From: a virus
IMG/VR virus record: IMGVR_UViG_3300037420_000837
Coordinates: 1-64,000 of that record
Reading direction: 5' to 3' (one strand)
Length of the DNA: 64,000 nucleotides
Positions within the stretch are counted from its first letter, which is position 1. Each line of letters begins with the position of its first letter. The translations under genes were made by a program, and so were the position numbers. This document shows positions 1 through 64,000 of the stretch, in pieces. The notes below the pieces were generated by a model that saw only the letters and a program-made list of their open reading frames with translations, was not told where the DNA came from and searched no databases.

Positions 1-269
1 CGCGGATAGGCTCGAAGCTTGGGGGCTGCGGAGCGGCTACCGGAGCAGGTTCAGGCTGCGACACAACTTGTGGTTGGGGCGTCGGCTCAGGGGTGGAGGG
101 ACTTGTTACAGTCGTCGTTGGCTCAGCAGCGAATAAATCGTCAAAGCTCAACTCCCTACCGAAGTCTTTCATGAAGTCATTCGGAGGGTTATCGTTGTAG
201 GACATTGGGTTTCCTTGTGGGTAATACCAATGACTAGGGGGTCATTGCCTTAACTAGGGTTGTGGCTAG

Positions 270-647
270 TTAAATCTTGGGTTTGCCTACTTCTTCGTAG
301 GCGGCCATGGCTTCTTTGAAAGCCAGCTCCTCGGCGTGCGAGGCGTCTTGGTGGCGATTCAGGACGGACTGGGTTTCCTTCCGTACGAAATCTTCCAGCC
401 ATCCCAGCCAGTGGACTCCACCTTGTAGGTAGGCCACATCAGCGATGTCGGAATGGCGTTCCTTGACGAGCTTGGACTGAAGCACGGCGCGTTCAAACTT
501 GAGTTTAGCCATCAGGTAGCGGAAGCCGGGGTGGTGGGCGAGTGAGACCACTGCCTGACGGGAGTCTTCATCGAGGTCCGGGATGCGTCTTCCGGGTTCG
601 ACTTCGACTACGAGAATCTTGGTTTTTGCCCTGTCGAAAAGTTTCAT
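270..647 (-). CDS. hypothetical protein
   Basis: ORF co-oriented with virion gene block; no recognisable motif. Confidence 0.45.
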   Translation of the reverse strand: MKLFDRAKTKILVVEVEPGRRIPDLDEDSRQAVVSLAHHPGFRYLMAKLKFERAVLQSKLVKERHSDIADVAYLQGGVHWLGWLEDFVRKETQSVLNRHQDASHAEELAFKEAMAAYEEVGKPKI

Positions 648-1507
648 TGGGTGAAGTAGCCTAGGCGGTCGAAGGCCACGGCGAACGGGAGACCTTTGGA
701 ATTGGTTCCGATTTGGAGTTGGCAGTGGAGACCGTCGCCCCAGTTGGAAGTGAGGGCTGATTGGCTGGTGAACTCGCCTTGGGGGATGGGATAGCGGGTT
801 CCGTCAAAGGTGAAGGCCACGTAGCCGAAGGTCTTGGAGGAGAAGTCGAACCAGTACTCCCATTGGAAGTCGTGCCAGACATTCGCGAGGGGCTTGCCGA
901 GGACTATCGGAGTGTCCTCCCAGCCTCGGTCGCCGTCGGCGTCGTTGACAATTTGGAGCACTCCGCCTTTTTGGTAGTTGATTTGGGAGCTGAGGTTGTA
1001 CTTGAAGCCCGCCTTGGTGAGCAGGGTGTCGAACTCCAGAGCCTGCATCCCGTTGGAAGCGCGGTCGTCGTGGAAGAAGCGCCCCTTGAAGATGAGCTTG
1101 CCGGAGGTCTTGTCGATGGGCCGATGGATGGCTACCAGAAATCCCGAGTAGTCGCCCGGAATGGCCCTGTTGAAGAACAGCTCAATGGCCTGCGGGGGAT
1201 AGCCAGCTTTCGAGACTTGCTGACGATATCCGTAGTCGGTGCCTTTCACAAGGCTGGAGTTCATTGGAGCAACTCCCGAGCTGACTACGAGGTCCCAGTT
1301 GAGGTGGAGGTTGGCATCACCGGTCCCCGAAACCGGTACAAGCACTTGCCCCAAGAGGTTCTTGAGGTCTGTGATGGTGGCTGATTGCAGTGCAAGCTGG
1401 TCATTTGCCAGCTTGAGTGCAGCGGTGTTAGCTTCTACAATCCTGTCTACAGCGTCCGAAACAGGCTTAAAGACGGTCTCAAGGGCTTGCTGTACTGCTG
1501 AATCCAT
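644..1507 (-). CDS. hypothetical virion protein, beta-rich/aromatic-rich (possible receptor- or carbohydrate-binding)
   Basis: 287 aa, W/Y/F/G-rich composition typical of beta-sandwich tail proteins; repeat motif copy plus AGGAG SD directly upstream of ATG at 1507. Confidence 0.45.
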   Translation of the reverse strand: MDSAVQQALETVFKPVSDAVDRIVEANTAALKLANDQLALQSATITDLKNLLGQVLVPVSGTGDANLHLNWDLVVSSGVAPMNSSLVKGTDYGYRQQVSKAGYPPQAIELFFNRAIPGDYSGFLVAIHRPIDKTSGKLIFKGRFFHDDRASNGMQALEFDTLLTKAGFKYNLSSQINYQKGGVLQIVNDADGDRGWEDTPIVLGKPLANVWHDFQWEYWFDFSSKTFGYVAFTFDGTRYPIPQGEFTSQSALTSNWGDGLHCQLQIGTNSKGLPFAVAFDRLGYFTQ

Positions 1508-1513
1508 GGGCTC

Positions 1514-1538
1514 CTAAGGGGGCTTTTAAGTCTGATGG
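1514..1538 (-). repeat. 25-nt motif copy (CATCAGAC..AAAAGCCCCCTTAG), co-oriented with gene 644..1507
   Basis: read as rc: CCATCAGACTTAAAAGCCCCCTTAGGAGCCCATG. Confidence 0.85.
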
Positions 1539-3524
1539 TTATTTGCTTGGAACCTCGCCTAGCCCACCCAACCCTAGGTCTCGGGCTCCGGTCAGGTCGC
1601 TAGCCACGGAGCGAATCTCACTCGTGAGGCCTGCGCCCTTGAAGGGGCCTGCGGGGTTGGTGGTGCGGGGGCGTCCATCGGCTCCCTTGGAGGTCTGCGG
1701 CTTAGACTGCTGGAGGCGAGCCTTGGACTCGGTTGCCAGCATACTCTCCAGCATCATCAGCTCGACTTGCTCTTTCAAGTTGGCTTGGTGCTCGGCCTGC
1801 ATCTCGTCCGGGGTTTTGACGAACTGGTCGGCGTTCGGGACCTCGAAGGCCTTGAGGAGCGCCGTGATGGCCACGTCCTCGCGGATGTACGGGCTCTGGG
1901 CAAGCAGCCCAGCCAGATTCATCAGGTTCCGTTGGCGGATGATTTTGTTGTTGGAGTAATTGGCCGCGACGATGTCGAAGTCAACCGCTCCGAGGAGTTC
2001 CTCCGGCTGCACCCATGCGAGCTTCTTGATGCCCGAGGGAGCGTCCGTGATGGTGATTTCCTCTTGGTCGGTCATGAACTGCTGACACAGGGCCGCACAC
2101 TGCGAGAGCAGCGGCTGCACGAGGTCGAGTTCAAGGTTCCGAATGAACTGCTTGAAGCGGTAGTTACCTTCCGAGATGACCTGCGAGATACCGGTGGCGG
2201 TATCGTTGCCTCCCGAGGAGCCTACACCGTGGGTGTAGAAATCCGAGATACCTGAGGTCATTTCAATCAGGCCCTTGTAGAGGGGCAGGATTTGATAATC
2301 ACCTGAGGCAGGCGTGAACGCCGGAAGCGGGAAGATGACCTTGGTGGGGTCTCCGACAACTCCAACCTTTCCGCCGGGGATGTTGAGGTTGTTCAGGGCA
2401 TCGTGGTCGATGTCGGCTTGAGTGTCGTACGCGTACCGCTTGTTGATGTTGATGTTCCAGTTATCGGAAATCATGTTCAACATCATGTCGAAGGAGTCAG
2501 CGAGGGAGCTGATGGTCTCTACAGCGCCGATTCCAAAGATTTCATTAGGAAGTTTGACGTACGAGGTATGAAGTATCGGGGGCTGTTGGTGAAGGTAAGG
2601 ATTAGGCCCGTCCCAAAGAAGGATGGGGTCACCGGTGTATAGCGCCCGTTTGTAGGACGTGATGTTAGCTCCAGTTCGTATGGAGTAACGCTGGTCTTTG
2701 TAAGCAAGGTTTTCCTTGAAATCCGCCGAGAAGGTCAGCAGGGAGCAGGTCTTTTCGGGGACGTTCCAGATTTCTGCCAGCCTTACCAGTACCTCCATCG
2801 GGTCCACATCCGGCTTGCCGTTCATCTTGATGTTGTCGACAAGCTTCTGGAGGGCGTCCGGGTAGTAAAGCTGAGGATTGACCTCAGCCTCCCGGAGCAT
2901 CTGCCCGACAGTCTTTTCGGTAAGGTGAACAATCGTGTGCCCGTCTGGGTCAACCAGCAGGTCAAACACGTCGATGGCGGTGAACTTGGGACAGCTGCGA
3001 GGGACCTTGACCTGCGTCGGGATAATCTTGGCCGGAACCGGAGCGCCGGTCTGGGGGTCAATGACCGGTTGCCCTGTGGTCGGGTCCATCAGAGGAATCG
3101 CCTGCGGCTTGGTTACGACCTCGTAGTCGTAGTCCCAGTCAACCTTGATGGCGGCGTGGCCGTAGATGCAGATGTTCCGCACCACGTCCTCAAAAACCGA
3201 AGTGAACTTCGCCTTGCGGAGTTTGTACTTGAGCACCATGTCAAGTGACATGGCGGCAAGGGCGTCCTGCGCTCCCCGGGGCTTGCACTCAAACCAGTCT
3301 TCGTAAGCAAAGAAGGCATCGTGCACGCGGGAGACAAGCGCCTCGACGTTCGAGTACGCGTAGCGGGAGCTCACGGAGCTCCGAGCGGTGATTTTGTCCG
3401 GAAACAGCTTCGTGTCGCGCACGCCCACGTACTGCTTGTAGTACTTCAGACGATTCGCGTCGTATTGCCTCCGGAACGTCTGGAGCCTACGCAGGGTGGT
3501 TGTAAGCTGTTGAACTCTGTCCAT
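1539..3524 (-). CDS. portal (head-tail connector) protein, putative
   Basis: 661 aa, size and acidic/disordered C-terminus typical of portal proteins, same strand block as terminase; call is by size/position, not a diagnostic motif. Confidence 0.5.
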   Translation of the reverse strand: MDRVQQLTTTLRRLQTFRRQYDANRLKYYKQYVGVRDTKLFPDKITARSSVSSRYAYSNVEALVSRVHDAFFAYEDWFECKPRGAQDALAAMSLDMVLKYKLRKAKFTSVFEDVVRNICIYGHAAIKVDWDYDYEVVTKPQAIPLMDPTTGQPVIDPQTGAPVPAKIIPTQVKVPRSCPKFTAIDVFDLLVDPDGHTIVHLTEKTVGQMLREAEVNPQLYYPDALQKLVDNIKMNGKPDVDPMEVLVRLAEIWNVPEKTCSLLTFSADFKENLAYKDQRYSIRTGANITSYKRALYTGDPILLWDGPNPYLHQQPPILHTSYVKLPNEIFGIGAVETISSLADSFDMMLNMISDNWNININKRYAYDTQADIDHDALNNLNIPGGKVGVVGDPTKVIFPLPAFTPASGDYQILPLYKGLIEMTSGISDFYTHGVGSSGGNDTATGISQVISEGNYRFKQFIRNLELDLVQPLLSQCAALCQQFMTDQEEITITDAPSGIKKLAWVQPEELLGAVDFDIVAANYSNNKIIRQRNLMNLAGLLAQSPYIREDVAITALLKAFEVPNADQFVKTPDEMQAEHQANLKEQVELMMLESMLATESKARLQQSKPQTSKGADGRPRTTNPAGPFKGAGLTSEIRSVASDLTGARDLGLGGLGEVPSK

Positions 3525-3623
3525 TAACTTTTGAAGGATTTATGAATGTACATCCCGAAGGCGATGGCTCCGAGAAGATGAAAGCTCTGGGTGACTACGA
3601 AGGTGAGGGCAGCAAGAAGGGCG

Positions 3624-3923
3624 TCAGCCATTGATTTTGAAGTTTCCTATCTCTTTGGGGGCTCGGCAAGCAGAGCAGTTTAGGAAACGGTCTCCTACGA
3701 TGAAGCCTCCTGCCGCGATGGCAAGTGCCGGAATGAGACTCTGAGTTAGCCCCAAAGCCACCCAGAAACCCAAACACATCCGACAAGTGAGTAATTCATT
3801 TATCTTCGGGTGCAGTTTCTTCAACCATCCCCGAGGCTTCTCCAGAAGGCTGCTGTTCAGCAGCACCTCCGTGAGATAGGCCTGTGCCGCGCACAAAACC
3901 ACAACTCTCGACAGCTCTTGCAT
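3624..3923 (-). CDS. small membrane protein with CxxC pairs
   Basis: hydrophobic stretches and two CxxC motifs; overlaps 3796-3923 of next gene, so true start may be internal Met (about 3779). Confidence 0.3.
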   Translation of the reverse strand: MQELSRVVVLCAAQAYLTEVLLNSSLLEKPRGWLKKLHPKINELLTCRMCLGFWVALGLTQSLIPALAIAAGGFIVGDRFLNCSACRAPKEIGNFKING

Positions 3924-4143
3924 AATCGTCCTCCCTGAACCCGACAGTCACGCTACTATCTCTGAAGTTGACCAAGATGGGAAACTGAGCAGGCCGACCG
4001 GGAAACATAACCGCGAGCCCTGTACCAATCACGGGGTCGTTCTGAGGGATGACTTCCTCGTAAGGGACTCCGCTGTTGTCGAGGTAGCGTTTTGCCCGCA
4101 TGCAATGCTCGCACCCTACAATTGAATAAAGCCTCAAAAACAT
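3796..4143 (-). CDS. glutaredoxin/NrdH-like redoxin
   Basis: N-terminal CEHC (CxxC) active-site motif in about 115 aa thioredoxin-fold-sized protein. Confidence 0.5.
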   Translation of the reverse strand: MFLRLYSIVGCEHCMRAKRYLDNSGVPYEEVIPQNDPVIGTGLAVMFPGRPAQFPILVNFRDSSVTVGFREDDYARAVESCGFVRGTGLSHGGAAEQQPSGEASGMVEETAPEDK

Positions 4144-4155
4144 ACCGTCCTCCGT

Positions 4156-5949
4156 TTAGACAGTTGAGCGCTTGTGATTGACCTTGTTTCTGACGCTCTT
4201 AGCTGCAGGAGCCGAGCGCCATTTCATGTACTCAAAACTCCAGCGGTAACACTCGTTGAATTGTTTGCCATTCCAGCCACACCCTTGACCCGGAATGTCC
4301 ATCAACATCATGTTTTGGAGCAGTGTATCCCCGCGTACTTGGTAAGTTGAATCGCCCGTTCTGGCAAACAGCCAAGCGTACATTGGAGCAATTAACAGAT
4401 TCAGAGCCTTCAAGTCTGTTCCAGCACCCGGAGGGGTGTTATAGGAAGCTTGCTTCGAGTTGTAGTACATGGCTCCGGGATAGTTCGGCAGGTTATATGC
4501 GTTGGCCCAGAGATAATCTGCCATGCGCTTGATAACCGCTCCGATTCTGGGGTCATGATATCCGGGAGTACAAGCTGAATCCTCGTAGCAAGTAATCAAC
4601 GCTTGTGCCCACAAGCCCACCATGAATGGTTGAATCCAATCAAAGGGGTCGGGACTGTCTATCCACTGGTCGGCTTTAGCGATATTGACATCTAGAATCT
4701 TTGAAAGCTTGGCTAGGCGTGAGGTGTCTCCTGTGGCTTTTATGTAAAACAGCTCGGCATTAAGTCTATAGGCTCCCTCACGAACTAGGAATGTCGGAGT
4801 AAGACCAGACCGGTCTAGATTGCCGTACACTGCCTGAGAACCTATGGCCAAATTCGAGACCCCAGTCCTAGAGTCCACGCTCCCATTAATCATCCAATCA
4901 TGGTATAAGCCATGTGGAAACACACGCCAGCCCTGCGGAGCACCATTGTTGGTGACAGTGACATAGGGTTGATAAACGTCTCTAGCCTGAGTCGCGCAAG
5001 AGTCCCATTGAGAAGGGTTACCCGTAAGTCCCCTAGTTGCGTCATACTGCTTGATGCGATTGTAGGTATACTGGCCATCATAGTACCAAGTGCCAGTCTC
5101 CACGCCAATACTGCCCGGAGTATTACACTTCGCAGCTCCGTAGGTAACCATTACATCTTCCCAGTTGTATGTGCACGCGGAAGTGCCGTCCATCTGCTTC
5201 GAGGAAGCAGTCATACACGGAATAGGAGGATACGAGGTAGGAGTCCCCAGAGCGAAGGTCGCGGGAGGCTCTACCACAATCGTCCAAGGGATATTCTTAG
5301 TTCCCGGAACTCCCCCAACAGCATCCACCTTAATGTTCATGCTGTAAGTTCCTACGGGGGTGCTTCCAGTAGTCTGCAAGACTACGTTGAAAGTTCCGCA
5401 GTCTCGGAAGTAAAAAATAGTATTCGCGCCATTCACACCTGACCCGCCGCAACCTGTAGGGGTATCCGACAAGGTGGTATTCGGAGGCATGTTCTGGAGG
5501 GTTATATTAAGGTTTTGGTTACCGCTGTCCGTTGTATCTGAGATACGGACGGGGTCAAACGTCAGAACAAGGCTTGACCCTTGATATACGTGCTTAGGTC
5601 CAAAGACATTGAACACGTAATCGTAAGCGCCTGCCGCGATTGCCGCAGGGGCCATCGAGAATGGGTTCGAGAAGACCGCCTTCGTGGTATCCGCAGTTGA
5701 CCTAGAAATCGCTTGAGAGTACCAGCCACTGGGAAATAACCCTGTAACAGTTACAGAGTGGGAGGTAGTCCCCCCTGTGTCTGTGATGGGCGTTGAGTTT
5801 CCAAACCCATCGTCATTGGCATAGGAATAAACTACCCGAGAATCCGCATCACAGTCTGTAGTCCAGTCCACACGAACAGACGTAGACGACAAGGCCGTGG
5901 TAGTCGGCCCTGAAGTGATGTTCGGGGTAGCTGCGCCGCAAGATGCCAT
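4156..5949 (-). CDS. tail-associated protein: N-terminal fibronectin-III-like domain plus putative polysaccharide-degrading (alpha/alpha-toroid-like) domain
   Basis: N-terminus TTTALSSTSVRVDWT is FN3-like; C-terminal W/Y-rich helical region resembles six-hairpin glycosidase/lyase folds; adjacent to fiber-like gene. Confidence 0.4.
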   Translation of the reverse strand: MASCGAATPNITSGPTTTALSSTSVRVDWTTDCDADSRVVYSYANDDGFGNSTPITDTGGTTSHSVTVTGLFPSGWYSQAISRSTADTTKAVFSNPFSMAPAAIAAGAYDYVFNVFGPKHVYQGSSLVLTFDPVRISDTTDSGNQNLNITLQNMPPNTTLSDTPTGCGGSGVNGANTIFYFRDCGTFNVVLQTTGSTPVGTYSMNIKVDAVGGVPGTKNIPWTIVVEPPATFALGTPTSYPPIPCMTASSKQMDGTSACTYNWEDVMVTYGAAKCNTPGSIGVETGTWYYDGQYTYNRIKQYDATRGLTGNPSQWDSCATQARDVYQPYVTVTNNGAPQGWRVFPHGLYHDWMINGSVDSRTGVSNLAIGSQAVYGNLDRSGLTPTFLVREGAYRLNAELFYIKATGDTSRLAKLSKILDVNIAKADQWIDSPDPFDWIQPFMVGLWAQALITCYEDSACTPGYHDPRIGAVIKRMADYLWANAYNLPNYPGAMYYNSKQASYNTPPGAGTDLKALNLLIAPMYAWLFARTGDSTYQVRGDTLLQNMMLMDIPGQGCGWNGKQFNECYRWSFEYMKWRSAPAAKSVRNKVNHKRSTV

Positions 5950-5953
5950 TTAG

Positions 5954-6748
5954 TTACTGAATCCTCTCAACAAGGAAGCCTTTACCGGTAAAAGCCTCGG
6001 TAGCAGCCGCGTTGAAGATGAACGCGAGGGTTTGTGAACCGGAGGTATTGACTGCGGAGGTAGCATAGCCTCCAGCGTTATTGCCACTTGCACCAATAAA
6101 TAGCGGGTCCGCAAGGATAGTCTGAGCGTTCTGGACGCCCGGGTCGTTACAAATTCTGACTCCCGCAAAGTTGGGGTTGGTGGTGCTGTTGTTGGAGTTC
6201 GCGGTGTAGGTAAACACTACCGAACCTCCAAACGACCACTTGAAAACTTTGTTGGCAGCCGTCGCAGTTGAGTTCAACCAGTCCACTGACACCCGGATAC
6301 ACGCGCCTGCAGGAATCGAAGAGATGGTGGTTGAGTAAACTGTTTGGTCAGCGGCATTTCCCGTAACGGGAGAAGTGGCTTTTTGCCAGCTTATTAACGA
6401 GCCGGAACCCAACTCCACGTAGGAGGCGTTGTTATACGAGCACTTGATACGGTGCGTGGTGGAATCTGCGTAGCAAAAAGAAACTCCCGTTGCAGGTCCC
6501 GAGGCAGGTGTAGTGCCTTCCGTCAGCTTCAGCCATCCACCTTCAGCTCCACCCGCCGTTGAGGTGAAGCTCGGAGCACTCACACCACCGCTTCCGGTAT
6601 AAGTGAGAGTCGTAGCATCATCGCTTAGAAGCGAATCGTCGACAGTTGTTGCAGCTACATATTTGGGAATTGCGTTAGTAGCACCTGAACTTACAGTTCC
6701 GCTACCACTGCCTCCGCCAGACCCGCCGCCGCCTAGAAAATTGCTCAT
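5954..6748 (-). CDS. tail fiber-like protein (Gly-rich N-terminus)
   Basis: MSNFLGGGGSGGGSGSG N-terminus, T/S/A/G-rich beta composition. Confidence 0.45.
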   Translation of the reverse strand: MSNFLGGGGSGGGSGSGTVSSGATNAIPKYVAATTVDDSLLSDDATTLTYTGSGGVSAPSFTSTAGGAEGGWLKLTEGTTPASGPATGVSFCYADSTTHRIKCSYNNASYVELGSGSLISWQKATSPVTGNAADQTVYSTTISSIPAGACIRVSVDWLNSTATAANKVFKWSFGGSVVFTYTANSNNSTTNPNFAGVRICNDPGVQNAQTILADPLFIGASGNNAGGYATSAVNTSGSQTLAFIFNAAATEAFTGKGFLVERIQ

Positions 6749-6749
6749 G

Positions 6750-7058
6750 TTAGCTCTTGAATGCCGGTGTCAGGCAGTAGTTGATAGAACTCGCCCCGGG
6801 GTTATAGAGGCGGATGCGGTCGTTCCCACGGTTGAGGTAGACCCAGAAGAGAGTGTTTGCAGGAATCCGAGTATAGGAAGCCGAAGAGGCTCCAATCTGA
6901 CCTGCGTAGCCCACGCGAATATGAATATCTCCGGTGGCCGAAAGCAAGGTCACCGAGTCTCCACCGAGCACAATATCAGCCGTGCTTGTGGTAGCAGCTA
7001 AGGAAGCAGTCGTAGGGGCACCTGCATCCAGCGCAAAAACTGCGTCCATTATTGCCAT
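6750..7058 (-). CDS. hypothetical protein
   Basis: ORF in operon-like run, ATG overlaps upstream stop. Confidence 0.4.
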   Translation of the reverse strand: MAIMDAVFALDAGAPTTASLAATTSTADIVLGGDSVTLLSATGDIHIRVGYAGQIGASSASYTRIPANTLFWVYLNRGNDRIRLYNPGASSINYCLTPAFKS

Positions 7059-7406
7059 TTAACTATCCATCTCCTCTTTATCCGGCCAAGCGTCCTTTTC
7101 AATCTCGATTTCCGGATGTTCGTAGAGCTCGAAGCCTAGAGGATTCTTTTCGCCTTTCCGTCGTTCGACCGTCTCAACGAGCTTCCGAACCACCATCTCT
7201 AGTTCCTCCATGAACTGCTTGTGCTGGGAGGGTGGCGTGTTTGCGAGCTGGGTGAAGTAATACGCTTTCCAGCAGTTCGCACAGCCTTTGGTCGGCATGG
7301 CTTTGATGTCCCCAATGTAGAAGTGTTCTTCGCACATCACGGGAACCTTGGAGGGGTCTTCAGCGAGTTGAGCTAACAGCTCACGGTCTTTGTCGGAGTA
7401 GGCCAT
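7059..7406 (-). CDS. hypothetical protein (CxxC...CxxC)
   Basis: 115 aa with Cys pairs, acidic C-terminus. Confidence 0.4.
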   Translation of the reverse strand: MAYSDKDRELLAQLAEDPSKVPVMCEEHFYIGDIKAMPTKGCANCWKAYYFTQLANTPPSQHKQFMEELEMVVRKLVETVERRKGEKNPLGFELYEHPEIEIEKDAWPDKEEMDS

Positions 7407-7597
7407 TAGAGTAAATTTTTATTGAGAATGTCGTCAGAGGCGACGAAAGCGCCGTGGGTCTCGCAGTACACAGCTTTGTCGGCGTAAACCGTCAAGGTGT
7501 GTCCGGAGTGACCTGCCGCCGTGACGGCGTGGGAGCCTCCCGTTGAGGCTTTCACGTGGGTCCCGGGGTTCTCATTTGCGCGAACTGGGCGGGGCAT
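7406..7597 (-). CDS. hypothetical small protein
   Basis: 63 aa ORF, start overlaps downstream gene stop. Confidence 0.3.
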   Translation of the reverse strand: MPRPVRANENPGTHVKASTGGSHAVTAAGHSGHTLTVYADKAVYCETHGAFVASDDILNKNLL

Positions 7598-7656
7598 AGG
7601 AATCTCCTAGAAATTGCAGGGAGCCGCTCGGAGGACAGGGCGGGGTTAGCAGCCCC

Positions 7657-7953
7657 CTACACTTGTGGATTGCGCATAGAGTCAATTTGAAACACTGCCC
7701 AAAGCGTCCGAACGCCCAGCCAGAAGCTGATAACTCTATCGCAATGAAAAGCCGCGAGCAGGATTAACATCACCACCCACGGCGCAACCAAACCGAGGAG
7801 CATCCCCGGCAGGAGGCCGAATTTCTCGCAGGCTTTGCGTATAAGAGGGTTTCTCTCCGCGTCTACCCCGCGAGCCTTTAGTCTCTTCAAACTCAGCGCT
7901 CCGTCGAGCAGAACGCCAAGAAACACTAAACCTGCAAGAATCCAGCTTGTCAT
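7657..7953 (-). CDS. small membrane protein
   Basis: 98 aa, 2-3 predicted TM helices. Confidence 0.4.
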   Translation of the reverse strand: MTSWILAGLVFLGVLLDGALSLKRLKARGVDAERNPLIRKACEKFGLLPGMLLGLVAPWVVMLILLAAFHCDRVISFWLGVRTLWAVFQIDSMRNPQV

Positions 7954-8285
7954 TAGGTCAAATCAAAATACAGATAGCTCCAGCTCCGCGAAGCGCCGTC
8001 GATTGCACCGGCGGTCACGTTCGAGAGTCGGACTTGGATGGTGTTGGCAGCCGAGACGCGGACGCCGCTGAAGGCCAATCCCGCTTCAAGGGAAGCCGGG
8101 ACGTTCAGCATAATCACATCGCCTGACTCGATGCCCTGAAGGGTCACCTGAGTTTCTGCCGAGGTCTGCGCGGTCAAGTTGGCTGGGTCAACTGTGATGC
8201 TGCCCGAGCGAATGCCCTTGACCATCAGGTCGGAGTTCTGCACGACATCCTTGAAGTGCAGGGTTACGTCTTTGAAAGTGCTCAT
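7953..8285 (-). CDS. hypothetical beta-rich small virion protein
   Basis: 110 aa, S/T/V/A-rich beta composition. Confidence 0.4.
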   Translation of the reverse strand: MSTFKDVTLHFKDVVQNSDLMVKGIRSGSITVDPANLTAQTSAETQVTLQGIESGDVIMLNVPASLEAGLAFSGVRVSAANTIQVRLSNVTAGAIDGASRSWSYLYFDLT

Positions 8286-8471
8286 TTATTTGCTCTTTTC
8301 TTCTTTGAGTAGCCTTAGGGCGGCCTTTTCGTTTGAGACCTTGAAAGCATGACAGTTGGCGTAGTCACAGGAGGTACATACGGTGAGTACGTAGACCATC
8401 CCGGAGCTTTCCACTGCCACCACCTCGGCCACGAAAATCGTATGCTGCCCCGCGCATTTGGAAGTTTTCAT
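8286..8471 (-). CDS. small CxxC protein
   Basis: 61 aa with two Cys pairs. Confidence 0.3.
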   Translation of the reverse strand: MKTSKCAGQHTIFVAEVVAVESSGMVYVLTVCTSCDYANCHAFKVSNEKAALRLLKEEKSK

Positions 8472-8491
8472 GAGTCCTCCGAAGACCCCTT

Positions 8492-8851
8492 TTACGGACG
8501 GATTTCGACAGCCAGAATCACGGTCGCAGCGTTGGCTGGAGCCGCCGAGAAGGTCACAGCCGCCTTCGACGCATCGGTCACTGCGATGTTGGTCGCGGTG
8601 ATGGTCGCGGTCGCAGTGCCACCCGTACGGCTAAACAGAATCGAGCCCGGGGTGAAGGGCAGCGTCAAAGTGCCGTCGATGAAGTTGAGGTTTGCGGTTG
8701 AAGCAGCGCCGTCGCCCACGAAGGTCGCGGTGCCACGGATAATCTTGGCCTCGCCCCCGGTTGCGCCGGAGTTCACGACGACCACGTTCGAGCCGCCAGA
8801 CGGGATAGTGCCACCTGTAATTGCAGCAAGGTTTCCACCAGTAATTGCCAT
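8492..8851 (-). CDS. hypothetical beta-rich small virion protein (Ig-like?)
   Basis: 119 aa, G/T/A-rich; immediately downstream of terL. Confidence 0.4.
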   Translation of the reverse strand: MAITGGNLAAITGGTIPSGGSNVVVVNSGATGGEAKIIRGTATFVGDGAASTANLNFIDGTLTLPFTPGSILFSRTGGTATATITATNIAVTDASKAAVTFSAAPANAATVILAVEIRP

Positions 8852-8866
8852 TTTATTGTTTTTCCT

Positions 8867-10378
8867 TTATGTGTATGAGTTAAGCTGAGATTGTTCCCTA
8901 GCTTGCTTGAGGTCGGTGGAGATTTCTCCCTTTCCTCGGTACTTCCCGACGCACGCGTATTGAAACGCGTTCATCAGGTGGTCAGACCTCTTGCGAGGTT
9001 TGTCTTTGCTGAGCCCCTTCTGGTCTCCTTTGGAGAAGAAATCCCAGACGTAGTGCTCAATCTCTTGACGGAAGTTGTGAAGGTCGTTGAAGACGTAGAC
9101 CTTGGGGTGGCGGGAGCCTGCGGTTAGAGTCGCATTCATGTACTCTAGGCTCACATTGAGGCCGTAACTTTCGTCGAGCTCCGCGAGTCTCACGGGAATC
9201 CCCGCGTCTCGGTAGAGCATGAAATTCTGTTTGTGGTCGGCTGCGTTGCGCTGAGCGCCCCACTTGGGGTCAATTAGCCAGATATCGACTGGGTCCCCGA
9301 CATTGCGGAGCAGGATACTCTTGGCGTGCTCGGAAACCACCTTGTCCCGGTCGTAGTACTCCCGGTAGAGGTACATGTTGCCTTTGGGGTCAAAGGCGCA
9401 CCAGACAGCGGCTGTGGTGCCAGTGGCTGCAGGGTCAATCGAGACCACCCTTTTCCAGTCTTTCGGAATTGGGAAGGGCCGAATCATGTGGCGTTCTTTG
9501 TTCCACATGTTGTAGACCAACCCGGAGCGCTGTACGAAATCCCCGTAGAGGCGAGCTTTCTCCTCCGGATGACCTTTCCACTTCTCTAGGAGCTTTTCCT
9601 TTTCCGTGTCTGGGACGAAAGGGTTGTCCAGAACCGACAGGCTAACGAACTTAACGTCCTTTTTGCCTTCCTTGGCTTCCTCGTAGAGGTCGTAGACCCA
9701 AGGGATTCTAACGCCAGAGCTAATATCAGTAAGGGGCGTGAGAGTAAGCAGTAATTTGCCCGCGCAGTCGATGGTTCGCTGATAACACTCATCAAACACA
9801 TCCACTTCTGGCTCCTCGTCAATCCAGACGAGGTCTACTGAGGCACCCTGAAACTTCTCTCGACCGGAGTCAGCCGACTTGCCGGTGAGGATAGAGCCAT
9901 TGGTTGCGAAAACTTGATATTCCGAGTCCGAGACCTTCTTGATGACGGTGTCGTCTTTTGGGAGGAGGCCTGCGTGTTCACGGCCATGTCGGAGCTTTTC
10001 ACGCCAGATGACATCCCGAAGGGTGGGAAAGTCTAGTCCGACCACCCAGATGTTATTGGGTGGCTCCGGAACTGGGAGGTCTTTGACAAATTCCCAGAGG
10101 TCGGTGTTGCGGAAGTACTCTTTTCCGAGGAGCCATACGGTGGCAAGCACCGCTCCCAGCTCTGTTTTTCCGCTTCGGTTTCCTCCGAGCAGGGCAAATA
10201 TCTTGACATCCGGGGTAAATTGCTTAATTAGCGGCTTCTGCGCCTCGGTGGGCGTCCAATACTGCACATAGTTGTTGTCTTTGTGCTTTTTAGCGTGGTA
10301 TTTGATGAGCGCTGCCGCTTCTTTGTCACTGGAGGCTCGTTTTAGAAGTTCCCTCGCCTGTTCCAGTCTCTCGCTCAT
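8867..10378 (-). CDS. terL: terminase large subunit
   Basis: Walker A LLGGNRSGKTELG, Walker B VDLVWIDEEPE, C-terminal nuclease-like region; 503 aa. Confidence 0.85.
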   Translation of the reverse strand: MSERLEQARELLKRASSDKEAAALIKYHAKKHKDNNYVQYWTPTEAQKPLIKQFTPDVKIFALLGGNRSGKTELGAVLATVWLLGKEYFRNTDLWEFVKDLPVPEPPNNIWVVGLDFPTLRDVIWREKLRHGREHAGLLPKDDTVIKKVSDSEYQVFATNGSILTGKSADSGREKFQGASVDLVWIDEEPEVDVFDECYQRTIDCAGKLLLTLTPLTDISSGVRIPWVYDLYEEAKEGKKDVKFVSLSVLDNPFVPDTEKEKLLEKWKGHPEEKARLYGDFVQRSGLVYNMWNKERHMIRPFPIPKDWKRVVSIDPAATGTTAAVWCAFDPKGNMYLYREYYDRDKVVSEHAKSILLRNVGDPVDIWLIDPKWGAQRNAADHKQNFMLYRDAGIPVRLAELDESYGLNVSLEYMNATLTAGSRHPKVYVFNDLHNFRQEIEHYVWDFFSKGDQKGLSKDKPRKRSDHLMNAFQYACVGKYRGKGEISTDLKQAREQSQLNSYT

Positions 10379-10865
10379 CCGTATTCTCGACTTCCTTCAT
10401 CAGTTCGGCGTATTCCTTGGCCGAAAGCCCCGCAAAGACGTTGATATTGCCTTCTTGGCCCGTCCAGCCCTCGGCTTTCATGAGCTTCTCAAGGGCATTC
10501 ACGGCCTTTTCCCACTGCTTTTCCTCGATGAGTTTCTGAACTAGCAGGTAAAGAAGCCCGATAGCCGACTGTTTGTCTCGCCCGGGGGTGTTGGCGAGCT
10601 CCTTGGCGAACCTCATGCGCTCGACTTGGAGCACTTTTTGGAAGGCTTCCGACTTGTAGATGGCTTCCGCCTCGGAGCTGGTCACGTCAATCTTGAGTTC
10701 CGAGCAGGCGTGCCGAAGTGGGACCTCCTGACGCACGACAATTCTAGCGGCTCGTTGGAACCAACTCTCTTCTTGTCCGTCAATTGAGGCTTGCTTTTTG
10801 GCCATATACGCGTACGCGTATATATTAGACGTCTTGAGGCTCCAAAACATTACAGGAGGCTCCAA
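10326..10865 (-). CDS. terS: terminase small subunit, putative
   Basis: 179 aa helical protein immediately upstream of and overlapping terL; first gene of the leftward block. Confidence 0.5.
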   Translation of the reverse strand: MEPPVMFWSLKTSNIYAYAYMAKKQASIDGQEESWFQRAARIVVRQEVPLRHACSELKIDVTSSEAEAIYKSEAFQKVLQVERMRFAKELANTPGRDKQSAIGLLYLLVQKLIEEKQWEKAVNALEKLMKAEGWTGQEGNINVFAGLSAKEYAELMKEVENTDERETGTGEGTSKTSLQ

Positions 10866-10890
10866 ATATATTTGGGACCCTAACGTCCCT

Positions 10891-10915
10891 CAGGGGGCTT
10901 TTTTGTCTGATGGGG
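10891..10915 (-). repeat. 25-nt motif copy upstream of terS
   Basis: rc: CCCCATCAGACAAAAAAGCCCCCTGAGGGAC. Confidence 0.85.
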
Positions 10916-11022
10916 AATATCCCTCCCAAATGTCACCTTTGTCAGGCCCTTTATAAGTACATAACCTAGGGGGGTACTACCCTATAGGGGGATATTTTTG
11001 ACTTCCTATATAAGATGACTCT

Positions 11023-11049
11023 GGGGGGGGGAGGGGGGGGGGAGGGGGG
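11023..11049. repeat. homopurine G9-A-G10-A-G6 tract (G-quadruplex-capable / slippage-prone)
   Basis: seen directly in sequence. Confidence 0.9.
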
Positions 11050-11179
11050 TATTATTGATATTAGAGGCTGACAGCCTCATTTTGGCTAAGTGCTTTATTT
11101 GCACCAGATAGCCCAAAAAGTGTCACAAAACGGCTCGTAAGTCGTTGATTCTACGTAGACAACTTTCAGACATCTCTCC

Positions 11180-11208
11180 CATCAGACCTCAAAAGCCCCC
11201 TCTGGAGG
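11180..11208 (+). repeat. 25-nt motif copy facing rightward block
   Basis: CATCAGACCTCAAAAGCCCCCTCTGGAGG. Confidence 0.85.
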
Positions 11209-11607
11209 CTCCAGACCCCCATTTCAGGGACCCAAGGGAGGTTCAGAGGCACCCCTTTAGAATGAATGACTTAGCGAAAAGTCGATTTTTGATAATCCGT
11301 TAGGGGGCACCCATTTGACTGCCAAGTAAACGTACAAGAGGGTTGCGGAAACTACAGCGCGGTAAGATAATACACAACTTGCCGAGAATCCCCGGTTCTA
11401 GGGTACTGGTTTATTATCATGCACTTACGCTACACGTACGCGAGAAGCGATTTTTGTTTCGCCTTTTCTTCGCCTCGGCGCCCAAGTGCCCTGTTTTCAG
11501 CGACTTGCGCCGCTTGGCAGTCGAATTGCCCTTTAAGGCGGCGAGGAATTCGGCTGTTGAGTTACGATTCAAGAGTACAGTATTCCTCAACACAAAGGAG
11601 ATAACAC

Positions 11608-11964
11608 ATGTTTGACGAGATTTTGGTTGCTGAGATGACAGACAGCATTGACCCCAACACCTTGCCTTGGAAGACTTCCACCAATGGGAAAGCTTACAAG
11701 ACCACGAGAACCCAGCAGTACAATCTCTCCGAGGAAGGCCAGCTCATCGAGATGGCGAAGCCGGATGGGAGCAAGGGGAAGTTCCGTAGACAGGTCACTG
11801 TCAACGTGAACTACTTCGAGGTCGAAGCTGGTGCTGGCAACGCCAAAGAGCGTCGTGCTCTCAAGACCATCAACAAAGCCATCGAGAACCTGAGTCCGGA
11901 AGCCCAGAAGGCGGCCATCGCCGAGTGGGCCAAGAACGCGGGCATCGAACTCCCGACGGCTTAG
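11608..11964 (+). CDS. hypothetical protein (first rightward gene, own terminator)
   Basis: AAGGAG SD 7 nt before ATG; terminator follows. Confidence 0.6.
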   Translation: MFDEILVAEMTDSIDPNTLPWKTSTNGKAYKTTRTQQYNLSEEGQLIEMAKPDGSKGKFRRQVTVNVNYFEVEAGAGNAKERRALKTINKAIENLSPEAQKAAIAEWAKNAGIELPTA

Positions 11965-11976
11965 GGCCCTGTAGAA

Positions 11977-12010
11977 CCCGGGGGCTGATGCCCTCGGGTT
12001 TTTTGTTTTT
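11977..12010 (+). terminator. rho-independent terminator
   Basis: CCCGGGGGC-TGAT-GCCCTCGGG stem followed by TTTTTTGTTTTT. Confidence 0.7.
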
Positions 12011-12013
12011 CGT

Positions 12014-12439
12014 GTGGTAGGTACAGTGCGGGTGAGTGAGCGCTCTAGGAGCGTTGACTCATGCACACTGGGAGTGCATGGGAAAGGGAAAACGAACGTG
12101 ATAGTTCTAGAGACCACGCAAGAGACCTACGAGAAGCTGTTACAGGCTGACGCTGGGTTTTGGCACGCGGCATCCGAACGGGGAGGGATTGAGGCCCTGC
12201 CCGAGGGGACGAGTCCGTTTGAGTGCATCATGATGCTGGCTGTAGGAGCGTGTGATGTGGCGCTGATGGGGCTTGTCGAGCGCATGGGAGCGTGTGAGCA
12301 CGGGCAACCGATGATGCTTCTAGGGGATGCGAGCTTTTACCTAGAGGTGAACGTGTGGCCTGAGTATGGCACACGCTGTGAGATTTGTGTGGGGGCGATG
12401 CTGGCAGCCCTCGACACGAGCTCTTGGGGGCACGCATGA
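12014..12439 (+). CDS. hypothetical protein
   Basis: ORF, Cys/His-rich. Confidence 0.35.
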   Translation: MVGTVRVSERSRSVDSCTLGVHGKGKTNVIVLETTQETYEKLLQADAGFWHAASERGGIEALPEGTSPFECIMMLAVGACDVALMGLVERMGACEHGQPMMLLGDASFYLEVNVWPEYGTRCEICVGAMLAALDTSSWGHA

Positions 12440-12603
12440 GCTTAATTTGGTCAAGCGATACCCTCCAGAAGAGTGTGAGGCTGGCCGAGGCTGGCAGGCT
12501 CTTGAATGAGCTGAGGAAAGCGTATCAGTCGCTCCCAGCAGAGCATAAGAGCGCAGTCAAGGACGAGTTGTTACAAGTTGAGCAGGCCAAGGTATCGGCC
12601 TAG
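12436..12603 (+). CDS. hypothetical small protein
   Basis: ATG overlaps upstream stop (ATGA); helical 55 aa. Confidence 0.35.
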   Translation: MSLIWSSDTLQKSVRLAEAGRLLNELRKAYQSLPAEHKSAVKDELLQVEQAKVSA

Positions 12604-12751
12604 CACGACGCAAGCGCAGGGGTTTTGGCTCCTGCGTAGGGGGTAGGGAACGTCACAGATAGCGGCCTGTGAGTATGTCTGGGCTTAGCGAGTCACCCTG
12701 TCCTCTACGGAGCAGCCAAACAAGCTCCCAAAGGGGAACACGCAAGAAAAC

Positions 12752-13075
12752 ATGTCACAGAGAACCAACGAGCAACAGGGGAGTTGCAAGACCCTCAGTT
12801 GCAATGGTACTCCACGTAAGGGTGAGAGGTATTGCTACTCTTGCTCCAAGCGGGGTACTGAGTGGGCGAGGGGAGTGGTCACGAGGGTATTGAGCCACTA
12901 CACGCCCGAGGAGCGCAGGCTCATGGCCATCAAGGGCCAGAAGGCTTGGGCCCAAATGGAACGCCGCAAGCGCAACCAAGAGATTCTTCAGAGCAATCTG
13001 AAGGTCGTAGTCAATCAACCCGTAGACCTGAGCAGCCCTGTTCAGGAGGAGGAGCCCACCAATGCCGGTGCGTAA
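12752..13075 (+). CDS. small Cys-rich (zinc-ribbon-like) protein
   Basis: CxxxC...CxxC pattern. Confidence 0.4.
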   Translation: MSQRTNEQQGSCKTLSCNGTPRKGERYCYSCSKRGTEWARGVVTRVLSHYTPEERRLMAIKGQKAWAQMERRKRNQEILQSNLKVVVNQPVDLSSPVQEEEPTNAGA

Positions 13076-13370
13076 GAGATACGCTACTAGAGCACGGGAG
13101 GCGAAAGTTGACCTCTACGTGGCGATGCAACAGAAGCGAGCCCCGAGGAATGGAGATGGCCCTGAGGCCATTGACCGCTTTGTGGACGTGCTCATGAGGA
13201 AACACAAACTCGTGGGTGAGGCGAACGAGAGCTGGGACAGGCTCACGTTCCAGACCGTGCTCATGGGCAAGGCTGAATTGCTCGTGGGTGAGGACGAGGT
13301 CAAGAAGTACTACAAGAGCCGCAAGAAACCGCCCAAGCGGGTCTACAAGAACGAAAGGCAGGCAGCTTGA
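13062..13370 (+). CDS. hypothetical protein
   Basis: ORF, basic/helical. Confidence 0.4.
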   Translation: MPVRKRYATRAREAKVDLYVAMQQKRAPRNGDGPEAIDRFVDVLMRKHKLVGEANESWDRLTFQTVLMGKAELLVGEDEVKKYYKSRKKPPKRVYKNERQAA

Positions 13371-13371
13371 C

Positions 13372-13761
13372 ATGGCCGAGTACCTTTGGGCAACAGAACA
13401 CGAAAAACAAGGGTACGTGAAGGTCTTTGAGCTGGCGCTGGGGCATTTGTTGCAGTATGGACACAAGCGGGAGGGGTCGCTGAGCACGAAGGATTGCGGC
13501 CCCTACTGTGTTCAGCTCATGCTGACTCACATTGCGTATCATCATGGCGTGACTCTCGGGAGTCCTTGGAGGGTGCTGGAGTATCTCAAGCGCCAAGGGG
13601 AGTTCCGAGATTTGTCGCTCATGCCGGGGGACTCAGTAGGCGTGTGGAATGACAGTCACTATTCCTCGAAAGGGCGAGTGGCTGAGCTATACACACGCTG
13701 TATTAAGTTCCTTAAGGATTCACCGGAGGTGTTTACGATTCCTTCTGGGTTCCAGTGGTAG
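13372..13761 (+). CDS. hypothetical protein
   Basis: in-frame ATG right after upstream stop; protein-like composition. Confidence 0.4.
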   Translation: MAEYLWATEHEKQGYVKVFELALGHLLQYGHKREGSLSTKDCGPYCVQLMLTHIAYHHGVTLGSPWRVLEYLKRQGEFRDLSLMPGDSVGVWNDSHYSSKGRVAELYTRCIKFLKDSPEVFTIPSGFQW

Positions 13762-13822
13762 TCCAGAAGAGGGTGTAGAAACTGGGGTAGTTGCTGCACA
13801 CTTCAATTGAAAGGGAAATTCA

Positions 13823-13990
13823 ATGAACGAAAAAGTGCTGGGTGTCCTGTCGGACATTCATGGCAAAAACAGCACCTTGCTCGAAGACTTGTCAAACGGG
13901 CAAGTGAGCACCGAGCTGTTTACCGAGATGTTCAGAGCCAACCTGAAGGCCATGAGCGAGGCGCTTCCTACGGAGGCTGCCCATGGATGA
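13823..13990 (+). CDS. hypothetical small protein (55 aa)
   Basis: GAAAGGGAA SD then ATG; below ORF-track cutoff. Confidence 0.3.
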   Translation: MNEKVLGVLSDIHGKNSTLLEDLSNGQVSTELFTEMFRANLKAMSEALPTEAAHG

Positions 13991-14162
13991 GACCAACAGA
14001 TGGCAGCTCTACAGGTTCATGAACATGCTGGCTATGACGGATGGGAAGACGTTTGATACGCCTGCCATTACGTTGTACACCAAGAGTCTCTTGCAGATGG
14101 TCAAGCTCCAAGACCAGATGGCTCGGATCGAGCAGCTGAGGGCCGTAGGAGCGTGGCGATGA
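13983..14162 (+). CDS. hypothetical small protein (59 aa)
   Basis: overlapping start/stop with flanking genes. Confidence 0.3.
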   Translation: MDETNRWQLYRFMNMLAMTDGKTFDTPAITLYTKSLLQMVKLQDQMARIEQLRAVGAWR

Positions 14163-14401
14163 GACGCGTCCAGATGAAAGTGGCCATTCAGTATGACACG
14201 GAGATAGATGACCCTGTCACGATTCACAAGCAATGTGAGGTCTATCGGGACCTCATCAAGCAACAGGTTTTGTTGAGAGCTGTAGCGGTCGAGCTCAGGG
14301 ATGTGGAGAGCTGGCCGAAGAAAGGGGAACATGCGCAACACAGGACGGACGTGCACGGCGTGCAACCAGCCAAGCCCGTGCTTGTGCGAAAGGGGACGTA
14401 A
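14153..14401 (+). CDS. hypothetical protein
   Basis: ORF. Confidence 0.35.
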   Translation: MAMRRVQMKVAIQYDTEIDDPVTIHKQCEVYRDLIKQQVLLRAVAVELRDVESWPKKGEHAQHRTDVHGVQPAKPVLVRKGT

Positions 14402-14622
14402 TGGACGGTATTCACCCACTCGTAAGGCAACACGTCGCGGATACGCTCATCAAACGGCTGCCGAAAGGCTGGCAGGACTGGCGGATGAGCCAACTCAAAA
14501 CGTGGGTTCAACGGCAGCTACCGGGGAATCCTAATGCTGGGGAAATAGCCCAAACTATAGCGCTGTCTGAGCTAGCAGGGGGAGCTGCTGACGATGGCGA
14601 TTTACACGAGGTCTATGTTTGA
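14401..14622 (+). CDS. hypothetical protein
   Basis: ORF, ATG overlaps upstream stop. Confidence 0.35.
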   Translation: MDGIHPLVRQHVADTLIKRLPKGWQDWRMSQLKTWVQRQLPGNPNAGEIAQTIALSELAGGAADDGDLHEVYV

Positions 14623-15091
14623 AGAGGACATGATGCACCTAGACAGCGTCAGGGCTGAGCTGAATAGGTTGCTCGTGGCCAAGAAGATTGACGGGCTGAG
14701 ATATAACACGCTCCGCAATCAGTGTGATGATGTTGAAAGGAAATGCAAAGGGAAACTTCTACGTACGAGGTTAGACCTGCAAGACTTTGAGCACGCACGC
14801 AAGACATCAATCGTGGTGCAGGCAAGAGATGACGGCAAGATTTATCGGAGGTCTCAAGGGAAATGGCAGGAGACCTCTGAGGGTGAGCTGGTCAAGCTAG
14901 TGCAGAGCACCAAGCAAGGGCTTACAGAGGTTCCCTACAGGGGTAGACGCACAATGGTAGGGGGCTCAAACGAGGAGCCCGGAAGGCTGTTGAAGTGGAA
15001 GCAAACGAGCAGGGCCGAAGGCCGAGAGGCGCTGGCTCGTGGGGCCAATGTGAGATTCGGTGAAGGGGACAGTGCTGAAGTCCTCGAATAA
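14594..15091 (+). CDS. hypothetical protein
   Basis: 165 aa ORF, helical/charged. Confidence 0.45.
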   Translation: MAIYTRSMFEEDMMHLDSVRAELNRLLVAKKIDGLRYNTLRNQCDDVERKCKGKLLRTRLDLQDFEHARKTSIVVQARDDGKIYRRSQGKWQETSEGELVKLVQSTKQGLTEVPYRGRRTMVGGSNEEPGRLLKWKQTSRAEGREALARGANVRFGEGDSAEVLE

Positions 15092-15121
15092 CATCAGACC
15101 TTAACAAGCCCCCTTAGGGGC
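15092..15121 (+). repeat. 25-nt motif copy plus GCCCC-TTA-GGGGC hairpin, upstream of 15131 ORF
   Basis: CATCAGACCTTAACAAGCCCCCTTAGGGGCAAGGAGCCTATG. Confidence 0.85.
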
Positions 15122-15130
15122 AAGGAGCCT

Positions 15131-15307
15131 ATGGAACCACGCAAAGGCATCGGAGCAATCAAGGCGTTCTTCGAGTTGGATGGAGGACGTAAGGTGGAGA
15201 TGAGCGAGCTGACCACGTTCTGGAAGGCGCTCACTTCGGAAGAGAAGACAGCCTTCACACAGAGGGCTGAAGAGGTTGTAAACGCTCAAGCTGCGGTTGC
15301 GGCCTGA
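15131..15307 (+). CDS. hypothetical small protein (58 aa)
   Basis: 25-nt motif plus AAGGAG SD directly upstream; below ORF-track cutoff. Confidence 0.35.
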   Translation: MEPRKGIGAIKAFFELDGGRKVEMSELTTFWKALTSEEKTAFTQRAEEVVNAQAAVAA

Positions 15308-15333
15308 GATGGACGCGCAGCTCCTAGGGGCTG

Positions 15334-15413
15334 CGTAGGGCAATGTGGTGAAGCAGTCGGATACTTCTCGAAAAAGTAAACCCCCGGCTAGCGTTTGTTC
15401 CCATTGTCCTACG
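15334..15413 (+). ncRNA. structured RNA element, family copy A (candidate Y-RNA/YrlA-like)
   Basis: 12-bp closing stem CGTAGGGCAATG/CATTGTCCTACG; conserved 5' GGTG(A/T)AG..GGATACTTC and 3' CGTTTGTTCC shared with copies at 23034, 40418, 40497, 24953; internal TACTT-CTCGAAA-AAGTA hairpin. Confidence 0.5.
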
Positions 15414-15445
15414 GAGCCTCTAGAAAGCTCCATGAAAGGGAAACT

Positions 15446-15967
15446 ATGGAACACAAATTGACCGAAGCTCAAGAGGCGTGGTTGCAAGCTCTTGAGTCTG
15501 GGGAGTACGAGCGGGGCACAAGTGCGCTCGCTAGGCTTGACAGAAATACAAACAAGTTCCACTACTGCTGCCTCGGGGTAGGCTGCGAGGTGGCAATCGT
15601 GAAAGGTGTGGAGTTGAAGGTGGAAGAGAGTGAGGGGGCCACGTATAAGTGGCGGAAGGTGTTCGGCGGCGAAGCCTCATTCGCTCCTAAAAAAGTGCAG
15701 GAGTTTCTGGGGCTGAACTGCCAAGAAGGGCGGTTTGTAGACCAGACCAAAGTCGACCTGAACAAACACCTCTTCGGTGACACCCACATAGTCGTGCCGC
15801 AAGCCCGAATGCTTGTGCGGTACCAGCCAGATGCAACCATCAAGGGATTCAGAGTCTACTCTCTAGCGCAACTCAACGACGCCAGCGACTATACCTTCCC
15901 CGAGATTGCTAAGATTATCCGGGAGAACGCAGCTCTCGTGTTCAAACCGCAGGAGGTGAAAGCCTAA
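15446..15967 (+). CDS. hypothetical protein
   Basis: GAAAGGGAA SD then ATG; 173 aa. Confidence 0.45.
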   Translation: MEHKLTEAQEAWLQALESGEYERGTSALARLDRNTNKFHYCCLGVGCEVAIVKGVELKVEESEGATYKWRKVFGGEASFAPKKVQEFLGLNCQEGRFVDQTKVDLNKHLFGDTHIVVPQARMLVRYQPDATIKGFRVYSLAQLNDASDYTFPEIAKIIRENAALVFKPQEVKA

Positions 15968-15968
15968 G

Positions 15969-16319
15969 ATGTACACAGTAGTCGAAGCCAAACGCGAGAT
16001 GAACGGGGAGTTTCATGGGAAGAAGGAATTTGCCCTGAATCTTCCACGCAACGCCGTGCATCATGTCAAGGAGCGCTACAAAGCCGAGGTCACTCGGAGC
16101 CTTGAGGATGCCGACAAGGTGATTGCCATGCTCGAAAGGGCGTGCGAAAACGGCCAAGGCAAGCGAGCGCAGCTCATCTGGGAGAGCTACACGCAGCTCA
16201 GAGATTTGTTTGTGTTGTACGGGGTGAGTCCGTACCTGATTCCGTACAGCGTCGAGATTGTGCAGGAGTATTTCAAGGCCAAGATGGAGTTGGTCAAGGA
16301 GGCCTTGAAGGGGCTATGA
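15969..16319 (+). CDS. hypothetical protein
   Basis: 116 aa ORF. Confidence 0.45.
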   Translation: MYTVVEAKREMNGEFHGKKEFALNLPRNAVHHVKERYKAEVTRSLEDADKVIAMLERACENGQGKRAQLIWESYTQLRDLFVLYGVSPYLIPYSVEIVQEYFKAKMELVKEALKGL

Positions 16320-16347
16320 ACCTGATAGCACTGATTGTCGGGATTGT

Positions 16348-16614
16348 GTGCCTGTGCAATGGGGCCTTTGGTTGGGCTTTCTTTTGGGGGGTCATCTGGT
16401 TGATGACGAAAGACTGATGAGCAAGAGCATGTTTTGGTTTCTGGTAAGTTGTTTGTTCGTGGTGCTGTGTTTTAACCACTATCAGGCTGTGGCACTGGCC
16501 CGACAGACGGTTGAACTCAGGAAAGTAGCTAGAACGCATTGTGGGTGGGCTCCAGAGCAGATGCCTACCTACAAGGCAGAGCCCCAAGGGCCGGTACAAA
16601 TCCGTGAATACTGA
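16348..16614 (+). CDS. small membrane protein
   Basis: hydrophobic helices. Confidence 0.3.
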   Translation: MPVQWGLWLGFLLGGHLVDDERLMSKSMFWFLVSCLFVVLCFNHYQAVALARQTVELRKVARTHCGWAPEQMPTYKAEPQGPVQIREY

Positions 16615-16774
16615 GCACAGTGACGTTTTTGGGCTGGTGTTGTGGTTGAATTTCATCGTGGGGGTGATACTGCTCGTGTTGGGCGGTTATCACCTCTCGA
16701 TAGGCGATTGGGCGTTTGGGTTTATGCTGCTGGCTATTGGTGGCTTGAACATCTGGCTCGGTTGTCAGGACTAG
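16541..16774 (+). CDS. small membrane protein
   Basis: 77 aa, two hydrophobic helices. Confidence 0.3.
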   Translation: MGGLQSRCLPTRQSPKGRYKSVNTEHSDVFGLVLWLNFIVGVILLVLGGYHLSIGDWAFGFMLLAIGGLNIWLGCQD

Positions 16775-16926
16775 GGTTTCCCCCTAGTCGGGGTGGTACA
16801 GGTCTAGGCAAGCTCTGGCGATAGAGCGTTGCCGCTCCTCCGCGTTTGTTTCCCTTTCTCGGAGTTGAGCAACCCCAGTAGGCTTGTGCCACCCCGTGTG
16901 GGGGGAAACTTCTCACAGGAGGGAAC

Positions 16927-17670
16927 ATGAAAGAAAGTTTGACGATTGAGAGCGTGCGTAGCTCGAAGGTCAATCTGGCCACGGTGGCCTCAGACAGCAT
17001 CCTCCAGCTTCGTGCGGAGCTGATGAAGGACGCGAGGGAGCTGTTCAAGATTGACAAATACGGCAACATGCCGGGGCCGCTTCCCACGTACGGGACGCTC
17101 GCGGCTGTGCTCAAGAAGCTGGACATCCAGCCCTTGAATGAGAACAAGGTCAAGACCTACAAGGCGAGCAAGGAAAAGAGCTTTGTGCGTAAGAGCACGT
17201 ACTTTTACGCCGGGGTCTTTACCAATGCGGTCGTAGCGTGTGGGCTGGCTCTGGCAGGGCAGCTCATGGGCTTGTATGGTTTCTCGGCTGCGCTGGCGGG
17301 AACCTACATCGGCGCTACGGTGGTCTCGACCATCCTTGCGTTGTGCTTGTTGGTAGACAAGGTCTACTCCTACAAGCGAGAGCTGAGATGGCGGGAGGTG
17401 GGCTTGGTGGGATACACTGGGTTCATTCCGGAAACGGCCTTGAGCATGGCGGTGCAAATCAAGAAGGAATGTGCAGCGGCTGAGTTCGCGGTGGAGGAGC
17501 TGGGTGAGGTGCTCATCAAGCATGAGACCGGCTCTGAACGCAGGCGACGGGAAGCCGAGGAGCGTAGGGAATGGCTCCGCAGGCACGACCCGTTCTTGAT
17601 TGTCAAACTGGGAAGCGAGAAGTTTTACCTCGATGTCTGGGACGAGGACAACTTCGAGAGGTTTCAGTAA
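16927..17670 (+). CDS. hypothetical protein with central TM segment(s)
   Basis: 247 aa. Confidence 0.45.
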   Translation: MKESLTIESVRSSKVNLATVASDSILQLRAELMKDARELFKIDKYGNMPGPLPTYGTLAAVLKKLDIQPLNENKVKTYKASKEKSFVRKSTYFYAGVFTNAVVACGLALAGQLMGLYGFSAALAGTYIGATVVSTILALCLLVDKVYSYKRELRWREVGLVGYTGFIPETALSMAVQIKKECAAAEFAVEELGEVLIKHETGSERRRREAEERREWLRRHDPFLIVKLGSEKFYLDVWDEDNFERFQ

Positions 17671-17768
17671 AATCCTGAGCGTACGTTTGACTCAGCACAT
17701 GGGGGAGGAGGGCGACTTCCTCCTCATTGTGGTGCGTCTAGCTAGCGTGCCAGAAAGGGAAGTAATGA

Positions 17769-18149
17769 ATGTCAACAACAGAACAACCAGTCGTGTCGGT
17801 TGGAACCACCGGGGGGCTTGTCTGCGGCTACAAAGGGTGCACGTTTGTAGGCAAAGGCAAGAATCCCGCGTTCAGCCTGCACATGCACAAGCGACGCAAG
17901 GGCCACGGGATGCCGAAGTTCACTCCCAAGAAAACCGAGGCCATTCGCGGGGTGAGGTCTAATGCCCGTCAGGCGCAAGCTGAAGACAGCAAAGCGAAGA
18001 CCGCAATCAGCTATGCGTTCGGGCGGTGCGAGGAACTCATCAACGAATCAGCGCGAAGGAGTGGCTTACCTTACTCACTTGTTGCCGAGGGAGTTTCGGA
18101 ACTCCTTTCGTCCGCTGCGAGTAGGGCGGAGCTGGGGCTTGAGGAATGA
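17769..18149 (+). CDS. zinc-finger-like protein
   Basis: CGYKGC...HMHKRRKGH Cys2His2-like pattern. Confidence 0.4.
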   Translation: MSTTEQPVVSVGTTGGLVCGYKGCTFVGKGKNPAFSLHMHKRRKGHGMPKFTPKKTEAIRGVRSNARQAQAEDSKAKTAISYAFGRCEELINESARRSGLPYSLVAEGVSELLSSAASRAELGLEE

Positions 18150-18287
18150 GTGTCCACGGTGCCACATCAGGCCACCACGGGAGATTCCGTATTGGAATCG
18201 CTGGCGGTGGATGACGGTGCATGTGACTAGCTGCCGAGGTGAAGGGGGCGTGAGACGTATCCTCCAGATGCCTCAAAGGGGTTAGCG

Positions 18288-18608
18288 ATGCGATTGCTGA
18301 CCAAGGAACTCGAAGCGAAGCTCCGACAGCATCCGTTGTATTCGCATGAGAAGGATAAGCCAGAGAATGTGAAAGTTCTCGTGAAGTTCTTCTTTCCTGC
18401 GGGGAACTGGACGTGGTATGTCACGGAAGGGGAACCACAGAATAACGGGGACTGGCTGTTCTTTGGCTTTGTGCGGGGCTTTGAGAATGAGCTGGGGTAC
18501 TTTACCTTGAGTGAGCTGGAAGAGGTGACAGTGGGCGGGCTAGCCATAGAACGCGACCTGTACTTTGGAGAGCACACGCTCCAAGAGGTGATGGACAGAC
18601 AGCTCTGA
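18288..18608 (+). CDS. DUF2958-like protein
   Basis: LTKELEAKL...FFFPAGNWTWYVTE...ELGYFTLSELEE matches DUF2958 signature from memory. Confidence 0.5.
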   Translation: MRLLTKELEAKLRQHPLYSHEKDKPENVKVLVKFFFPAGNWTWYVTEGEPQNNGDWLFFGFVRGFENELGYFTLSELEEVTVGGLAIERDLYFGEHTLQEVMDRQL

Positions 18609-18634
18609 CAATTCAACAAACGCCGGAAACGGTA

Positions 18635-18667
18635 GGGGCAGCTCCTTCGGGGGCTGCCCTTTTTTGT
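18635..18667 (+). terminator. rho-independent terminator
   Basis: GGGGCAGCTCC-TTCG-GGGGCTGCCC then TTTTTTGTT. Confidence 0.7.
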
Positions 18668-18670
18668 TGG

Positions 18671-18913
18671 GTGGAGGGCTCTATGCCGTGTTATGACCCG
18701 AGAGTGGATGAGGACAACCGAGAGAATCGTGTCAAGGTACAGAAGCTCACGAGGCTCCTGTGTGAGTCGATGAAACTCCATGAGAGCTGTGGGACTTCTA
18801 GGAGCAACTTCTCGCAAGAGTTGTGGGACTGGTGGAGAGACCATCAAAAGGTTGACGAGAAACGCAAGGAAAGGGAAAAGAAGGGCAAGAACAAGTTCCT
18901 TCGGGTGAAATGA
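18671..18913 (+). CDS. hypothetical protein
   Basis: 80 aa ORF. Confidence 0.35.
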   Translation: MEGSMPCYDPRVDEDNRENRVKVQKLTRLLCESMKLHESCGTSRSNFSQELWDWWRDHQKVDEKRKEREKKGKNKFLRVK

Positions 18914-19251
18914 TGTTTGAAGCAACACTAGCGGCGATTGCTGCGTTCCGTAGGGTGCGCAAGCAAAAAGAACTCATCAAGCACGCGGGGCATGGTGGGG
19001 TGATTATCGTGGTTAAGAACCTCAAAGGGGAGCTGGTCAACAAAGACCCGCAGGCGCTGGCTCCGGTGGTCAAGGGCTTGAATGTTGCCACTACCGTGAT
19101 TCTCCCCGGGGAGATGCCGGTGGGGTGGAGATGTATTTGTAAGCCTGACGGGAAGGTGATGAAGTTCCCGATGGGTGAGGTGGGGTATACGCAGGTGCGT
19201 AAGATTCCCCCGCAACAGGGCGTTGAGCCAAAGAAGGACATGGTGAACTAG
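18910..19251 (+). CDS. hypothetical protein
   Basis: 113 aa ORF. Confidence 0.4.
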   Translation: MMFEATLAAIAAFRRVRKQKELIKHAGHGGVIIVVKNLKGELVNKDPQALAPVVKGLNVATTVILPGEMPVGWRCICKPDGKVMKFPMGEVGYTQVRKIPPQQGVEPKKDMVN

Positions 19252-20190
19252 GTGGCACAACAACAGCAAGAGAACATCGAGAAGGTACACACGAACAACT
19301 GGCGCAAGCTCGGGGAGATGTATGTGCCCACAGGGGATGTGGTGAAGCATATTCCGGCGGGGGTGTATACCAGTATGCTGCCTTACGGAGTGGGCCCATG
19401 CTTGGTGCCCCAGAAGCCGGTCAAGGATGTGCATCGCAGTATGCCGTCAGGGGTCACGAACAGGATTATTGAAGGCGTGGAGACGTGGCTGAAGCTGCGC
19501 GAGAAGTACACCACGCTGGGGATTCTCTACAAGAGGGGTGTGTTGGTGCATGGCGAGCCGGGGACAGGCAAGACGGTGACCTGCTATCAGATTGCCGATG
19601 CGTGTGTACAGAAGCACGATGCGGTGGTGTTCTCGGGACAGGACATGCACGCACGGTTCACGTTGATGAAGTTGCTCCGCAAGCAGTACCCCACGCGGTT
19701 GTTTGTCAACATCATGGAGGACCTTGAGGTGTTGCGCTATGCCACCTCGGATGACACGTTGTTGAGTGTGCTCGATGGCGCAGACCAAGTGGACGGGGTG
19801 ATTCATCTGGCCACGACCAATTACTTGAGTAAGCTGCCGCCAAGGTACATGAGCCGCCCGAGTCGGTTTGATGAGGTGCACGAGGTTGGAAAGCCGAGTG
19901 CGGATGCTCGTAGGGAGTATCTCAAGAGCTTCGGAGAACTGAGCGATGAGATGTTGGAGACGCTTACGACGGTCTCGGATGGCTTCACGCTCGCGTTCTT
20001 GAAGGAGCTGTTTATCAGTGTGGCTGTGATGAGACGCGGGGTCGATGAGACCGTGCAGAACCTCAAGGTCATGATTGAGAAAGGCAAGAAACAAGCGACT
20101 GACCAAGACTTCAAGAACAAGGCGAGCAAGCTCATGCAAGCCATGGAGAATGCGGTCTATGAGGTAGAGGAGAGCGTCGATGAAGCTTAG
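19252..20190 (+). CDS. AAA+ ATPase
   Basis: Walker A GEPGTGKT, Walker B hydrophobic-DE (VIHLATTN region), sensor region. Confidence 0.7.
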   Translation: MAQQQQENIEKVHTNNWRKLGEMYVPTGDVVKHIPAGVYTSMLPYGVGPCLVPQKPVKDVHRSMPSGVTNRIIEGVETWLKLREKYTTLGILYKRGVLVHGEPGTGKTVTCYQIADACVQKHDAVVFSGQDMHARFTLMKLLRKQYPTRLFVNIMEDLEVLRYATSDDTLLSVLDGADQVDGVIHLATTNYLSKLPPRYMSRPSRFDEVHEVGKPSADARREYLKSFGELSDEMLETLTTVSDGFTLAFLKELFISVAVMRRGVDETVQNLKVMIEKGKKQATDQDFKNKASKLMQAMENAVYEVEESVDEA

Positions 20191-20413
20191 TACGTGGATT
20201 TGGTTTGGCACAAAGATGTTGCTGCTTGTGCTGCTGGCGATGGTCATGCTGAACTATGCGTTCGGACTGATGAATCAGCCAGATACGGTTTTGTTCGCGT
20301 TGGGGCTGGGGTTGTTCATGGCAACCCCGCTCCTCGTGAGCAAGTTGGTTGAGTGGACTCTCAAGAGTCCTATCAAGAAAGAGGAAAGACATGAGAAAAC
20401 AGAAGCTGTTTAA
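20180..20413 (+). CDS. small membrane protein
   Basis: 77 aa, two TM helices; between AAA+ and SPFH genes. Confidence 0.35.
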   Translation: MKLSTWIWFGTKMLLLVLLAMVMLNYAFGLMNQPDTVLFALGLGLFMATPLLVSKLVEWTLKSPIKKEERHEKTEAV

Positions 20414-21320
20414 CTTTCTGGTGATGGTTGTTCTGCTGGTGGTGAGCGTGATGCTTACTGGCTGCGGAGCGACTCGTATCGGCCCCGGGCATGTGGGGTT
20501 GGAGGTCAAGCTGGCAGGCACGCAGCGCGGCGTGCAGGACATCCCGGTGCGTACCGGATGGGTGTTCTACAACCCGTTTGCCACGAGCATCTTGGAGTAT
20601 CCAACCTTCGTGCAGACCGCCAAGTGGACGGGCAGCAAGGAGAGCTCAGACGCGAATGAGGAGATGACCTTCAAGAGCAAGGAAGGCGTCATCATCAAGG
20701 CGGATGTGAGCTTGAGCTACTACATCCAACAGGACAAGGTGCCGCACTTCTACGTGAAGTATCGCTCCGATGACCTGAATCATTTCACGCATGGGATTCT
20801 GAGAAATATCGCCCGAGATGCGTTTAATGAGGTGGCTGCGAACTACGGCGTGGATGACATCAACGGCCCGAAGTTGAGCGACTTCTTACATGAGGTCAAG
20901 ACCAAGATAAACGAGCAAGTCACCAACGAAGGTGTGGTGATTGACCAGTTCGGGTTCTTGGAGACCCCACGGTTGCCTCAGAGTTATCAAGAGGCGATGC
21001 TGAACAAGCAGACCGCGATTCAGACGGCCCAGCAGAAAGAGAACGAGCTGCGGGCCACGCAAGCGGAGGCGGCCAAGCAGATAGCTGCTGCCGAAGGCGA
21101 GGCGAAAGCACGTGTTGCACGTGCGGAGGGTGAGGCGAAGGCGAATACCGTCTTGGCCAATAGCGTTACCGACAGGCTGTTGACCCTGAGGAAGTTGGAC
21201 ATTCAACAGCAAGCTGTTGACCGCTGGAACGGCTCAGTGCCCACGATACAGGGTGGGACAGGTAGTGGTTCCGGAGGGTTGAACATTGTCGTCCCGATGA
21301 ACCTGCAGAAGCAGGACTAA
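20391..21320 (+). CDS. SPFH/band-7 (stomatin/prohibitin/HflKC-like) membrane protein
   Basis: N-terminal TM helix, SPFH core and C-terminal AEAEA coiled-coil repeat (EGEAKARVARAEGEAKA); GAGGAA SD before ATG 20391. Confidence 0.65.
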   Translation: MRKQKLFNFLVMVVLLVVSVMLTGCGATRIGPGHVGLEVKLAGTQRGVQDIPVRTGWVFYNPFATSILEYPTFVQTAKWTGSKESSDANEEMTFKSKEGVIIKADVSLSYYIQQDKVPHFYVKYRSDDLNHFTHGILRNIARDAFNEVAANYGVDDINGPKLSDFLHEVKTKINEQVTNEGVVIDQFGFLETPRLPQSYQEAMLNKQTAIQTAQQKENELRATQAEAAKQIAAAEGEAKARVARAEGEAKANTVLANSVTDRLLTLRKLDIQQQAVDRWNGSVPTIQGGTGSGSGGLNIVVPMNLQKQD

Positions 21321-21387
21321 GCCTTGCAGGAAGGCCCCTGAGGGTGAACGACCTTGGGGGCTCTCTGGAGGGTTTAAGGAGCCGCGC

Positions 21388-22239
21388 ATGACCGCTAACA
21401 GAGAAGCTATTGCCAAGAAGCACGCCGAAGTATTTCCAGAATGGATGCGGCCAACGATTCAACGCGCCATCCTCGCCGCTCTCTCGGACGTAGACAAGCA
21501 GGAGCAGCCGAGCCGATTGCGTCACTTCATCACGCAGCTTACAAATCTGACCGCAAAGATTGCTCGCCGCGAATATCTGCCGAACCTAGAAAAGTGCCGA
21601 ACGATTCGAGATGCGCGTCGAGTCGTAATCCAGATGGAAGACAAGCAGATGGCACTCGTCCGCGATTTCAAGACGATCATCGACTGTATGCGCGAAGTCG
21701 AGGCCGCCCACCCCATCAGCTCCGTCGTGGAGGCCGCGCCCGCCGATGAGGTTTGTGATCGCTGTTTTGAAGTGAGCGACAAAGCTCTGGAGCTAGTCGG
21801 CATAGCCGAGAACGCCGATTTTGAGGAAGGCTGTGGAGCGGTGTTCGAGTTGCGCCAGCTTCTGCCGAATCTGGACAAGTACATCCGTTGGGAAGTGTCG
21901 GATGAGGTGGCGAAGTATTGCCCTGCTTGCTCTGGACAGCACGCTGCGCTGATTCATGTGGAATGCCATCGCTGTGAGAAGCATTGTCCGTGCAAGCCGA
22001 AGGCCGCCGCCCCGCAATCGGCGCAGCCGACGCAGCAGCTCTTTGAAGAGTGGTTCCGAAAGAACTGCCCGAACGTCGAACCCCTGATGTTCGTCGCACA
22101 ACCAAGCGGCAAGAAGCTCTACGTCTGGGATTTTGTAGAGCGATGGTTGGCCGCCGAGCGGAGCACGAGTTGCAAGAACTGTCATACCACCATTAAAAGC
22201 TACCCTTGTGTAGAGTGTGGGTTTGACGGAGGTTTATGA
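21388..22239 (+). CDS. hypothetical protein with Cys-rich C-terminus
   Basis: 283 aa; multiple CxxC in last 100 aa. Confidence 0.45.
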   Translation: MTANREAIAKKHAEVFPEWMRPTIQRAILAALSDVDKQEQPSRLRHFITQLTNLTAKIARREYLPNLEKCRTIRDARRVVIQMEDKQMALVRDFKTIIDCMREVEAAHPISSVVEAAPADEVCDRCFEVSDKALELVGIAENADFEEGCGAVFELRQLLPNLDKYIRWEVSDEVAKYCPACSGQHAALIHVECHRCEKHCPCKPKAAAPQSAQPTQQLFEEWFRKNCPNVEPLMFVAQPSGKKLYVWDFVERWLAAERSTSCKNCHTTIKSYPCVECGFDGGL

Positions 22240-22414
22240 TGAGCACCCCACTGAAGCCCTGTGATTGTGGACACACTTATGACGAACATGCCCATCATTG
22301 GAACCGATTTGCTTGCACCGTCCAAGGCTGTCCATGCACCCACTTCCACAATGCTCAAGCGCAGGTTTGTTGCAAGACTCAACGAGCAGGGAGCACCCCA
22401 AGGGTATAAGTACT
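22238..22414 (+). CDS. small Cys/His-rich zinc-finger protein (58 aa)
   Basis: CDCGHTYDEHAHHW...CPCTHFH; ATG overlaps upstream stop; alternative to overlapping 22261 ORF. Confidence 0.35.
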
Positions 22415-22644
22415 ACCCCGGAGGGCAGTGGAGTACGGTGGACTTAGCCACCGGACAGAAGTTCCCATTCTGTGAGTCTCAAGACGAGGAGTTTTACGGG
22501 TTGCCTTGCGAAGCCGGGGCCATCTATTGGGAGGACGGCACGCAGACGTTCTCTTGGAATTGTATTCACTGCGGTACGAGGATTCTAACGGAGGAGCAAT
22601 ATGAACGTCTCAACGCCCGAGGCCACCTCGGACAAGAAGAATGA
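22261..22644 (+). CDS. hypothetical protein (C-terminal CxxC)
   Basis: ORF-track call; N-terminal part conflicts with 22238-22414. Confidence 0.3.
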   Translation: MIVDTLMTNMPIIGTDLLAPSKAVHAPTSTMLKRRFVARLNEQGAPQGYKYYPGGQWSTVDLATGQKFPFCESQDEEFYGLPCEAGAIYWEDGTQTFSWNCIHCGTRILTEEQYERLNARGHLGQEE

Positions 22645-23011
22645 ACAGCGGGTGTTTTACATTCGCAACCAACACCGACAGCCACTGGCTTGTGTGGCTC
22701 CGAAGAGGTCTGAGGATGGCAAGAGCGTGAAGTTCGCGCTGTCTATCTGTAATCCCAAGGACACGTTCCTGCGACCCACGGCACGGGTCAAGGCGATTGC
22801 ACGGTTGCAAGCCAAGAACCCGCAGGACCTGAGGTTTGTGCAGGAGGTGGAGCTGGCGGAAAACGAGCCTCCCAAGCTTCAGATTCTGTCGGCCATCACG
22901 CACATGGACAGCGTGCCTCAGAGAGTGCGCAGGGCGGCATTCTATGAGTATGACAGCCTGCAGTTGGACATACAGTTGAAGGCGTTGTCGGCACAAGAAG
23001 AAGAACAGTAG
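22601..23011 (+). CDS. hypothetical protein
   Basis: 136 aa ORF. Confidence 0.45.
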   Translation: MNVSTPEATSDKKNEQRVFYIRNQHRQPLACVAPKRSEDGKSVKFALSICNPKDTFLRPTARVKAIARLQAKNPQDLRFVQEVELAENEPPKLQILSAITHMDSVPQRVRRAAFYEYDSLQLDIQLKALSAQEEEQ

Positions 23012-23033
23012 TTCTGTAGTACTTGAAGCCTCT

Positions 23034-23151
23034 GCGAGTGGTGTAGTAGACGGATACTTCTTTGGATAAGAAACCAGCGACGGCCTCCGAAAGGTGGCTG
23101 GCAAGGTAGGGGGTTCAAATCCCCCGCTTCCGTTTGCGCATGTTCCCTCGC
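23034..23151 (+). ncRNA. structured RNA element, family copy B with tRNA T-arm-like module (candidate Y-RNA/YrlA-like)
   Basis: closing GCGAG/CTCGC; conserved 5' TGGTGTAGTAGACGGATACTTC and 3' CGTTTGCGCATGTTCC; perfect T-arm GGGGG-TTCAAAT-CCCCC at 23109-23125. Confidence 0.5.
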
Positions 23152-23163
23152 ATTTGTTTTTTC

Positions 23164-23188
23164 CTAAGGGGGCTTTTGCTGTCTGATG
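23164..23188 (-). repeat. 25-nt motif copy (reverse orientation) abutting 3' end of RNA element B
   Basis: CTAAGGGGGCTTTTGCTGTCTGATG. Confidence 0.85.
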
Positions 23189-23204
23189 AGGGCAGCTTGG
23201 AGGG

Positions 23205-24545
23205 GTGATGAAAGTCGTCTCGTACAAAGGCGATATGTCGACGATGGCTCAGGTAGAGCCGGGGATGTCGATTGAGTTGTACCCGAGCAAGGAGCTTGCG
23301 CGGGTGGTGCATGTGGATGCGAGCCGGATGTTTCCGCGAGGGAAGCTGGTGAGCATGGATGTCTGGCAAGGCCAGAAGCTGAACTCGTGGCAGTGGAATG
23401 TCAGGGATTTTCCACCTGAGGCCCCGGTCAAGGTGCTCAACGGGAAGATGGTGGAACTTCTCCTTGAGCGAGTCGGTAAGCAGATGGCTGACCAGAACAG
23501 GGTGACCACAATTATCAATCATCTGGGCATGGGCGTGAGTTTGGGCACGGACCCAGAGGTCTTTGTACGCAAGGGAGATGGGAGTTTATTGCCTGCGTTT
23601 GAGTTTCTGGGGCCGAAGCAGGGGAGTAGTGGGTACGAGTCGCCCTTCTGGGATGGCTTTCAGGCGGAGTTTACTACCTACTCCGGAGGGTGTATCGACG
23701 GGCAGACCACCTCGTGCAGGGCAGGATTGATGGAGGTTCTGCGCAGGGCGCGGAATGTGGACCCCAAGGCCAAGCTGGTGCTGGAGCCGGTGATTGAGGT
23801 TCCTACCGAGACCCTGAAGAAGTACGACAAGAAGTTCACACAGTTTGGATGCAGTCCGAGCATGAATGTGCATGGACTGAGCACGGTGCTGCCGGATGAC
23901 CACACGGAGGTCACCATTCGGCCAGCAGGGTTTCATTTGCACTTCGGTAACCCGATGCTGCAGATTCCCTACCACGCACGCAATGTGGTGAGGGCCTTGG
24001 ATGTGCTTGTGGGGCTGCCGTTCGTGGCCTTGATGGAAGGAATTGATGACCCAAGACGGAGGGCGTTGTATGGACTTCCCGGAGAGTTCCGGATGCCAGC
24101 TCATGGACTTGAGTACCGAACCCTTAGCTCCGCAGGGCTGTGTCATCCTGCCATCTATCAACTTGCTTTTGAGCTGGGAAGAATCGCTTGCCGAGTGGGA
24201 ACGCGGGGAGTGCTTCCCGTGTTGTTCAAGTATGACCCCAAGGAAGTAGCGGAGATAATCACCCGCACGGATGCAGGAACAGCACGCAAGTTCATGGCCC
24301 AGCACAAAGAGGCCTACGAGAAATGCGTGACCTATCGGTTTCAGGGGATGTATCACGGGAGCCTTGAGAGCAACAAATTTTCGTTCTGGCGAGGCATTGA
24401 AGGGGGCGTGGGGGCCTTGGTGAAAGACCCTCATAACCTTGAAAGCAACTGGGACTTGGATAGGTCCCGCCACGACGCTATGAGGTGTTCGAGATGGTCG
24501 CAGTTGGCAGAAAGAGTGGCAAACAGCAAGCAGCCGGTCTCGTAG
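23205..24545 (+). CDS. amidoligase-like protein, paralog 1 (GS-like carboxylate-amine ligase family, putative)
   Basis: shares GTDPEVFV and HLHFG motifs with paralogs at 28920 and 34791 (GADPEFVL/GGHVHLG; GCDPEVVC/GGHVWLD). Confidence 0.45.
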   Translation: MMKVVSYKGDMSTMAQVEPGMSIELYPSKELARVVHVDASRMFPRGKLVSMDVWQGQKLNSWQWNVRDFPPEAPVKVLNGKMVELLLERVGKQMADQNRVTTIINHLGMGVSLGTDPEVFVRKGDGSLLPAFEFLGPKQGSSGYESPFWDGFQAEFTTYSGGCIDGQTTSCRAGLMEVLRRARNVDPKAKLVLEPVIEVPTETLKKYDKKFTQFGCSPSMNVHGLSTVLPDDHTEVTIRPAGFHLHFGNPMLQIPYHARNVVRALDVLVGLPFVALMEGIDDPRRRALYGLPGEFRMPAHGLEYRTLSSAGLCHPAIYQLAFELGRIACRVGTRGVLPVLFKYDPKEVAEIITRTDAGTARKFMAQHKEAYEKCVTYRFQGMYHGSLESNKFSFWRGIEGGVGALVKDPHNLESNWDLDRSRHDAMRCSRWSQLAERVANSKQPVS

Positions 24546-24844
24546 CTGGGACCCCAGAGGTTGTCAGGTGTCCGGCCTGTGCAGGACGGGGATTCCCGAC
24601 TCTCGTGCAGGCCAAGGTCATCGACCCGCCGTGTCAGGTGTGTCGAGGGCAAGGCGTGATTCCGCTGGAGATTTGTGCCTGCGGAAGGTGCGCGGCGATA
24701 GTTCATCCCAGCCTTGGGGTGAGCTATTGCGGGCAAGACAAGTGTGCCGAGCAGCGGATTGGAGAACCTGTCCAAGGTAATTCCGCTGACGACATAATGT
24801 ATCAATGGGCGGGAGCCCTGATGGGGGATTTCTCCATCAACTAG
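24485..24844 (+). CDS. DnaJ-type zinc-finger (CxxCxGxG repeats) protein
   Basis: CPACAGRG, CQVCRGQG, CACGRC motifs. Confidence 0.45.
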   Translation: MFEMVAVGRKSGKQQAAGLVAGTPEVVRCPACAGRGFPTLVQAKVIDPPCQVCRGQGVIPLEICACGRCAAIVHPSLGVSYCGQDKCAEQRIGEPVQGNSADDIMYQWAGALMGDFSIN

Positions 24845-24952
24845 CAAGTTTGTAAGGTTTCTCCCTGAGGAGTAACGGAACGGACGCACCCTGCGCAAGC
24901 CAATCGCAGGACTTCGAGGCTCTTAGGGCCTGAGGGTTGGAGTTTCGGCCTT

Positions 24953-25086
24953 CGGAAGACCTCCGGTGGTGTCTGTCAAAGGGACGTTGAGAACGTACAA
25001 AGCTTAGCCCCACTGTGGGCGGGGCATTGGGCTAGGTCTCGGACCTGAGGATACACATCTGTTCGCAGATTGATTGCCTTTCCGAG
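24953..25086 (+). ncRNA. structured RNA element, degenerate family copy E
   Basis: 5' CCGGTGGTGTCTGTC and 3' CGCAGATTGATTGCCTTTCC resemble family consensus; closing CGGAAG/CTTTCCG. Confidence 0.3.
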
Positions 25087-25233
25087 TCTAACTTAGTCTG
25101 AGGGCCCCCCGGATAAACAAGGCTGCTAAGGTGTCCGGTGGAGACGGACTGGAGGCAGGGCGGGATTTGGATACCGTTCTGCGATGCTCCGAAGGGGAGA
25201 AAGTTGTACAGGAAAGGGGCTTCGAGGTCTGGT

Positions 25234-25303
25234 GGGGCTGTAGCTCAGCGTTAGAGCACTCGATAATAATCGAGAGGTCGCCGGTTCAATTCCGGTCAGC
25301 CCA
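25234..25303 (+). tRNA. tRNA-like gene with canonical D- and T-arms but 6-nt anticodon loop (TAATAA) and G1-A72 mismatch; possibly pseudo-tRNA or tRNA-mimic
   Basis: GGGGCTG-TA-GCTCAGCGTTAGAGC-A-CTCGA-TAATAA-TCGAG-AGGTC-GCCGGTTCAATTCCGGT-CAGCCC-A; no encoded CCA. Confidence 0.5.
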
Positions 25304-25308
25304 TTGAG

Positions 25309-25333
25309 CATCAGACGGTAGAAGCCCCCTTAC
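25309..25333 (+). repeat. 25-nt motif copy immediately after tRNA-like gene
   Basis: CATCAGACGGTAGAAGCCCCCTTAC. Confidence 0.85.
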
Positions 25334-25354
25334 TGAATCATTCGGAGGGGATTC

Positions 25355-25633
25355 ATGAAACAGTTTAGACACGAAGGCTGCAGATGCAAGCGTTACAAGC
25401 ACTGCGCAGGGTGTGGTGACCACTTCACGTTGAGCACCGCACAAGACGAGAACAAATTCTGCTCGATTCGCTGCGAAGGGAAAGCGAAGACCAATGGTGA
25501 CAAGAGGGGACATCGTCCTGTTAAAAGATTCTCATCCGCTGGTGCAAAGAAATCCGCAACTGGCCAAGCTTACGTGGGTCGCAGTGGGGGACCAAGACGA
25601 GACCGAGGAAGTTTACCTGCACAGGTACGATGA
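25355..25633 (+). CDS. small Cys-rich protein
   Basis: CRCKRYKHCAGCGDHF; GGAGG SD. Confidence 0.35.
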   Translation: MKQFRHEGCRCKRYKHCAGCGDHFTLSTAQDENKFCSIRCEGKAKTNGDKRGHRPVKRFSSAGAKKSATGQAYVGRSGGPRRDRGSLPAQVR

Positions 25634-25677
25634 GGAGTCGGGCAAACTCAAGGAGCTGATGTTCTCAGATATCAAAC

Positions 25678-26022
25678 ATGTCGTTCAAACAGGTCGTAGT
25701 TATCAATTCGGGGGTGGGGATGCGCAAGGGCAAGGTCGCGGTCCAGTCGTGCCACGCCGTAGTGGGGGCAATCCTGAACACTCCGGAGGATACTCTAAAC
25801 CGGTGGTTAGGCGAAGGAATGCCCAAGGTGACCCTCAAGGTACAGTCAGCGAAGGAGCTGATTGACCTATTTGAACAGTGTCGCGGTGCGATGCTTAATG
25901 CGTATCTGGTGAAGGACGCGGGCAAGACGCAAGTCAAGCCCGGGACGGTCACGGCGCTGGCTATCGGCCCAGCCAAGGTTGAGGACATCGACAAGATTAC
26001 GGGAAAGCTGAAGCTGTTATGA
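25678..26022 (+). CDS. peptidyl-tRNA hydrolase, PTH2 family
   Basis: MSFKQVVVINS..GKVAVQSCHA...DAGKTQV..GTVTALAIGP...ITGKLKLL matches PTH2 core pattern. Confidence 0.65.
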   Translation: MSFKQVVVINSGVGMRKGKVAVQSCHAVVGAILNTPEDTLNRWLGEGMPKVTLKVQSAKELIDLFEQCRGAMLNAYLVKDAGKTQVKPGTVTALAIGPAKVEDIDKITGKLKLL

Positions 26023-26666
26023 CGAAGAAAGAGTTGGATGGGCTGAAAGAGCTGTTGGAGGCGGAGTGGATTCATTATGACGCCACTTACAACATGCTCT
26101 GGTGGGGTGCAGAGCCGACGAAGCGCACGAAGGAAGAAATCCGGGAGCTGAAGGGTGAGGGGTATGCGAATTACTTCAACGTCCCCGGACAGGGGTACTT
26201 GTACGAGAATGATGTTCGGGTTCAGTACAAGATAACCGCGAGGCAGCATTCAGCACGGCTTGCTCCCAGTGGCGGACTTTCGCAACTCCCGGGATGTTGT
26301 GGGGTGGGAGTAGTGAATACCGTTGAGAGCGTGTTGTCGGGTATCCCCAAGAAAGTCAAGGGCCCTTTCTTGAGGTATTTTATCGAACGAAGCGCTTATG
26401 ACTTGAACATCGTAGCGGTCACTTCTCGCCAGAAGGAAGAGAAAGCTGTTATCGAGGCTTCAGGGTGCTTTGAGTTGATTGCCGTAGGGAAATCGCGGAT
26501 GGGTAGCTATCCCATCTATCTCTACAAGTACAACCAGAAAGAACACAAAGGCTTTGAAAAGCTTCAGGAGAAAGTGAACAACTCTTCTCCGAAGGAGGCT
26601 CCTAAAAGTGAGCCAGTTAGGAAGGTGGCTCCGAAGCCGCTTCTCCGGAGGAGACAAGTAGGATGA
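26019..26666 (+). CDS. hypothetical protein
   Basis: 215 aa ORF, start overlaps PTH2 stop. Confidence 0.45.
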   Translation: MTKKELDGLKELLEAEWIHYDATYNMLWWGAEPTKRTKEEIRELKGEGYANYFNVPGQGYLYENDVRVQYKITARQHSARLAPSGGLSQLPGCCGVGVVNTVESVLSGIPKKVKGPFLRYFIERSAYDLNIVAVTSRQKEEKAVIEASGCFELIAVGKSRMGSYPIYLYKYNQKEHKGFEKLQEKVNNSSPKEAPKSEPVRKVAPKPLLRRRQVG

Positions 26667-26839
26667 TTTGGGTGTTTCGTGGAGTTGGGATGTTTATGCT
26701 GGTGGCGAGTCTGTGGGTACTGACTCTGCCCCCGCATTTCATCACGAACGGGCATTTCAATTTTATTGGGATGCTGTGTGACCTGCTCGCATTGGGAGCG
26801 GTCTATCTCTGGACACGTGTGTTGTTGAACACGTGGTAA
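26663..26839 (+). CDS. small membrane protein (59 aa)
   Basis: hydrophobic; below ORF-track cutoff. Confidence 0.3.
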   Translation: MIWVFRGVGMFMLVASLWVLTLPPHFITNGHFNFIGMLCDLLALGAVYLWTRVLLNTW

Positions 26840-27040
26840 GTTTCCCGAGCCCACGACAGGGCAGGGGCTGTAGGGGCAGCTAATCCCCTAGGAGGTCTTC
26901 ACGACTCCGACATGCCAAGGGAGGTTCCTAACCAACCGATGGCTTGAGGTGAAACCTTAGCGCATCTTAGGAGGCCTATAGGAGTGTTGGAACGCTGAGA
27001 GCGTACGACTCAGTCCTGACTAAAAAAGTTCCATCACGCA

Positions 27041-27080
27041 AACGGGGCAACTGGGAGACGGTCAGCTCTGTCCCGTTTTA
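27041..27080 (+). terminator. putative rho-independent terminator
   Basis: AACGGGG...CCCCGTTTTAAAATTTTT imperfect stem plus T-runs. Confidence 0.4.
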
Positions 27081-27103
27081 AAATTTTTCGAGAAAGGGAA
27101 GCT

Positions 27104-27310
27104 ATGTGGAGGATGGTTCGGAGCCCCAAGGGGTTGATAGTCCTCGGGTTGTGTGTACTCAATGCGTGGGCGATTAACCGCGTGTTTGAGGTGGACTTCG
27201 AGTTCGACCCGGATGTGTGGTTGATATTGTTCGCCATCCTGTTTGGATTGGAGACTGTGTCTCTCTGGGGGCTCTACCATCTTCTGTTTTGGCTGTTGAG
27301 GGGTTTATGA
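27104..27310 (+). CDS. small membrane protein
   Basis: GAAAGGGAA SD then ATG; 68 aa, two TM. Confidence 0.4.
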   Translation: MWRMVRSPKGLIVLGLCVLNAWAINRVFEVDFEFDPDVWLILFAILFGLETVSLWGLYHLLFWLLRGL

Positions 27311-27720
27311 GCGAGGAAAAGAAAGAACAAGAAACACGTTATCGAGTGTTTGTCTACGGCACACTCAAGCGCGGAGGCAGGCTTCACGGGTGTATGGACA
27401 TGGAGGGGCCTAAGGGTGGCACCACGCGTTTCATCGACGAGTACACGCTCGGAGATGTCGAGATGTATAACCTTGGCTGGTACCCCGGGATTAAACAGAG
27501 AGCCGGTGGCAAGGTGCACGGCGAGCTCTACAGCGTGACTGAGGATGTACTCAAACGCTTGGATAGGGTTGAGGGAGCGCCGTTTCTCTACTCCCGCAAG
27601 GTCTTCAACGTGCCGTATAAGGGTGTGAAGATGGACATTCATACTTATGTCTTCAACGGCGAGGTCAACCCGAAGAACTTGATTGTTGATGGGGTGTGGA
27701 GGCCAGACCATGCTCGGTAA
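27307..27720 (+). CDS. gamma-glutamyl cyclotransferase (GGCT/AIG2-like)
   Basis: VFVYGTLKRG...GWYPG...GELY...LDRVEG...Y.R motifs. Confidence 0.6.
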   Translation: MSEEKKEQETRYRVFVYGTLKRGGRLHGCMDMEGPKGGTTRFIDEYTLGDVEMYNLGWYPGIKQRAGGKVHGELYSVTEDVLKRLDRVEGAPFLYSRKVFNVPYKGVKMDIHTYVFNGEVNPKNLIVDGVWRPDHAR

Positions 27721-28300
27721 AATACCGATGTGGTATTTCAAGGTGGTCAATCGTCCTTACGGGGCGCGGATGCCCAAGCGTGAGACGAAGGTGATGGACA
27801 TCGCGACAAAGTCGATTGTACCTATTCGGAGCCTCCATCAAACTCCGATTGGTTTTGTCCAGCCGCAAGGTATGGAGTCCCGCAAGAGCCACCAGCATGA
27901 ACGCCTACGGAGGCGTGGCAAAAACAAAAACATCGAGACCGGGAATCTGGGGCTGAGCGAATATCAGTTCTGGGTGGGCGTGAAAGGAGCTTCCACGCAG
28001 TTTGCGAGATGTCGAGCTTGCAATCAGGATACCTTCGGACCCAACGAGCGCAAGATGCACCACACGCTCTCTGGGCGGGAGGACCTTAGTTGTGCAGGTA
28101 AGTGCGTTATTATCTGTAACTTACTGGCCAAGGACAAGCAGTGCATCATCTGCGGGGACGGTGTGCACAAGAAGCGCTGGGGAGTCCCGATGTGTGCGCG
28201 CAAGGAGTGTGTCGAGAGCTTTATGTTTTCGCTTAGCCCGATGCCTTCGATGTGGATTCACGCGAGAGCCTTGGGGGCTCAACGAGGTTGGCAGAAATGA
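27710..28300 (+). CDS. Cys-rich protein
   Basis: several CxxC pairs (CRACNQ, CIICGDGVHKKRWGVPMCARKEC). Confidence 0.4.
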   Translation: MLGKIPMWYFKVVNRPYGARMPKRETKVMDIATKSIVPIRSLHQTPIGFVQPQGMESRKSHQHERLRRRGKNKNIETGNLGLSEYQFWVGVKGASTQFARCRACNQDTFGPNERKMHHTLSGREDLSCAGKCVIICNLLAKDKQCIICGDGVHKKRWGVPMCARKECVESFMFSLSPMPSMWIHARALGAQRGWQK

Positions 28301-28944
28301 AGAAGCATACCATTGACGGGATTTTCAAGAAGGGTCGGGGAGGGGTGGCTGCAAACGTGACAGGCACCATGCCAGCCCCGTTTCCGGGCAAATATCCCAC
28401 ACGGGTGTGCTTCAGTATCAAGGTGCACGGCAGACCCGAACGGATTGAGTACATCGGCAAGCCGAATGTGCAGATGATGTTGCGGTTCCATCGGTTTGTC
28501 GAGAGGGCGAGGTTGGATGGGTTTTTCTACTACGAGTTCGACCGCAAGAATATCGTAGCCCGGATGACGATGAGTTCTCGGGCCAGTTGCGAGAGGCTTC
28601 GGAGATACTATCATCCGTGGGCAGGGGTCTATAGCACCTACGAGGACTTCCTCAAGCCTTTCTATCGCAAGAAGGTTGGGGGAGCCACCTGCTACAGTCA
28701 ACACAAAGTCAACAAGATTTCGCAGGTCAATGAGTTCAAGGAGTGGCTGGTGAGCCAAGGCTTGGCTCCGGGGCATATCCTAACCAAGAAGCCTGCTCCG
28801 AAGAAACCGAAGACTATTGAGTGGCGCTACAACTGCGGGAATTGTGGGCATTCCTACCAGAGATTGAGTAAGCCCGAAAGTCTGGTAGTTCGTTGTAGCC
28901 TCTGTGGAGCATTCACAAGTTGGACGGAAAAGAAATCTCTATGA
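28297..28944 (+). CDS. hypothetical protein with C-terminal zinc ribbon
   Basis: CGNCGH...CSLCG at C-terminus. Confidence 0.4.
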   Translation: MKKHTIDGIFKKGRGGVAANVTGTMPAPFPGKYPTRVCFSIKVHGRPERIEYIGKPNVQMMLRFHRFVERARLDGFFYYEFDRKNIVARMTMSSRASCERLRRYYHPWAGVYSTYEDFLKPFYRKKVGGATCYSQHKVNKISQVNEFKEWLVSQGLAPGHILTKKPAPKKPKTIEWRYNCGNCGHSYQRLSKPESLVVRCSLCGAFTSWTEKKSL

Positions 28945-30455
28945 TTTGCACCGAAGAACGGAAAAAGTTTTTCACTGAGGCTGTGGGCAAGGGCTGGCGG
29001 GAGTTGAGCGAGGTTCCGGTGAACTTCCTCCCGGAGGTGCCCGAGCATGTCAAGCTGAAGTGGCTGAAGATTCTAAAGACCAGCAGGGTACCGAAGTATC
29101 CGGTGAACCCTCGACTGGTCAATCATTTTACTCTCGGGGCCGACCCCGAGTTTGTGTTGTATGACCCAACGAGCGGGTCCAGAATGGACGGGAATCGGTT
29201 GGGGCTGCGGACTGGCATGGCCTATGGGGTGGATTCCAATGGTCGTTTGCTGGAAATCAGACCCTGTCCCAGTCGGTTTGCCTTAGAGGTTCTGGCTAGC
29301 ACGCTGGTGACTCTTAGATGGTTCGCTCTGACGGTGCCTCAAGCTCTTGATTTCCAGTGGCGTTCGGGGGCATTTGTCTTGCGAGATGGTCTGGGAGGGC
29401 ACGTGCATCTGGGTAGGAAGACCGCGAACCGTAAGGTTGAAGTGGAAGCTCTGGACAGGGTGTTCCACCTATTGAACGGTTTAGGGGTGTTCCCGCAAGA
29501 TGAGTGCCAAGCACGGAGGGCAGGCGACCAGTTCAATCAGCGGTACGGACTAGACGGAGACATACGACTCCAAAAGCACGGGTATGAGTATCGGACCTTG
29601 CCAAGTTGGCTGGATTCCCCGTGGACGGCATATCTTTGCCTTGTATTGTCCAAGCTGGTCGCCCATGACCCTGCGATTTTTCACAACCTGCACAAGGGTA
29701 CGGTCTCGAAAGGGGGACAGACGAGGATTCTCAATCTGTTCCGAAAGTATGCAGGGCTGGATGACGATGCGGCGATTGCCGCGAGTGTACTGGAAAGACA
29801 TGGGTTGCCGAGCTTTCAGGGTGGCGACTTCAAGACTCGCTGGGGGTTGACCTACGCGAAGGATGCCCTGAAGGATAGGAATATCCAGATTCCGGGCAAC
29901 ATCAAGCCGAGTGCTGAGGAGATGCGGGAGCTGTTTTGTAGCTTGATGAACAATACTCCCTTGCACGCCACCATGCCTAAGGCTTACTGGCCGACACATC
30001 TGCCGAGTGGGTATCAGACGGTGTTGAGCTACACGGATACCACGAGGGTTGCGGGGCTGGGGGAAGTGCTAGCTGAGATGGTGGTCGAGTCGAAGCACGC
30101 CTTTCAATTCACGCACTCTGAGAGCATCACGGATTATTTGAGGGTGAGCTTGGATGTGGTCAAGAGCTTGCCGAAGAACTGGCGACAGCTTTGCGCGAAG
30201 GCGAGTGGCTTGCCGGAAGAGAGGTTCCGGGCCTATGACCAAGGCAAGAACGCGATTTTTATCGGGCGAGACGCGAGAACAAGCACGCACTTGAGAGCCG
30301 TGCGGAGGGCCTTGTTGAGTGAGGCTTTCCCGATTTGGAAGTTTGACGAGGTGAAGTCTGAGAGTTATTCGTGGTGGGTGGAGAAGAATACCCGCGAAAA
30401 GAAAGAGAAGCCTCGGAAGTTTGCCTCGAAGGTAATCTACGAGCGAGGCAAGTAG
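28920..30455 (+). CDS. amidoligase-like protein, paralog 2
   Basis: LGADPEFVLYD, LLEIRPCP, LGGHVHLGRK motifs shared with 23205 and 34791. Confidence 0.5.
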   Translation: MDGKEISMICTEERKKFFTEAVGKGWRELSEVPVNFLPEVPEHVKLKWLKILKTSRVPKYPVNPRLVNHFTLGADPEFVLYDPTSGSRMDGNRLGLRTGMAYGVDSNGRLLEIRPCPSRFALEVLASTLVTLRWFALTVPQALDFQWRSGAFVLRDGLGGHVHLGRKTANRKVEVEALDRVFHLLNGLGVFPQDECQARRAGDQFNQRYGLDGDIRLQKHGYEYRTLPSWLDSPWTAYLCLVLSKLVAHDPAIFHNLHKGTVSKGGQTRILNLFRKYAGLDDDAAIAASVLERHGLPSFQGGDFKTRWGLTYAKDALKDRNIQIPGNIKPSAEEMRELFCSLMNNTPLHATMPKAYWPTHLPSGYQTVLSYTDTTRVAGLGEVLAEMVVESKHAFQFTHSESITDYLRVSLDVVKSLPKNWRQLCAKASGLPEERFRAYDQGKNAIFIGRDARTSTHLRAVRRALLSEAFPIWKFDEVKSESYSWWVEKNTREKKEKPRKFASKVIYERGK

Positions 30456-30465
30456 GAGGACGAGA

Positions 30466-31497
30466 ATGTGTGGAATCGGTGGGTTTTACCGTTATGGTGA
30501 CACGCCAATAGACATTGACCAAATCAAGGCGCTGTTGTGTCAGTTGGAGCGCCGAGGCAATCACGCAACCGGGATTGCGTTGCAGGACGAGAAGGGGGAA
30601 GTGTTTGTGTGTAAGGCCCCGACTCCTGCGTGGAACTTTGCCGCAGGCAAGGAGTTTGAGGTCTTCATGACGAAGTACTTCAACGAGCGCACGAGGATTG
30701 CGCTGCTCCATACGCGGGCTGCGACTATCGGGAACCCGAATAAGAACGAAAACAATCACCCGATGTTTGCCGGGAAGGCCGCGATTGTCCACAACGGGAG
30801 TATCAACAACCACTCCTACTGGTTCAGCCAGAACAAAGACTGGGAGCGCAAGGCCGAGACAGACAGCGATGTCATTCGGGCGGTGGTGGATGAGCTAGGG
30901 ATTACTCCGGAGGCCATCAGGTATTTGAGTCGGTTCTCGGGAAGTGCGGCCATCATGGCGGTCAGTCCGGAGTATCCGGGGAAGCTGTTGGTAGGCCGGT
31001 CAGGCAAGCCTCTCACGATGGGCTGGAACGAGAAGGAGCAGATGCTCGCGTTCGCCTCTGAGAAGGAGATGCTCTACCACGCGACCAAGCCGCTCAAGGT
31101 GGCGCTGGGGTTTGTCTTTGCTGGCAATCGGAATGATTACATGTACTTCACCATCCCGGCAGACACGATGTACATCGTGGGCGAGAAGGGTAAGGAGTTC
31201 CACGATAACCTGCGGATTGCCAGCTATACCACAGGGGAGATGGTCTATCGGTGCAATGAGACTTACCACGAGACCAAGAAGCGCTTTGACCGGGAGACAC
31301 CTCCGCCCAAGCGAGAAGTAGTGACGGTCGATGAAGGGCCGTTGTATGTGAACTCCAAGCTGGACGTGGTGAGATGTCGGAATACCAAGTGCAACAACCT
31401 CATGGAGCTGGACGAGAAGCTCAAGAAGGAGCCACTCTGGGAGTTGGCTTGTGACAAGTGTGGAACCTACCTGATGGAGGAGCCGAAGAAGGCTTAG
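30466..31497 (+). CDS. class-II (Ntn) glutamine amidotransferase domain protein
   Basis: MCGIGGF N-terminal nucleophile Cys2; AGGAGGA SD. Confidence 0.65.
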   Translation: MCGIGGFYRYGDTPIDIDQIKALLCQLERRGNHATGIALQDEKGEVFVCKAPTPAWNFAAGKEFEVFMTKYFNERTRIALLHTRAATIGNPNKNENNHPMFAGKAAIVHNGSINNHSYWFSQNKDWERKAETDSDVIRAVVDELGITPEAIRYLSRFSGSAAIMAVSPEYPGKLLVGRSGKPLTMGWNEKEQMLAFASEKEMLYHATKPLKVALGFVFAGNRNDYMYFTIPADTMYIVGEKGKEFHDNLRIASYTTGEMVYRCNETYHETKKRFDRETPPPKREVVTVDEGPLYVNSKLDVVRCRNTKCNNLMELDEKLKKEPLWELACDKCGTYLMEEPKKA

Positions 31498-31761
31498 GGG
31501 ATGAAGAAGAAGCATCGTGAGAAGGGTTTCACGGCGTTCGAGTGGGTGGGGCTGCCGTGTAAGCCGGTGCCGAAAACGAAACGAGAGAAACGTGAAAAAG
31601 CAGACGATTCCCGGCAAGGGACTGGGAAAGGTGTTCACTCTGTGCCTTATCGGGAGCAGGGTAAGTAAGCATAAGAGACGCAGGAGTTTCTGTGTCAGGT
31701 GTGGGCATTGTTTCAAGTGTGGCTGGGCACACCCTCACACGGGAAGGAACGGGCACGTAGG

Positions 31762-32214
31762 ATGAAAGAGCTTGTTGAGAAGTACAAGGAACAAATCACG
31801 GCCATTCTCGGGCACAACCGATGGCGGTTGGGAAATGTAGACTACAAAGTCAACTACAGCGACAAGCTTGACCTCGGGAAGTATGCCTTGTGGGTTCGGG
31901 TGAACTCAGTTGACCCGACAGAGACCAAGGTCGCAAGCTTTGAGCTGCACCCGATGATTAACTGCTGCGGGATTTGTGTGTCTTCGAGAGCTGAAGTGCA
32001 CAAGGATTTTCAAGGTAACGGTCTCGGGACGCTTCTCAACTCTTTTCGGGTGGATGTTGCACGCTATCTCGGGTACGGAGTCCTGCTTTGCACGGACGTG
32101 TCAACCAACGAACCTCAGCGCAAGATTCTTAAAGCCAACGGGTGGAAGGACGTGTATCAGTTCTTAAACCCGCGAACGAAGAACAGGGTATTCATCTCGG
32201 TAATAAATCTATGA
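31762..32214 (+). CDS. GNAT-fold N-acetyltransferase-like protein
   Basis: VHKDFQGNGLGTLL acetyl-CoA-binding-like motif. Confidence 0.5.
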   Translation: MKELVEKYKEQITAILGHNRWRLGNVDYKVNYSDKLDLGKYALWVRVNSVDPTETKVASFELHPMINCCGICVSSRAEVHKDFQGNGLGTLLNSFRVDVARYLGYGVLLCTDVSTNEPQRKILKANGWKDVYQFLNPRTKNRVFISVINL

Positions 32215-33044
32215 TTCGACTGGTAGTCGCAAAAGGCAGCAGACCCACGGGAAACACTCTCTCAAACCTGCTGAGAACCGAACACAACCTCCAGCTCGGA
32301 GAAGCTGGGCGAGGAGTCGTGAGTTATGGAGTTCCATACGGAGGAAATCTCCCAGCCCTCAACGCAAACGCAGGACGACTGGATAAGTTGGAACAAGGCC
32401 TGCGCTTGGCATCTGCTGGGGTTAGCGTTGTTCCACATCTCGATTCTGCTGCTGCTCTCCGCCACAATGGGGTTCTCTTGGCTCGCAAGCGCAATCATGT
32501 TGGCGGTCGGGACATTATGCTGGTACTTGAGCCTGAGGACATCCCGCACCGACTCCGAGCAGGAGCCCAGTTCTTTACTCCTTATATCCGAAGCCAAGCC
32601 GAGTATCGAGTCTGGACCTACCGAGGACAACATCTGGGAACTTATCAGAAGGTCCTAGCCCATCCGGAGAGATACAAGAAAGTGGGGCGGAACTATGACA
32701 ACGGCTTTGCGTTCCAGCTTGTCCGAGAGGCGCAGATACCACGAGCGGCGGTGGAACTGGCGAGTCAAGCCGTTGAGGCTTTGGCTCTCGATTTCGGCGC
32801 GGTCGATATCTTACACGGACGGGACGGAAGGTTCTACGTGTTGGAAGTTAACACTGCACCGGGGGTCGAAGGGGAAGGCAGGCAGGTCATTCAAGCGCTT
32901 GCTCGTAAAATCGCTCGCTGGGAAGAGTTAGGGTATCCGGCTAGGAATGGAAGCCCGGAGGCTGCGGCTAAGAAGGCTGCCAAGGAGAAGAGGCCCCTAA
33001 AGGACTTAGCAGGAGAGCGGAGGACACAACTCCGGAGGTGGTGA
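32211..33044 (+). CDS. ATP-grasp ligase (RimK-like)
   Basis: GAVDILHGRDGRFYVLEVNTAPG ATP-grasp C-terminal signature; ATG overlaps upstream TGA. Confidence 0.65.
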   Translation: MIRLVVAKGSRPTGNTLSNLLRTEHNLQLGEAGRGVVSYGVPYGGNLPALNANAGRLDKLEQGLRLASAGVSVVPHLDSAAALRHNGVLLARKRNHVGGRDIMLVLEPEDIPHRLRAGAQFFTPYIRSQAEYRVWTYRGQHLGTYQKVLAHPERYKKVGRNYDNGFAFQLVREAQIPRAAVELASQAVEALALDFGAVDILHGRDGRFYVLEVNTAPGVEGEGRQVIQALARKIARWEELGYPARNGSPEAAAKKAAKEKRPLKDLAGERRTQLRRW

Positions 33045-33047
33045 GAG

Positions 33048-33686
33048 TTGAGTACTAAAGTTCGCATGATTTACCGAGACGCCCGGGGAGGCATAACCTC
33101 CGGGCGTTTTGCTGTGAATGCCATTAGGACGGAAGCATCGAGGAATGGCTTGATGCTGCCGGATGCTTTGGCGAGGACAGCGCCTGTCTGGAGACAGATG
33201 CAGTGGCTTGTAGAGCACATGCCAGACAGAGGGGTGATTGTCACTCCAGCGTTGAAGATTTGGCGCGAGGCTCGGAGGATTCCGGGCTATCGCAGTGAGT
33301 ATATCCAAGGGTGTAAGCGGAGTGGACTGAGCCAGAAGCTCCGGACAGCTGAGGAACAACAGAGATACATTGAAGCCCGAGAGCGCAGGGACAGGGTGAG
33401 ATTGGGGCTGAGGTTTGAGACTCCGGCTCCTAGGTTGCGAATTGACCCCTTGAATGGGCGGGTGGTGCTTGGGAATACCCGTAGGGCGCAACCGCCAAGG
33501 CAAGTGCAAACGGTATTGGAGCGTAACGCCGAGAGAGCAAGACGTGAGCAAGTTCGGTTTACAACCCCTGATGCTGCTGCGACGCTAACTGCCGAGCAAA
33601 TCAGGCGGATGCAAATTGTGCAAGACGCGTTGAATACCGCAACAGGTTCTCCAACATGGACAGTCCCCAGAACCGAGGAATTATAA
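33048..33686 (+). CDS. hypothetical basic protein
   Basis: 212 aa, Arg-rich. Confidence 0.4.
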   Translation: MSTKVRMIYRDARGGITSGRFAVNAIRTEASRNGLMLPDALARTAPVWRQMQWLVEHMPDRGVIVTPALKIWREARRIPGYRSEYIQGCKRSGLSQKLRTAEEQQRYIEARERRDRVRLGLRFETPAPRLRIDPLNGRVVLGNTRRAQPPRQVQTVLERNAERARREQVRFTTPDAAATLTAEQIRRMQIVQDALNTATGSPTWTVPRTEEL

Positions 33687-34271
33687 ATGGAAACCCCGGA
33701 GGCATATATCACACAGGTGGTACGGAGGATAACCCCTCAAGGTCCCATTTGGAAGTGTAAGGTTCACGGGGATATTCCGGAAGCTTACATGCTCAGGGGT
33801 GGAGTGGTGGTGCCGTATTGTGGACAGTGCCTGCTCCAGACCCCTGAGGTGAGCTTTGGCAAGGTGGTGTTAAAGAAACGCTGGAGACCGTTTGGAGGTA
33901 GCTCCCGAGGCTACATGTTTCGGGACGGCAAATACCACTGCAGACAGTGTTTCGAGGCCTTTGAGTACATCACCGCTTACGACAACCATCTCGAAGGATG
34001 TGTCGGCAGAGGAATCGGGAGCTTTCGAGTCAACGACAGACGCAGGGTTTCAGCTGACCCAAGCACAGCAAGCCGAATCACCTCGCAAGAAGGTGACCAC
34101 TACTGCACCCTCAGAAACTGCTGGAAGGTCTCCTGCCTGTTCCCGTGTGCAAGCTGCAACCAACACTTTTGCATTGCTCACATGGCTCATTATGCAGTTG
34201 ACACTCCGCTCACAAATCTCTGCGAAGTCTGCGCCAGTGTTGAAGAGTACGCAACCAAGGTCACCCCATGA
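33687..34271 (+). CDS. Cys-rich zinc-binding protein (possible anti-sigma/regulator)
   Basis: multiple CxxC; stop overlaps sigma-factor start. Confidence 0.4.
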   Translation: METPEAYITQVVRRITPQGPIWKCKVHGDIPEAYMLRGGVVVPYCGQCLLQTPEVSFGKVVLKKRWRPFGGSSRGYMFRDGKYHCRQCFEAFEYITAYDNHLEGCVGRGIGSFRVNDRRRVSADPSTASRITSQEGDHYCTLRNCWKVSCLFPCASCNQHFCIAHMAHYAVDTPLTNLCEVCASVEEYATKVTP

Positions 34272-34837
34272 GTGAACAGAATAAGGCGTTTGAAACATGG
34301 AAGCAAGCCAAGGGAACTGAAACCGAGAAAGCAGCCGAGGAGAGGCTGATTAAAGCCCTGAGGAGATATGCCACAAAAATCTGTTGGAACATTCTCAAAG
34401 AAGCCAATCAAGACGTTGTCTCAGCTTCGGTCTTTCAAGCCCTTCAATTCGCTGATGGATTCCGAGGAGACGGAAAATTCTCTACGTGGTTCTATTCTGT
34501 CGTTAAACGGAATTGTCTCTCTGCCATTAGGAAGCGTAAGCGCAGGGCTGAGATTGGAATTGATGACCTGTCTGGGGCGCAGGTCAAACAGCTACCTGTA
34601 CGAGAGGTATCAGACGACGCCATCGCCCTCCGAGAGGTTACCGGAAGGCTGGCTGCTCACGAGCGTGAGTTTCTTGAGTTGAAGGCACACGGGGCGAGCG
34701 ACGAGGAGATTGCTCGGGCGTTGAACATCAAAGAAGGGACTGTGAGGGTGCGGTGGAGTAGGCTTCGGAAGAAGTTGCGAGGGGCGTTGAATGGCGAGGA
34801 AATCAAACTTTCTGAACGCGTTTCTGGTGGGATGTGA
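34268..34837 (+). CDS. sigma-70 family (ECF-like) sigma factor
   Basis: region 2 (FSTWFYSVVKRNCLSAIRKRKR) and region 4 HTH (EEIARALNIKEGTVRVRWSRLRKKLR). Confidence 0.7.
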   Translation: MSEQNKAFETWKQAKGTETEKAAEERLIKALRRYATKICWNILKEANQDVVSASVFQALQFADGFRGDGKFSTWFYSVVKRNCLSAIRKRKRRAEIGIDDLSGAQVKQLPVREVSDDAIALREVTGRLAAHEREFLELKAHGASDEEIARALNIKEGTVRVRWSRLRKKLRGALNGEEIKLSERVSGGM

Positions 34838-35558
34838 CCCAGAGGTCGTGTGTGTGGATGCAGCGGGGAATCAGGTGCATGTGGACAGGACTATCACCAA
34901 GGATGGGCAGATAGGCTGGGACCACGGCGGAAGGGTGATGGAGTTTAGACCGACCCCGCACAAGGGTACCTACACCTTGGTCAAGGATATCAAGGAGCTG
35001 ATTACAGGAGCTCCGGCGGGCATCCGCAAGTATCGTTGGTTGTCGGGAGCTTATGTCAAGTTCCCCAACGAAGCAGGAGAGAGTCTCGGCGGCCATGTCT
35101 GGTTGGACTTGAACCCGAACTCGGCTATCCAGTCCACCAGAGTCAAGGCGTTAGACCGACTGACCGAGAGCCTTGAGAGACTGGATATCCTGCCTCGGCA
35201 GGAGTGCATTGTCAGGCGGAGAGGAAAGTACGGGAAGTTTGCAGACGTGCGCACGGTGCAGGGGGACAGGCCGAGGTTTGAGTATCGCACGATGGCGAGT
35301 TGGATGTATAACCCCGCGACTGCGTTCCTGTGCCTGACGGCTGCCAAGATGGCTGCGTATGACCCCGAAGGGGCAGCTAAAGCTCTCAAGCCTGAAGAGG
35401 CGAGCTGGAAGGGTTTGACGGAGTGGTTGGAGGGTTATGCCGAAGACTGCAACGTAGCGAGGTTGAGCGAGAAAGTATTTCCAAAAGGTCTCAAGAAAGT
35501 TCAGTACCACCCGGATGTGGATGTCAAAGAGGCGTGGGCTGGGAAACTGGGGTTCTAG
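34791..35558 (+). CDS. amidoligase-like protein, paralog 3 (short)
   Basis: VGCDPEVVCVD, VMEFRPTP, LGGHVWLDLN motifs. Confidence 0.5.
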   Translation: MARKSNFLNAFLVGCDPEVVCVDAAGNQVHVDRTITKDGQIGWDHGGRVMEFRPTPHKGTYTLVKDIKELITGAPAGIRKYRWLSGAYVKFPNEAGESLGGHVWLDLNPNSAIQSTRVKALDRLTESLERLDILPRQECIVRRRGKYGKFADVRTVQGDRPRFEYRTMASWMYNPATAFLCLTAAKMAAYDPEGAAKALKPEEASWKGLTEWLEGYAEDCNVARLSEKVFPKGLKKVQYHPDVDVKEAWAGKLGF

Positions 35559-35716
35559 TGGAGTGCAAGCACGCGAACATTGTTTCAAGCCTCCTCACGA
35601 AAGAAAAAGAGGGGGAGTTGTATTTACGCATGGTTCATACTTGTCAGAGTTGTGAGAAGGAAGTCTCTGACGAACATTTTCAAATGCTGATGAAGAAAGG
35701 CCATGTCTTGCCATGA
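35558..35716 (+). CDS. small CxxC protein (52 aa, GTG start)
   Basis: HTCQSCEKE motif; overlaps upstream stop by 1 nt. Confidence 0.3.
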   Translation: MECKHANIVSSLLTKEKEGELYLRMVHTCQSCEKEVSDEHFQMLMKKGHVLP

Positions 35717-35895
35717 CTCTTTGTAGTAAGTGTGGGGACGAAATCGTACCCGGATTCGGATGCAGGTGCACGTTCTTAGCGGTTCCCAAAGGGGAGCAGT
35801 TATTGAGCCAGCCTGTCCGGCGTCCTCGAACCATCAACCGCACTCGTGAGTTCGGGTATCACGAGGTTCACGATGAAGGAGTAGACACATGTTGA
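35713..35895 (+). CDS. small CxxC zinc-ribbon protein
   Basis: CSKCGDE...CRC. Confidence 0.35.
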   Translation: MTLCSKCGDEIVPGFGCRCTFLAVPKGEQLLSQPVRRPRTINRTREFGYHEVHDEGVDTC

Positions 35896-36269
35896 AGCAT
35901 ATTCGCGTTGGGCATTTTGTCCTACCGGTGATTCTAGGGGGCATCATTACCTTGATTGCGGTCGGGGCAGTTATGCCGAACATCGCGTTTCATAAGAATC
36001 CCCCCCAGACCTTGGACCTGAAGTTCCATGTGCTGGCGGTGGATGAGTGCGCAGGGTGTGTTGCGGGGGCGAGCCACGAGAAGTACGAGCTGAAGGTGCT
36101 GTATGACAACCGAGCAGTATCACAGTTCCCCGTCTGCCGCACGAAGAACAAGGAAATTCACGAGCCTATCCGGACAACCGGCGGGGCTTGGCACGTCACC
36201 ATGCGGGGTTGGGTGGCTTCTCCCTACGGGGATGATTGCTACACGATTCTGAGCGCGGAGAAGTTGTAA
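35889..36269 (+). CDS. membrane-anchored Cys-rich protein
   Basis: N-terminal TM helix then Cys-containing domain. Confidence 0.45.
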   Translation: MLKHIRVGHFVLPVILGGIITLIAVGAVMPNIAFHKNPPQTLDLKFHVLAVDECAGCVAGASHEKYELKVLYDNRAVSQFPVCRTKNKEIHEPIRTTGGAWHVTMRGWVASPYGDDCYTILSAEKL

Positions 36270-37084
36270 TGGGCTATTGGTACAAGCATTTGCCGAGTTG
36301 CTTCTGTCCTCCAAACAAGGAGGATACCTTGAAGTGGCACAGCAACTGGGGGAAGGCCATTGAGCTTCACCCCCGGCTTGTACCGCCAGTCCCTAGGCGC
36401 TCTGGGGAAATTATCGACGGCTTCTGTCCGAGATGCGGCAAGCAGTTGGTGGAGCTGGCAAGTTGGGATAGAGGCCCGGGTATGAGCTACAGAAAGACTT
36501 CTGAGGATGTCACGGTGTCACACTCTAAACCTATACATAAACCCCGCCCCACCGTAAGGGAGAGGGATAATTTTGAGACCTTCACGCAAGGGGGGGCTCC
36601 CCCCCACCCCGGGGGTTTATTGATAGATAAAGGGGCTGACATCGTGACACTTTCTGAGGAAGAAGCCAAGGCCTACGAGAGGGCCAAGACCTCGTTCTAC
36701 CATGCGCAGGGGGTTCTGATACCCCGGATGGTGCGACGGACAGTCGCCGGGGAGAAGGTTCTAAACCACTCAGAGATTGACGCGTTCAATCTGCTGGGGC
36801 AGGCGGCCCAGGACATCGACAAGTTCTACGCCAAGCGCTGGGGGCTGGGGAACACTATGCCCTACTACGCCATTGCCAAGATGCGTTGGGAGAGGGACAC
36901 AAAGCTGTGCGAGCCATGTCAAATGAGATATCACGTCCCGTCAGGGTCATACGAACGGCACCTGAGTCAACACCCGTCCGCCCGTACTACCACGGACTCA
37001 TCACCCAAGCCCAGTGGGAATTTCTTGAGACGGTGGCTGCTGAGCGCGGGCTCGCGGTTGATGAACTCCTTCGTAGACTTATAG
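36236..37084 (+). CDS. hypothetical ORF, probably composite (two genes or gene plus structured spacer)
   Basis: continuous 282-aa frame but contains G7-CT-C7 hairpin plus CCCCGGGGG palindrome at 36590-36615 and SD-like AAAGGGG before GTG 36644; C-terminal part overlaps better-looking ORF 36886. Confidence 0.3.
   Translation: MLHDSERGEVVMGYWYKHLPSCFCPPNKEDTLKWHSNWGKAIELHPRLVPPVPRRSGEIIDGFCPRCGKQLVELASWDRGPGMSYRKTSEDVTVSHSKPIHKPRPTVRERDNFETFTQGGAPPHPGGLLIDKGADIVTLSEEEAKAYERAKTSFYHAQGVLIPRMVRRTVAGEKVLNHSEIDAFNLLGQAAQDIDKFYAKRWGLGNTMPYYAIAKMRWERDTKLCEPCQMRYHVPSGSYERHLSQHPSARTTTDSSPKPSGNFLRRWLLSAGSRLMNSFVDL
36590..36615. repeat. perfect G7-CT-C7 hairpin followed by CCCCGGGGG palindrome
   Basis: seen directly. 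Confidence 0.9.
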
Positions 37085-37362
37085 ATGAGGGAGTGGAGAA
37101 GCTAGAGCATCTGGAGAGGTCGAAGCCGAGGGCTCGAAAGCCTGCCGGGAGACCGTTTGATAGCCCAGAAACAGGCCGGTTCAAAGAGCTGGTGCACATG
37201 CTTCAGCCCATCTATGTGAAGCTGCGGGAGAGCTTTGGCGAGGATTTCGAGCGGGTGCACGGGGAGGATGAGAAGAAGCTAGAGGCGCTCATTCAGGCCA
37301 AGGACCTAGAGGGACTTGAGGAGTTCGAGAAGAAGAAGCCGTGGATAAAAAGGAAGTGGTAG
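36886..37362 (+). CDS. hypothetical helical protein (ribbon-helix-helix-like N-region?)
   Basis: AQWEFLETVAAERGLAVDELLRRLIDEG resembles RHH/antitoxin-like DNA-binding segment; Glu/Lys-rich tail. Confidence 0.4.
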   Translation: MGEGHKAVRAMSNEISRPVRVIRTAPESTPVRPYYHGLITQAQWEFLETVAAERGLAVDELLRRLIDEGVEKLEHLERSKPRARKPAGRPFDSPETGRFKELVHMLQPIYVKLRESFGEDFERVHGEDEKKLEALIQAKDLEGLEEFEKKKPWIKRKW

Positions 37363-37538
37363 ATGAGGTGGATAAACGCGAAGCCCGCCAAGACTTGTCA
37401 ACGATGTGGGAGTACTTTCCTGAGCGGCTCGTGTCGGACTTGTGGGTGTTTGAACGGGTCGAGAACTCTACTGACCATAAGACAGGGGCCGCCGTCAAGT
37501 ACAAGGTACGCAAAGCCCGTGCACAGGCCAAAACATGA
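37341..37538 (+). CDS. hypothetical small acidic protein
   Basis: 65 aa ORF; alternative overlapping frame 37363-37659 is Cys-rich. Confidence 0.3.
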   Translation: MDKKEVVDEVDKREARQDLSTMWEYFPERLVSDLWVFERVENSTDHKTGAAVKYKVRKARAQAKT

Positions 37539-37747
37539 TTTTCTCAATGAACCAATATCGGAAGGGGTGCAAGGGCAAGGAGCCTCACCTGAGCCTCGGC
37601 AAGGCGAGGAGCCACGCAAGGCAGCTGACCCAGAAGGCCCGCGAGGACGGTTCGAGTAAGGTTTGGACGGCTTATGTCTGCATCTTCTGTAGGAAGCGGA
37701 AGGGCGTGGATGTCTGGCATGTCGGGCATGACAGGAGGAAGAAGTGA
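37535..37747 (+). CDS. small zinc-ribbon protein
   Basis: CKGKEPH...CIFCRKRKG. Confidence 0.35.
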   Translation: MIFSMNQYRKGCKGKEPHLSLGKARSHARQLTQKAREDGSSKVWTAYVCIFCRKRKGVDVWHVGHDRRKK

Positions 37748-37950
37748 AACATCTGGAGCGATTGTGGGCGGGAATGAAGATTGTCTCGCCGTTTCTTGTA
37801 GCAAGTCTAGGGGCCGCTTTATGGGTCGCATTCGCTGCATGGATTGACCACCTCTGGAAAGCGTGGGGGTTTTTGACGTTTGTTGGGGCAACCATTCTGG
37901 CAATGCTGGGTTGCGTAGTCTACATGGCTGGAAAGGACGAAATCGGATGA
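37744..37950 (+). CDS. small membrane protein (2 TM)
   Basis: 68 aa hydrophobic. Confidence 0.4.
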   Translation: MKHLERLWAGMKIVSPFLVASLGAALWVAFAAWIDHLWKAWGFLTFVGATILAMLGCVVYMAGKDEIG

Positions 37951-38216
37951 TTGTCTACTATTTTCTCTGGGGGCTGTTACAACTTGCCTTCTGGATGACT
38001 CTTATAACCGTGGCCCCGTATTGGGTTGGGAAGTATAGCTATGCGCTAATTGCTTACCTCCAAGACGGGCGACGGAAAACCTTGAGAGAGCAGGTGGCTG
38101 ACCTCAACGCGGACAACGAGAGCATCAAGTACCTTGCGTTGTGGATGGTAGGGATGGTGTCAAGCTTTGTGCTTGGCATCCTCTTAGTTACAGCCTACTT
38201 TCTCGGAAGACCCTAA
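37947..38216 (+). CDS. small membrane protein (2-3 TM)
   Basis: 89 aa; stop TAA is inside motif copy 38213-38238. Confidence 0.4.
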   Translation: MIVYYFLWGLLQLAFWMTLITVAPYWVGKYSYALIAYLQDGRRKTLREQVADLNADNESIKYLALWMVGMVSSFVLGILLVTAYFLGRP

Positions 38217-38238
38217 GGGGGCCTTCTAAGGTCTGATG
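38213..38238 (-). repeat. 25-nt motif copy (reverse), left arm of inverted pair
   Basis: CTAAGGGGGCCTTCTAAGGTCTGATG; contains stop codon of 37947..38216. Confidence 0.85.
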
Positions 38239-38427
38239 ATTGATGCGGTGCGGGTGGGTATTGTTTAAATCTGACAAACAGGGACGTACCGGAGAGTGGA
38301 ACACACCAGTTCTTCTCTTCCTTGGCGACAACCCTGTGGCAACGTCTGCTAGGGGGCTTGACGACCCAGTGTCTGATGCCCTCCAACAAACGCATCTAGA
38401 GGAGAATATCCCTCTAGGCAACTCACT

Positions 38428-38453
38428 CATCAGACCTTAAAAGTCCCCTTTGG
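38428..38453 (+). repeat. 25-nt motif copy, right arm of inverted pair, upstream of rsr
   Basis: CATCAGACCTTAAAAGTCCCCTTTGG. Confidence 0.85.
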
Positions 38454-38459
38454 ACTCAA

Positions 38460-38487
38460 CCCCCTCTTCGGAGGGGGATTTTTATTT
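38460..38487 (+). terminator. rho-independent terminator or 5'-UTR stabilising hairpin
   Basis: CCCCCTC-TTCG-GAGGGGG then ATTTTTATTT; sits between motif copy and rsr SD. Confidence 0.55.
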
Positions 38488-38499
38488 GGAGGAGAAACT

Positions 38500-39894
38500 A
38501 TGGCGAGTATAAACAAACAAGTGCCTAGCAATCTGCCTAAGACGTACGAAGGTACGCCTGCGCAGCGGCTGGACACTGAGCAGACCTTGCAGCGGTTGGT
38601 CTTAGCCAACATGCTGTGGGAGGACCAGTTTTACATCGACGGCAAGGCGACGGCTGGGATGATTTCGGAGTTGGTTCCGAAGGTCAGCCCGAAGTTCGTG
38701 GCGGCTCTGGCGGTCTATGCCCGGGAGAAGATGAAGCTCCGGCATGTGCCCCTGTTGCTTGTGCGAGAGATGGCCCGGGCCTCGACGGAGCATAAGCTCC
38801 TCGTGGCTGACACCCTCTCGAAGGTTGTCCAACGTCCGGATGAGATGACTGAGTTTCTGGCCATCTACTGGAAGGAAAAGAAACAGCCTCTCAGTGCGCA
38901 GGTCAAGAAGGGGCTGGCGCAGGCTTTCATGAAGTTTGACGAGTTCCAGCTGAGTCGGTATGACAAGGACGGAGCGGTCAAGCTGCGGGACGTGATGTTC
39001 CTTACCCACCCCAAGCCCAAGGGCAAGTTCGAGACGGTCTACAAGAAGATTGCGGAGCGGAAGACCCAGACCGTCGACACGTGGGAGACCAACCTCAGCG
39101 CTGGCAAGGACAAGAAAGAATCCTTCGAGCGCCTGATGAGCGAGGGCAAGATGGGCGCTCTGGCCGTGCTGCGCAACCTGCGGAACATGCAGGAGGCGGG
39201 CGTGGAGCTGGACAAGATGCGCGAGGCCATCAAGACCATGAAGGTCGAGAGGGTCCTCCCGTTCCGGTTCATTGCGGCCTCACGATATGCTCCGAAGCTG
39301 GAGCCTGAGCTTGAAGAGGCGATGTTTAAGTGCCTCGGAGATGCGCCGAAGTTGAAGGGGCGCACGGCTCTGGTGATTGATACCAGCCCGAGCATGTGGA
39401 TGGCGAACATCTCCATGAAGTCTGAGATGAATCGGGCAGACGCTGCGGCGGCTCTGGCCATGCTCCTGCGGGAGATTTGCGAGAGTTGCAACATCTACAC
39501 GTTCAACCACGAGGCCAAGGCGATTCCGGCACGGCGAGGGTTTGCGCTGCGGGACGCCATCTTTCAGACCAAAGGGGATTACTCCTGCGGCGGTCTGGGC
39601 GTGCACATGGCCAACAAGGACGGCTACGACCGCATTGTCGTGCTGACGGACGGGCAGTGGCATTACTCGAACTATGAGGCCAACTCCGTAGGTACACGGC
39701 ACTCGATGGAGAACTCGGGACACGCGGGCGTCTGTCCGAAGCCCTTGACTCCACTGGCCTACATGCTCAACGTAGCGGCTTACAGGAACGGCGTAGGTTC
39801 CGGAAGCTGGGTCACCATCGACGGATGGTCTGAAGCGGTTGTGGATTACATCCGTGCGTGCGAGGAGGGCTTCGATGTTGAGGCACGTGGATGA
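38500..39894 (+). CDS. rsr: Ro60/Rsr-like protein (TROVE module plus C-terminal vWA domain)
   Basis: N-terminal TYEGTPAQRLDTEQTLQRLVLANMLWEDQFYI (TROVE-like start), helical repeat region, C-terminal vWA with MIDAS LVIDTSPSMWM and DRIVVLTDGQ; GGAGG SD. Confidence 0.6.
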   Translation: MASINKQVPSNLPKTYEGTPAQRLDTEQTLQRLVLANMLWEDQFYIDGKATAGMISELVPKVSPKFVAALAVYAREKMKLRHVPLLLVREMARASTEHKLLVADTLSKVVQRPDEMTEFLAIYWKEKKQPLSAQVKKGLAQAFMKFDEFQLSRYDKDGAVKLRDVMFLTHPKPKGKFETVYKKIAERKTQTVDTWETNLSAGKDKKESFERLMSEGKMGALAVLRNLRNMQEAGVELDKMREAIKTMKVERVLPFRFIAASRYAPKLEPELEEAMFKCLGDAPKLKGRTALVIDTSPSMWMANISMKSEMNRADAAAALAMLLREICESCNIYTFNHEAKAIPARRGFALRDAIFQTKGDYSCGGLGVHMANKDGYDRIVVLTDGQWHYSNYEANSVGTRHSMENSGHAGVCPKPLTPLAYMLNVAAYRNGVGSGSWVTIDGWSEAVVDYIRACEEGFDVEARG

Positions 39895-40411
39895 GATTGC
39901 TCCCGAGGCAATCAAGTACATGAACTCCCGCATGGGGACCTTCGAGTTCCGGGCCAAGACGCGGTACATGAAGGCGTACTGTGCGCTGGTAAGTATCGGC
40001 CTGAAGAGTGAGCATGTGCTCTTGGACATCGGCGCAGGCAGTTGTCAGTTCGACCACTTCATGCGTACGAGGTTCCGTTGGATGGGGAGATACCTTCCGG
40101 TGGATGCAACGCTGGACGGTACGAACCTGAACAACTGGAAGCCCAAGGCGAAAGTGGACTTCGTGGTTTGTCTGGAGACCTTGGAGCACTTGAAGGTTCC
40201 CGACAGAATGCTCAGGCACATCCGCAGCGCGGCGAAGTACGGGGCAGTAGTGACCGTGCCGAATCCGGACGTAGTTGATGTGTTGAGGTGTGACCCTACA
40301 CACGTGAGTGTAGTGGACCCGGGGATGCTGTTACGTCACGGCTTTGAGGTCACGCCGGTCAATTGCTTCGGCAAGAAGGATGACACCTTGCTTGGAGTGC
40401 TGAGCAGATAG
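39875..40411 (+). CDS. SAM-dependent methyltransferase (class I)
   Basis: motif I VLLDIGAGSCQ, later VDFVVCLETLEHL; start overlaps rsr stop. Confidence 0.55.
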   Translation: MLRHVDEIAPEAIKYMNSRMGTFEFRAKTRYMKAYCALVSIGLKSEHVLLDIGAGSCQFDHFMRTRFRWMGRYLPVDATLDGTNLNNWKPKAKVDFVVCLETLEHLKVPDRMLRHIRSAAKYGAVVTVPNPDVVDVLRCDPTHVSVVDPGMLLRHGFEVTPVNCFGKKDDTLLGVLSR

Positions 40412-40417
40412 GTTTTC

Positions 40418-40487
40418 GCAGGGATGGTGTAGAGAACGGTTACTTCTGACTCTTAAACCCGTACCGTTTTCGTTTGTTCCTCCCTGC
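40418..40487 (+). ncRNA. structured RNA element, family copy C1 (candidate Y-RNA-like), 7 nt after methyltransferase stop
   Basis: closing GCAGGGA/TCCCTGC; conserved 5' TGGTGTAGAGAACGGTTACTTC and 3' CGTTTGTTCC; inner AACGGT/ACCGTT stem. Confidence 0.5.
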
Positions 40488-40496
40488 AAAAGATTC

Positions 40497-40625
40497 GGGA
40501 GTGGTGTAGTAGACAGTTACTTCCCTTATAAGGACGATGGCGTTGGTTCGAGTCCAACCAGAGACGAGAGTCTCTGTAGCTCAGTGGTAGAGCACGACCG
40601 TTACTGTTTGCGATTGTTCCCTCCC
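40497..40625 (+). ncRNA. structured RNA element, family copy C2 with tRNA T-arm-like and D-arm-like modules (candidate YrlA-like)
   Basis: closing GGGAG/CTCCC; 5' GTGGTGTAGTAGACAGTTACTTC, 3' GTTTGCGATTGTTCC; T-arm GTTGG-TTCGAGT-CCAAC (40542-40558); canonical D-arm TAGCTCAGTGGTAGAGC (40577-40593); hairpins CCTTATAAGG and AGAGAC-GAGA-GTCTCT. Confidence 0.55.
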
Positions 40626-40704
40626 GAAACACTGTAACAAAAACCCACCCGAGGGCGTCTTATAGACGCCCGCTCCGGGGAGTCCTTTCCCGGAATGGAG
40701 CATA

Positions 40705-41007
40705 ATGCAGTACAAATCCTACGACTACGGCTCTGCCGTACGTGTCTTCTGGTACGACTCCGCCGCCATCCAAGGATGGCAATACTCAAAGAATGTTGGG
40801 CAGGTAGGACGGATTACCAGCTTGGGATATGTAGTTTCTTCCAAGCCGGAATGTCTGACCCTGTCGACAAGTCTGGATACCACGGGGGCATCTATTGACC
40901 CGCTCAGTATCCCGTGGGGCGCGATTGTTAAGTGTGAGAGTCTCCCCGACCTCGACTTGATGAGCAAGCCGGTATCGAAGCCCCGTAAGAAAGACTCCTC
41001 TGGATAG
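40705..41007 (+). CDS. hypothetical protein
   Basis: GGAG SD then ATG; 100 aa; frame-1 ORF ending just inside the protein-like open frame of the nuclease gene. Confidence 0.4.
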   Translation: MQYKSYDYGSAVRVFWYDSAAIQGWQYSKNVGQVGRITSLGYVVSSKPECLTLSTSLDTTGASIDPLSIPWGAIVKCESLPDLDLMSKPVSKPRKKDSSG

Positions 41008-41197
41008 TCATCTCTACAACGGCCAAGTCATCCTGCGCTTCAACGTCGCACGGCACACCTACGAGATAATTGACCCGCAATTCTCGGACGAGCCTTTCAC
41101 CGTCCCTTCGGTTACTACCGTACTCAAGGTCATCTCGAAAGGTGATGCGCTCACGCAATGGGCCTCCAATCAAGCCATTGAGTGCGTCAAGGAGAAG

Positions 41198-41797
41198 TTG
41201 CAAGATGGCAATTCGTATACAGCTGAAGAAGTCCACAAGTTCTGCGAAGAATGTAAGTACGCCTTCAAACGAAAACGAGACCAAGCAGCCGACATCGGCT
41301 CAGCTGCCCATGAAGTTATCGAAGGAAGAGTCAACACCGCAATTGCTGGAGGTGAACTGCGAGTTGATACTTCCGAGATACACGGAGACAGTGGGCTTGC
41401 AAATGAAGACCTACGCCTTGTTGAGAACTGTGTCAATGCGGCCACCGAGTGGTTACTCAGCCACAATGTTGTACCAATTGTTGCTGAAAGAAGGATTTAC
41501 TCCCGTCGCTGGCACTTCTCCGGGACTGCTGACCTTATTGCAAGAGTAGATGACAAACTTGCTCTTGTTGATTGGAAATCTTCTAAGGGGCTCTATCCCG
41601 AGTATGCTCTCCAGACTGCTGCGTACGTTAAAGCTTATCAAGAAGAGACTGGCGAGAAAATACAGACCCGTTGGCTTATTCGTCTAGGGAAAGAGGACGG
41701 GGCCTTTGAAGCGAAGCAACTCACCAACCTAAGCGGCGACTGGAAAGCCTTCAAGGCCGCGCTAACCCTGCACAATTGGCAAAAATATTCCAAATGA
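41198..41797 (+). CDS. PD-(D/E)xK nuclease (RecB/Cas4/YqaJ-like exonuclease); annotated from TTG 41198 but protein-like frame is open back to 40964
   Basis: GTADLIARVDD...LVDWKSSKG...YALQTAAYVKAY (D...D/ExK...Y); upstream in-frame segment YNGQVILRF..PSVTTVLKVISKGDALTQWA has no ATG/GTG/TTG. Confidence 0.55.
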   Translation: MQDGNSYTAEEVHKFCEECKYAFKRKRDQAADIGSAAHEVIEGRVNTAIAGGELRVDTSEIHGDSGLANEDLRLVENCVNAATEWLLSHNVVPIVAERRIYSRRWHFSGTADLIARVDDKLALVDWKSSKGLYPEYALQTAAYVKAYQEETGEKIQTRWLIRLGKEDGAFEAKQLTNLSGDWKAFKAALTLHNWQKYSK

Positions 41798-42000
41798 AAT
41801 CCCGAGTACCGTACAAGGTAGTCGTTGTGAAGACCGTGGAGGAGCACTTCTATGTGCCCTCGGCACGGAGTCCAGAGGAGGCAACAGAGGTTGCCCTGTC
41901 TGGGGATATTGAACCTACGTACATTGACGTAGAGGTCTTGGATGCGTTCGCAGAAGAGACCGAACCGGAGGATGAATCAGATGTCGACCCAGAGTGTTGA
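41776..42000 (+). CDS. hypothetical small acidic protein
   Basis: 74 aa ORF. Confidence 0.35.
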   Translation: MAKIFQMKSRVPYKVVVVKTVEEHFYVPSARSPEEATEVALSGDIEPTYIDVEVLDAFAEETEPEDESDVDPEC

Positions 42001-42244
42001 AGCACTTTACGAAGTGACCCAACTTTCGAAGCAATTTGTTTATGAAGGTAGTACTCGTGTAGAGCGCCTGTATGTGACTTTGCAGGAGGCCACGGAGACT
42101 GCGAATCTGGGAGACAACGGACGCATTGACCAAGTCCCAACTCGCTATAACAATCATTTCTTTAACATCTATCGTCCGATGAGTGAAACCGAGCGCTGGA
42201 AGTTAGGCACTCGCCACAAGCTGACGATTAACCAGATAAGCTAG
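41972..42244 (+). CDS. hypothetical protein
   Basis: ORF. Confidence 0.4.
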   Translation: MNQMSTQSVEALYEVTQLSKQFVYEGSTRVERLYVTLQEATETANLGDNGRIDQVPTRYNNHFFNIYRPMSETERWKLGTRHKLTINQIS

Positions 42245-42322
42245 TCAGAGCGTAACAGGCGTGTCTACGCAGCGGGAATACCTGCGCGAAAGATTAAAGG
42301 CACTGGAGGGTCTGCCTCTGGG

Positions 42323-43210
42323 TTGGGCGAAAATCCCTACCTGACTAGCCACACATTGACGGGGGCCCTCGCTCCTCCACTCCTCCGCCCCCGTCAACCC
42401 TTTCCTAAATTGGCACTTACAATTAAATCCACTCAAAATCTAGTTACTCCGGGGAACTTTCATTGGAAGGTTCTAGTGTATGGTCTTCCCGGAACCGGCA
42501 AGACAAAATGGGCTGCCGGTGCCCCGAACCCGGGAATCATTGCGTGTGAGACCGGCCATGGAAAGGGACTGCTGACGTTGGCAGACCAGACCATCGAGTT
42601 CGTAGAACCCACGACCTTGCAGGACTTTGACGAGGTCGCCTCGGGCAAGGTCTTCAAGGACAAAGAGACCTTGGTGTTTGATAGTTTGTCGTACTTCGTC
42701 AAGACGGTTGTCAAAGACGAAGCTCTCAAGATGCCTAGGAAGTTCGGGGAAAGCGCCAAGCGTAGAGCTGGGGTGCCGGAACTGGACGACTACGGAGTCA
42801 TGGGGGAACTCACCCGGAAGTATGTGGAGAAATTGCTACTGCTTCCTAAGAATGTAGTGGTTCTCGCAACAGAGAAGTACAGCGGGGGCAACGAGGACAA
42901 TCCAGAGATTGTGATTGGCCCCGACCTTCCCGGAGCGATGTTTTTAGGCTCGACTGCTATGTTCGATGCGGTTCTCCGACTCCGCACTAGGCCGAAGTTG
43001 AGAGACCCCAAGGATGCGAAGAGTAAGTATACCGAGAGGTATTTTCTCACGCAGCCCGATGGGGCAGGCACGATTGCGAAATGTAGGAGCACCCTGAATG
43101 GAAAAGCGATTCTGGATAAGGAAGAGGTTTTCGACCTTGAAACGGGAGCTGGAAGTTTTCAGGCGTTGTATGACAAACTTCTGGCGGCTTACAGCCAGAA
43201 CAAGGGGTGA
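42323..43210 (+). CDS. RecA-superfamily ATPase (AAA_24/Sak4-like), start uncertain
   Basis: KVLVYGLPGTGKT Walker A, ETGHGKG; next to nuclease gene as in phage recombination modules; no ATG near P-loop. Confidence 0.45.
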   Translation: MGENPYLTSHTLTGALAPPLLRPRQPFPKLALTIKSTQNLVTPGNFHWKVLVYGLPGTGKTKWAAGAPNPGIIACETGHGKGLLTLADQTIEFVEPTTLQDFDEVASGKVFKDKETLVFDSLSYFVKTVVKDEALKMPRKFGESAKRRAGVPELDDYGVMGELTRKYVEKLLLLPKNVVVLATEKYSGGNEDNPEIVIGPDLPGAMFLGSTAMFDAVLRLRTRPKLRDPKDAKSKYTERYFLTQPDGAGTIAKCRSTLNGKAILDKEEVFDLETGAGSFQALYDKLLAAYSQNKG

Positions 43211-43476
43211 CAGCATGGGGGCGAGGAGTTTCTATGGGGATTTGGGATAAGCACCCGAGCAAGCATAACGCTGATGCGCCTGTGTACCACGACCTCATAG
43301 AAAAGGTCGCCTTAGAGATGTATGACACGTGTTACATAGGGCACATCCCTTGGAACAAGTGGCGTCAGTTTGCAAAGTTTGCAATTGAATACAAGAAGAG
43401 GGAGGAGCGTATGGCAACCAAGAAAAAGACTCTGAAGAAAACTGCTAAGAAGACTGCCAAGAAGTCGAGCAAGTAG
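43207..43476 (+). CDS. hypothetical protein with Lys-rich (KKTAKKTAKK) C-terminal tail, possible DNA-binding
   Basis: histone-H1-like tail repeats. Confidence 0.4.
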   Translation: MTAWGRGVSMGIWDKHPSKHNADAPVYHDLIEKVALEMYDTCYIGHIPWNKWRQFAKFAIEYKKREERMATKKKTLKKTAKKTAKKSSK

Positions 43477-43495
43477 TTGCGAGGCTGCTGCAACC

Positions 43496-43520
43496 CTAAG
43501 GGGGCTTCTTAGGTCTGATG
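43496..43520 (-). repeat. 25-nt motif copy (reverse), left arm of inverted pair
   Basis: CTAAGGGGGCTTCTTAGGTCTGATG. Confidence 0.85.
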
Positions 43521-43577
43521 GTACAGGGCGTGGTAGCTGATACTCAAAGTACACGAGTCGCTAAATGCAGCTTCTAT

Positions 43578-43605
43578 CATCAGGCCGTAGAAGCCCCCTT
43601 GGAGG
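43578..43605 (+). repeat. 25-nt motif copy, right arm of inverted pair, upstream of 43610 ORF
   Basis: CATCAGGCCGTAGAAGCCCCCTTGGAGG. Confidence 0.85.
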
Positions 43606-43609
43606 GCCT

Positions 43610-43786
43610 ATGTACCCCGGATGGAAATGTAAGTGTAACTGCCACCCAGACAAGCCGTGTTGTGTTGAATGCTACGTTTGGCACGGAGTCTCTTATCGGA
43701 GGTGGAAAAACGAACTTGAGCCAGCCCAAGGAAACACAAGAGAGGCTGTTCCAAAAAGGACTCGAAGACGTGGTGCGAGGGGCTAA
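43610..43786 (+). CDS. small Cys-rich protein
   Basis: CKCNCHPDKPCCVECYVWH; motif copy plus GGAGG SD directly upstream. Confidence 0.4.
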   Translation: MYPGWKCKCNCHPDKPCCVECYVWHGVSYRRWKNELEPAQGNTREAVPKRTRRRGARG

Positions 43787-43913
43787 GCTGCTAGGCTATT
43801 CCCTGAACGACCTGATTCAGTATCTTCGATACCTTTACCCTACCCTGTAACATCCTGCGACGCGCCAGCGTCTTATATCATGCAGGACACAATCCCAAGG
43901 AAATAAACAATAA

Positions 43914-44315
43914 ATGAGTTGGAACGTAAAACTTTCAGAAGTCACTACGCAGCTTGAGGTCATTCCGGAGGGTAAGTATACCTTCCAAGTGGCCGGTGCA
44001 AACTGGGACGAGCGTGACAATAGCCGCTTGAACGTGCGTGCAGTCATCGTCTCGGAGGGCACCCAGCAGGGCCGTAAGGTCATGTTTAGTCTGCCGGATG
44101 CGGAGCGCTACAAGTGGGTAGCCGTCTCGATGAAGCGTCTGGAGCAGGCTCTGGGCGTCGAGAAGTCGGATGACGAAGACCCAGCGGCATATCTCAATCG
44201 TGCGGTCGGCAACAAGTTCATCACGAACATGCAACACCGCAAGTACACCCCCGAGGGTGGAAGTGAGATTGTTCGCTCCGAGGTGAACATCTTCAATTTT
44301 GACCCAGCGGTGTAA
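43914..44315 (+). CDS. hypothetical protein (possible ssDNA-binding/accessory replication protein)
   Basis: 133 aa; strong terminator follows; sits in replication/recombination module. Confidence 0.4.
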   Translation: MSWNVKLSEVTTQLEVIPEGKYTFQVAGANWDERDNSRLNVRAVIVSEGTQQGRKVMFSLPDAERYKWVAVSMKRLEQALGVEKSDDEDPAAYLNRAVGNKFITNMQHRKYTPEGGSEIVRSEVNIFNFDPAV

Positions 44316-44330
44316 TTGCACTGTGACAGG

Positions 44331-44360
44331 AGAGGGGGCTACGGCCCCCTCTAATTTTTT
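44331..44360 (+). terminator. rho-independent terminator
   Basis: AGAGGGGGC-TACG-GCCCCCTCT then AATTTTTT. Confidence 0.75.
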
Positions 44361-44408
44361 CCAATATATCGCTCAATTGATTGAAACGATTTTACGAGAA
44401 CTCTCTAC

Positions 44409-44906
44409 TTGGCCTCAAGAAGCTTTTACAAAACAGAATGTCCTAACATACTTACGGCGGCTCGTCGCGCACGACAAGACGAGATTGAAGAAGTTGTAGT
44501 GGACAAGAAGGTGCTGGCGGCGTTCAAGCGACGGGCGCTCAAGGCGTTCCCTAATGAGTACATTGAGACGATTTGGGGATATATTCGAGGGAGCACCGCT
44601 TACATAGTCGTCTTTCATGCCATGGAGCATGAAGGCAAGAAGGACCGAATCCTTGTCGAGGATGGCTACGAGCACTCCGAGGATGAAGTCTTTCACGACA
44701 AACTGCAGCTCCTAGGCACCATCCATACCCACCCGGGGACTGATTCTATTCCCTTCCCCAGCGAGACCGACTGGGATACCCACCAAGACGAACAAGAGCA
44801 CCTCATGGGAATCCTCGCGATTAACAAGCGAGGGCAGCGGAGATTCACCTCCGTCAATTTCTTCGGCTCAACGAAGACCCCAGTAGCTCTGACGATAGCA
44901 GAGTAG
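44409..44906 (+). CDS. JAB/MPN (JAMM) metallopeptidase domain protein
   Basis: HAMEHEG...IHTHPGTDSIPFPSETD = E..HxH(x7)S(x2)D JAMM motif; true start may be downstream (about 44499). Confidence 0.55.
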   Translation: MASRSFYKTECPNILTAARRARQDEIEEVVVDKKVLAAFKRRALKAFPNEYIETIWGYIRGSTAYIVVFHAMEHEGKKDRILVEDGYEHSEDEVFHDKLQLLGTIHTHPGTDSIPFPSETDWDTHQDEQEHLMGILAINKRGQRRFTSVNFFGSTKTPVALTIAE

Positions 44907-44907
44907 A

Positions 44908-47364
44908 TTGCCCAAGACAGTTAAAGACACCCCCGGTTGTGAAGGTTGTCCAATGGCTCGGAAGTTTCCGGGCAATACCTTTGTTGCGCCTACGGTGCCC
45001 GTCAAGAGTGAGCTGATTGTGATTGCAGAGGCTCCGGGCGAAGAGGAGCAGCTCCAAGGGGCTCCGCTAGTGGGGGGCTCCGGACGAACCTTCGATGCGC
45101 TGGCCAAGAAGGCTGGCCTCAAACGCGAGGAGATGACGGTTGTTAACTGTATCAACTGTCGCCCTCCGAACAACATCTTTCCTACAGACCCAGATGCCAA
45201 GAGCTACATCTCCAAGGCCGAGGCTGACCAAGCAGTTAGCCAGTGCCTCAAGAACCACGTCGAGCCAGTTCTCAAAGGGCGGAAGTACAAGAAAGCTATC
45301 CTCCTCGGAGACAAAGCGCTTCGTTATATTGCTGGGAAGGAGGGCATCGGCACGTGGAGGGGGAGTCCTCTTCCCATCCCATCTCTTGGCCCCAAGCCCT
45401 TGGCTGTCCCCACGCTACACCCAGCTTACTTGATGCGTGAGCAGGAGATGATTCCTGTGGTCATCAATGACCTTGGGAAGAGTCTAGACGTAACTCCAGA
45501 AAGGTACAACCTCTACCCTACGGTAGAGGATGTGGCGGCTTTCACAGCGCAGGAGTTCACCTTTGACATTGAGACTACCATTCCGAAATCTCGTGACGAA
45601 GCCCCGATTGTACTTCTTGTTGGGCTTACCGCGAAGGATTGTGAAGGAATCGTGGTTCCTTTTCGCGGTGCTTATGTACGCGAGCTGCGTCGTATCTTTG
45701 GACAAGCTAAAGCTGTCACAGGTCACAATTGTATCCAGTTCGACCTGCCAATACTGCGACACTATGGAATCTTCCCTGACGACGACTGTGTCGTCTGGGA
45801 TACGATGTTGCTGCACCACCTGCGGTTCCCCAATCTCCCTCACGACTTGGAGTTCGTCGGGAGTCAATTCTGTCACAAGCCCGCATGGAAACATGACAAG
45901 GTCTCTTTTGAAACATATTGTGCTAGGGACGTTGACGTCACCCATCAGGCTGCTAAGGAACTGCGTCAGCTCATCCGCGAAGAAGGGCTTGAGAGACTCT
46001 ACCATCGTGTCCAAGTACCTCTAGCGAAGATATGTAAGTTGATGGAGGAGACGGGCTTCGCTATCAATGGAAGCCGGATTGAAAAGGTTCGAGAAGCGCT
46101 GCTGACTGAACAACAGGCCCTAGAGCAGAAGCTTCCCGTGCAGCTCAGGAGCTACGACAAGGAAGTCAAGAGGCGTGTGCTTGCACCGCCGGGAACGCTT
46201 GGTAAGAGTGGAAAGCCCGTCAAGTACACTACTGAACCTGCCGTTGAGCGTGTGACTCCTTGGCGTAGCCCTGAGATGAAGAAGAAGTTTCTCTACGGGC
46301 ACGAGGAACCTTGGCAGCTGGGTCTGGATGAGATTCTGGATGTCAAGACCGGACGAGTTACCACCGGCAAGATTGCCCTAGACAAACTCTTCCGCAAGTC
46401 CAAGAACTTTGCCATCCCCGCCCTCAAGAGGCTCAACGCAGTTGATGAACTTCTCACTACCTTCTGTTCCGAAGAGATGGCGACGACCGTCTCAAAGATG
46501 CACCCCCACTTCAATGTCCACGGCACTGCATCTGGACGCCTCTCGTCATCTGACCCTAATCTCCAGAACATTCCTGAATCCGCACGGTTCATCTATGTTC
46601 CTTCACGTCCGGGTTGGAAGATTATTGATGTCGACTACTCTCAAATCGAGAATCGCATCACGGCTTTTCTGGCTGGCGACAAGGAGCGGCTTAGAAGGTT
46701 TGAGGAGAATCCAGACTTTTCTGAGCACCGTTATGCGGCTTCCTTGTTTCTTGGAATACCGTACGAAGAAGTCGAGAAGGATAACGACAAAGACGCTCCG
46801 TACGGAAAGGCCAAGCGTATCGTTCACGGTACAAACTATGGCATGGGAGCCCTGAAGATTTCTAAGCTCTATGACATGGACTTGAAGGACACCAAGAACC
46901 TGCAGGCCACTTGGAAGGGAGCCATTCGGGAGACCATCAAATGGGGCGAGAGGACAGCACAGAGAGCCTACGACGACGGCGTGTTAGTGACCCCCTTCGG
47001 ACGCAAGAGGTGGTTCTATACGAATTCGTACTACACGGAATCGCTCTCGTTTATTCCACAATCCACCGCTGCCGACATTATCTATCGCGCTATGCTTGCG
47101 CTTATGCACGAGCGTATCGGGTGGCCCAAAGAGCGGCTCGCAGGGATTGTGAATGTTGTCGAGCCCTTGCCGGAGCCCGCGAGGTTACTGATTCAGGTGC
47201 ACGACTCGTTGGTTTTCGAGTGTCCGAATGAGATGGTGGACAAGGTTTGTCTGACCATCAAGACGGTCATGGAGCAGCCGTGGCCGGAGTTGAAAGGCTT
47301 CAAGATTCCGATTGGTATCAAGGTCGGAGAATCTTGGGGCGAAGCGGAGAAGTATGTCGTCTAG
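44908..47364 (+). CDS. DNA polymerase, family A, with N-terminal family-4 UDG-like domain and 3'-5' exonuclease domain
   Basis: UDG-like: CEGC, IVIAEAPGEEE, LVGGSGRTFD, NCINCRPPNN; exo: FTFDIETT, GHNCIQFDLPIL, YCARDV; pol motifs A DYSQIENR, B KRIVHGTNYGMG, C QVHDSLVFE; TTG start. Confidence 0.85.
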   Translation: MPKTVKDTPGCEGCPMARKFPGNTFVAPTVPVKSELIVIAEAPGEEEQLQGAPLVGGSGRTFDALAKKAGLKREEMTVVNCINCRPPNNIFPTDPDAKSYISKAEADQAVSQCLKNHVEPVLKGRKYKKAILLGDKALRYIAGKEGIGTWRGSPLPIPSLGPKPLAVPTLHPAYLMREQEMIPVVINDLGKSLDVTPERYNLYPTVEDVAAFTAQEFTFDIETTIPKSRDEAPIVLLVGLTAKDCEGIVVPFRGAYVRELRRIFGQAKAVTGHNCIQFDLPILRHYGIFPDDDCVVWDTMLLHHLRFPNLPHDLEFVGSQFCHKPAWKHDKVSFETYCARDVDVTHQAAKELRQLIREEGLERLYHRVQVPLAKICKLMEETGFAINGSRIEKVREALLTEQQALEQKLPVQLRSYDKEVKRRVLAPPGTLGKSGKPVKYTTEPAVERVTPWRSPEMKKKFLYGHEEPWQLGLDEILDVKTGRVTTGKIALDKLFRKSKNFAIPALKRLNAVDELLTTFCSEEMATTVSKMHPHFNVHGTASGRLSSSDPNLQNIPESARFIYVPSRPGWKIIDVDYSQIENRITAFLAGDKERLRRFEENPDFSEHRYAASLFLGIPYEEVEKDNDKDAPYGKAKRIVHGTNYGMGALKISKLYDMDLKDTKNLQATWKGAIRETIKWGERTAQRAYDDGVLVTPFGRKRWFYTNSYYTESLSFIPQSTAADIIYRAMLALMHERIGWPKERLAGIVNVVEPLPEPARLLIQVHDSLVFECPNEMVDKVCLTIKTVMEQPWPELKGFKIPIGIKVGESWGEAEKYVV

Positions 47365-47722
47365 GAAAGACCACAACGCGGATTGTCAAAAGATTCTCGG
47401 GCAGGAGTGTAACGAGGTAAACGCGTGGTTGGATGACGCGTTTAGGAAGTTCGGCCCTCGTCACAGATTTGTGAAGCATCACTGGGAAGGCGTGGCCAAG
47501 GCTGAGGAGTTGTTTGGTGAGACCGGCAAACAAGCGGCCATCATCCACATCCTCCGAGACTGCGGCCACATCCCCAGCGCAAAGGACTACGAGGATGGGA
47601 CGGTAGATGTCCTCGGGTTCAAGCAAGATGACGGGGAGTATTTCATCGGCCACTGGGATGCAATTGCGTTCCGAAAAGCCGTGAGCGAACACATCCCGTC
47701 CCTAGAAATTAAGTCCGTATAG
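47354..47722 (+). CDS. hypothetical protein
   Basis: ATG overlaps pol stop; stop TAG lies inside motif copy 47720-47741. Confidence 0.4.
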   Translation: MSSRKDHNADCQKILGQECNEVNAWLDDAFRKFGPRHRFVKHHWEGVAKAEELFGETGKQAAIIHILRDCGHIPSAKDYEDGTVDVLGFKQDDGEYFIGHWDAIAFRKAVSEHIPSLEIKSV

Positions 47723-47741
47723 GGGGCTTTTATGTCTGATG
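47720..47741 (-). repeat. 25-nt motif copy (reverse), left arm of inverted pair
   Basis: TAGGGGGCTTTTATGTCTGATG. Confidence 0.85.
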
Positions 47742-47872
47742 CCAAAGTGAGTGAGACCCAGATTTATCCCTGCCCAGCTTGTGGGCAGGATGCCTTTGTG
47801 CTCTTGGAGACCTCCGAGACGCACGAGAAGATTCTCGGGTGCCATCATTGCGGGTATCAGGAGGCCCTCTAA
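47732..47872 (+). CDS. mini zinc-ribbon protein (46 aa) enclosed by inverted motif pair
   Basis: CPACG...CHHCG; ATG is part of the motif copy (GGGGGCTTTTATGTCTGATG). Confidence 0.4.
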   Translation: MSDAKVSETQIYPCPACGQDAFVLLETSETHEKILGCHHCGYQEAL

Positions 47873-47897
47873 CATCAGACCTTAATAGCCCCCTTAG
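47873..47897 (+). repeat. 25-nt motif copy, right arm of inverted pair
   Basis: CATCAGACCTTAATAGCCCCCTTAG. Confidence 0.85.
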
Positions 47898-47956
47898 TGT
47901 TACAATCCCTCCCTTTTGCACGTCCTATATCCCACAGGAGTACCCACCTAAATAAA

Positions 47957-48280
47957 ATGAATATCAAAGCGGGCGATTTAATGTTTGTCAAAACCTCAGA
48001 GGAACTTGGGCAGGTCATGTCAGTTGACGAGACCGACAAGCCCACCAGCGGCTTTAGTGCGTATCGAGTGATGCTGAAGGTTCCGAAGATGACCCACGAG
48101 AACGGCATCCAGTATCAATCTGACTTCTTCTATCCCGAGGAGCTGGAGACCCGTCAGGAACGGGCCAAGCGGTTCTACGAGGAGATGTTCGAGGAGCCCA
48201 CGCCCACGAAGCTGAAAGCCTCCGAGACCATCGACAAGATGTTTGGCACACCTGTCAAGAAGGAAGACCTGAAGAACTAA
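47957..48280 (+). CDS. hypothetical protein
   Basis: 108 aa from internal ATG 47957 of ORF 47897. Confidence 0.45.
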   Translation: MNIKAGDLMFVKTSEELGQVMSVDETDKPTSGFSAYRVMLKVPKMTHENGIQYQSDFFYPEELETRQERAKRFYEEMFEEPTPTKLKASETIDKMFGTPVKKEDLKN

Positions 48281-49423
48281 GTGAAAATCGAGAACCTTCT
48301 CCCGAAGGAGTCTTGGTTCCGCAAGTACATGCAGCTTTGGCCGACCAGCGAGCCCCCTGAGAGTTTCATTCTGTTCGCAGCAATGAGTGTCTTTGGGGCT
48401 TGCCTCGGCAGGCGAGTCTGGTTCGACCAAGACGTTCACACTATCTATCCCATGATGAGCACCCTGCTCATCGGGCCCTCCGGCACCGGCAAGTCCACCT
48501 CCGCCAAGATGGCCTTCAAGCTCGTCAAGAGTCTCCCTAAAGAAGAACAGCCCCAGATTATCGCTGGGGCTGCAACGCCTGAGAAGCTTCACGATGACCT
48601 GAGGATGAACCCTCATGCCATTCTGTTTGCCTCGGAGCTGGCGAACTTCTTCACGAGGCAGAAGTACATGGAGGGAATGATTCCGTATGTCACGCAACTC
48701 CTCGACTACGAAGACAAGCTTGAGCGGAGAACCATCGGCGGGGGTATTGTCGAGATTGAACGACCTAGCGTCACAGTTCTCGGATGCTCTACTTCAGAGT
48801 GGCTACAAGACCAACTCCCTGACACAGCAACTTCCGGAGGCTTTCTGGCAAGGTTTCTTATTGTTCATGAAGAACATAAGAGTAAGTCTGTTGCCCTGCC
48901 CGGACGAGCCCTCAGTGTCAAGCAACGCGAGAAGTTAGAAGACAAACGCAAGGAGGCCTTCGATGAGTTCAGGGCACTGGTTACACAGAATGTCGGAAGC
49001 TGTGTGTTCGACAATCGAGAGGTGGATGACACCTACACCCAGTGGTACGACTCTCACAAGCCTGCCTCCGGACACCTTGCTCCGTTCGCTGCACGAGCAG
49101 GTGAGTATGTCTTACGACTGGCCGTCATCCTCGCTGTCTCCTGTGACCGGACCATCATCACTGCAGACGACATCAAGTCAGCCATCGCCCTCTACAAGCT
49201 CACGGAACGAAAGCTCCAAGAAGTAATCGTGCCAATGAGCCCGCAGGGCAAGCTGCTGGCGAAGGTGTTGGAGGCCGTAGGAACCGATGCAGTCACGGAC
49301 ACCCAAGTCCGCAGGGCCATGCGGAATCACTGCACAGCTCAGGATGCCGACCGGCTCATCGAGTCCCTCCTCAAATCAGGAGACCTCAGACGTGGTGTCG
49401 ACCAAAAACTCTACAAAGTGTAA
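48281..49423 (+). CDS. P-loop NTPase (DUF3987-like / primase-helicase-associated ATPase, putative)
   Basis: LLIGPSGTGKSTS Walker A, GGFLARFLIV; GTG start abuts upstream stop. Confidence 0.5.
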   Translation: MKIENLLPKESWFRKYMQLWPTSEPPESFILFAAMSVFGACLGRRVWFDQDVHTIYPMMSTLLIGPSGTGKSTSAKMAFKLVKSLPKEEQPQIIAGAATPEKLHDDLRMNPHAILFASELANFFTRQKYMEGMIPYVTQLLDYEDKLERRTIGGGIVEIERPSVTVLGCSTSEWLQDQLPDTATSGGFLARFLIVHEEHKSKSVALPGRALSVKQREKLEDKRKEAFDEFRALVTQNVGSCVFDNREVDDTYTQWYDSHKPASGHLAPFAARAGEYVLRLAVILAVSCDRTIITADDIKSAIALYKLTERKLQEVIVPMSPQGKLLAKVLEAVGTDAVTDTQVRRAMRNHCTAQDADRLIESLLKSGDLRRGVDQKLYKV

Positions 49424-49522
49424 GGAGTGCGGGAGGAGCTATCCTCCCCACCCTTACGGAAACCTCTGCAAGGGATGCTACAAAAAGATTGTCGCTCCCC
49501 TGTTCAGGGCGAAAGGAATAAA

Positions 49523-49816
49523 GTGAGCATCATCTGGAGCCTTTTAGTAGTGGCTGTAGTGTCCTACCTCCAGAGCATACTCTTCACTTGGCAATCGCGG
49601 GCGCGGAATCAGAATGACGTAGACTTCTTCGTCAAGGCTAATATCTGCGCCAACATTGCGTGGTACATCAATCAGGTTACGGTAATCTCAACCATCTTCC
49701 ACGCGTTGACAACCGGCAGCCTCTGGCAAGTAGTCCTGACAGGTGTGGTCTACATCGTCTCTACAAGCCACTCAGCGACCGTCACGATGAAATACCTCAT
49801 CAAGCACGGACGCTAA
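49523..49816 (+). CDS. small membrane protein
   Basis: 3 TM helices; GTG start after AAAGGAATAAA. Confidence 0.4.
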   Translation: MSIIWSLLVVAVVSYLQSILFTWQSRARNQNDVDFFVKANICANIAWYINQVTVISTIFHALTTGSLWQVVLTGVVYIVSTSHSATVTMKYLIKHGR

Positions 49817-49842
49817 TCCCACCTCAAGGTAGCACCCAAAGA

Positions 49843-50619
49843 TTGAAAATTCTTTTCTTAGATATTGAAACTCTCCCGAACCTTGGCTGGACATGGGCGA
49901 AGTATGAGCAGGATGTCATCAGATTCAAGCAGGAGACCTGCATTGCGACCTATGCCGCCAAGTGGCTCGGCGGTCCTGTGTTTGCCAAGGCGCTTCCGGA
50001 CTACAAGGGCTACAAGCCCGGGAGCTATGACGACAAGGCTTTGGTTCAAGACCTGCATAAGTTGTTGGAGGAAGCGGATGTGGTTGTGGCCCACAACGGC
50101 GTGGACTTCGACATGAAGGTTATCAACAGCCGCTTTCTGTTCCACGGCATCAAGCCACCGGCCCCCTACAAGGTGGTTGATACCAAACGCGAGGCCAAGA
50201 AGGTCGCACGCTTTAACTCGAACAAGCTCGATGACCTCGGGGGATTGCTCGGAGAAGGCAAGAAAATCAAGACCGACTTCGACCTCTGGCTGGGCTGTAT
50301 CAACGGTGACAAGGCCTCGTGGAACAAGATGGTCAAGTACAACAAGCAGGATGTGTTGCTGCTTGAGAAGGTCTACATGCGCCTCAGGCCGTGGATGAAC
50401 AGCCACCCGAATCTGGCCTTGACGAATCCCAAGGCCAAGTGTGGCAAGTGCGGAAGTGCGCATATTCAGTGGCGGGGGACTGCAGTTACGACCACCCGGA
50501 GCTACGCAAGGTTCCAGTGTCAGGACTGTGGAGGTTGGGGGAGAGCAACCAAGGCAACAGGCAAGCAGCAGGAGCTGGCTCCTAGCGTGCCCAAGAAAGT
50601 GAAGAGACGTGGAAAGTAG
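49843..50619 (+). CDS. DnaQ-like (DEDDh) 3'-5' exonuclease with C-terminal zinc ribbon
   Basis: FLDIET (exo I), HNGVDFDMKVI (exo II), YNKQDVLLLEKVY (exo III), CGKCGS...CQDCGG; TTG start. Confidence 0.65.
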   Translation: MKILFLDIETLPNLGWTWAKYEQDVIRFKQETCIATYAAKWLGGPVFAKALPDYKGYKPGSYDDKALVQDLHKLLEEADVVVAHNGVDFDMKVINSRFLFHGIKPPAPYKVVDTKREAKKVARFNSNKLDDLGGLLGEGKKIKTDFDLWLGCINGDKASWNKMVKYNKQDVLLLEKVYMRLRPWMNSHPNLALTNPKAKCGKCGSAHIQWRGTAVTTTRSYARFQCQDCGGWGRATKATGKQQELAPSVPKKVKRRGK

Positions 50620-50935
50620 AGACCTCCAAGCGGAGGAGAAGACAGTCTATGAAGGCGGTTCGACAAGAACCAAGCTGGATGTCCGATACGAACTCATCCC
50701 CAAGGAAGCCATTGATGCGCTGGCCCGCAGGCTTACCCTTGGAGCCGCCAAACACGGCGACCACAACTGGAAGGGCGGGGGCGAGGAGTTCCGCAAGGCG
50801 ACCATCAACCACCTGATGAAGCATCTCCTAGAGTACATGGAGAGCGGGAACCTGAAGGACGCCAACACAGATGCACTCATCTGTAACGCTGCGTTCCTTG
50901 CGTACTTCGAGGCTCAGAAACCTTACAAGCAATAA
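50609..50935 (+). CDS. dATP/dGTP pyrophosphohydrolase-like (MazG/DUF550-like) protein, putative
   Basis: DALARRLTLGAAKHGDHNWKGG resembles DUF550 N-terminal signature. Confidence 0.4.
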   Translation: MESRDLQAEEKTVYEGGSTRTKLDVRYELIPKEAIDALARRLTLGAAKHGDHNWKGGGEEFRKATINHLMKHLLEYMESGNLKDANTDALICNAAFLAYFEAQKPYKQ

Positions 50936-50940
50936 GAAAA

Positions 50941-50958
50941 GGCTCCCAATCGGGAGCC
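50941..50958. terminator. bidirectional hairpin between convergent genes
   Basis: GGCTCCC-AATC-GGGAGCC between 50935 (+ end) and 50963 (- end). Confidence 0.6.
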
Positions 50959-50962
50959 TAAT

Positions 50963-51796
50963 CTATTTCGGAAGCTTGTCTAGTTTACTTCGGACGGAGT
51001 CGTTGTCCGCAGGTGTTAAGTACAAAGCCGTTGTCTTCATATCCTTGTGGCCGAGTAGAGACTGCACCGTCCGCAGGTCAACCCCATTACGGAGCAACAA
51101 AGTCGCGTATGTATGACGCAGAGCGTGAAGCCCAATCCCATGAAAGCCAGCCAGATGCAACAGGCGCTTCCAGCGAGCCCGAAGAGTTCTCTCTGACGAG
51201 GTTCGCAGGATTGTATCCGGCGATTCCGCCTTTATCTGGCGCAGCAGCTCAAGCAAATCCGAGCGCAGCGGAACCGAGCGACCAACCTGAGTCTTCGATT
51301 GGTCTGCATCCAAAGTCAGAATCCCTGCATCCAAATCAAAGTTCCCCCAAGTAAGACGCACCATCTCCTTTGTGCGCAACCCCGTGGTCAGGCCGAGAAG
51401 TACTAAGGCCCTGTCTGCGGGGTTTTTTGCTGCCCCAAGAACCGCTTGGATAACCCTCTCGGGGATGGCCTTGCGCGGAGCTTGAGGCTCACGGAGCTTG
51501 CGGATGGAGCTCGCGGGGTTGAACGGGATATCCGGGTCGCGGTCTATCATCCAGTTCCAGAAGGCGCGAACTACGGTCACCTCGAAGTTGATGGTGCGGG
51601 TGGCAGCGCCGTCCCGCAAGCGGAGGATTTTGTAGTCCTCGATGTCCACGCGGAAGAAGTCCGCGACCCAGCGCTTCTCAGGGAAGCGAGAGAAGAAGTT
51701 GTCAAGGGCATCTGCATAGCGACGGGCAGTTGCTTTGGAGCTCGTCAGTTTGACGAAGTCCTCGTACTTGACGCGCATGTCATAAACTTTATTCAT
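50963..51796 (-). CDS. int: tyrosine recombinase/integrase
   Basis: C-terminal catalytic region LRHTYATLLLRNGVDLRTVQSLLGHKDMKTTALYLTPADND (R..HxxR...Y). Confidence 0.8.
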   Translation of the reverse strand: MNKVYDMRVKYEDFVKLTSSKATARRYADALDNFFSRFPEKRWVADFFRVDIEDYKILRLRDGAATRTINFEVTVVRAFWNWMIDRDPDIPFNPASSIRKLREPQAPRKAIPERVIQAVLGAAKNPADRALVLLGLTTGLRTKEMVRLTWGNFDLDAGILTLDADQSKTQVGRSVPLRSDLLELLRQIKAESPDTILRTSSERTLRARWKRLLHLAGFHGIGLHALRHTYATLLLRNGVDLRTVQSLLGHKDMKTTALYLTPADNDSVRSKLDKLPK

Positions 51797-52008
51797 AAGA
51801 AATCCGAACAGCTCAAGAAGAAACCACAGACTTCACAGTGAAGTTTGCAATGGCGTTCTTGGAGGGTGCCACACCCCGTTGGGCAGAAAAGGATGGCCGG
51901 GGGTGAGAGCCTTTCCTCTCGGCGTATTTCTGGAGATTCCATTTGCGGCGTTTGGGGAGTTTCTTGAGAGCTTCGCGACATTCTTTTATCAACGCTTTCT
52001 CCGGGCAA
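51793..52008 (-). CDS. small Cys-rich protein
   Basis: CPTGCG...HCKLHCEVCG. Confidence 0.3.
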   Translation of the reverse strand: MPGESVDKRMSRSSQETPQTPQMESPEIRREERLSPPAILFCPTGCGTLQERHCKLHCEVCGFFLSCSDFL

Positions 52009-52174
52009 TTGCCTTGTCTATGTCTTGACAGTGCCTGCCTAGCAAGAGGCCCGCACGCTCCATTAGCTTTTCGTTAGGCTCCAAGACGCGGATGACAACT
52101 TTCCTCTTTCGATATTCTAGCGTTATCTTAGCTTCTTCCAACTGTCCTCCCAAAAAGCAGAACCCCCCATCCAC
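51989..52174 (-). CDS. small basic protein (possible excisionase/regulator)
   Basis: 61 aa, upstream of integrase. Confidence 0.3.
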   Translation of the reverse strand: MDGGFCFLGGQLEEAKITLEYRKRKVVIRVLEPNEKLMERAGLLLGRHCQDIDKAIARRKR

Positions 52175-52291
52175 TGGGGACTGAGGGGTTCTTGACGGTC
52201 TAAGGCACCGAGATTCCTTGTCGGGTTTTAGATGCGTTCGACTCGAAGTACAAGCTGCTTGGCTTGTCTGATTATAAGACGCGCCGGTAGC

Positions 52292-55200
52292 TTATTTTGT
52301 TTCAAGTTCAGGTCGAATATCTTCGTGGAAGAACCGAAGAATCTCAAGCTTCTGTTCGTGCAGGTCTTTGATTTGCTGCATCTTCTCTTCGGGCTTGAGG
52401 TCGTTGTCCTGCGCCACGCGTTTCATCTCTTCGCGAATGGCTCCAAGGTCCTTCTCCATCTGCGCGACTGCCTCGTGAGCTTCGACAAGTCGCTGCCTGC
52501 GAGGGTCTTCCAAGTACTGGTCCGCACGGTCAAAGTCCGTGGCGGCGAGATGGTTGAAAGTCCGGTTGAAGATTCGCGAGGATTCTGCCGTGCGGTAGAA
52601 CTCCTGCTCAAGGTTGACTTCCACTTGGTCGAGCTGAGAGCCGACAAAGCGGCGAGCAATCGGGCCGACTACCGGAGCCTTGGCCCACTCCTCGTTGCCG
52701 GAGAGCGGGATGCCTCCAGTGTCGTTGCGGTTTTGCCCTTGGAGGGAGTCTGCCATGTTCTTAGCAAAGCCTCCAACGCCGGTTGTGAAGGAATCGTAGG
52801 CGTGCTCGAAGCGCTTGGGTGAGGTGAGCATGTCACCGACCACAGGCATCTTGGCGAGGCCCTGCTCTTGCCCGGAGTTGTCGTAGATGACCTTCGTAAC
52901 CTTCTGAGCCGTGACCGAGGTGTTCGGGTCGGATTTCTCTGGGTTCTCAAGGTCTTCCATTCCCTTGCCTTCGATGGGGATACCACGGTAGGAATCGTAG
53001 TTGGCCGCCTGCTCGATGGGCTCTTTGAGGATGGGATTGAGAGAGCTGAGAGCTCCGCGTCCGAGACCTTCCCATGGGTTGGACGCCCGGATGTTGAACT
53101 GTCCCGGGACTACGTTTGAGACAAAGTCCAAGGTCGTCTGCTTCCAGTCGATGTTCTTGCGGTAGGTGTCTTCGACCGCAACCTCGATGGGGTTGTAAAT
53201 GACCTTCGCCCAGTGAGGCTTGGGGACCTTGACGTAGTTCATGCGGGTCTGGCCAGTGGTGGTATCGTAGACCGAGCCCAGCATGACGTACCAGTAGTTC
53301 GTCTTGTCCGTGTCGGAGACGTGGTCGATTTCGAGCGAGCCATCATCCCTGACGTATTGCGAGTTCCATTGGAACTGCGCCATCGCCATCAGGGTTGAGA
53401 CTCCGAGCAGACCTCCGGCCATCTTCGGGTCAGATATCATGCGCCCAATAGTTCGTCCGGTTCCCTGCAGGTTCGCATTGAAGAACATGTAGACGAGGTT
53501 GATGGCTGGGGAGAGAGTGCCCGAGGAGCCGAAGTCCGGAGAGCCTCCGAAGTTGCGGGTCTCCCAAGCAGCTTCCTTGGGTGACATCCCGATGCGCTGG
53601 TTGCGCTTGAAGGACATCAGCTTGGTGCTCTGCTCGACGAGGTCGTTGAAGTCCTCAACGGTCTCGATGGTGCGGATGACGTTGCCTGCGGTAGCTTCAG
53701 CGGCTGCCTTGCCGTAGCGGCCTTGGGAGGCCATCTCGATAGGCTTGGCGACCATCTGCTTGAGCGGGTCAACCACCGGACGGTGGAACTCCCGCACGGG
53801 TGAGAGGTTGCGTTGGAGCGTGGAGAAGCCTGCTCTGGAGCGCAGGAAGTCGAGGTACTGCTGGTCCTGTGAGGCCACAGACTTGAAGGCTGAGAGCCAA
53901 TCGGGGACGAAGGTAGCAATGCCTCGGAGGCTCCGAGCGCCGGATTTCGAGAGCCCAGCGTAATCGCCTGCGTCACGCACAAGGTTGGGCACCGAGAACG
54001 CGAGGTTGGCGAGGGTTGCGCCGGTACGGAAGACTGAGGCAGTCGCCCGCAAGAGAGTGCCGCCCACGACAGCGGTTGAAGCGGTCGAGGCGTTCTCGAT
54101 GGTCGAGGCGACGAACTCAGGGACTGCGTATTCGGTCTTGACGCCATCATGCCACGCCACAATGATACCCTCGTTGGGAGCGAGAGTGTGGCGAGTGGCA
54201 GGCTGGATGAGTTGGCCCCAGCCGTTGGGGTCGATGCCAGCAAGGTTTAGAACCGAGCGCACCACGTTGTTCTTCTGGACTTCCTTGTTGGCAATCTCAA
54301 TCTGACGGAGCGCTGCCTCAAAGGGGTCCTGGTTGTAGAGCGGGGAGCCCTCAAGTTCTTGGAGAGCCCTGCGGGTTTTGACCTCCAGAGACTTCGAGGA
54401 GTAGCGAATCTCCGCCTTCTGCATCTCGTCAAGGATACGCTGGAGCGGGATGTAACCTCGGCCTAGTTCAAGGCCTTTGTTGTAGATGCCTTCGGAGATG
54501 AGACCCGAGGCGTGGAGGCTGTCCCACGAGGTCTCAAGCTCTTGGTAGACTTGGTCTGCCCAGCGGTTAACGCGGTCCCAGTTCTCGGGTCCGAGAGACT
54601 CTCGGGTGAGCTGTAGGTCGCGAGCCACCTTGGCGCGGGTGTAGCCCTCGGGGACCACCGTGCTCTGGCGGAGTTTGTTGAGATATTCCCGAGCGTCGGC
54701 GCGGGCCATACGGGCCTTGCGCTTGAGCTCGACTACCTCTCGCATCTTCGAGCTGGATTCCACACGGTCTTGGATATCCATGGTGAGGTCCTTGGCTTGC
54801 TGCTTGTATTGCGCAGCCTCGTTCATCAGCTTGGACATCTTGCCTTGGACGTTGCGGATAGCGCGGTCGTAGGCACGGAGGTTGAGCGTGTCCTTGAGAG
54901 GACCAAGCAGACCTGAGTCTGCGGCCTCGCGGGAGATTTTGCCCAACACAATCCGAGACGCGTAGGAGACTCCAGCACCGCCTCCGTAGGCCATGCGGGA
55001 TTCTTTCCACGGGTCTTGGTCGATGTGAAGCTCGCGGATACCGGTGCGGTTCTGGAAGTCCTTGATGACATCCGGTGCGAACATTCGCAGGAAGCGATTG
55101 GGATTCTGGTTGAGGTAGACGAATTTGTCGTAGAGTTTTTGGAGAGCGTTGTAGGGGAGAGTCCGAAGGGTCTCGACTCGCTGCGGCTCTCGGGTCATGC

Positions 55201-58200
55201 CCTGCTCGTTACGGATGCGGGTGAGCTCAGCTGAGACTGCCGGGATTTGCTCGGCATCTTGCTTGGCGAGGGTCTCGACCACGGAGCCTAGGCCGAAGAA
55301 GTCTGCCTTGAGCGTGGACTTGTTGTCTACGTTGCGGACGAACTCCCGGGCTTTGGCCAAGGCCATCGGGTCGTTGGCCCCAAGGCCGTCCTTGTAGAGC
55401 TGCATGGCTTTTTCTAGAACAAAGGCCTTGCGCTCTTGAGACAGGTCTCTGAGGGCCAGTTGGCGCGAAATAACATCTGTACCGGCAGCCGGTAAACTAT
55501 CGCTGAGCGTCTTGGCGTTGACAAGCGCTTTGACGGCATCGTCGGAGAGCGGAGGCTTAGCGGCAGACTTCTGCTCCATTGCCCGGAACAGTTCGTTGTT
55601 GATGTCGATGAGTTGCTGGTGGGCGACGCCAGACTCCTCCATGACGTGCATCAAACGATTGATGGTCTTGAAGAGAGCAGGGTCGTCGGATTCTTTGAGA
55701 CCAGCAAATTTTTGGTAATGACGAGCTTGGAGCTGCTGGGCGATGCGGTCTCTGTACAAGGCCAGCAACGCCATGTGGGTGTCGGGCTTGTCCTTGAACG
55801 CACGGTCAATGTCGGCGGACTTGAGGCCGGTTTCGAGGAGCCTGACCTTCATCTTCTCACGCGGGTCGGTGATTTGAAGCTGGTCGCCCTCGGCACGCCA
55901 CGTGGAGAGCGGCGGAGCGCCCTCACGGGCCATGTCGTACATGGCCTTCATGCTAGCAGGTCCGGGCTCCCCGATGTACTTGTCGGCAAGTTTTTCTGCA
56001 AGGGCACGCTTGGCCGCCCCGTCGAGGTCCGGGCGTTCCTTGACGAAGTCGAGGATTTTCTCTACAACTATCTTGCCCGTCTCTGGGTCGAACTGGGTGA
56101 TATGGTTGAGCTTGTCGAGGAGGTTGGCGTTGGGGGAGAGCGCCTTGACATCAGACACAGAAGCCCCCTTAGGAGCTTCGGGCTTAGGGGCCTCAACCTT
56201 AGGCGCAGGACTTGCCGTGACGTTCTTGGCTTCCTCCACCTTGACGGTGTTTTGAGGAGTCGGCTTGCGTGCCTCGTCGATGGGCTTCGGAGCGACAACT
56301 TGCTCCCGCTGCTCAGGCCCTTCGGCCATGATGCGGTCGACCGGCTGCACATATTTCTTCGAGCCCGACCGGAACTTGACTTTCTCGCCGTCGATGCTCT
56401 CGATAATGCCACGCAGCACGGTGCCGGTGGGCAACTTGACAGCCACACTGTCCCCGGGCTTGCGTTCCACTAAGGGGGCTTTTTGGTCTGATGATACAGA
56501 GCTTACAAGCTTCTCCGGAGCCACAGCCTTGAGCCTTGCCGCCACCTTCTCCAGCACCGTCTCAACTGTGTGCGTCGCCTGCCCGAGCTGCTCAAGCCGC
56601 TTGTTGTAAGCGTTCATGAGCGCGATGTTCGGATTGTTCTCTGGGTTGATGAGCTTCGAGTTGTCGGCCTTGGCAATCTTCTTAGCCAGCGCGGGCATAG
56701 CCTTGCGGATTTCAGCGCCGGTCATCGAAGCAATCTTGGTGTCGAACTTCGTGAAGGTATCCTTGAGACCTTCTTGGTAGAAGTAATCCGAGAAGTACCG
56801 GCCCTGCGGGAGGGCTTTGGAGGGACTAAGGTCCGGCTCACGCTCCGGCAGGAGCACTTCCTTGGCCTGCACGGCCTTGCGCACGGCGTCCGTAGCCACG
56901 GCTGCGAGGCGCTTGTTGCGCTCGTCCGCGAGGCGTTTTTGGACGGCCTCGACACCTTTGTAACCAAATTTTTCGCGCAGGAGTCCCGTGTCCCTGTAGA
57001 GATGGCCGAGCTCGTCAGAGGAAAGATGCTCAAGCTGGCGCTTGCCAGAGACTAGGTCGGTCAAGACCTCGCGATTGATTTTCTCTTGCACCCCTGAGAC
57101 CTTGGACAGATTCTCAATGGAGCGGTTGATGACCTCAGCTTTCTGTTGGAGCTTGTCGGCAGCGGCTCGGATTGGCTCGCGGTTCTGCTCGCGGATGAGT
57201 TCCTTGGCGGCCTTAGGGTCGACGGCCTTGAGCTCGCGTAGTTGCTCACGCGCAGCACGGTCCTCAGGAGACAAGCTACGCTCGTCCCCAATGAGCGTTC
57301 GCGGTTTCTTGCCGGTGATGGTCTGCAAGGTGCGGAGAGAAATCTCCGGAAGGATGCTCTTACCTTGGCCCTTCCGGAAGGGGTAATTGATTATGACCGG
57401 AGTCTTGTTCTCAAGGATGCTCTCGTACTGAGAAATGATTTCCGGATTGATGGCAGGGATGACACCACTGTCAACGTCTGCCTTGATTTTCTGAAGCTCC
57501 TTGCGGATGAACTCGTGGGCCTCTTCGACCTGAGCCTTCTGACGAGGAGTGGTGTAGCGTTGCAAGCGCTGGATGTAGGGCTTGCTCTGGTCTTGAACAT
57601 CCCCGAGGGCTTGATGGATGGCCCGCTTCTCCGCCTTGATGGAGGTTGGAAGCTGGTCACGGAGCTCCTTAGCTACGGTGTCTGAGGCGACTAGGTTGTC
57701 AAGGAACTGCTTGCCTTTGAGGGTAGTGTCCCGAGCGGTCTTGAGGTCGCCCAGCAGAGTCCGAGCATCGGCGTCGCCGAGAGCTGCGTGATACTCCGTC
57801 TGGGTGGCTTTGATTTGTTTCTCAAGCCTCGCATTGTCTTTGTTGAGGAACGCGACCTGATTGTCTCTGAGCAGCCCTCGTTCATGCCCCTTGGCCACCG
57901 CTTGGTCGTGCTTGGCCAACATCTTCTTGTTGGTCAGGTAGCGCTCTTGAAGGTCTCCGAGCTTGGCTTGGAGTTCAGTGGCTTTGGCTTGGTCTGTCTG
58001 CTTGACAGGCTCAATGCCTTTCGCCATATCTTCGCCTGTGCCGGGGCCGACTTTCTCCGCCCGAATGACACTCGCTAACTTCCGTGAGTACTTGTTGAGC
58101 GTAGCGGGGTTGCTTCCCTGATAGGGCTCAAAGCTCCCGTCAGAGAATACCCGAGCAACGCTCCCGCCACGCTTCTCAAGCGCAGGAGAGATGTCGGGCT

Positions 58201-60007
58201 GCTTGCCTAGGAATGTGATGTCTCCGCTAGGAGAGACGTGATAGAACTGCCCCGGACGGCTTATTTCTTCCGAGCTGAGCGCTCCATTGCCCCCTGCAGC
58301 GACGGTCTGTTCCGCTGTAGGTTGTGCTCCTGACGCTTCAGGCTTCGCCGCTGGGCTCGGGCGCGGGCCTTGGACTTGGGCTCCAGCAGGTTTCTGGCGC
58401 TTCTCCTTTTGCGCGTCCAAGATTCCCGCCAACGCGTCCGCTGCGGCGGTGTCACCAAGTTCTCTGGCTTTATCCAGTTGCTTCGAGAGTTTCGCAAACT
58501 CGTAGTCCGTGAGGGGTTCCCCGGGTTTAGATAATTGTCTATCGTCGCGCTGAGAGGTCTGTCGTTGCGGAAGTGGGATAGGTAAGCGCAGGCGGTCAAA
58601 CGCATCGAGATGTTTCGTCATCAAGTCGCCACGTCCCCGAGCGTAAGCAATACGCCCCTCCGAGTCGGCTACAACGAATAGTTTCTCGGGATTGGAGCCC
58701 AAGAATTTATTGAAACGTGAAGGTGGGATGGAAGACTTAACCTCCCGGACGCCTCGGTCATCAAACTCAAAGAAACGCGACTTCGCCAGCGTGCTGCCGA
58801 ATCCCGGAGCCGTCTCGGAGGGCGCGACCCCCTCGTTCTTCGGGAATAGGGTTTCTCCGTGCTCTGCATTGAACTTGACCATGAACTCTGCAAAAGCTTG
58901 GGGCCCTGCTTGCATGGCCTGTTCAAAACCTTCTTTGAAGCCCGGGACGACCTCCGCACGTTTAATGAAATCACGTGCAGCATCCAGCTCCATACGCATC
59001 CGACGGAGACGCCGCTCGCCCATCTGCTCCACCTCCGCCATGCTCTGAGCGAAAGTTTCAGTTTTAGGGGAGATTGGCGTAGGAGCCGGTTTAACGGCCT
59101 GCTGCGCCTTCGATGGGGGTTGGGCCGTTCCAGCTTGCTCTTGCGGCACTGCGCCCGATTCTGCCACACTGGCAGGGGTTTCCGCAACCAGCTTACCTTG
59201 AATCGGGGCTGTGGATTTCTGCTTTGCCTCCTCCAATTTAGGGGAGCGGAAAGCCTCGACGCCGTGTAGGATGGGGTCGGTAAGCGGGAGCATCCCGGCG
59301 AAGTTACCGCCGAACTCTTGGGCCTCAGGGGAGAAGCCCCGGGCCTTGAGCTCTTGGACGGTTGTCTCAGAGGCTACTCCAGAGGCTGTCAGAGCTACTG
59401 CAGTCCGGATAGGCTGGGTGACAAATGACCCTGCAATCAGCGGGGTAGCCATCCCACCGGCACCCGAGAGCACCTCGGAACCAGCCTTGAGCTTTTCTTT
59501 CTTATACTCCGGAAGGTTTTGGGTGGCCTTGCCTTGGAAGGTCGCCGCAAGCTGCTTGGCGTCCGCTTTGGCCGAGCGGCCTACACCTTTCGTGAAGCGG
59601 ATAGCGCCCGGGACTCCGGTCTGTTCCAGCTCCTCTCCGAGGTGTTGTTCGGTGGAGGCTGTGGCCAGTTGGTCTCGATAAGCCCCGAGGTCTTTGCGGG
59701 TGATGGTGTTTGCGTCCGTCAGGTCAAAGGCATCGAGGTCAGCTTGGGAGGCGTTCTGGTAGTAGAGATGCCCGTAAGCCTGCCCGTACTCCGGAGTTTC
59801 CGAGAGCTTGCTCAAGCCGAGAGGCATGGGAGCCCGAGGGGCAGGCGGGACGAAGTCCTTATCAAAACCCCCAAAACGCTCAATCGCGACCCGAGCGTTA
59901 GCTTCCTGCTGGGCATTGAGTTTGCCAGAGGAGACCAGCGTTTGGAGTCGCGACCTAAGCATCTCCCGGTCATCCGGGTGAAGTGTATCTACGATATTGT
60001 CAGCCAA
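52292..60007 (-). CDS. giant virion-type protein (2571 aa), mostly helical/coiled-coil; candidate internal/ejection or tape-measure-like protein
   Basis: single uninterrupted ORF; N-terminal half rich in KAEL coiled-coil heptads; no polymerase, SLT or other catalytic motif recognised. Confidence 0.65.
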   Translation of the reverse strand: MADNIVDTLHPDDREMLRSRLQTLVSSGKLNAQQEANARVAIERFGGFDKDFVPPAPRAPMPLGLSKLSETPEYGQAYGHLYYQNASQADLDAFDLTDANTITRKDLGAYRDQLATASTEQHLGEELEQTGVPGAIRFTKGVGRSAKADAKQLAATFQGKATQNLPEYKKEKLKAGSEVLSGAGGMATPLIAGSFVTQPIRTAVALTASGVASETTVQELKARGFSPEAQEFGGNFAGMLPLTDPILHGVEAFRSPKLEEAKQKSTAPIQGKLVAETPASVAESGAVPQEQAGTAQPPSKAQQAVKPAPTPISPKTETFAQSMAEVEQMGERRLRRMRMELDAARDFIKRAEVVPGFKEGFEQAMQAGPQAFAEFMVKFNAEHGETLFPKNEGVAPSETAPGFGSTLAKSRFFEFDDRGVREVKSSIPPSRFNKFLGSNPEKLFVVADSEGRIAYARGRGDLMTKHLDAFDRLRLPIPLPQRQTSQRDDRQLSKPGEPLTDYEFAKLSKQLDKARELGDTAAADALAGILDAQKEKRQKPAGAQVQGPRPSPAAKPEASGAQPTAEQTVAAGGNGALSSEEISRPGQFYHVSPSGDITFLGKQPDISPALEKRGGSVARVFSDGSFEPYQGSNPATLNKYSRKLASVIRAEKVGPGTGEDMAKGIEPVKQTDQAKATELQAKLGDLQERYLTNKKMLAKHDQAVAKGHERGLLRDNQVAFLNKDNARLEKQIKATQTEYHAALGDADARTLLGDLKTARDTTLKGKQFLDNLVASDTVAKELRDQLPTSIKAEKRAIHQALGDVQDQSKPYIQRLQRYTTPRQKAQVEEAHEFIRKELQKIKADVDSGVIPAINPEIISQYESILENKTPVIINYPFRKGQGKSILPEISLRTLQTITGKKPRTLIGDERSLSPEDRAAREQLRELKAVDPKAAKELIREQNREPIRAAADKLQQKAEVINRSIENLSKVSGVQEKINREVLTDLVSGKRQLEHLSSDELGHLYRDTGLLREKFGYKGVEAVQKRLADERNKRLAAVATDAVRKAVQAKEVLLPEREPDLSPSKALPQGRYFSDYFYQEGLKDTFTKFDTKIASMTGAEIRKAMPALAKKIAKADNSKLINPENNPNIALMNAYNKRLEQLGQATHTVETVLEKVAARLKAVAPEKLVSSVSSDQKAPLVERKPGDSVAVKLPTGTVLRGIIESIDGEKVKFRSGSKKYVQPVDRIMAEGPEQREQVVAPKPIDEARKPTPQNTVKVEEAKNVTASPAPKVEAPKPEAPKGASVSDVKALSPNANLLDKLNHITQFDPETGKIVVEKILDFVKERPDLDGAAKRALAEKLADKYIGEPGPASMKAMYDMAREGAPPLSTWRAEGDQLQITDPREKMKVRLLETGLKSADIDRAFKDKPDTHMALLALYRDRIAQQLQARHYQKFAGLKESDDPALFKTINRLMHVMEESGVAHQQLIDINNELFRAMEQKSAAKPPLSDDAVKALVNAKTLSDSLPAAGTDVISRQLALRDLSQERKAFVLEKAMQLYKDGLGANDPMALAKAREFVRNVDNKSTLKADFFGLGSVVETLAKQDAEQIPAVSAELTRIRNEQGMTREPQRVETLRTLPYNALQKLYDKFVYLNQNPNRFLRMFAPDVIKDFQNRTGIRELHIDQDPWKESRMAYGGGAGVSYASRIVLGKISREAADSGLLGPLKDTLNLRAYDRAIRNVQGKMSKLMNEAAQYKQQAKDLTMDIQDRVESSSKMREVVELKRKARMARADAREYLNKLRQSTVVPEGYTRAKVARDLQLTRESLGPENWDRVNRWADQVYQELETSWDSLHASGLISEGIYNKGLELGRGYIPLQRILDEMQKAEIRYSSKSLEVKTRRALQELEGSPLYNQDPFEAALRQIEIANKEVQKNNVVRSVLNLAGIDPNGWGQLIQPATRHTLAPNEGIIVAWHDGVKTEYAVPEFVASTIENASTASTAVVGGTLLRATASVFRTGATLANLAFSVPNLVRDAGDYAGLSKSGARSLRGIATFVPDWLSAFKSVASQDQQYLDFLRSRAGFSTLQRNLSPVREFHRPVVDPLKQMVAKPIEMASQGRYGKAAAEATAGNVIRTIETVEDFNDLVEQSTKLMSFKRNQRIGMSPKEAAWETRNFGGSPDFGSSGTLSPAINLVYMFFNANLQGTGRTIGRMISDPKMAGGLLGVSTLMAMAQFQWNSQYVRDDGSLEIDHVSDTDKTNYWYVMLGSVYDTTTGQTRMNYVKVPKPHWAKVIYNPIEVAVEDTYRKNIDWKQTTLDFVSNVVPGQFNIRASNPWEGLGRGALSSLNPILKEPIEQAANYDSYRGIPIEGKGMEDLENPEKSDPNTSVTAQKVTKVIYDNSGQEQGLAKMPVVGDMLTSPKRFEHAYDSFTTGVGGFAKNMADSLQGQNRNDTGGIPLSGNEEWAKAPVVGPIARRFVGSQLDQVEVNLEQEFYRTAESSRIFNRTFNHLAATDFDRADQYLEDPRRQRLVEAHEAVAQMEKDLGAIREEMKRVAQDNDLKPEEKMQQIKDLHEQKLEILRFFHEDIRPELETK
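56470..56493 (-). repeat. 25-nt motif copy inside giant gene, co-oriented, translated as SSDQKAPL
   Basis: CTAAGGGGGCTTTTTGGTCTGATG on plus strand. Confidence 0.85.
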
Positions 60008-60009
60008 GG

Positions 60010-61176
60010 TTAATTACCTATTGCGTTCTTGATGATGTTGTCGACTTGCTCTGGCGTCAATCGTGGGGCTGCACTTGGCGCTGACGGAGAAGGTGCGACA
60101 GCTTTGCTGGGCGTCTTCTTGCCAGAGGATTTAGAGAAGGCTCCCCCTGAGGGGTCGACTCCTTGGTGGGATTCCTTGAAGGTGTCTACGATACCTTGGT
60201 TGTACTTCTCCCATTCACTGGGATTCTTGTAGTCCTTGATGCCGAGACGTTTGGCTTGGAGGGCGGTTTTGTAACCTCCCTTGGGGTCGAGGAGTTGGTT
60301 CTTGGCGAGCTCCCAATCAGCGGTGATTATGCGCTGGTCGGTGTCGGAAAGGCCGCCGTTCCTGCGGTCGACTGCGGTGGTGGCTCCGGCTCGGCTGCCT
60401 GCCTGCTGGCCTGCCATCACAGAAGCAAGACGCTGGGTTTCAGTTGCGAATCCCGTGGGGTCTTCCTCTGGGTCGAAGCCGTTGGCAAACGCGAGACGCT
60501 CCGGGAGAGTCTTGAGACCTCCACCGTATGCTAAGCCCTTTCCGGGAATTCCCGGAATCTTAACTGCGGCTCCGTCTGCGGTGATGCCATACAAGCCATC
60601 AGTGCGGTTCTCGTAGTGTTGGTAGGCTTTGCCTTGGTTGGCCAAGGCTCTCCCACCATTCATGAAGTACGCCGCGTGACCAAGCTTGTAGTAGGAATCC
60701 GCGAGTTTGTCTTCCAAGCCAATCTTCTGCATCTCGATATTGAGAGGCATCTGGGCTCGGGCAATATACTCTTGGCGCTGTTGCTGAGCGCCCCCTACAA
60801 GTCCCCGGGCTACGTTAGCGATGTTGTCGCCAGCGTTCATGGAGCTGGGCCCCATGTTGCTCAAGGCAAAGAGGCCGTTCTCGATTCCCCGCGAGAGCGC
60901 GGGATGGTCAGCGAAGTACCCGTTGTTGGGGAGAATCAGATTCGGACCAGAGCGAGGCAGGTTCGCCTGCATCTGGTTGAAGACATTTTCGTACGGGGAC
61001 ATGCGCTGTTTGACAGCGTCCATCAGGTCGATGTAGGTGTCGCCGTAGCGGGCGTTGACAAAGTCGCCGCCTCCGTAATCCCCGCTGAGAGGAGCCTGTT
61101 GCTGGACAGGCATTCTGTAACCGCTGGCGGGATTGAAGAGGTTGGCAAGGCCAGAAAATACGTTTGAGAAACCCAT
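60010..61176 (-). CDS. hypothetical virion protein (Gly/Gln/Asn-rich)
   Basis: 388 aa, low-complexity C-terminus. Confidence 0.45.
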   Translation of the reverse strand: MGFSNVFSGLANLFNPASGYRMPVQQQAPLSGDYGGGDFVNARYGDTYIDLMDAVKQRMSPYENVFNQMQANLPRSGPNLILPNNGYFADHPALSRGIENGLFALSNMGPSSMNAGDNIANVARGLVGGAQQQRQEYIARAQMPLNIEMQKIGLEDKLADSYYKLGHAAYFMNGGRALANQGKAYQHYENRTDGLYGITADGAAVKIPGIPGKGLAYGGGLKTLPERLAFANGFDPEEDPTGFATETQRLASVMAGQQAGSRAGATTAVDRRNGGLSDTDQRIITADWELAKNQLLDPKGGYKTALQAKRLGIKDYKNPSEWEKYNQGIVDTFKESHQGVDPSGGAFSKSSGKKTPSKAVAPSPSAPSAAPRLTPEQVDNIIKNAIGN

Positions 61177-61179
61177 GGT

Positions 61180-61872
61180 TTAACCTCTGAATCCCGGCCC
61201 GAATAGGTTGGAGTAACTGGAAGGTTGCGCGACGAAGGAACGGGAGAAGCTGCCGCCCATGTAGGGCTGCGAGGCGTAACTTGTCGAGAACGGATTCCCC
61301 CAGAGGTTGCCGCCAATGTTGCTTGCAATACCTGCGCCTGTGGCCGCAATCTTGCCGCCCAACGAACCGGCCTGTGCCGCCATAGAAGCTCCGCCCGTCA
61401 TGATACCGGTGGCAACTCCGAGGCCAGCGCCTACGACCTGCGGGAGCCACGTGCCAAGACCTGAGGTTTTCTCAACTGACTCTTGTCCGGTCTGGAGAGG
61501 CTTGTAGTTCATTGCCTGACCGCTGGCCGCCATGCGGCGGTTCTCGGCGTCGAAGAGTCCATTGAGGAAGATGTTGGATTCGCTCGCGGAGTTCGCTCGG
61601 TCCTGCGCGGCAGCAAGCTGCTGCATCGCTCCGGAGTTATTTGCGGTGCCCATCATCTGCCCACGTTGGAACAGGTTCTGCATCCCGCGCTGGTTAATCT
61701 TTTGCTGTTGACCAAGTGCCATCTGCAAGTTCTGGTTAAAGTAACTTGCCGTGAGGGGGTCCTTCATATAATCAGTCAGAGTGTTCTGAATCGGAGTCTG
61801 CAGAGTATTGAAGGTGTTCATACTCGGCTGATTATATGTATTGGTTGTCTTGGTCTCTTTTTTGCTTCCCAT
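61180..61872 (-). CDS. hypothetical virion protein, Gln/Asn-rich with glycine-zipper C-terminus
   Basis: GAGLGVATGIMTGGASMAAQAGSLGGKIAATGAGIASNIGG. Confidence 0.45.
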   Translation of the reverse strand: MGSKKETKTTNTYNQPSMNTFNTLQTPIQNTLTDYMKDPLTASYFNQNLQMALGQQQKINQRGMQNLFQRGQMMGTANNSGAMQQLAAAQDRANSASESNIFLNGLFDAENRRMAASGQAMNYKPLQTGQESVEKTSGLGTWLPQVVGAGLGVATGIMTGGASMAAQAGSLGGKIAATGAGIASNIGGNLWGNPFSTSYASQPYMGGSFSRSFVAQPSSYSNLFGPGFRG

Positions 61873-61881
61873 CGGGAGTCC

Positions 61882-62232
61882 TTAGAGATTCTTCTTGAAG
61901 CGGTATTCAGCGGTTGGGCTGGTTTGTTCCCCGCCCCAGTTCTTGATAACCTTCTGCCACTTCTCGTCAGCGGTGTCGACGTTGAAGTAATAGAAAGGAA
62001 CTCCTTGGAACCTGAGCATGTTTTCTAAGCCCCAGATGAACAGGGCCTTTCGCGAGTCGGGAGCCGAGGCGTCGAAGAACACAGGGTCAATCTCCGTGAC
62101 TGTTCGGATGACTGCGTAGTCTGTCTTCCCGTCGCGTCCGTCCATGGCCACTACAATACATCCCGGGCCAAGGTCAGACTTCCCTTTCAGATTCTCAACT
62201 TCTTCAGGTTTCGCAAGGCGGATTGGTTCCAT
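61882..62232 (-). CDS. hypothetical protein
   Basis: 116 aa ORF. Confidence 0.4.
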   Translation of the reverse strand: MEPIRLAKPEEVENLKGKSDLGPGCIVVAMDGRDGKTDYAVIRTVTEIDPVFFDASAPDSRKALFIWGLENMLRFQGVPFYYFNVDTADEKWQKVIKNWGGEQTSPTAEYRFKKNL

Positions 62233-62501
62233 TATCTGTCCTCTAACTTGATAAACTCAATCGGCGGGGTAGGCTCGTCGAGGACGATACCTAGCTTCTC
62301 GCAGATACGTTGCTGCGCATGGTAGATATGGGGAAGGTGGTTTGTCGCCATGCTCTCGACAAACTGCCTAGAAATCTCGTTTGCAACTGATTGCCGGATA
62401 AACCAACGTACGACTTGGATACAGTACTTCGTTAGGGTGGCAGCTCCAACGAGTATGGCTACTCCAGAGCTGGTTGCAAGGACGAGGGACGTGGTTGACA
62501 T
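62232..62501 (-). CDS. small membrane protein
   Basis: 89 aa, C-terminal TM helices; motif copy immediately upstream of ATG. Confidence 0.4.
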   Translation of the reverse strand: MSTTSLVLATSSGVAILVGAATLTKYCIQVVRWFIRQSVANEISRQFVESMATNHLPHIYHAQQRICEKLGIVLDEPTPPIEFIKLEDR

Positions 62502-62821
62502 TAAGGGTTTGAGGGGGCTTTTGTGTCTGATAGAACCCCGGCTGCAGCCAAGCTTGCCTTGACCGCCTCCACTTGAGCCTTCACATTCAGCAAGGCCGTG
62601 TGGGTTTCTTCAGACTTCGCCACCTGCTCCATGATTAAGGTTTGAACATCGGTTTCAAAACCAACTGCAGTGGTTCCAGCATCCTCAACAGCCTTGTCGA
62701 GTGCCATGACATTGAGGGTGTGGATGTTGTCCGTGGAGGGGTCATCGCAGCACCGCAGGGTGACTGCGATTTCTCCATTGGACAGGTCTTTGATTTCAAT
62801 TACTTTAGTAACACATGCCAT
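62501..62821 (-). CDS. hypothetical protein
   Basis: 106 aa ORF. Confidence 0.4.
   Translation of the reverse strand: MACVTKVIEIKDLSNGEIAVTLRCCDDPSTDNIHTLNVMALDKAVEDAGTTAVGFETDVQTLIMEQVAKSEETHTALLNVKAQVEAVKASLAAAGVLSDTKAPSNP
62511..62533 (-). repeat. 25-nt motif copy about 10 nt upstream of start of 62232..62501
   Basis: GAGGGGGCTTTTGTGTCTGATAG on plus strand. Confidence 0.8.
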
Positions 62822-62824
62822 AAA

Positions 62825-63955
62825 TTAGACAGGCTTCAGGTTGTGCACGCGAACGCCCCGGGCGAAGTAGGTGTGCCAAGGTTCTACGAGGCGCTTGACT
62901 TTCATCGAAGGGCGATGGGTGCAGGTCGGAGGAGACCTGAGTTCATACCACCTACCACCTTCGAGCTCGACGAGGTCGCCAGCTTGGAGGGTGTCGGCGC
63001 GTTTGAAGACGGAGACTAGAGTCCCCGGAGCCATGGCTAGACGCCCGTTGGGGGTGTCGATTTCTACCCACTCAGAGTTTGAGACAAGGGTCTCAACCAC
63101 TTCGGAGTCGGGGTAGTAGGAGACTGGAGTGCCTTCCTCGACACATGCTGAGCCACCCCCTGAGCCACCTGAACCTGCAGAAGTTGTAATCTTCCCGAGG
63201 TAGATACGTCCTTCAGCTGCGGTGAGAGTAGTGGTTGTCAGTGTCGCTTGGTAGGTGACTGCGCCTCCGGTGTAATTCGGGTCATCTACGTAGACGTAGT
63301 AAGTGCCGAAGGCCCCCGGGTTCACGGAACCTGAGTTGTAGCTTACTGTTCCGAAGCCGTACTGAAGGGTGAAGGCCGCGACGTTGATGGTTGTAGAGCC
63401 TGCTACGGAACTGAGCTGCGCGATGTTGGCAAAGCCGTTGGAATTAACGGGAGCATTTTCCTGCGTGTTGCTCTGCTTGACTATCGACCACGAATCGTAC
63501 CGGACATCCCACTCAAGGCTGTTGGTGATGGTGATGGGTGCGCCAGTGGTGTTGGTCGCATCGGCGTAGGCTAGAAGTTTTGCATATGCCCACGGATTCG
63601 CGCCAGCGGCAGGGATAGTGACAACCTTCCTAGTCAGGAAGTAAGGAAACCCGCCAGTGGTACTAGAAAAAACGGTTAGCTGTGAAACAATGGTATCGGT
63701 GTTGTCGTAGAGATTGAGGACAGCTCCCATACTATAGGTGATGCCTGCAGTAGGTCCCGACAGGCGCTGAGAGTTTGCGTAGAAAGAAACTACGTACTGC
63801 TGTCCTGCCACAATGGGAATTTTGGTTTGCTGTTCTACGTCTGCATAGTAGCGAGTGCCTGCTGGGATAGTACTACTTGGAGCGATTGAGAAATATAAGT
63901 TAGCATTTCCTGTATGGCTCTGAGCGGCGGTAGTGTCCCGCTGTGCAGTAAACAC
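62825..63955 (-). CDS. beta-rich tail-fiber-like protein with Gly/Ser linker and C-terminal Hint (intein/BIL-like) domain; frame stays open upstream to window edge
   Basis: SGGSGGGS linker then Cys-initiated about 100-aa module ending GVRVHN-LKPV (Cys1...His-Asn terminus typical of Hint domains); in-frame ATG also at 63982. Confidence 0.5.
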   Translation of the reverse strand: MFTAQRDTTAAQSHTGNANLYFSIAPSSTIPAGTRYYADVEQQTKIPIVAGQQYVVSFYANSQRLSGPTAGITYSMGAVLNLYDNTDTIVSQLTVFSSTTGGFPYFLTRKVVTIPAAGANPWAYAKLLAYADATNTTGAPITITNSLEWDVRYDSWSIVKQSNTQENAPVNSNGFANIAQLSSVAGSTTINVAAFTLQYGFGTVSYNSGSVNPGAFGTYYVYVDDPNYTGGAVTYQATLTTTTLTAAEGRIYLGKITTSAGSGGSGGGSACVEEGTPVSYYPDSEVVETLVSNSEWVEIDTPNGRLAMAPGTLVSVFKRADTLQAGDLVELEGGRWYELRSPPTCTHRPSMKVKRLVEPWHTYFARGVRVHNLKPV

Positions 63956-64000
63956 ACCTCCTACATTGCTACCCGGTTTCCATTGATAGGCGATATGTCC

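Follow-up and report, generated by a model that had tools for sequence, protein, structure and literature searches.

Cluster A mycobacteriophages (L5-type) have monomeric two-domain repressors which bind more than 20 asymmetric sites, the stoperators, located in short intergenic spaces, where they give a polar block to elongation; a single protein contacts each site with two DNA-binding domains, and the site sequence diverges among related phages (PMC9283540). Promoters dependent on ECF sigma factors contain an AAC -35 box and a CGT(C/A) -10 box separated by a spacer of 14-17 bp, in which homopolymer tracts can matter (PMC5758882), and the promoters of phage phiEco32 contain only AATGTA at -11.5 (PMC12276001). 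Here we describe a repeated bipartite motif, M, in an uncultured phage, and how it relates to these systems.

Results

The window, i.e. the whole 64,000-nt stretch of DNA analysed, is part of a 70.5-kb genome and contains 15 canonical copies of M (CATCAGAC-N2-4-ARAAGCCCCCTTAG), with approximately none expected. One additional long-spacer variant is present in the window, and one extra canonical copy in the 6.5 kb of genome outside it (L110 14241-14265, between the adaptor gene and the gene for a 633 aa protein). Searching with AAAAGCCCCCTTAG and up to two mismatches gave 14 matches (0.39 expected), while the exact bipartite pattern CATCAGAC-N2-4-ARAAGCCCCCT was found nine times, and not once in 100 shuffles. 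The motif consists of box A (CATCAGAC, identical in 13/15 copies), a gap varying from 2 to 4 nt, ARAAGCCCCCT and a less strict TAG, and there is no conservation in the flanks beyond these ~25 nt. All 14 copies listed in an earlier sequence-only reading of this DNA are present with positions correct to within 2 nt, but its list was incomplete, as it missed 56149-56172 (+), the variant at 38349-38378 (-) and the copy outside the window.

Ten of the 15 canonical copies follow the local gene direction, as that reading had stated. The other five (23164, 38213, 43496, 47718 and 56149) are opposed to every local gene and are conserved to the same degree as the sense copies, with no conserved ORF downstream of them. 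In the complete set of 16, 12-13 copies are intergenic or touch gene ends only, and within the window 6-60 nt separate the end of the motif from the next startcodon, against 3 nt in the copy outside it. The suggestion that the motif tail supplies the Shine-Dalgarno sequence holds for some copies only (TTAGGAG at 1514, TTGGAGG at 43578). Copies less than 2.5 kb apart are almost always arranged as inverted pairs (10889/11180, 23164/25309, 38349/38428, 43496/43578, 47718/47873 and 56149/56470).

The copy at 1514-1537 (-) is co-oriented and takes up the 31 nt that separate the stop codon of the portal gene from the following gene, with the ATG 6 nt downstream; its orthologues in L012 (9454) and L013 (18571) are also found after the portal gene. 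The divergent control region has the two outward-facing copies proposed earlier: 10889-10912 (-) faces terS, with the ECF-type promoter of that gene lying ~35 nt downstream of it, while 11180-11204 (+) faces the rightward early block and has orthologous early-facing copies in L013 (9242) and L012 (311). The former begins 4 nt past a weak sigma-70-like -10, although the sigma-70-like promoters beside both copies are matches at chance level only. The co-oriented copy at 15092-15117 (+) starts directly after a stop codon, with an ATG 13 nt downstream, whereas 23164-23188 (-), just upstream of a COOH-NH2 ligase gene, is antisense to the local genes and is matched in place and orientation by a copy in L013 (784). 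The copy at 25309-25333 (+) is again co-oriented, immediately follows an odd tRNA and heads the sigma-gene operon.

A three-site module begins with the antisense copy at 38213-38238 (-), which extends over the stop codon of the + strand gene upstream of it, and further comprises the long-spacer variant (38349-38378, -), where box A is shifted 6 nt away from the GC run, and the co-oriented copy at 38428-38452 (+), followed 7 nt on by an intrinsic terminator (CCCCCTCTTCGGAGGGGG with a T-run, 38460-38487, +) and then by the Ro60 gene. The variant is kept in L028, with its box A altered in step with the other copies. Two more inverted pairs consist of an antisense copy at the end of a gene and a co-oriented copy further downstream: 43496-43520 (-) is 20 nt past the stop codon of a + strand gene and 43578-43602 (+) is 7 nt upstream of a conserved Cys-rich ORF (43610-43786), while 47718-47741 (-) overlaps the stop codon of gene 47312-47722 and 47873-47897 (+) is directly followed by an ECF-type promoter (47899), whose -35 box it abuts. 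A convergent pair is found in the low-complexity linker of a 7.7-kb giant ORF, with 56149-56172 (+) antisense and reading PKGASVSD in frame, and 56470-56493 (-) sense and reading SSDQKAPL, the latter being the in-frame copy reported before. Such a pair is present in three lineages (counterparts at 21557- and 20942+ in L028, and at 21518- and 20053+ in L033), and this placement is the sole way to put sites into a long stretch without intergenic DNA. Finally, 62509-62532 (-) is co-oriented and located 7 nt upstream of an ATG within the tail-gene block.

M is a real, lineage-specific element: related uncultured phages have the same architecture at orthologous places, with boxes particular to each lineage (CCACCAACC..AAAAGCCCCCTATA; TCCTCGC..AACGGGGTTAG; CCTACCTA-AAAAGGGGTT), and it is therefore a functional cis element co-evolving with a trans-acting reader. 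Box A differs between genomes but shifts as one unit across all copies, orthologous positions included, and such concerted change implies a co-evolving reader, as with immunity specificities. One orthologous intergenic site has the element on the + strand in L018 and on the - strand in L020, L021 and L025, with the same gene downstream. M is absent from L029/L111 and L035, including their control region and the position following the portal gene, and its gains and losses are more frequent than those of ECF promoters. The 240 TerL/PolA relatives listed all come from contigs of ≤72.3 kb and show no sign of integrated prophages, and hence a lysogeny-type silencing role is uncertain.

The phage encodes an ECF-type sigma factor (34268-34837, +) with syntenic orthologues throughout the phage family, which is the probable reader of a second motif (class 2) rather than of M. 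This motif, GTAACA-N15-GCGTCTTAT, has ECF geometry with AAC/CGTC boxes, and was found five times in the window (0.04 expected), always co-oriented and upstream of genes (terS, replication genes, integrase). The copy upstream of terS (10824-10853, -) reads GTAATG-N15-ACGTCTAAT and has orthologues in L013 (9513) and L012 (594), while the other four have counterparts in L028: GTAACA-N15-GCGTCTTAT at 40634-40663 (+; L028 5748) and at 43847-43876 (+; almost identical to L028 8719), GTTACA-N15-ACGTCCTAT at 47899-47928 (+; L028 12849), and GAAACA-N15-GCGTCTTAT at 52274-52303 (-; L028 17202), upstream of small ORFs and the integrase gene. The class 2 -10 box is CGTCTAA wherever the sigma loop in conserved region 2 is FRGD(S/G)KF, and GGTCTAA where the loop is FNGKSQF. 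The window, P-type and C-type lineages have class 2 promoters as well as M, but the two systems are independent: L029/L111 and L035 have the sigma factor and the ECF promoter and lack M, and the window phage and its closest relatives have the ECF promoter consensus in common while their box A differs. No second sigma paralogue is present, and no RNA polymerase gene was found in the whole 70.5-kb genome. The phage sigma factor most likely reads the class 2 promoter, which is different from M, and M is more probably the docking site of a putative regulator than the promoter of this sigma factor.

Discussion

Our preferred reading, albeit a tentative one, is that the M copies are polar operator/roadblock sites of a putative two-domain DNA-binding protein, comparable to the mycobacteriophage stoperators. 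M would be the double-stranded DNA recognition site of a putative phage-encoded sequence-specific protein, with one domain reading box A (CATCAGAC) and a second domain, connected by a flexible linker, reading the A-run/GC-run/TT box. We infer that these asymmetric sites affect RNA polymerase depending on their orientation, and that they would block transcription rather than start it. At or just after a promoter, as with the two outward-facing control-region copies and the copy abutting the -35 box at 47899, M may function as an operator, whereas in the short gaps between genes or modules it may be a polar roadblock or insulator, and inverted pairs would stop traffic coming from either direction. 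This is consistent with the separation of M from the sigma system, with the concerted change of box A, with the undiminished conservation of the antisense copies, with the inverted arrangement of close copies at module boundaries and in the giant ORF, with the orientation flip between L018 and L020/L021/L025, and with the details of individual sites (the terminator 7 nt after 38428, the copy at 47873 abutting a -35 box and 10912-10889 starting 4 nt past a -10). The conserved +6-nt variant and the gaps of 2-4 nt also favour half-sites, as two independently read half-sites would tolerate these and a promoter could not. Against this reading, a Pfam search of 20 early ORFs gave no HTH domain, the co-oriented late-operon sites (post-portal, post-adaptor and 62509) must be unoccupied or ineffective late in infection, and L5 sites are strictly co-oriented with transcription while for M this is only ~2:1. 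Furthermore, phage-specific promoters just as typically have such positions, immediately upstream of startcodons and heading the capsid module, and such a T7-like level of conservation.

A second class of phage-specific promoters, used by the host RNA polymerase with a putative phage factor other than the ECF sigma, is a possible but less likely explanation. The factor could be a very divergent sigma-like or a MotA/AsiA-like protein, with the co-oriented copies driving genes and the antisense copies making antisense RNA which helps to silence upstream genes. A link to transcription, as in the promoter proposal of the sequence-only reading, is reasonable because M is a cis element at the DNA level which is lineage-specific, biased in orientation and associated with gene boundaries. 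In the genome, 11/16 copies are co-oriented and 3-60 nt upstream of startcodons, with the co-oriented copies recurring at intervals of 4-13 kb in both long transcription blocks, and in both the window and the P-type phages a copy of M separates the portal gene from the scaffold/capsid module, a place where T7-like phages have strong late promoters. The conservation of 22/25 positions with lineage-specific change resembles that of T7-group promoters, and the succession of A-rich hexamer, 7-nt GC-rich stretch and A of TTAG/TATA/ATG is a coherent geometry in four lineages. The tandem arrangement with ECF promoters at terS and 47899 would be normal for two-phase genes, and the sigma-gene operon has only M (25309) at its head. 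However, the phage encodes neither a polymerase nor a second sigma, sister lineages manage without M in expressing the same capsid and tail genes, a third of the copies would transcribe against the local genes, and both the convergent pair inside the essential giant ORF and the +6 spacer variant are conserved. A transcript from 38428 would begin 7 nt ahead of a strong terminator, the orientation flip at the orthologous site would deprive the downstream gene of its promoter, and the would-be melting region is GC-rich. Startcodons are found 3, 6, 7 and 13 nt past the end of the motif, so no single transcription start suits all copies.

It is unlikely that M is primarily a recombination element, either as target of a site-specific enzyme or as short homology allowing co-infecting relatives to swap the cassettes between two copies, with any regulatory effect being secondary; M would then be comparable to T4-type PeSL cassettes or, more loosely, to REPIN/MITE-type repeats. 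The variable part of these genomes is indeed the DNA adjoining or between M copies, for example the 287-aa gene after 1514, Ro60 plus a methyltransferase in place of a 494-aa gene, the stretch enclosed by the giant-ORF copies, and the extra gene and gene-order swap in L020/L025, exactly at M' sites. Inverted close copies avoid direct-repeat deletion, the turnover of M exceeds that of the ECF promoters, and a Sak4-type AAA_24 protein and exonucleases are among the phage gene products. Conversely, box A could not change in concert at orthologous positions unless a partner read the sequence. Homology-driven conversion is unable to reset one end of a 25-nt repeat; lineages lacking M have the small conserved tyrosine recombinase as well, and the sequences within M pairs are mutually unrelated. 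With both pair polarities represented and half of the copies solitary, M does not qualify as a MITE or REPIN family. If the giant-ORF segment were inverted in frame, a stop codon would result, and the orientation bias and startcodon proximity are left unexplained.

That M is the promoter of the ECF sigma itself, as the earlier reading suggested, with box A as -35, TTAG as -10 and a conserved 12-14 bp spacer, is very doubtful. The spacer is near the 14-17 bp range of ECF promoters (PMC5758882), and the ECF -35 boxes of L029 (CCTACCAA) and L035 (GACMAGA) resemble box A elsewhere (CCTACCTA, CCACCAACC, CATCAGAC). Nevertheless, M contains neither AAC nor a CGT motif, the genome has a far better candidate (AAC...CGTC, N15) with a -10 covarying with the region 2 loop, the window and P-type phages have class 2 in common but not box A, and sigma-bearing lineages lack M; the antisense copies, pairs and spacing cause the same problems as for the other promoter model.

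The view that M acts in RNA, through paired copies forming a 22-bp interrupted duplex (an RNase III site or structured boundary) or through single sense copies binding a translational regulator or a nut-like (boxA-boxB) antitermination factor, is similarly improbable: while 38213/38428 fold into a long stem around a structured interior (z = -5.9), the order of box A, variable spacer and GC-rich box is reminiscent of lambda nut sites, one copy is just ahead of a terminator and several overlap ribosome-binding sites, half of the copies are unpartnered, the fold stability is a trivial consequence of the inverted repeat, a local box B hairpin occurs in a minority only, three copies are upstream of a promoter and so outside its transcript, and antisense copies are in mRNA only as the complement yet equally conserved. 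The latter is also hard to reconcile with the mRNA 5' element mentioned as an alternative in the sequence-only reading, and its terminator alternative is unsupported because M has no consistent hairpin with U-tract.

With regard to other repeated phage elements, the T4-type PeSL (promoter-early stem-loop) elements are reportedly mobile cassettes with sigma-70 promoters and stem-loops, organised as direct repeats. M shares with these the arrangement of short conserved regulatory repeats on either side of small variable genes, at points that match shuffling breakpoints, but M is not sigma-70-like, has no consistent stem-loop, and its close copies are inverted. The start-associated sequences (SAS/ESAS) of Cluster K mycobacteriophages, which are reportedly all in gene orientation, share with M the location of a conserved motif a few bases upstream of many startcodons, overlapping the ribosome-binding site, whereas some copies of M are reversed, lie within an ORF or follow stop codons.

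The window phage and the phiEco32-like phages have an SU10-type portal, COOH-NH2 ligases and a small sigma factor in common, and M resembles the T7-group promoters and the gp36-dependent middle/late promoters of phiEco32 in its length of ~23-25 nt, high conservation, location upstream of genes and lineage specificity. It differs from these in the absence of a phage RNA polymerase, the variable register of its boxes and its antisense copies, and, unlike in phiEco32, the sigma factor found across this family has a canonical ECF promoter distinct from M. ECF sigma-dependent promoters are fully matched by the five copies of GTAACA-N15-GCGTCTTAT (PMC5758882), whereas M is without AAC and CGT, its spacer is conserved, and its copies are found in either orientation.

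Compared with the L5-type stoperators, M is longer (25 versus 13 nt) and bipartite with a variable gap, one third of its copies are reversed, close copies are inverted and some are inside an ORF. For M no repressor was found and no integrated form seen, and the window phage is podovirus-like and a relative of the phiEco32/SU10 gene pool, while the stoperators belong to siphoviruses of actinobacteria. Both, however, consist of many copies of an asymmetric site throughout the genome, located in very short intergenic gaps and at promoters, with a sequence that varies from one related phage to another and an orientation linked to the direction of transcription (PMC9283540).

A dispersed bipartite repeat in both orientations

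The dispersed two-part repeat of about 25 nt (here called M) which the sequence-only reading had reported was confirmed: allowing up to two mismatches, AAAAGCCCCCTTAG has 14 occurrences where 0.39 would be expected, and the exact bipartite pattern has nine where none would be. All copies listed by that reading are present, while one on the plus strand at 56149 had been missed, and an alignment that included the flanks brings the canonical copies in the window to 15; an additional canonical copy is located in the 6.5 kb beyond it, with the adaptor gene on one side and a 633-aa gene on the other. The element consists, in order, of CATCAGAC (box A), a gap of 2, 3 or 4 nt, ARAAGCCCCCT and a looser TAG, and the aligned flanks show no conservation outside it. 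In a variant at 38349-38378, box A is placed 6 nt further from the GC run. Nearly all copies are intergenic or overlap stop codons only (12 or 13 of 16 sites lie between genes or at their ends), and three sites adjoin promoters. M has the orientation of the local genes in 10/15 copies in the window and 11/16 in the whole genome, leaving 5/15 antisense, and copies less than 2.5 kb apart form inverted pairs, with 38213/38349 as the sole exception. The control-region copies are at or just after weak σ70-like promoters, which are themselves chance-level matches, and σ70 consensus promoters were not above chance in the 40 kb scanned. Searches with M gave no matches in IMG/VR, one in GTDB genomes and five in metagenomes, all single and at chance level. 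The possibility that the antisense copies drive leftward genes was rejected, as the minus-strand ORFs behind them show no conservation and resemble antisense artefacts; no paralogy was found among the genes preceding these copies. Judged from the sequence, M is a real and functional repeat, and it is unusual for its paired layout in two orientations.

Several other features were observed in the window. The tRNA at 25234-25304 (+), the only match of an Rfam search, has an abnormal anticodon loop; the roughly 380 nt before it (24850-25230) are GC-rich and look structured, and a separate element resembling a tRNA 3' half lies at 23060-23135, with the T-arm GGGGGTTCAAATCCCCC; since the phage encodes a Ro60/TROVE protein (38500-39894), a Y-RNA or tRNA-like partner is conceivable. 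At the centre of the divergent control region there is a long G tract, CTGGGGGGGGGAGGGGGGGGGGAGGGGGG (11021-11050), for which an origin, a genome end, G-quadruplex DNA and an assembly problem are all conceivable explanations. With regard to small proteins, it is the product of the 58-aa Cys-rich ORF at 43610-43786 that is conserved and not the 110-aa pipeline call at 43518-43850, and an uncalled 46-aa zinc-ribbon ORF is found in 47732-47872, between the M pair 47718/47873.

The phage genome and its relatives

The phage is uncultured and has a genome of 70.5 kb, 64 kb of which is in the window; its contig is also present in Logan and JGI metagenomes. The leftward blocks (1-10865 and 50963-64000, minus strand) make up the structural block, with an SU10-type portal, terminase, a 2571-aa internal protein with an LPD38 domain and a small tyrosine recombinase, and the rightward block (11343-50935, plus strand) contains the early and replication genes, encoding three phiEco32-type COOH-NH2 ligases, a GATase, an ECF-like sigma factor, Ro60, an AAA_24 protein, PolA fused to a uracil-DNA glycosylase (UDG) domain and a DUF3987 protein. 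The family-4 UDG domain is N-terminal in the family A DNA polymerase (44908-47364), and this fusion is kept in hundreds of relatives. Genes of the peptide-ligase and tagging type form a large set, as next to the three ligases and the GATase there are a RimK-like protein, PTH2, GGACT and a JAB peptidase (23205-24545, 25678-26022, 28920-31497, 32142-33044, 34791-35558 and 44409-44906), in agreement with the prediction made for phiEco32-like phages.

Megablast found no relative among isolated phages, and relatives of the portal are at most 26% identical to it, while TerL and PolA searches led to a large family of 66-72-kb metagenomic contigs; scans for related loci using the GATase and an alignment of the 255-aa ligase gave no match. 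The contigs listed for the TerL and PolA relatives are all phage-sized (at most 72.3 kb), and a role for M in lysogenic silencing is therefore doubtful. The small tyrosine recombinase is conserved in the family, and in the relative L029 (17212-18619) there is another tyrosine integrase, of full length; the stretch after it terminates in CCACCA, looks like the 3' end of a tRNA and is a possible attP, so that some family members may be temperate. In L111, an L029-type phage, a LAGLIDADG homing endonuclease gene (2464-2859) is inserted directly 3' of the terminase large subunit gene.

Counterparts of M (M') were found in several lineages of relatives. The closest relatives, the P-type phages L012, L013 and L028 (TerL 74-75% identical to that of the window), have CCACCAACC-N2-4-A(A/G)AAGCCCCC-(T)ATA; the D-type phages L014 and L030 (66% for L014) have CCTACCTA-AAAAGGGGTT, and the C-type phages L017-L025 and L033 (about 61%) have TCCTCGC-N3-4-AACGGGGTTAG. 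The P-type motif is found at places equivalent to those in the window, namely following the portal gene, pointing towards the early genes, antisense before the ligase gene, in the three-site module (38213/38349/38428, including the +6-nt variant) and as the convergent pair (56149 plus, 56470 minus) within the giant 2571-codon ORF. Both orientations are likewise seen for the C-type and D-type motifs, and C-type phages also have the giant-ORF pair, so that this pair, in a P/K/E/A-rich linker, is present in three lineages. The variant with +6-nt spacing is conserved, its box A having changed along with the others, and at one orthologous site the orientation is flipped in L018 versus L020, L021 and L025. 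Box A is uniform within one genome and differs between lineages at orthologous sites, which would imply a co-evolving trans-acting reader of M.

Variable gene cassettes are located at M sites. Two small structural-block genes have a swapped order, with one gene gained or lost, exactly at M' sites (L020 10400-11200, L025 10880-11700 and L018 7650-8400), and every one of the three loci has a degenerate M'-like box, CCTCGCG-N10-ACTAAG, ahead of the site. Whether it is a roadblock or a promoter, M marks breakpoints of gene-cassette exchange in these genomes. Another repeat, TTGAAAACAAAGGACTTAG, is absent from the window; in relatives it occurs three times in the control region (L014 8633-8702 and 9227-9249; L012 213-240; L013 9185-9215), where it may be an early promoter or operator.

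The ECF sigma factor and its probable promoters

The product of the gene at 34268-34837 (+) matches Sigma70_r2/r4_2 and the solved ECF sigma factors SigL, sigma-E, SigW and SigH, with E-values down to 6e-7, and there is no second sigma paralogue in the window. A word-indexed search for homologues returned the query alone; synteny combined with tblastn recovered syntenic orthologues of 25-37% identity, with the same ligase gene following each, in L029, L031, L032, L033 and L035. A second motif (class 2), seen in relatives while M was being sought, consists of a -35 box, N14-15 and GCGTCTAA(C/T). Its consensus in the window is G(T/A)(A/T)AC(A)-N15-(G/A)CGTC(T/C)TAT, including the form GTAACA-N15-GCGTCTTAT, with five sites (0.04 in shuffles), all co-oriented with the genes: 10824-10853 (minus, upstream of terS), 40634-40663, 43847-43876 and 47899-47928 (all plus), and 52274-52303 (minus, upstream of the integrase). 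The P-type phages (L012, L013, L028) carry an orthologue of each of these sites, and variants are present in the C-type lineage, L016, L029, L035 and L111, the C-type form being GTAATA-N15-GGGTCTAAAT, which includes divergent pairs in the control region. The near-perfect palindrome GGGCGTCTTATAGACGCCC at 40653-40671 overlaps the -10 box of the promoter at 40634, and the probable start of terS is not the TTG at 10865 but a site near 10800, downstream of its promoter.

ECF promoters have a spacer of 14-17 bp (PMC5758882), and class 2 combines a spacer within this range with the AAC and CGTC cores of ECF promoters. The -10 sequence is CGTC where the region-2 loop of the sigma factor is FRGD(S/G)KF (window, L029 and L035), and GGTC where it is FNGKSQF (L033). 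Based on this covariation and on knowledge of the ECF family, the sigma factor likely targets the class 2 promoters. We consider this probable identification of the ECF promoters of the family the most useful by-product of the analysis. The set can serve in annotating the middle and late transcription units of a large family of uncultured phages, and two regulatory codes, a readable set of ECF-sigma promoters and M, are separated in one phage genome.

Possible functions of the repeat

We tentatively prefer an explanation in which the two parts of M are half-sites that would be read independently and be bound by one protein, and in which the bound protein would have a polar effect on polymerase that is passing or initiating. 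The only gene matching the presence of M within the PolA neighbourhood, at 47957-48280, is a weak lead to such a protein, and neither a Pfam search of 20 early ORFs nor the precomputed tables yielded a candidate repressor. Apart from the doubt about lysogenic silencing, M sites in the late operon would, if they are roadblocks, need to be unoccupied late in infection. In an extended form, which is possible but speculative, the 66-72-kb podovirus-like family has an accessory and rapidly diversifying genome-insulation system: a predicted two-domain protein would bind the asymmetric 25-nt word at module boundaries in both orientations, even inside the 2571-codon gene, and stop RNA polymerase in a polar way, independently of the canonical phage ECF-sigma cascade over which the system would be layered.

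It is rather unlikely that M is a second class of promoter, for which the family must encode a transcription factor missed by all current profiles. Two thirds of the copies are co-oriented, but the antisense copies are equally conserved and have no conserved ORF behind them; M is close to start codons, but their distances from its end include 3, 6, 7 and 13 nt, and a strong terminator starts 7 nt past the copy at 38428. The position of M before the capsid module and its T7-like degree of conservation would fit a promoter, whereas the convergent pair in the giant-ORF linker of three lineages, the maintenance of the +6-nt variant with an updated box A, the orientation flip in L018 and the sister lineages which manage without M argue against one; together with the other points against a promoter, these are in better agreement with the half-site explanation.

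A primarily recombinational role is improbable, as the variable cassettes at M sites give it real descriptive support but the concerted change of box A and the orientation bias are left unexplained. The guess of the sequence-only reading, a phage-specific promoter read by the phage sigma factor, was only partly right, and its choice of sigma factor is not supported, class 2 being the likely target of this sigma; that M is the ECF promoter is very improbable. While the genome does contain an ECF sigma factor, M has CATCAGAC and TTAG instead of the AAC -35 and CGT -10 cores, and box A differs between the window and the P-type phages although they have the class 2 consensus in common. L029/L111 and L035 have the sigma factor and class 2, but M is absent from their replication and structural regions; in L111 the gene after the portal gene overlaps it, leaving no gap. 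On these sequence comparisons, M is independent of the ECF sigma/class 2 system. Two related ideas were abandoned: box A as an ECF -35 box (drawn from L029 and L035), as GTAACA...CGTC is found beside M in the window and in L028, and a sigma-32-like reading of CCCCCTAT/CCCCCTTA, which fails where the run of the lineage is GGGG.

Comparison with known systems

T7-type promoters come with a phage-encoded polymerase and a fixed register; no RNA polymerase was found in the window or the remaining 6.5 kb, and the gap in M is 2, 3 or 4 nt, with 6 nt added at one conserved site. The giant protein was ruled out as a virion RNA polymerase, as it has no PDB match, no catalytic motifs and neither a DxDGD nor a T7-type motif. 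An action of M at the RNA level has very little probability. Most copies lack the hairpin of an intrinsic terminator or a lambda-type nut site, weak terminator-like matches are confined to 10889 and 47718, read on the plus strand, and the location of M upstream of the ECF promoters at 10853, 47899 (where it abuts the -35 box) and L028 5748 counts against a nut site. M also differs from MITE or REPIN elements, as the stretches of 57-2100 nt enclosed by its pairs are unrelated, some pairs are divergent and others convergent, half of the copies are solitary and no transposase was found. A shufflon-like in-frame inversion of the giant-ORF segment was ruled out by a stop codon in the inverted frame.

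The comparable documented system is that of the L5-type repressors and their stoperators (PMC9283540). Like stoperators, M has many asymmetric sites (16) in short intergenic spaces and at promoters, but stoperators are strictly oriented with transcription, whereas 5/15 copies of M are reversed. Should M prove to be a polar roadblock or operator, genome-wide transcriptional silencing by asymmetric sites would not be peculiar to mycobacteriophages, and the family would be a source of compact, orthogonal and lineage-specific protein-DNA pairs; the insulation system, if it exists, would be the first stoperator-like system outside the actinobacteriophages, and also the first to have bidirectional sites in pairs.

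Follow-up and report, generated by a model that had tools for sequence, protein, structure and literature searches.

Ro60–Y RNA particles are a conserved RNA-surveillance machine, and in the established model, from Deinococcus and Salmonella, the Y RNA gates the cavity of Ro60 and tethers PNPase. To our knowledge, the role of these particles in phage infection is almost unexplored, with a single structural study, on Thermus phage phiLo. The phiLo Ro60 protein binds phage-encoded Y-like RNAs and assembles with host PNPase (PMC12135203). Every characterised bacterium has two or more Y RNAs, including one that is tRNA-like. The tRNA-like form YrlA (RF02553), known from Salmonella, M. smegmatis and many bacteria and phages, shares the strand of the adjoining Ro60/Rsr gene; its terminal stem is followed by YUAY and by a permuted tRNA mimic (V arm, T arm, acceptor-like stem-loop, D arm), and there are several paralogues per genome. 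Bacterial and phage YrlA RNAs have been recognised by an rsr gene on their own strand within 4 kb, a GNCGAAN0-1G motif close to the 5' end, YUAY and the module order V-T-AS-D, and the resulting list of YrlA phages includes CcrColossus (Chen et al. 2014, PMC4201824). A second, shorter RNA bound by Ro60 is encoded beside the tRNA-like one in Salmonella and M. smegmatis (YrlB) and in D. radiodurans (Yrn2), and YrlB is reported to be conserved within Salmonella only. In metazoan Y RNAs and D. radiodurans Yrn1, the ends pair into a stem with a bulged, conserved Ro60-binding helix; conservation of both strands of this helix is reported by Chen et al. for Deinococcus and metazoan Y RNAs but not for those of Salmonella or Mycobacterium.

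We analysed a 64,000-nucleotide stretch of viral DNA (IMG/VR record IMGVR_UViG_3300037420_000837, positions 1 to 64,000), hereafter the window. It carries phage genes for a portal, terminase, DNA polymerase, primase and sigma factor, together with three phiEco32-like COOH-NH2 ligases and a 2571-aa ORF. A search for a close relative among cultured phages gave no megablast match, and the DNA polymerase was at most 26% identical to any of theirs. We conclude that four elements dispersed in this window are very probably genes for Y RNAs, the noncoding partners of the phage's own Ro60 (Rsr/TROVE) protein. The Y RNA family is of a known kind, and the set in the window is new in an uncultured phage. 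In its make-up (a full tRNA mimic, a form with a T arm and two short ones), this set fits the known pattern.

A Ro60 gene and four elements of one architecture

The ORF at 38500-39894 (+ strand, 464 aa), which the first-pass annotation had overlooked, encodes a Ro60/Rsr orthologue with TROVE and vWA domains. It matches Pfam TROVE (E 4e-16), weakly vWA_Ro60 (E 4.9e-4), and PHROG 850, 'RNA-binding protein' (E 9e-42). Its best solved structure, and closest solved relative, is the Ro60 of Thermus phage phiLo (9KOP/9L5Y, E 5.8e-21), in an alignment that covers residues 13-457 and aligns the DxSxS MIDAS motif. The product of this ORF is the presumed protein partner of the four RNAs. A terminator-like hairpin stands before the gene at 38460-38477. 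Between the gene and the two nearest elements lies an ORF for a SAM-dependent methyltransferase (39875-40411, + strand, 178 aa; Pfam Methyltransf_23, E 1.3e-8), for which we found no relative in the PDB. We considered this methyltransferase as a recurrent partner of TROVE genes and Y RNAs and rejected the idea, as it is absent from other TROVE loci.

The first-pass annotation had described five homologous copies of a structured element, four of which (c1, c2, c4 and c5) we recover at nearly the same coordinates; the remaining candidate, at 24953-25086, is treated separately below. To search the whole window we used a covariance model, R1, built from a MAFFT alignment (A2) of 60 short elements from other loci that contains no sequence from the window, and ran it with filters off. 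R1 matched exactly four copies: c4 at 40418-40487 (67.3 bits, E 2.8e-15), c2 at 23032-23153 (55.7 bits, E 2.9e-12), c5 at 40495-40627 (54.7 bits, E 5.4e-12) and c1 at 15339-15408 (49.3 bits, E 1.3e-10), the next best match scoring 11.5 bits with an E value of about 1. All four are on the + strand, the strand of the Ro60 gene. We place c1, a short type, at 15334-15413 from its R1 match, fold and 5' block; c4, also a short type, from its R1 match and fold; c2, with a partial tRNA-like module, from its R1 match, fold and conserved position; and c5, which is YrlA-like with a full tRNA-like module, from R1, a local match to Rfam YrlA and RNAalifold. The four copies are 70-133 nt long, and Y RNAs are generally about 60-150 nt. 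Both c4 and c5 lie 0.5-0.6 kb downstream of the Ro60 gene, within the 4-kb same-strand limit used for YrlA, whereas c2 and c1, at 15.5 kb and 23.2 kb upstream, are beyond it.

The conserved 5' block noted earlier is borne out: GGTGTAGWAGACRGWTACTTC has four + strand matches with at most three mismatches, at 15347, 23040, 40426 and 40503, against an expectation of 0.00 from 100 shuffles. The shared 3' block is present in the four copies, but as a lone short pattern it gives four matches, one of them spurious, against 1.9 expected, which is not significant. Similarity extends beyond these blocks, with pairwise alignment z-scores of 3.3-11.9 among c1, c2, c4 and c5, and the four copies fold into one architecture (z = -3.26 for c1, -3.44 for c2, -3.62 for c4, and within -3.3 to -3.6 for c5). 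Its elements come in a common order: a closing stem, a bulged U with GG:CC, an asymmetric internal loop (UGGUGNAG / CGNUUGUUCC, with UGUA or UGAA facing G-N-UUGUU), a 9-bp stem 2, UACUUC and a variable module. The (U/A)UACUUC sequence is invariant in all four. The closing stems, 6-12 bp long, differ in sequence from copy to copy, and their pairing is kept in each: CGUAGGGCAAUG / CAUUGUCCUACG in c1 (12 bp), UGCGAG / CUCGCA in c2, GCAGGGA / UCCCUGC in c4 and UCGGGAG / CUCCCGA in c5. Stem 2 likewise varies by compensatory substitutions across copies (UAGACAGU/ACUGUUUG in c5, UAGACGGA/UCCGUUUG in c2, AGAACGGU/ACCGUUUU in c4). The core motif of c1 is GUGGUGAAG...GAUACUUC...CGUUUGUUCC; its stem 2 is bulged and it has the lowest R1 score of the four.

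The copies differ most visibly in the variable module. In c1 and c4 it is a small hairpin alone and the tRNA part is absent. Two hairpins, one small and one long, make up the module of c2 together with a T arm at 23109-23125, where the GGGGG-UUCAAAU-CCCCC insert reported in the first-pass annotation is indeed present; acceptor-like and D arms are absent, and the 3' end is a U-rich run, UUUGUUUUUU. In c5, a V arm (40520-40536, loop CUUAUAA) is followed by a T arm (40542-40558), a 7-bp acceptor-like stem-loop (40559-40576), UA and a D arm (40579-40593), and the acceptor-like stem stacks on the 5-bp T stem. This order of T arm, acceptor-like stem-loop and D arm (40542-40593) is found only in c5 among the four copies.

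Relatives in phages and bacteria

We scanned IMG/VR with a degenerate 5' motif, GTGGYGYAG-N6-GWTACTTC, and it occurs in at least 119 viral stretches, many of which hold 2-4 copies. A TROVE homologue was present in 97 of the 120 viral loci examined (98 of 121 counting the window), and in those 97 each motif shared the strand of TROVE and stood within 1 kb of the gene, mostly upstream of it. In the TROVE-containing IMG/VR set the window alone breaks this 1-kb rule, and the dispersal that had been called unusual is so. The same motif was used to scan bacteria, one genome per species (596 Gb), a search space in which many of the 120 loci obtained are expected by chance; 56 of them had a TROVE homologue, and in these all 122 motifs were on the TROVE strand, 120 of them upstream. 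Hosts of the TROVE-linked motif include Acidobacteriaceae, Caulobacter, Asticcacaulis and Verrucomicrobia. The exact 5' block of the c2/c5 type had no matches in viral and metagenome collections.

The search of other phage genomes with a covariance model, which the first-pass annotation had proposed, yielded 240 R1 matches from 98 viral loci, where they form arrays of up to seven, and a further 46 matches in 14 bacterial loci; 672 kb of unrelated phage loci gave one match, itself a Y RNA. Where a phage has Ro60, multiplicity is not the unusual trait it had been taken for: arrays of 2-7 elements stand beside TROVE genes in about 100 viral loci and also occur in bacterial genomes. The complete 43-kb genome of Xanthomonas phage 10KY502B has five tandem elements directly upstream of TROVE and none elsewhere, and two loci (L014, L120) of CcrPW, a phage related to CcrColossus, carry the core of the window's Y RNAs. 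The relatives fall into three groups. Short forms measure 63-82 nt, intermediate forms have a further hairpin, a lone T arm or both, and long forms, at about 125-145 nt, combine the V and T arms with an acceptor-like stem-loop and a D arm. Across the relatives the motif generally has the form GGYGNAG, and some have the exact GGCGAAG that matches the Rsr motif GNCGAAN0-1G. Since the relatives were collected by means of the 5' block, finding it invariant among them is partly circular; neither the 3' block nor the helices depend on how they were retrieved.

In the 60 short elements of A2, 88% of cells are paired, against 63% when shuffled, compensatory changes occur in 15 of 18 pairs, and the covariation score is 0.686, against 0.207 for shuffled alignments and 0.13-0.18 when the partner is slid. 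Because the A2 sequences had originally been chosen with a pairing rule, we repeated the stem test with the 3' partner chosen by sequence motif alone. Under this choice, 5.24 of 7 positions of stem 1 were paired, against 3.23 in permutations (maximum 3.51 in 500), and 7.31 of 9 positions of stem 2, against 5.47. Given 37 long-type elements, including c5, and no structure, RNAalifold recovered stem 1, GG:CC and stem 2 as well as the T and D arms and an acceptor-like stem of 6 bp, with compensatory changes at 25 of 31 pairs. Both stems covary strongly in more than 60 relatives, and the earlier view of the copies as paralogous structured RNAs, not DNA signals, is upheld. The covarying structure, the tight linkage to TROVE and the tRNA-like module are directly supported by these data.

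Comparison with YrlA gives a mixed picture. On c5, the Rfam YrlA model has a local match at 40535-40596 (35.5 bits, E 2.4e-6), which a default scan leaves unreported as the score falls below the gathering score of 69; it has no match on c1, c2 or c4, and none of 28 related phage and bacterial loci reaches the gathering score. Like YrlA, c4 and c5 adjoin the Ro60 gene on its strand, c5 has the terminal stem and the permuted tRNA mimic, YUAY follows the stem and there are several paralogues; the M. smegmatis YrlA that is cleaved by RNase P also has a 7-bp acceptor-like stem, as in c5, a feature cited as the determinant of that cleavage. The differences are that only the tRNA-like core of c5 aligns, that two of the window's copies are unlinked from rsr, and that the elements here have an extra outer module (closing stem, bulged U, GG:CC and UGGYGNAG/CGYUUGUUCC, conserved on both strands). 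When the model is forced onto the phage elements, its terminal stem is placed on their stem 2; the closing stem and UGGYGNAG/CGYUUGUUCC thus fall outside the Rfam model, and homology of the Ro60-binding site is ambiguous. In place of the GNCGAA of YrlA the window has GGUGNAG, as GGUGUAG in c2, c4 and c5 and GGUGAAG in c1, which is one or two mismatches from GNCGAAN0-1G, and the Rfam motif aligns elsewhere in the element.

The shorter copies may be compared with the second Y RNAs of bacteria. A T arm on its own, as in c2, is also found in M. smegmatis YrlB; c1 and c4 have no tRNA module. Compared by description, YrlB and Yrn2 are long hairpins with pyrimidine-rich loops, whereas the phage short forms keep the core of the long form. 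In the paired ends, with a bulge and a conserved helix, the elements are similar to metazoan Y RNAs and Yrn1, and the likeness of metazoan UGGUCCGA/UUGACC and Yrn1 ..UGGGCGGAAG.. to UGGYGNAG/YUUGUUCC is one seen by inspection, with no statistic attached; Rfam Y_RNA (RF00019) had no match at E<=10. Metazoan Y RNAs differ in having a pyrimidine-rich loop where the elements here have a tRNA-like module, and the genes here are of bacterial type, in operons. In phiLo, a CGAA motif upstream of the Ro60 gene led to the choice of Yrl1 and Yrl2 (PMC12135203), whereas R1 matches two sites just downstream of it (25.7 and 10.7 bits) that overlap an annotated small CDS, and so Yrl1 and Yrl2 may not be homologues of the elements described here.

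We were concerned that the elements might be tRNA-derived relics, or free tRNA-like decoys acting as bait for anticodon nucleases or tRNA enzymes without Ro60, the link to TROVE being incidental. There are tRNA arms within c5 and c2, and c5 shares with tRNA a T arm, a D arm and the 7+5 bp acceptor/T stack; the Rfam tRNA model scores 20-29 bits on the 5' half of long-type elements (20.5 bits on c5, against a threshold of 29), and one element of 10KY502B overlaps a GenBank 'tRNA-Thr'. About 40% of long-type elements have a V arm with an anticodon-loop-like CU-NNN-AA, with triplets including UGU, GUU, GCU, UUU and CUU, and UAU in c5 (CUUAUAA), a resemblance that accounts for the mis-annotation of elements as tRNAs. 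Neither ARAGORN nor the Rfam tRNA model at gathering score calls any of the four copies, and c5 differs from a tRNA in its permuted order, its loop-closed acceptor stem and its absence of a free CCA end. The tRNA part is absent from c1 and c4, which still share the covarying core, and that core is not tRNA-like: its stems covary and D-arm-like pairing does not. Linkage to TROVE is near-absolute over about 150 independent loci. A decoy module would, moreover, be compatible with Ro60 binding and hence no alternative to it. We therefore regard a tRNA relic or Ro60-free decoy as very unlikely, and the regulatory or decoy class proposed in the first-pass annotation gives way to a set of Y RNA partners of the Ro60 encoded in the same window. 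The CU-NNN-AA V arms leave room for a decoy role of the module; judged by their sequence, those of many members mimic anticodon stem-loops and would suit decoys against tRNA-targeting defences.

The distant copies and the region around the ligase gene

Two of the four Y RNA genes, c1 and c2, are far from the Ro60 gene, which is unusual but not unique. In RsoM2USA the sole detected element is 5 kb from the gene. A TROVE locus (L035) and a locus with a good 118-nt element and no TROVE (L038) prove to be parts of one 192.7-kb contig, and another locus (L015) has two elements with TROVE absent within its 11-kb contig. Searches of the flanking ORFs against Pfam, PHROGs and NCBIfam were uninformative save for a COOH-NH2 ligase and an exonuclease. 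The ligase-like ORF (23205/23208-24545) begins 55 nt downstream of c2, and its surroundings have a counterpart in a 5.7-kb metagenome contig, L317, which is syntenic with positions 23.5-29.6 kb of the window. On L317 two Y RNAs, a long type and a short type, immediately precede the ligase homologue, and the TROVE gene is absent. The proteins of the two are 35-54% identical, and the c2 site has thus been kept across phages at this distance. We also asked how general a Y RNA–ligase association might be and rejected it as a rule, as only one of 98 ligase-homologue loci has Y RNAs, the syntenic L317. For c1, we sought relatives of the flanking ORFs as a guide to positional conservation and found none.

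One reading of this arrangement is that c4 and c5 are the working Y RNAs and that c1 and c2 are duplicates that landed elsewhere and are decaying or neutral. Both copies violate the usual adjacency to TROVE, c1 has the lowest score and a bulged stem 2, and no relatives were found for a comparison of its position. Both nevertheless retain full-length closing stems and all conserved core bases, and their scores of 49-56 bits are within the range of array members elsewhere. Unlinked copies are also present in two other genomes, RsoM2USA and the L035/L038 contig, and Y RNAs occupy the c2 position in the distant L317, where an unlinked site has been maintained. This last point makes decay improbable for c2 in particular, and we consider the reading as a whole unlikely. 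Taking all four copies as Y RNA genes, Y RNA genes may have been recruited in this lineage to a fixed place at the head of the ligase cassette, away from the Ro60 gene.

The same position bears on the possibility that the copies are DNA-level or cis-acting signals without a stable RNA, such as promoters, terminators, processing sites or leaders, as c2 might be of the ligase ORF. Each copy is intergenic and on the coding strand, in a gap between + strand ORFs as the first-pass annotation had it; c2 ends in its U-rich run; and the c2-type position directly upstream of the ligase homologue is kept in L317. That annotation had itself named promoter or terminator signals as what would overturn its RNA reading. 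A scan for sigma-70-like promoters found none at any copy, and in a terminator scan the copies were not enriched. RNA helices are preserved by compensatory changes despite sequence change, tandem arrays of up to seven are atypical of leaders, and 96 other ligase-homologue loci are without the element. A purely DNA-level or cis role is therefore extremely unlikely, and we retain the reading of the copies as Y RNA genes.

The candidate copy at 24953-25086 was examined as a degenerate member of the same family and rejected. The 5' block is unmatched there at up to three mismatches; the fold z-score is +0.5; pairwise z-scores against c1, c2, c4 and c5 are -0.9 to +1.3; and R1, with filters off, does not see it even at E<=10. 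It lies instead within a conserved noncoding element at 24850-25204 (+ strand), which we recognise from nucleotide homologues and covariation. This element occupies a 389-nt gap (24845-25233) with a small post-ligase ORF on one side and a tRNA on the other, and the gap's nucleotide sequence aligns with that of its counterpart in L317. The tRNA (25234-25304) is the sole tRNA call in the window and has an odd 6-nt anticodon loop, UAAUAA.

A profile of the window and L317 gaps found homologues of this ~390-nt element in about ten contigs (L140, which equals L286 and L376; L321, L280, L270, L123, L137, L329, L139 and L276), downstream of ligase homologues and always on the + strand. A gapped pattern run on viral contigs returned 56 loci with only one true homologue, a duplicate of L140, and Rfam had no match in the window or in four homologous loci. 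Linkage to a tRNA was considered and is not general. Among the conserved blocks are CUGUGGGCG, which pairs with GGGC-UCCC, a GUUAAACAAGG that is single-stranded, GGGAUUUGCAUAC and GCGAUG. Applied to five sequences, RNAalifold predicts six helices with 76 pairs in all, and the molecule is closed by pairing of its ends. Of the 76 pairs, 38 show compensatory changes (shuffles give 19 +/- 3), and covariation scores 0.471, compared with 0.265 after shuffling and 0.13-0.22 after sliding; these figures are inflated because the alignment that they test also supplied the structure. Helices H4-H6 (24918-25110) form well in the window itself, where the register of the closing rod is uncertain. By this model, the element is a candidate structured RNA unrelated to the Y RNAs. 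That it represents a real, new family of structured RNAs of about 360-400 nt downstream of phiEco32-like COOH-NH2 ligase genes in uncultured phages is a tentative proposal, to which we give slightly less than even weight. Resting on few sequences, it may be the region's most novel feature.

Proposed function and significance

We infer Ro60 binding, processing and effector recruitment from the literature on other Y RNAs. The RNAs would probably be excised from + strand transcripts. Their paired ends would form a rod, made of the closing stem, the bulged U, GG:CC, the conserved distorted helix UGGYGNAG/CGYUUGUUCC and the 9-bp stem. If the Y RNAs of metazoa, Deinococcus and Salmonella are a guide, the Ro60 ring may dock on this rod with its outer face. 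Each paralogue would then present its own distal module, a full permuted tRNA mimic in c5, a T arm in c2 and a small hairpin in c1 and c4, and the differing modules could give the Ro60 RNP different partners or specificities. In the manner of the RYPER complex, for example, a module might tether PNPase or another host 3'-5' exoribonuclease, or it might be recognised by tRNA enzymes.

The Y RNA set of the window does not overturn current understanding. It belongs to a large, recognisable Y RNA subfamily across phages and bacteria (Acidobacteriota, Caulobacterales and others), with more than 280 R1 matches in the sampled loci, that is missed by the Rfam YrlA threshold and sometimes annotated as tRNA. 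Because Y RNA genes can stay conserved far from the Ro60 gene, a 'within 4 kb' search rule undercounts them. Four paralogues in one phage, whose modules are graded from a full tRNA mimic through a lone T arm to none, are a natural experiment on the role of the module.

Conserved ~390-nt non-coding element and its neighboring tRNA gene

The first-pass annotation had read the stretch at window 24953-25086 as the third copy of a dispersed RNA family. This stretch is not a Y RNA; it is contained in a larger non-coding element of ~390 nt (window 24845-25233, with core helices at 24918-25110), which is conserved in related uncultured phages 3' of genes for phiEco32-like COOH-NH2 ligases. Among the loci gathered by our searches (L-numbers), we found homologues at L317:2249-2640, L140:7463-7884, L321:6410-6817, L280:2454-2875, L270:2361-2770, L123:7598-8005, L137:8914-9219, L329:4780-4938, and L139:7381-7604. 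The helices of the element covary, and no family in Rfam matches it. We consider the element a candidate new large structured RNA.

In dozens of unrelated viral contigs (L345-L400), we observed a gapped pattern, TAAACANG-N(30-48)-GGATTTGNATAC, whose span is constant at 61 nt. These matches are not homologous to the ~390-nt element.

Beside the element lies a tRNA gene (window 25234-25304, + strand; Rfam 50.7 bits) with a 6-nt anticodon loop (UAAUAA) and a G1-A72 mismatch. ARAGORN calls it "tRNA-???", its anticodon not being assignable, and it could represent a non-canonical, suppressor-like, or decoy tRNA.

Y RNA arrays and anticodon-like arms in the window and other loci

In ∼40% of the long-type Y RNAs, which carry a tRNA-like module, the "V arm" consists of a 5-bp stem and a 7-nt loop, CU-NNN-AA, that resembles an anticodon loop. 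These arms occur in long-type elements of L012, L016, L029, L030, L037, L048, L050, L073, L103, L104, and further loci, with triplets including UGU, GUU, GCU, UUU, and CUU; in c5, the long-type copy of the window, the V arm (40520-40536) has the loop triplet UAU.

Xanthomonas phage 10KY502B (L121, OQ622092.1) carries five tandem Y RNA elements (20163-20752) directly 5' of its TROVE gene, and the GenBank "tRNA-Thr" at 20624-20691 is probably a mis-annotation because it coincides in part with one of these elements, in the element's 5' half. The metagenome contig L317 shows synteny with window 23.5-29.6 kb; directly upstream of its ligase homologue it has one long-type and one short-type Y RNA (343-480 and 496-568), and the whole 5.7-kb contig contains no TROVE gene. 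A Steroidobacteraceae MAG contig (L178, 4959-7243) bears an array of 11 tRNA genes, and three Y RNA elements (6901-7243) come right after it. The arrangement resembles a tRNA island of a phage or prophage joined to a Y RNA array.

In Thermus phage phiLo (L142, reverse complement of MH673673.1), the covariance model of the Y RNA family matched at 3986-4051 (25.7 bits, E 1.6e-5) and 4177-4256 (10.7 bits), just 3' of the Ro60 gene, with both matches overlapping a CDS annotated as phiLo_25. Yrl1 and Yrl2, the published RNAs, had been picked upstream of the Ro60 gene via a CGAA motif (PMC12135203). Because the model sites are downstream, phiLo's Y RNAs of this family may be RNAs other than the Yrl1/Yrl2 that were studied.

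Gene context of the window

The window carries an unusual peptide-ligase cassette in one + strand block (23205-24545, 28920-30455, 34791-35558, 30466-31497, 32142-33044, and 34268-34837), comprising three paralogous ORFs for phiEco32-like COOH-NH2 ligases, one glutamine amidotransferase, a RimK-like ORF of the S6 glutaminyl transferase type, and a sigma-70-family factor. On the - strand, a giant ORF of 2571 aa (52292-60007) has PHROG 9854 as its sole match. A strong terminator-like hairpin at 38460-38477 (CCCCCUCUUCGGAGGGGG followed by AUUUUUAUUU) lies 22 nt ahead of the Ro60 start codon, which suggests a separate transcription unit comprising Ro60, the methyltransferase, and the c4/c5 Y RNAs.

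What the first reader, a model, noticed from the sequence alone, without database searches (positions are those of the whole stretch)
25234..25303. tRNA-like gene with a 6-nt anticodon loop and mismatched acceptor top
It has a perfect D-arm, a T-arm (GCCGG-TTCAATT-CCGGT) and an acceptor stem, so it looks like a real tRNA. The anticodon arm, however, is CTCGA-TAATAA-TCGAG, a 6-nt loop (or 4 bp plus an 8-nt loop), and position 1-72 is G-A. It cannot decode normally. It may be a tRNA mimic related to the Y-RNA-like elements, a pseudo-tRNA serving as an att core for the integrase, or a frameshift-suppressor-like tRNA. A degenerate family element (24953-25086) lies directly upstream and a motif copy directly downstream.
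Basis: seen in the sequence. Interest (0 to 1): 0.55.

Follow-up and report, generated by a model that had tools for sequence, protein, structure and literature searches.

The report
Non-decoding tRNA-Ile look-alike in a phage
A phage that also carries a Ro60 gene and several Y-RNA-like elements has one gene copied from an isoleucine tRNA whose anticodon loop is closed, so it cannot read codons; it is either a structural tRNA mimic or a decaying tRNA gene.

Summary
Window 25234-25304(+) is the only tRNA hit in the window (ARAGORN "tRNA-???"; Rfam tRNA 50.7 bits). It has a 6-nt anticodon loop and a G1·A72 mismatch, and four other assemblies match it exactly, so this is not an assembly error.

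Its body is a tRNA-Ile(GAU): eleven phage tRNA-Ile genes share its D-arm and anticodon-stem sequence but have 7-nt loops. Here the arm folds into a 6-bp stem (CUCGAU/AUCGAG) with an AAUA tetraloop. One C is missing from the acceptor 3' strand, and CCA is not encoded.

Leader and trailer are inverted copies of a 26-nt motif found about 16 times in the window. They can pair (-28.9 kcal/mol, stronger than in 232 control phage tRNAs) and extend the acceptor stem.

The gene lies in a 510-nt ORF-free stretch with two degenerate Y-like elements, upstream of a PTH2 gene. The phage is a distant SU10/phiEco32-like type with a Ro60 gene and a YrlA-like RNA.

No relative closer than about 40-50% protein identity was found, so conservation could not be tested.

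Best reading: a non-decoding tRNA mimic (0.42). Main rival: a decaying tRNA gene (0.35). The att-core and frameshift-suppressor readings are not supported.

The parts
25234..25304 (+). tRNA-Ile(GAU)-derived cloverleaf. The acceptor has 6 of 7 pairs (G1·A72). The D-arm is GCTC/AGCGTTA/GAGC and the T-arm is GCCGG/TTCAATT/CCGGT. The variable region is AGGTC. CCA is not encoded.
   Evidence: ARAGORN; Rfam tRNA 50.7 bits; MFE cloverleaf, z -4.15; alignment to 9 phage tRNA-Ile(gat) genes
25259..25274 (+). Closed 'anticodon' arm: CUCGAU-AAUA-AUCGAG. It can be read as 5 bp plus a 6-nt loop UAAUAA, or as 6 bp plus a tetraloop.
   Evidence: Read directly from the sequence; RNAfold gives -6.4 kcal/mol and 86% of the ensemble as 6 bp plus a 4-nt loop. 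Homologous tRNA-Ile genes have TTGATAA or CCGATAA here.
25213..25234 (-). Degenerate inverted copy of the window motif (CACCAGAC-ctcgaa-GCCCC, read on the minus strand). On the plus-strand RNA it is the 5' leader GGGGCUUC-GAG-GUCUGGUG. Its last base is G1 of the tRNA-like.
   Evidence: Motif scan; predicted pairing with the trailer
25309..25331 (+). Exact copy of the window motif, CATCAGAC-ggtagaa-GCCCCC-TT. It starts 5 nt after the tRNA-like and 46 nt before the ATG at 25355. It is the 3' strand of the predicted leader-trailer helix.
   Evidence: 0 mismatches; folds
24953..25086 (+). Degenerate Y-RNA-like family element. The 5' arm is CGGTGGTGTCTGTCAAAGGGAC and the 3' arm is CTGTTCGCAGATTGATTGCCTTTCCGAG.
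   Evidence: Compared by eye only with elements at 15343-15400, 23036-23150, 40422-40480 and 40499-40640. No Rfam hit. Weak evidence.
25136..25195 (+). Second, short Y-like family element (CCGGTGGAGACGGAC ... ACCGTTCTGCGATGCTCCG).
   Evidence: Compared by eye. Rfam gives only a chance-level CRISPR-DR56 hit here. Weak evidence.
24845..25354 (+). 510-nt stretch with no called gene. It holds the two Y-like elements and the tRNA-like. It lies between the 119-aa ORF that follows the COOH-NH2 ligase and the 92-aa zinc-ribbon ORF that precedes PTH2.
   Evidence: Gene calls on the identical contig L023 leave 2836-3345 empty; fold z -3.6

Best explanation
The element is a copy of a phage-type tRNA-Ile(GAU) gene that can no longer act as an adaptor but still has an intact tRNA body.

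Shown:
- The anticodon loop has lost one base and G34 has become A. The arm therefore closes into a 6-bp stem with an AAUA tetraloop.
- The acceptor 3' strand is one C short, which leaves G1 unpaired.
- CCA is not encoded.
- Every other helix and most tertiary-contact nucleotides are present (U8, A14, G15:C48, A21, T54-T55-C56, A58, G53:C61).

Predicted:
- The 5' leader and 3' trailer are inverted copies of the phage's 26-nt repeated motif.
- They form two 8-bp helices that prolong the acceptor stem and leave AUUGAG unpaired where ACCA would sit.

Inferred:
- No promoter of its own was detected, so it is probably made by read-through from the ligase operon as part of an RNA that also carries two degenerate Y-like elements.
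- It is then probably recognised as a tRNA shape rather than read as a tRNA. One route is by tRNA-processing enzymes (RNase P, 3' trimming, CCA addition), which would cut the upstream non-coding RNAs from the downstream zinc-ribbon/PTH2 mRNA.
- The other route is as a tRNA-like module for the same kind of partner that binds the tRNA-like domains of bacterial Y RNAs.

Which partner it has is not known.
For: - It is a real tRNA-shaped element.
- It is not an assembly error: four other assemblies are identical.
- It derives from tRNA-Ile(GAU). The pattern GTTAGAGCACTCGA-N5-8-TCGAGAGGTC hits 11 IMG/VR contigs, all at tRNA-Ile(gat) genes with 7-nt loops.
- The short D-loop AGCGTTA is not a defect. 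It occurs in normal tRNA-Thr, Val, Asn and Ile genes.
- The anticodon arm is closed.
- The leader-trailer duplex is -28.9 kcal/mol. In 232 tRNAs of phage tRNA arrays the mean is -9.8 (sd 4.6, best -27.6), and 4 of 2000 shuffles match it. The 120-nt element folds with z = -5.64.
- The context is rich in tRNA-derived RNA. There is a Ro60/TROVE gene. A YrlA-like RNA scores 35.5 bits at E 2.5e-6 in a 321-nt search, below Rfam's gathering score of 69. Family elements are seen at 15343, 23036 and 40422. PTH2 lies 370 nt downstream.
- There is a published precedent. D. radiodurans Yrn1 is drawn with a tRNA-like domain whose 'anticodon arm' has 5 bp and a 6-nt loop, and M. smegmatis YrlA is cut by RNase P and receives CCA (PMC4201824).
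Against: - No relative carries the element, so there is no conservation or covariation evidence at all. The nearest relatives are 38% (ligase), 49% (Ro60) and 54% (PTH2), and none is syntenic with DNA available.
- There are no expression data.
- The changes relative to tRNA-Ile are as few as random decay would give: one loop deletion, one loop substitution and one stem deletion.
- The leader-trailer helix is made only of two copies of a motif that also occurs alone upstream of genes. That motif may be a DNA-level promoter for the phage sigma factor. In that case the pairing is a by-product, and the tRNA-like sits between two divergent promoters.
- Mismatches between paired motif copies show no strand bias towards G·U (14 against 12).
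- The leader does not resemble the 5' arm of the phage's Y-like family.
- Rfam YrlA does not hit the element.
Confidence: 0.42

Rival explanations
1. It is a decaying tRNA gene with no function. Phages of this group carry a lone tRNA in the early region. Here a tRNA-Ile has acquired small deletions and is drifting.
For: - It has three lesions of a kind that inactivate a tRNA: anticodon loop -1 nt, G34A, and CCCC to CCC in the acceptor 3' strand. CCA is not encoded.
- Aberrant tRNAs recur in unrelated phage-like tRNA arrays that share the same D-arm. L045 has a 6-nt loop and G1·A72, L049 a 6-nt loop, L048 a stem indel and L042 a 5-nt loop.
- The distant relative SU7 has a single tRNA-Arg upstream of the same amidoligase module.
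- L004 has a normal-looking tRNA-Ile next to its ligase.
- No sigma-70-type promoter or terminator was found nearby.
Against: - Apart from the lost top acceptor pair, all 20 stem pairs are intact, and the cloverleaf dominates the ensemble.
- The loop change produces a perfect 6-bp palindromic stem rather than a ragged loop.
- The leader-trailer pairing is stronger than in any of 232 control tRNAs.
- The gene sits in one of the few long non-coding stretches of a compact genome, next to other structured elements.
Confidence: 0.35
2. It is a decoy or competitor for a host tRNA-targeting defence or a tRNA-binding enzyme. An uncleavable tRNA-Ile shape would soak up an anticodon nuclease or similar effector.
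For: - The body keeps several tRNA-Ile features: U12-A23, C29-G41 and A at the discriminator position if the 6-bp reading is taken. That list of identity elements is from my own knowledge of E. coli tRNA-Ile and was not tested here. The anticodon loop, the usual cleavage target, is removed.
- Phage tRNAs with altered anticodon loops that escape anticodon nucleases are documented (PMC10264068, PMC11464382, PMC11555353; titles and abstracts seen).
- Several related phage tRNA-Ile genes carry C33 instead of U33.
Against: The published cases are functional tRNAs with 7-nt loops that still decode. No nuclease specific for tRNA-Ile is implicated here. The host is unknown and there are no experimental data.
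Confidence: 0.1
3. It is a working tRNA that decodes in an unusual way, by reading a doublet, by -1 frameshifting, or as Ile with a 6-nt loop.
For: The T-arm, D-arm and acceptor are tRNA-grade. A PTH2 peptidyl-tRNA hydrolase gene is adjacent. Tertiary-contact nucleotides are mostly present.
Against: - The predicted arm is 6 bp with a 4-nt loop, so a U-turn and a three-base anticodon are not possible.
- G1 is unpaired.
- Opening to 4 bp plus an 8-nt loop would cost two A-U pairs.
- Known frameshift suppressors have enlarged loops (established knowledge, not tested here).
Confidence: 0.06
4. It is a pseudo-tRNA that serves as the attP core for the phage integrase.
For: A tyrosine integrase is present (phrog_1, E 3e-49), and tRNA genes are common integration targets.
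Against: - The integrase is 25 kb away on the other strand.
- The element is a whole cloverleaf, not a 3' fragment.
- The 26-nt anticodon arm and the 22-nt T-arm plus acceptor 3' strand have no exact match in 185,579 bacterial and archaeal species genomes.
Confidence: 0.02

Closest known systems
Phage-encoded tRNA-Ile(GAU) genes in tRNA arrays of large phages (IMG/VR contigs L029-L039)
   Same: The D-arm 3' half, the anticodon stem and the variable region are identical (GTTAGAGCACTCGA ... TCGAGAGGTC). The overall cloverleaf and T-loop are of the same type.
   Different: Those genes have a 9-nt D-loop, a 7-nt loop with anticodon GAU, a fully paired 7-bp acceptor and an encoded ACCA. This one has a 7-nt D-loop, a 6-nt (or 4-nt) loop, G1·A72 and no CCA. 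It also has a strongly pairing leader and trailer.
Bacterial and phage Y RNAs with tRNA-like domains: YrlA (Rfam RF02553) and D. radiodurans Yrn1 (Chen et al. 2014, PMC4201824)
   Same: - It is a non-decoding RNA that keeps the T-arm, D-arm and acceptor-like helix of a tRNA, in a genome with a Ro60 orthologue.
- Yrn1 is drawn with a 5-bp 'anticodon arm' and a 6-nt loop.
- A long helix formed by the 5' and 3' flanks is predicted here too.
- A bona fide YrlA-like RNA exists elsewhere in this window.
   Different: - It gives no Rfam YrlA hit.
- The cloverleaf is in normal rather than permuted order.
- It lies 13 kb from Ro60, whereas Chen et al. found nearly all YrlA candidates within 4 kb.
- The flanking helix does not carry the GNCGAAN0-1G motif and does not resemble the 5' arm of this phage's own Y-like family.
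tRNA-like processing signals such as MALAT1 mascRNA and gammaherpesvirus-68 tRNA-like/miRNA transcripts (recalled from memory, not tested here)
   Same: These are tRNA-shaped elements that are not aminoacylated, in which the anticodon arm is dispensable. Their role is to be cut by RNase P or RNase Z and so define the ends of neighbouring RNAs. The position of this element between non-coding elements and an mRNA fits that role.
   Different: Those are eukaryotic or eukaryotic-virus systems. Here cleavage is only inferred, and leader-trailer pairing could hinder RNase P.
Lone tRNA genes of phiEco32/SU10/SU7-like podophages (Gordonclarkvirinae)
   Same: There is a single tRNA-type gene on the early/middle strand, upstream of or within the COOH-NH2 ligase / amidoligase / ATP-grasp / gamma-glutamyl cyclotransferase module. 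SU10-type portal and adaptor proteins are present.
   Different: SU7 carries a gene annotated as tRNA-Arg. Protein identities to this phage are only about 24%. Those phages have no Ro60 or Y-like RNAs annotated.

Membership tests
tRNA (Rfam RF00005, canonical elongator tRNA) | Cloverleaf that scores above the family gathering threshold | tested here: met
   50.7 bits against a gathering score of 29, full-length model match 1-71. ARAGORN calls it at default settings.
tRNA (Rfam RF00005, canonical elongator tRNA) | 7-nt anticodon loop with U33 and a three-base anticodon | tested here: not met
   The loop is UAAUAA (6 nt) and is predicted to close to 6 bp plus AAUA. The sequence is identical in four other assemblies.
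tRNA (Rfam RF00005, canonical elongator tRNA) | 7-bp acceptor stem with positions 1 and 72 paired | tested here: not met
   GGGGCUG pairs with CAGCCCA only over 6 bp, leaving G1 opposite A.
tRNA (Rfam RF00005, canonical elongator tRNA) | Conserved tertiary-contact nucleotides: U8, A14, R15:Y48, G18-G19, T54-Psi55-C56, A58 | tested here: inconclusive
   All are present except that the D-loop has one G instead of two. The same D-loop occurs in normal-looking tRNAs.
tRNA (Rfam RF00005, canonical elongator tRNA) | Aminoacylation and use on the ribosome | not testable with these tools
   This needs acid-gel Northern blots or tRNA sequencing of infected cells.
tRNA-Ile(GAU) | Body sequence shared with tRNA-Ile(GAU) genes | tested here: met
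   All 11 IMG/VR hits to its D-arm and anticodon-stem pattern are tRNA-Ile(gat).
tRNA-Ile(GAU) | Anticodon GAU | tested here: not met
   Position 34 is A and the loop is one base short.
YrlA (Rfam RF02553) | Match to the YrlA covariance model | tested here: not met
   There is no YrlA hit at E <= 10 in 24000-26500. By contrast, 40535-40596 scores 35.5 bits.
YrlA (Rfam RF02553) | Permuted order: T-arm, then a closed acceptor-like stem-loop, then D-arm, inside a stem made by the RNA's two ends | tested here: not met
   The order here is the normal tRNA order, and the anticodon arm is retained.
YrlA (Rfam RF02553) | Encoded within about 4 kb of the Ro60 gene on the same strand (Chen et al. 2014) | tested here: not met
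   It is on the same strand but 13.2 kb upstream of Ro60 at 38500-39894.
YrlA (Rfam RF02553) | GNCGAAN0-1G motif near the 5' end | tested here: not met
   The leader has CUUCGAGG, which differs at two fixed positions. The phage's own Y-like elements also fit this motif poorly, so the test is weak.
Yrn1-type Y RNA (D. radiodurans) | tRNA-like domain with a 5-bp 'anticodon arm' and a 6-nt loop, carried on a long stem made by the 5' and 3' ends | tested here: inconclusive
   The arm and loop size match the description in PMC4201824, and a long flanking helix is predicted. The RNA ends are unknown, and the helix consists of a motif that has another possible role.
Yrn1-type Y RNA (D. radiodurans) | Binding by Ro60/Rsr | not testable with these tools
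   This needs immunoprecipitation or gel shift with the phage Ro60.
attP core of a tRNA-targeting integrase | Adjacent to the integrase gene and identical to the 3' part of a host tRNA gene | tested here: not met
   The integrase is at 50963-51796 on the minus strand. No exact match was found in 185,579 species genomes for two diagnostic segments.
Frameshift-suppressor tRNA | Enlarged (8-nt) anticodon loop with a four-base anticodon | tested here: not met
   The loop is reduced, not enlarged. An 8-nt alternative requires breaking two predicted pairs.

The most novel reading that the evidence does not exclude
The 120-nt unit 25213-25332 is a stand-alone Y-RNA-type molecule caught at an early stage of evolution from a tRNA. 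It would be an almost intact tRNA-Ile whose anticodon arm has been sealed and whose acceptor stem has been extended by a protein- or RNase III-binding helix built from the phage's repeated motif. It would work with the phage Ro60 and the YrlA-like RNAs. That would give a direct intermediate between tRNAs and Y RNAs, and a second, unpermuted architecture for phage tRNA mimics.
Probability: 0.12. Interest if true: 0.7.

Novelty: new variant of a known kind. Interest (0 to 1): 0.38.

Why it matters
If it is functional, it would show that phages with a Ro60/Y-RNA system also keep nearly complete but non-decoding tRNA copies. That would give a concrete candidate for how tRNA-like Y-RNA modules arise from tRNA genes. 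It would also add a small tRNA mimic, easy to test, to the list of phage RNAs that engage host tRNA enzymes or defences.

If it is only a decaying gene, it is an ordinary pseudo-tRNA. Its main use would then be as a caution that annotation pipelines report such genes as 'tRNA-???'.

Tried and rejected
**1. Searches for copies of the element**
- A loop-specific pattern in IMG/VR gave three chance hits inside coding sequence.
- The T-arm plus acceptor pattern gave no hit in IMG/VR.
- A D-arm pattern gave only unrelated tRNAs in IMG/VR and in JGI metagenomes.
- Two patterns gave no hit in GTDB genomes.

**2. Searches for relatives of the phage through neighbouring proteins**
- Ligase: 19 IMG/VR loci at 39% identity or less. 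Only L004 is partly syntenic, and it carries a normal-looking tRNA-Ile.
- In the 5.8-billion-protein database the next-best ligase is 38% identical. It sits on a syntenic contig whose DNA could not be fetched.
- Ro60: one locus at 49%, not otherwise related and with no tRNA or YrlA.
- PTH2: 54% or less, in non-syntenic contigs.
- Cultured phages: 30% or less.
- Conservation and covariation therefore could not be tested.

**3. Sequencing or assembly error.** Rejected.

**4. Vertebrate Y RNA similarity.** The motif GGUCUGAUGG resembles the vertebrate GGUCCGAUGG (recalled from memory). Rfam Y_RNA does not hit the best motif hairpin; only generic hairpin families do.

**5. RNA-level selection on paired motif copies.** Differences between paired copies are G·U-compatible on the plus strand 14 times and on the minus strand 12 times, which is not informative.

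**6. The motif elsewhere.** The one IMG/VR hit is an ordinary terminator in an unrelated contig.

**7. Relaxed ARAGORN (80% threshold).** It gave 57 calls in 64 kb, too noisy to use, although several calls fall on the Y-like elements.

**8. Sigma-70 promoter and terminator scan around the element.** Nothing convincing was found.

Full report
**Observation**

ARAGORN finds one tRNA-type gene in the 64-kb window, at 25234-25304(+). It cannot name the gene because the anticodon loop has six bases. Rfam's tRNA model matches over its full length with 50.7 bits (gathering score 29, E 6e-8 for the window), with one deletion in the anticodon loop.

The cloverleaf is the minimum-free-energy structure (60% of the ensemble, z = -4.15). 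RNAfold pairs the first and last loop bases, so the arm becomes CUCGAU/AUCGAG with an AAUA tetraloop.

That test fails. Contigs from four other samples that cover the gene (two JGI, two Logan) are 100% identical to the window.

**What it derives from**

The pattern GTTAGAGCACTCGA-N5-8-TCGAGAGGTC hits eleven IMG/VR contigs. Every hit is a tRNA-Ile(GAU) gene in a phage tRNA array, with loop TTGATAA or CCGATAA. Relative to these genes, the window element differs in four ways:
- Its D-loop is shorter by two bases.
- Its anticodon loop has lost one base and has A instead of G34.
- Its acceptor 3' strand reads CAGCCC instead of the CAGCCCC that would pair with GGGGCUG.
- It lacks an encoded CCA.

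The short D-loop is not a defect. The same AGCGTTA loop occurs in otherwise normal tRNA-Thr, Val, Asn and Ile genes in viral and metagenomic contigs. The real lesions are therefore the closed anticodon arm and the unpaired G1.

In the same metagenome scan, four of nine tRNAs with this D-arm were also aberrant. L045 has a 6-nt loop and G1·A72, L049 a 6-nt loop, L048 a stem indel and L042 a 5-nt loop. None is related to this phage. Such genes therefore recur in phage-like tRNA arrays.

**Surroundings**

The window is most of a roughly 70-kb phage genome. The genome has SU10-type portal and adaptor proteins, a terminase, an integrase and its own sigma factor.

The plus strand carries a module of three phiEco32-type COOH-NH2 ligases, a gamma-glutamyl cyclotransferase, a glutamine amidotransferase and an ATP-grasp enzyme. 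This module is syntenic with the one in phage SU7, which has a lone tRNA-Arg upstream.

The tRNA-like lies in a 510-nt stretch with no called gene (24845-25354). On one side is a small Cys-rich ORF that follows the first ligase. On the other is a 92-aa zinc-ribbon ORF followed by a PTH2 peptidyl-tRNA hydrolase (Pfam E 8.5e-37).

The phage also encodes a Ro60/TROVE protein at 38500-39894. Just downstream of it, at 40499-40640, is an RNA whose tRNA-like module matches Rfam YrlA. The match scores 35.5 bits (E 2.5e-6 in a 321-nt search), which is below the gathering score of 69. Shorter elements with the same 5' and 3' arms lie at 15343-15400, 23036-23150 and 40422-40480. By eye, two degenerate ones lie at 24953-25086 and 25136-25195, directly upstream of the tRNA-like.

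**The flanks**

A 26-nt motif, CATCAGAC-N6-8-GCCCCC-TTAGG, occurs about 16 times in the window. A looser version gave 19 matches where 2.4 were expected. An exact copy starts 5 nt after the tRNA-like. A degenerate inverted copy ends exactly at G1.

On the plus-strand RNA these two copies pair as GGGGCUUC/GAAGCCCC and GUCUGGUG/CAUCAGAC. This extends the acceptor stem and leaves AUUGAG unpaired (z = -5.64 for the 120-nt unit). The duplex energy is -28.9 kcal/mol. That exceeds the value for all 232 tRNAs taken from phage tRNA arrays (mean -9.8, best -27.6), and only 4 of 2000 shuffles reach it.

The meaning of this pairing is uncertain. The motif also occurs singly, 30-70 nt upstream of start codons, in the orientation of the genes. 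In phiEco32 and SU10 the phage sigma factor recognises a single short motif 6-8 nt upstream of the transcription start (PMC4281155). By analogy, CATCAGAC could be such a promoter element, with the start at GCCCCC.

On that reading the tRNA-like sits between divergent promoters and is made only by read-through from the ligase operon. Other inverted motif pairs (10912/11180, 38238/38428, 43520/43578, 47741/47873, 56149/56493) enclose unrelated inserts. Differences between paired copies show no bias towards G·U on either strand.

**Explanations**

I could find no relative of this phage that carries the element. Selection on the structure therefore cannot be assessed, and the verdict rests on anatomy and context.

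The reading I favour, at 0.42, is a non-decoding tRNA mimic. The tRNA core is intact. The one arm that matters only for decoding has been sealed. The element sits among other tRNA-derived RNAs in a phage that has a Ro60 gene. Bacterial Y RNAs offer a direct precedent: Yrn1 has a 5-bp 'anticodon arm' with a 6-nt loop, and M. smegmatis YrlA is cut by RNase P and receives CCA (PMC4201824).

The most concrete mechanism is recognition by tRNA-processing enzymes. These would separate the upstream non-coding elements from the downstream mRNA. An alternative is use as a tRNA-shaped binding module. Both are inferences.

The main rival, at 0.35, is a plain decaying tRNA gene. The number and kind of lesions fit this equally well, and so does the recurrence of aberrant tRNAs in phage arrays.

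A decoy for tRNA-targeting defences (0.10) and unusual decoding (0.06) cannot be excluded. The att-core idea (0.02) is contradicted by three things: the distance to the integrase, the complete cloverleaf, and the absence of any matching tRNA segment in 185,579 species genomes.

**Comparison with known families**

The element is tRNA-derived and passes the Rfam tRNA threshold, but it fails two defining features of a working tRNA. It is not a YrlA: there is no model hit, the order is unpermuted, and it lies 13 kb from Ro60. It resembles the published drawing of Yrn1 in arm and loop size and in having a long terminal helix, but Ro60 binding is untestable here.

I rate it a new variant of a known kind, namely phage tRNA-derived non-decoding RNA or pseudo-tRNA. 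Interest is moderate (0.38) because the case rests on a single sequence without expression or conservation data.

Noticed in passing
window 15343-15400, 23036-23150, 40422-40480, 40499-40640 (all +): A family of Y-RNA-like elements shares a 5' arm (GAGTGGTGTAGTAGACGGATACTTC) and a 3' arm (CCGTTTGCG..TGTTCCCTC). The longest lies just downstream of the Ro60 and methyltransferase genes. Its T-arm, closed acceptor and D-arm match Rfam YrlA at 35.5 bits, below the gathering score.
   Followed up: partly
window 40499-40566 (+): The 5' half of the YrlA-like element looks like a second degenerate tRNA, with a 7-nt loop CUUAUAA (anticodon UAU, Ile). Rfam tRNA gives 20.5 bits, and relaxed ARAGORN calls it tRNA-Ile(tat). 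This suggests the Y-like RNA was built from two tandem tRNA copies.
   Followed up: no
window: minus-strand copies at 1537, 10912, 23188, 25234, 38238, 43520, 47741, 56493, 62532; plus-strand copies at 11180, 15092, 25309, 38428, 43578, 47873, 56149: A 26-nt motif, CATCAGAC-N6-8-GCCCCC-TTAGG, occurs about 16 times. Copies in gene orientation lie 30-70 nt upstream of start codons. Six pairs are inverted and can form 25-30-bp hairpins (43485-43615 folds with z = -5.2). It may be a promoter for the phage sigma factor, by analogy with phiEco32/SU10, or an RNA stem. This is unresolved.
   Followed up: partly
window 38460-38487 (+): A strong terminator-like hairpin with a U-tract (CCCCCTCTTCGGAGGGGGATTTTTATTT) lies between the motif copy at 38428 and the Ro60 start codon at 38500. 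That leaves no room for a promoter after it.
   Followed up: no
window 23205-35558 (+): An amidoligase module is present: three phiEco32-type COOH-NH2 ligases (23205, 28920, 34791), GGACT (27217), a glutamine amidotransferase (30466) and an ATP-grasp enzyme (32142). PTH2 (25678-26022) is embedded in it, and a sigma factor lies at 34268-34837. Apart from PTH2 and the sigma factor, the module is syntenic with that of phage SU7.
   Followed up: partly
window 47732-47872 (+): A 46-aa zinc-ribbon ORF (MSDAKVSETQIYPCPACGQ...CHHCGYQEAL) fills the insert of the inverted motif pair 47741/47873. Its ATG lies inside the minus-strand motif copy, and its stop codon abuts the plus-strand copy.
   Followed up: no
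window 44908-47364 (+): A family A DNA polymerase carries an N-terminal uracil-DNA glycosylase superfamily domain.
   Followed up: no
window 24907-24925 and 25216-25232 (+): The leader of the tRNA-like (GGGCTTCGAGGTCTGG) is repeated about 310 nt upstream as GGACTTCGAGGCTCTTAGG, at the start of the ORF-free stretch.
   Followed up: no
L045 388-459; L049 6627-6700 and 6700-6840: Unrelated metagenomic contigs carry tRNA genes with the same D-arm and 6-nt anticodon loops. L045 has TTTACA, G1·A72 and an ACCA end. L049 has CACTAA with a normal acceptor, followed by what look like D-arm-less tRNA-like genes.
   Followed up: partly
L004 5245-5321; L030 3939-4015; L032 637-713: Several phage tRNA-Ile(GAU) genes have C33 instead of the near-universal U33 (loop CCGATAA). 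One of them lies next to the ligase homologue of the most syntenic, though distant, relative.
   Followed up: no
window 52292-60007 (-): A 2571-aa ORF matches only phrog_9854 (unknown function). It contains a convergent pair of motif copies at 56149(+) and 56493(-).
   Followed up: no
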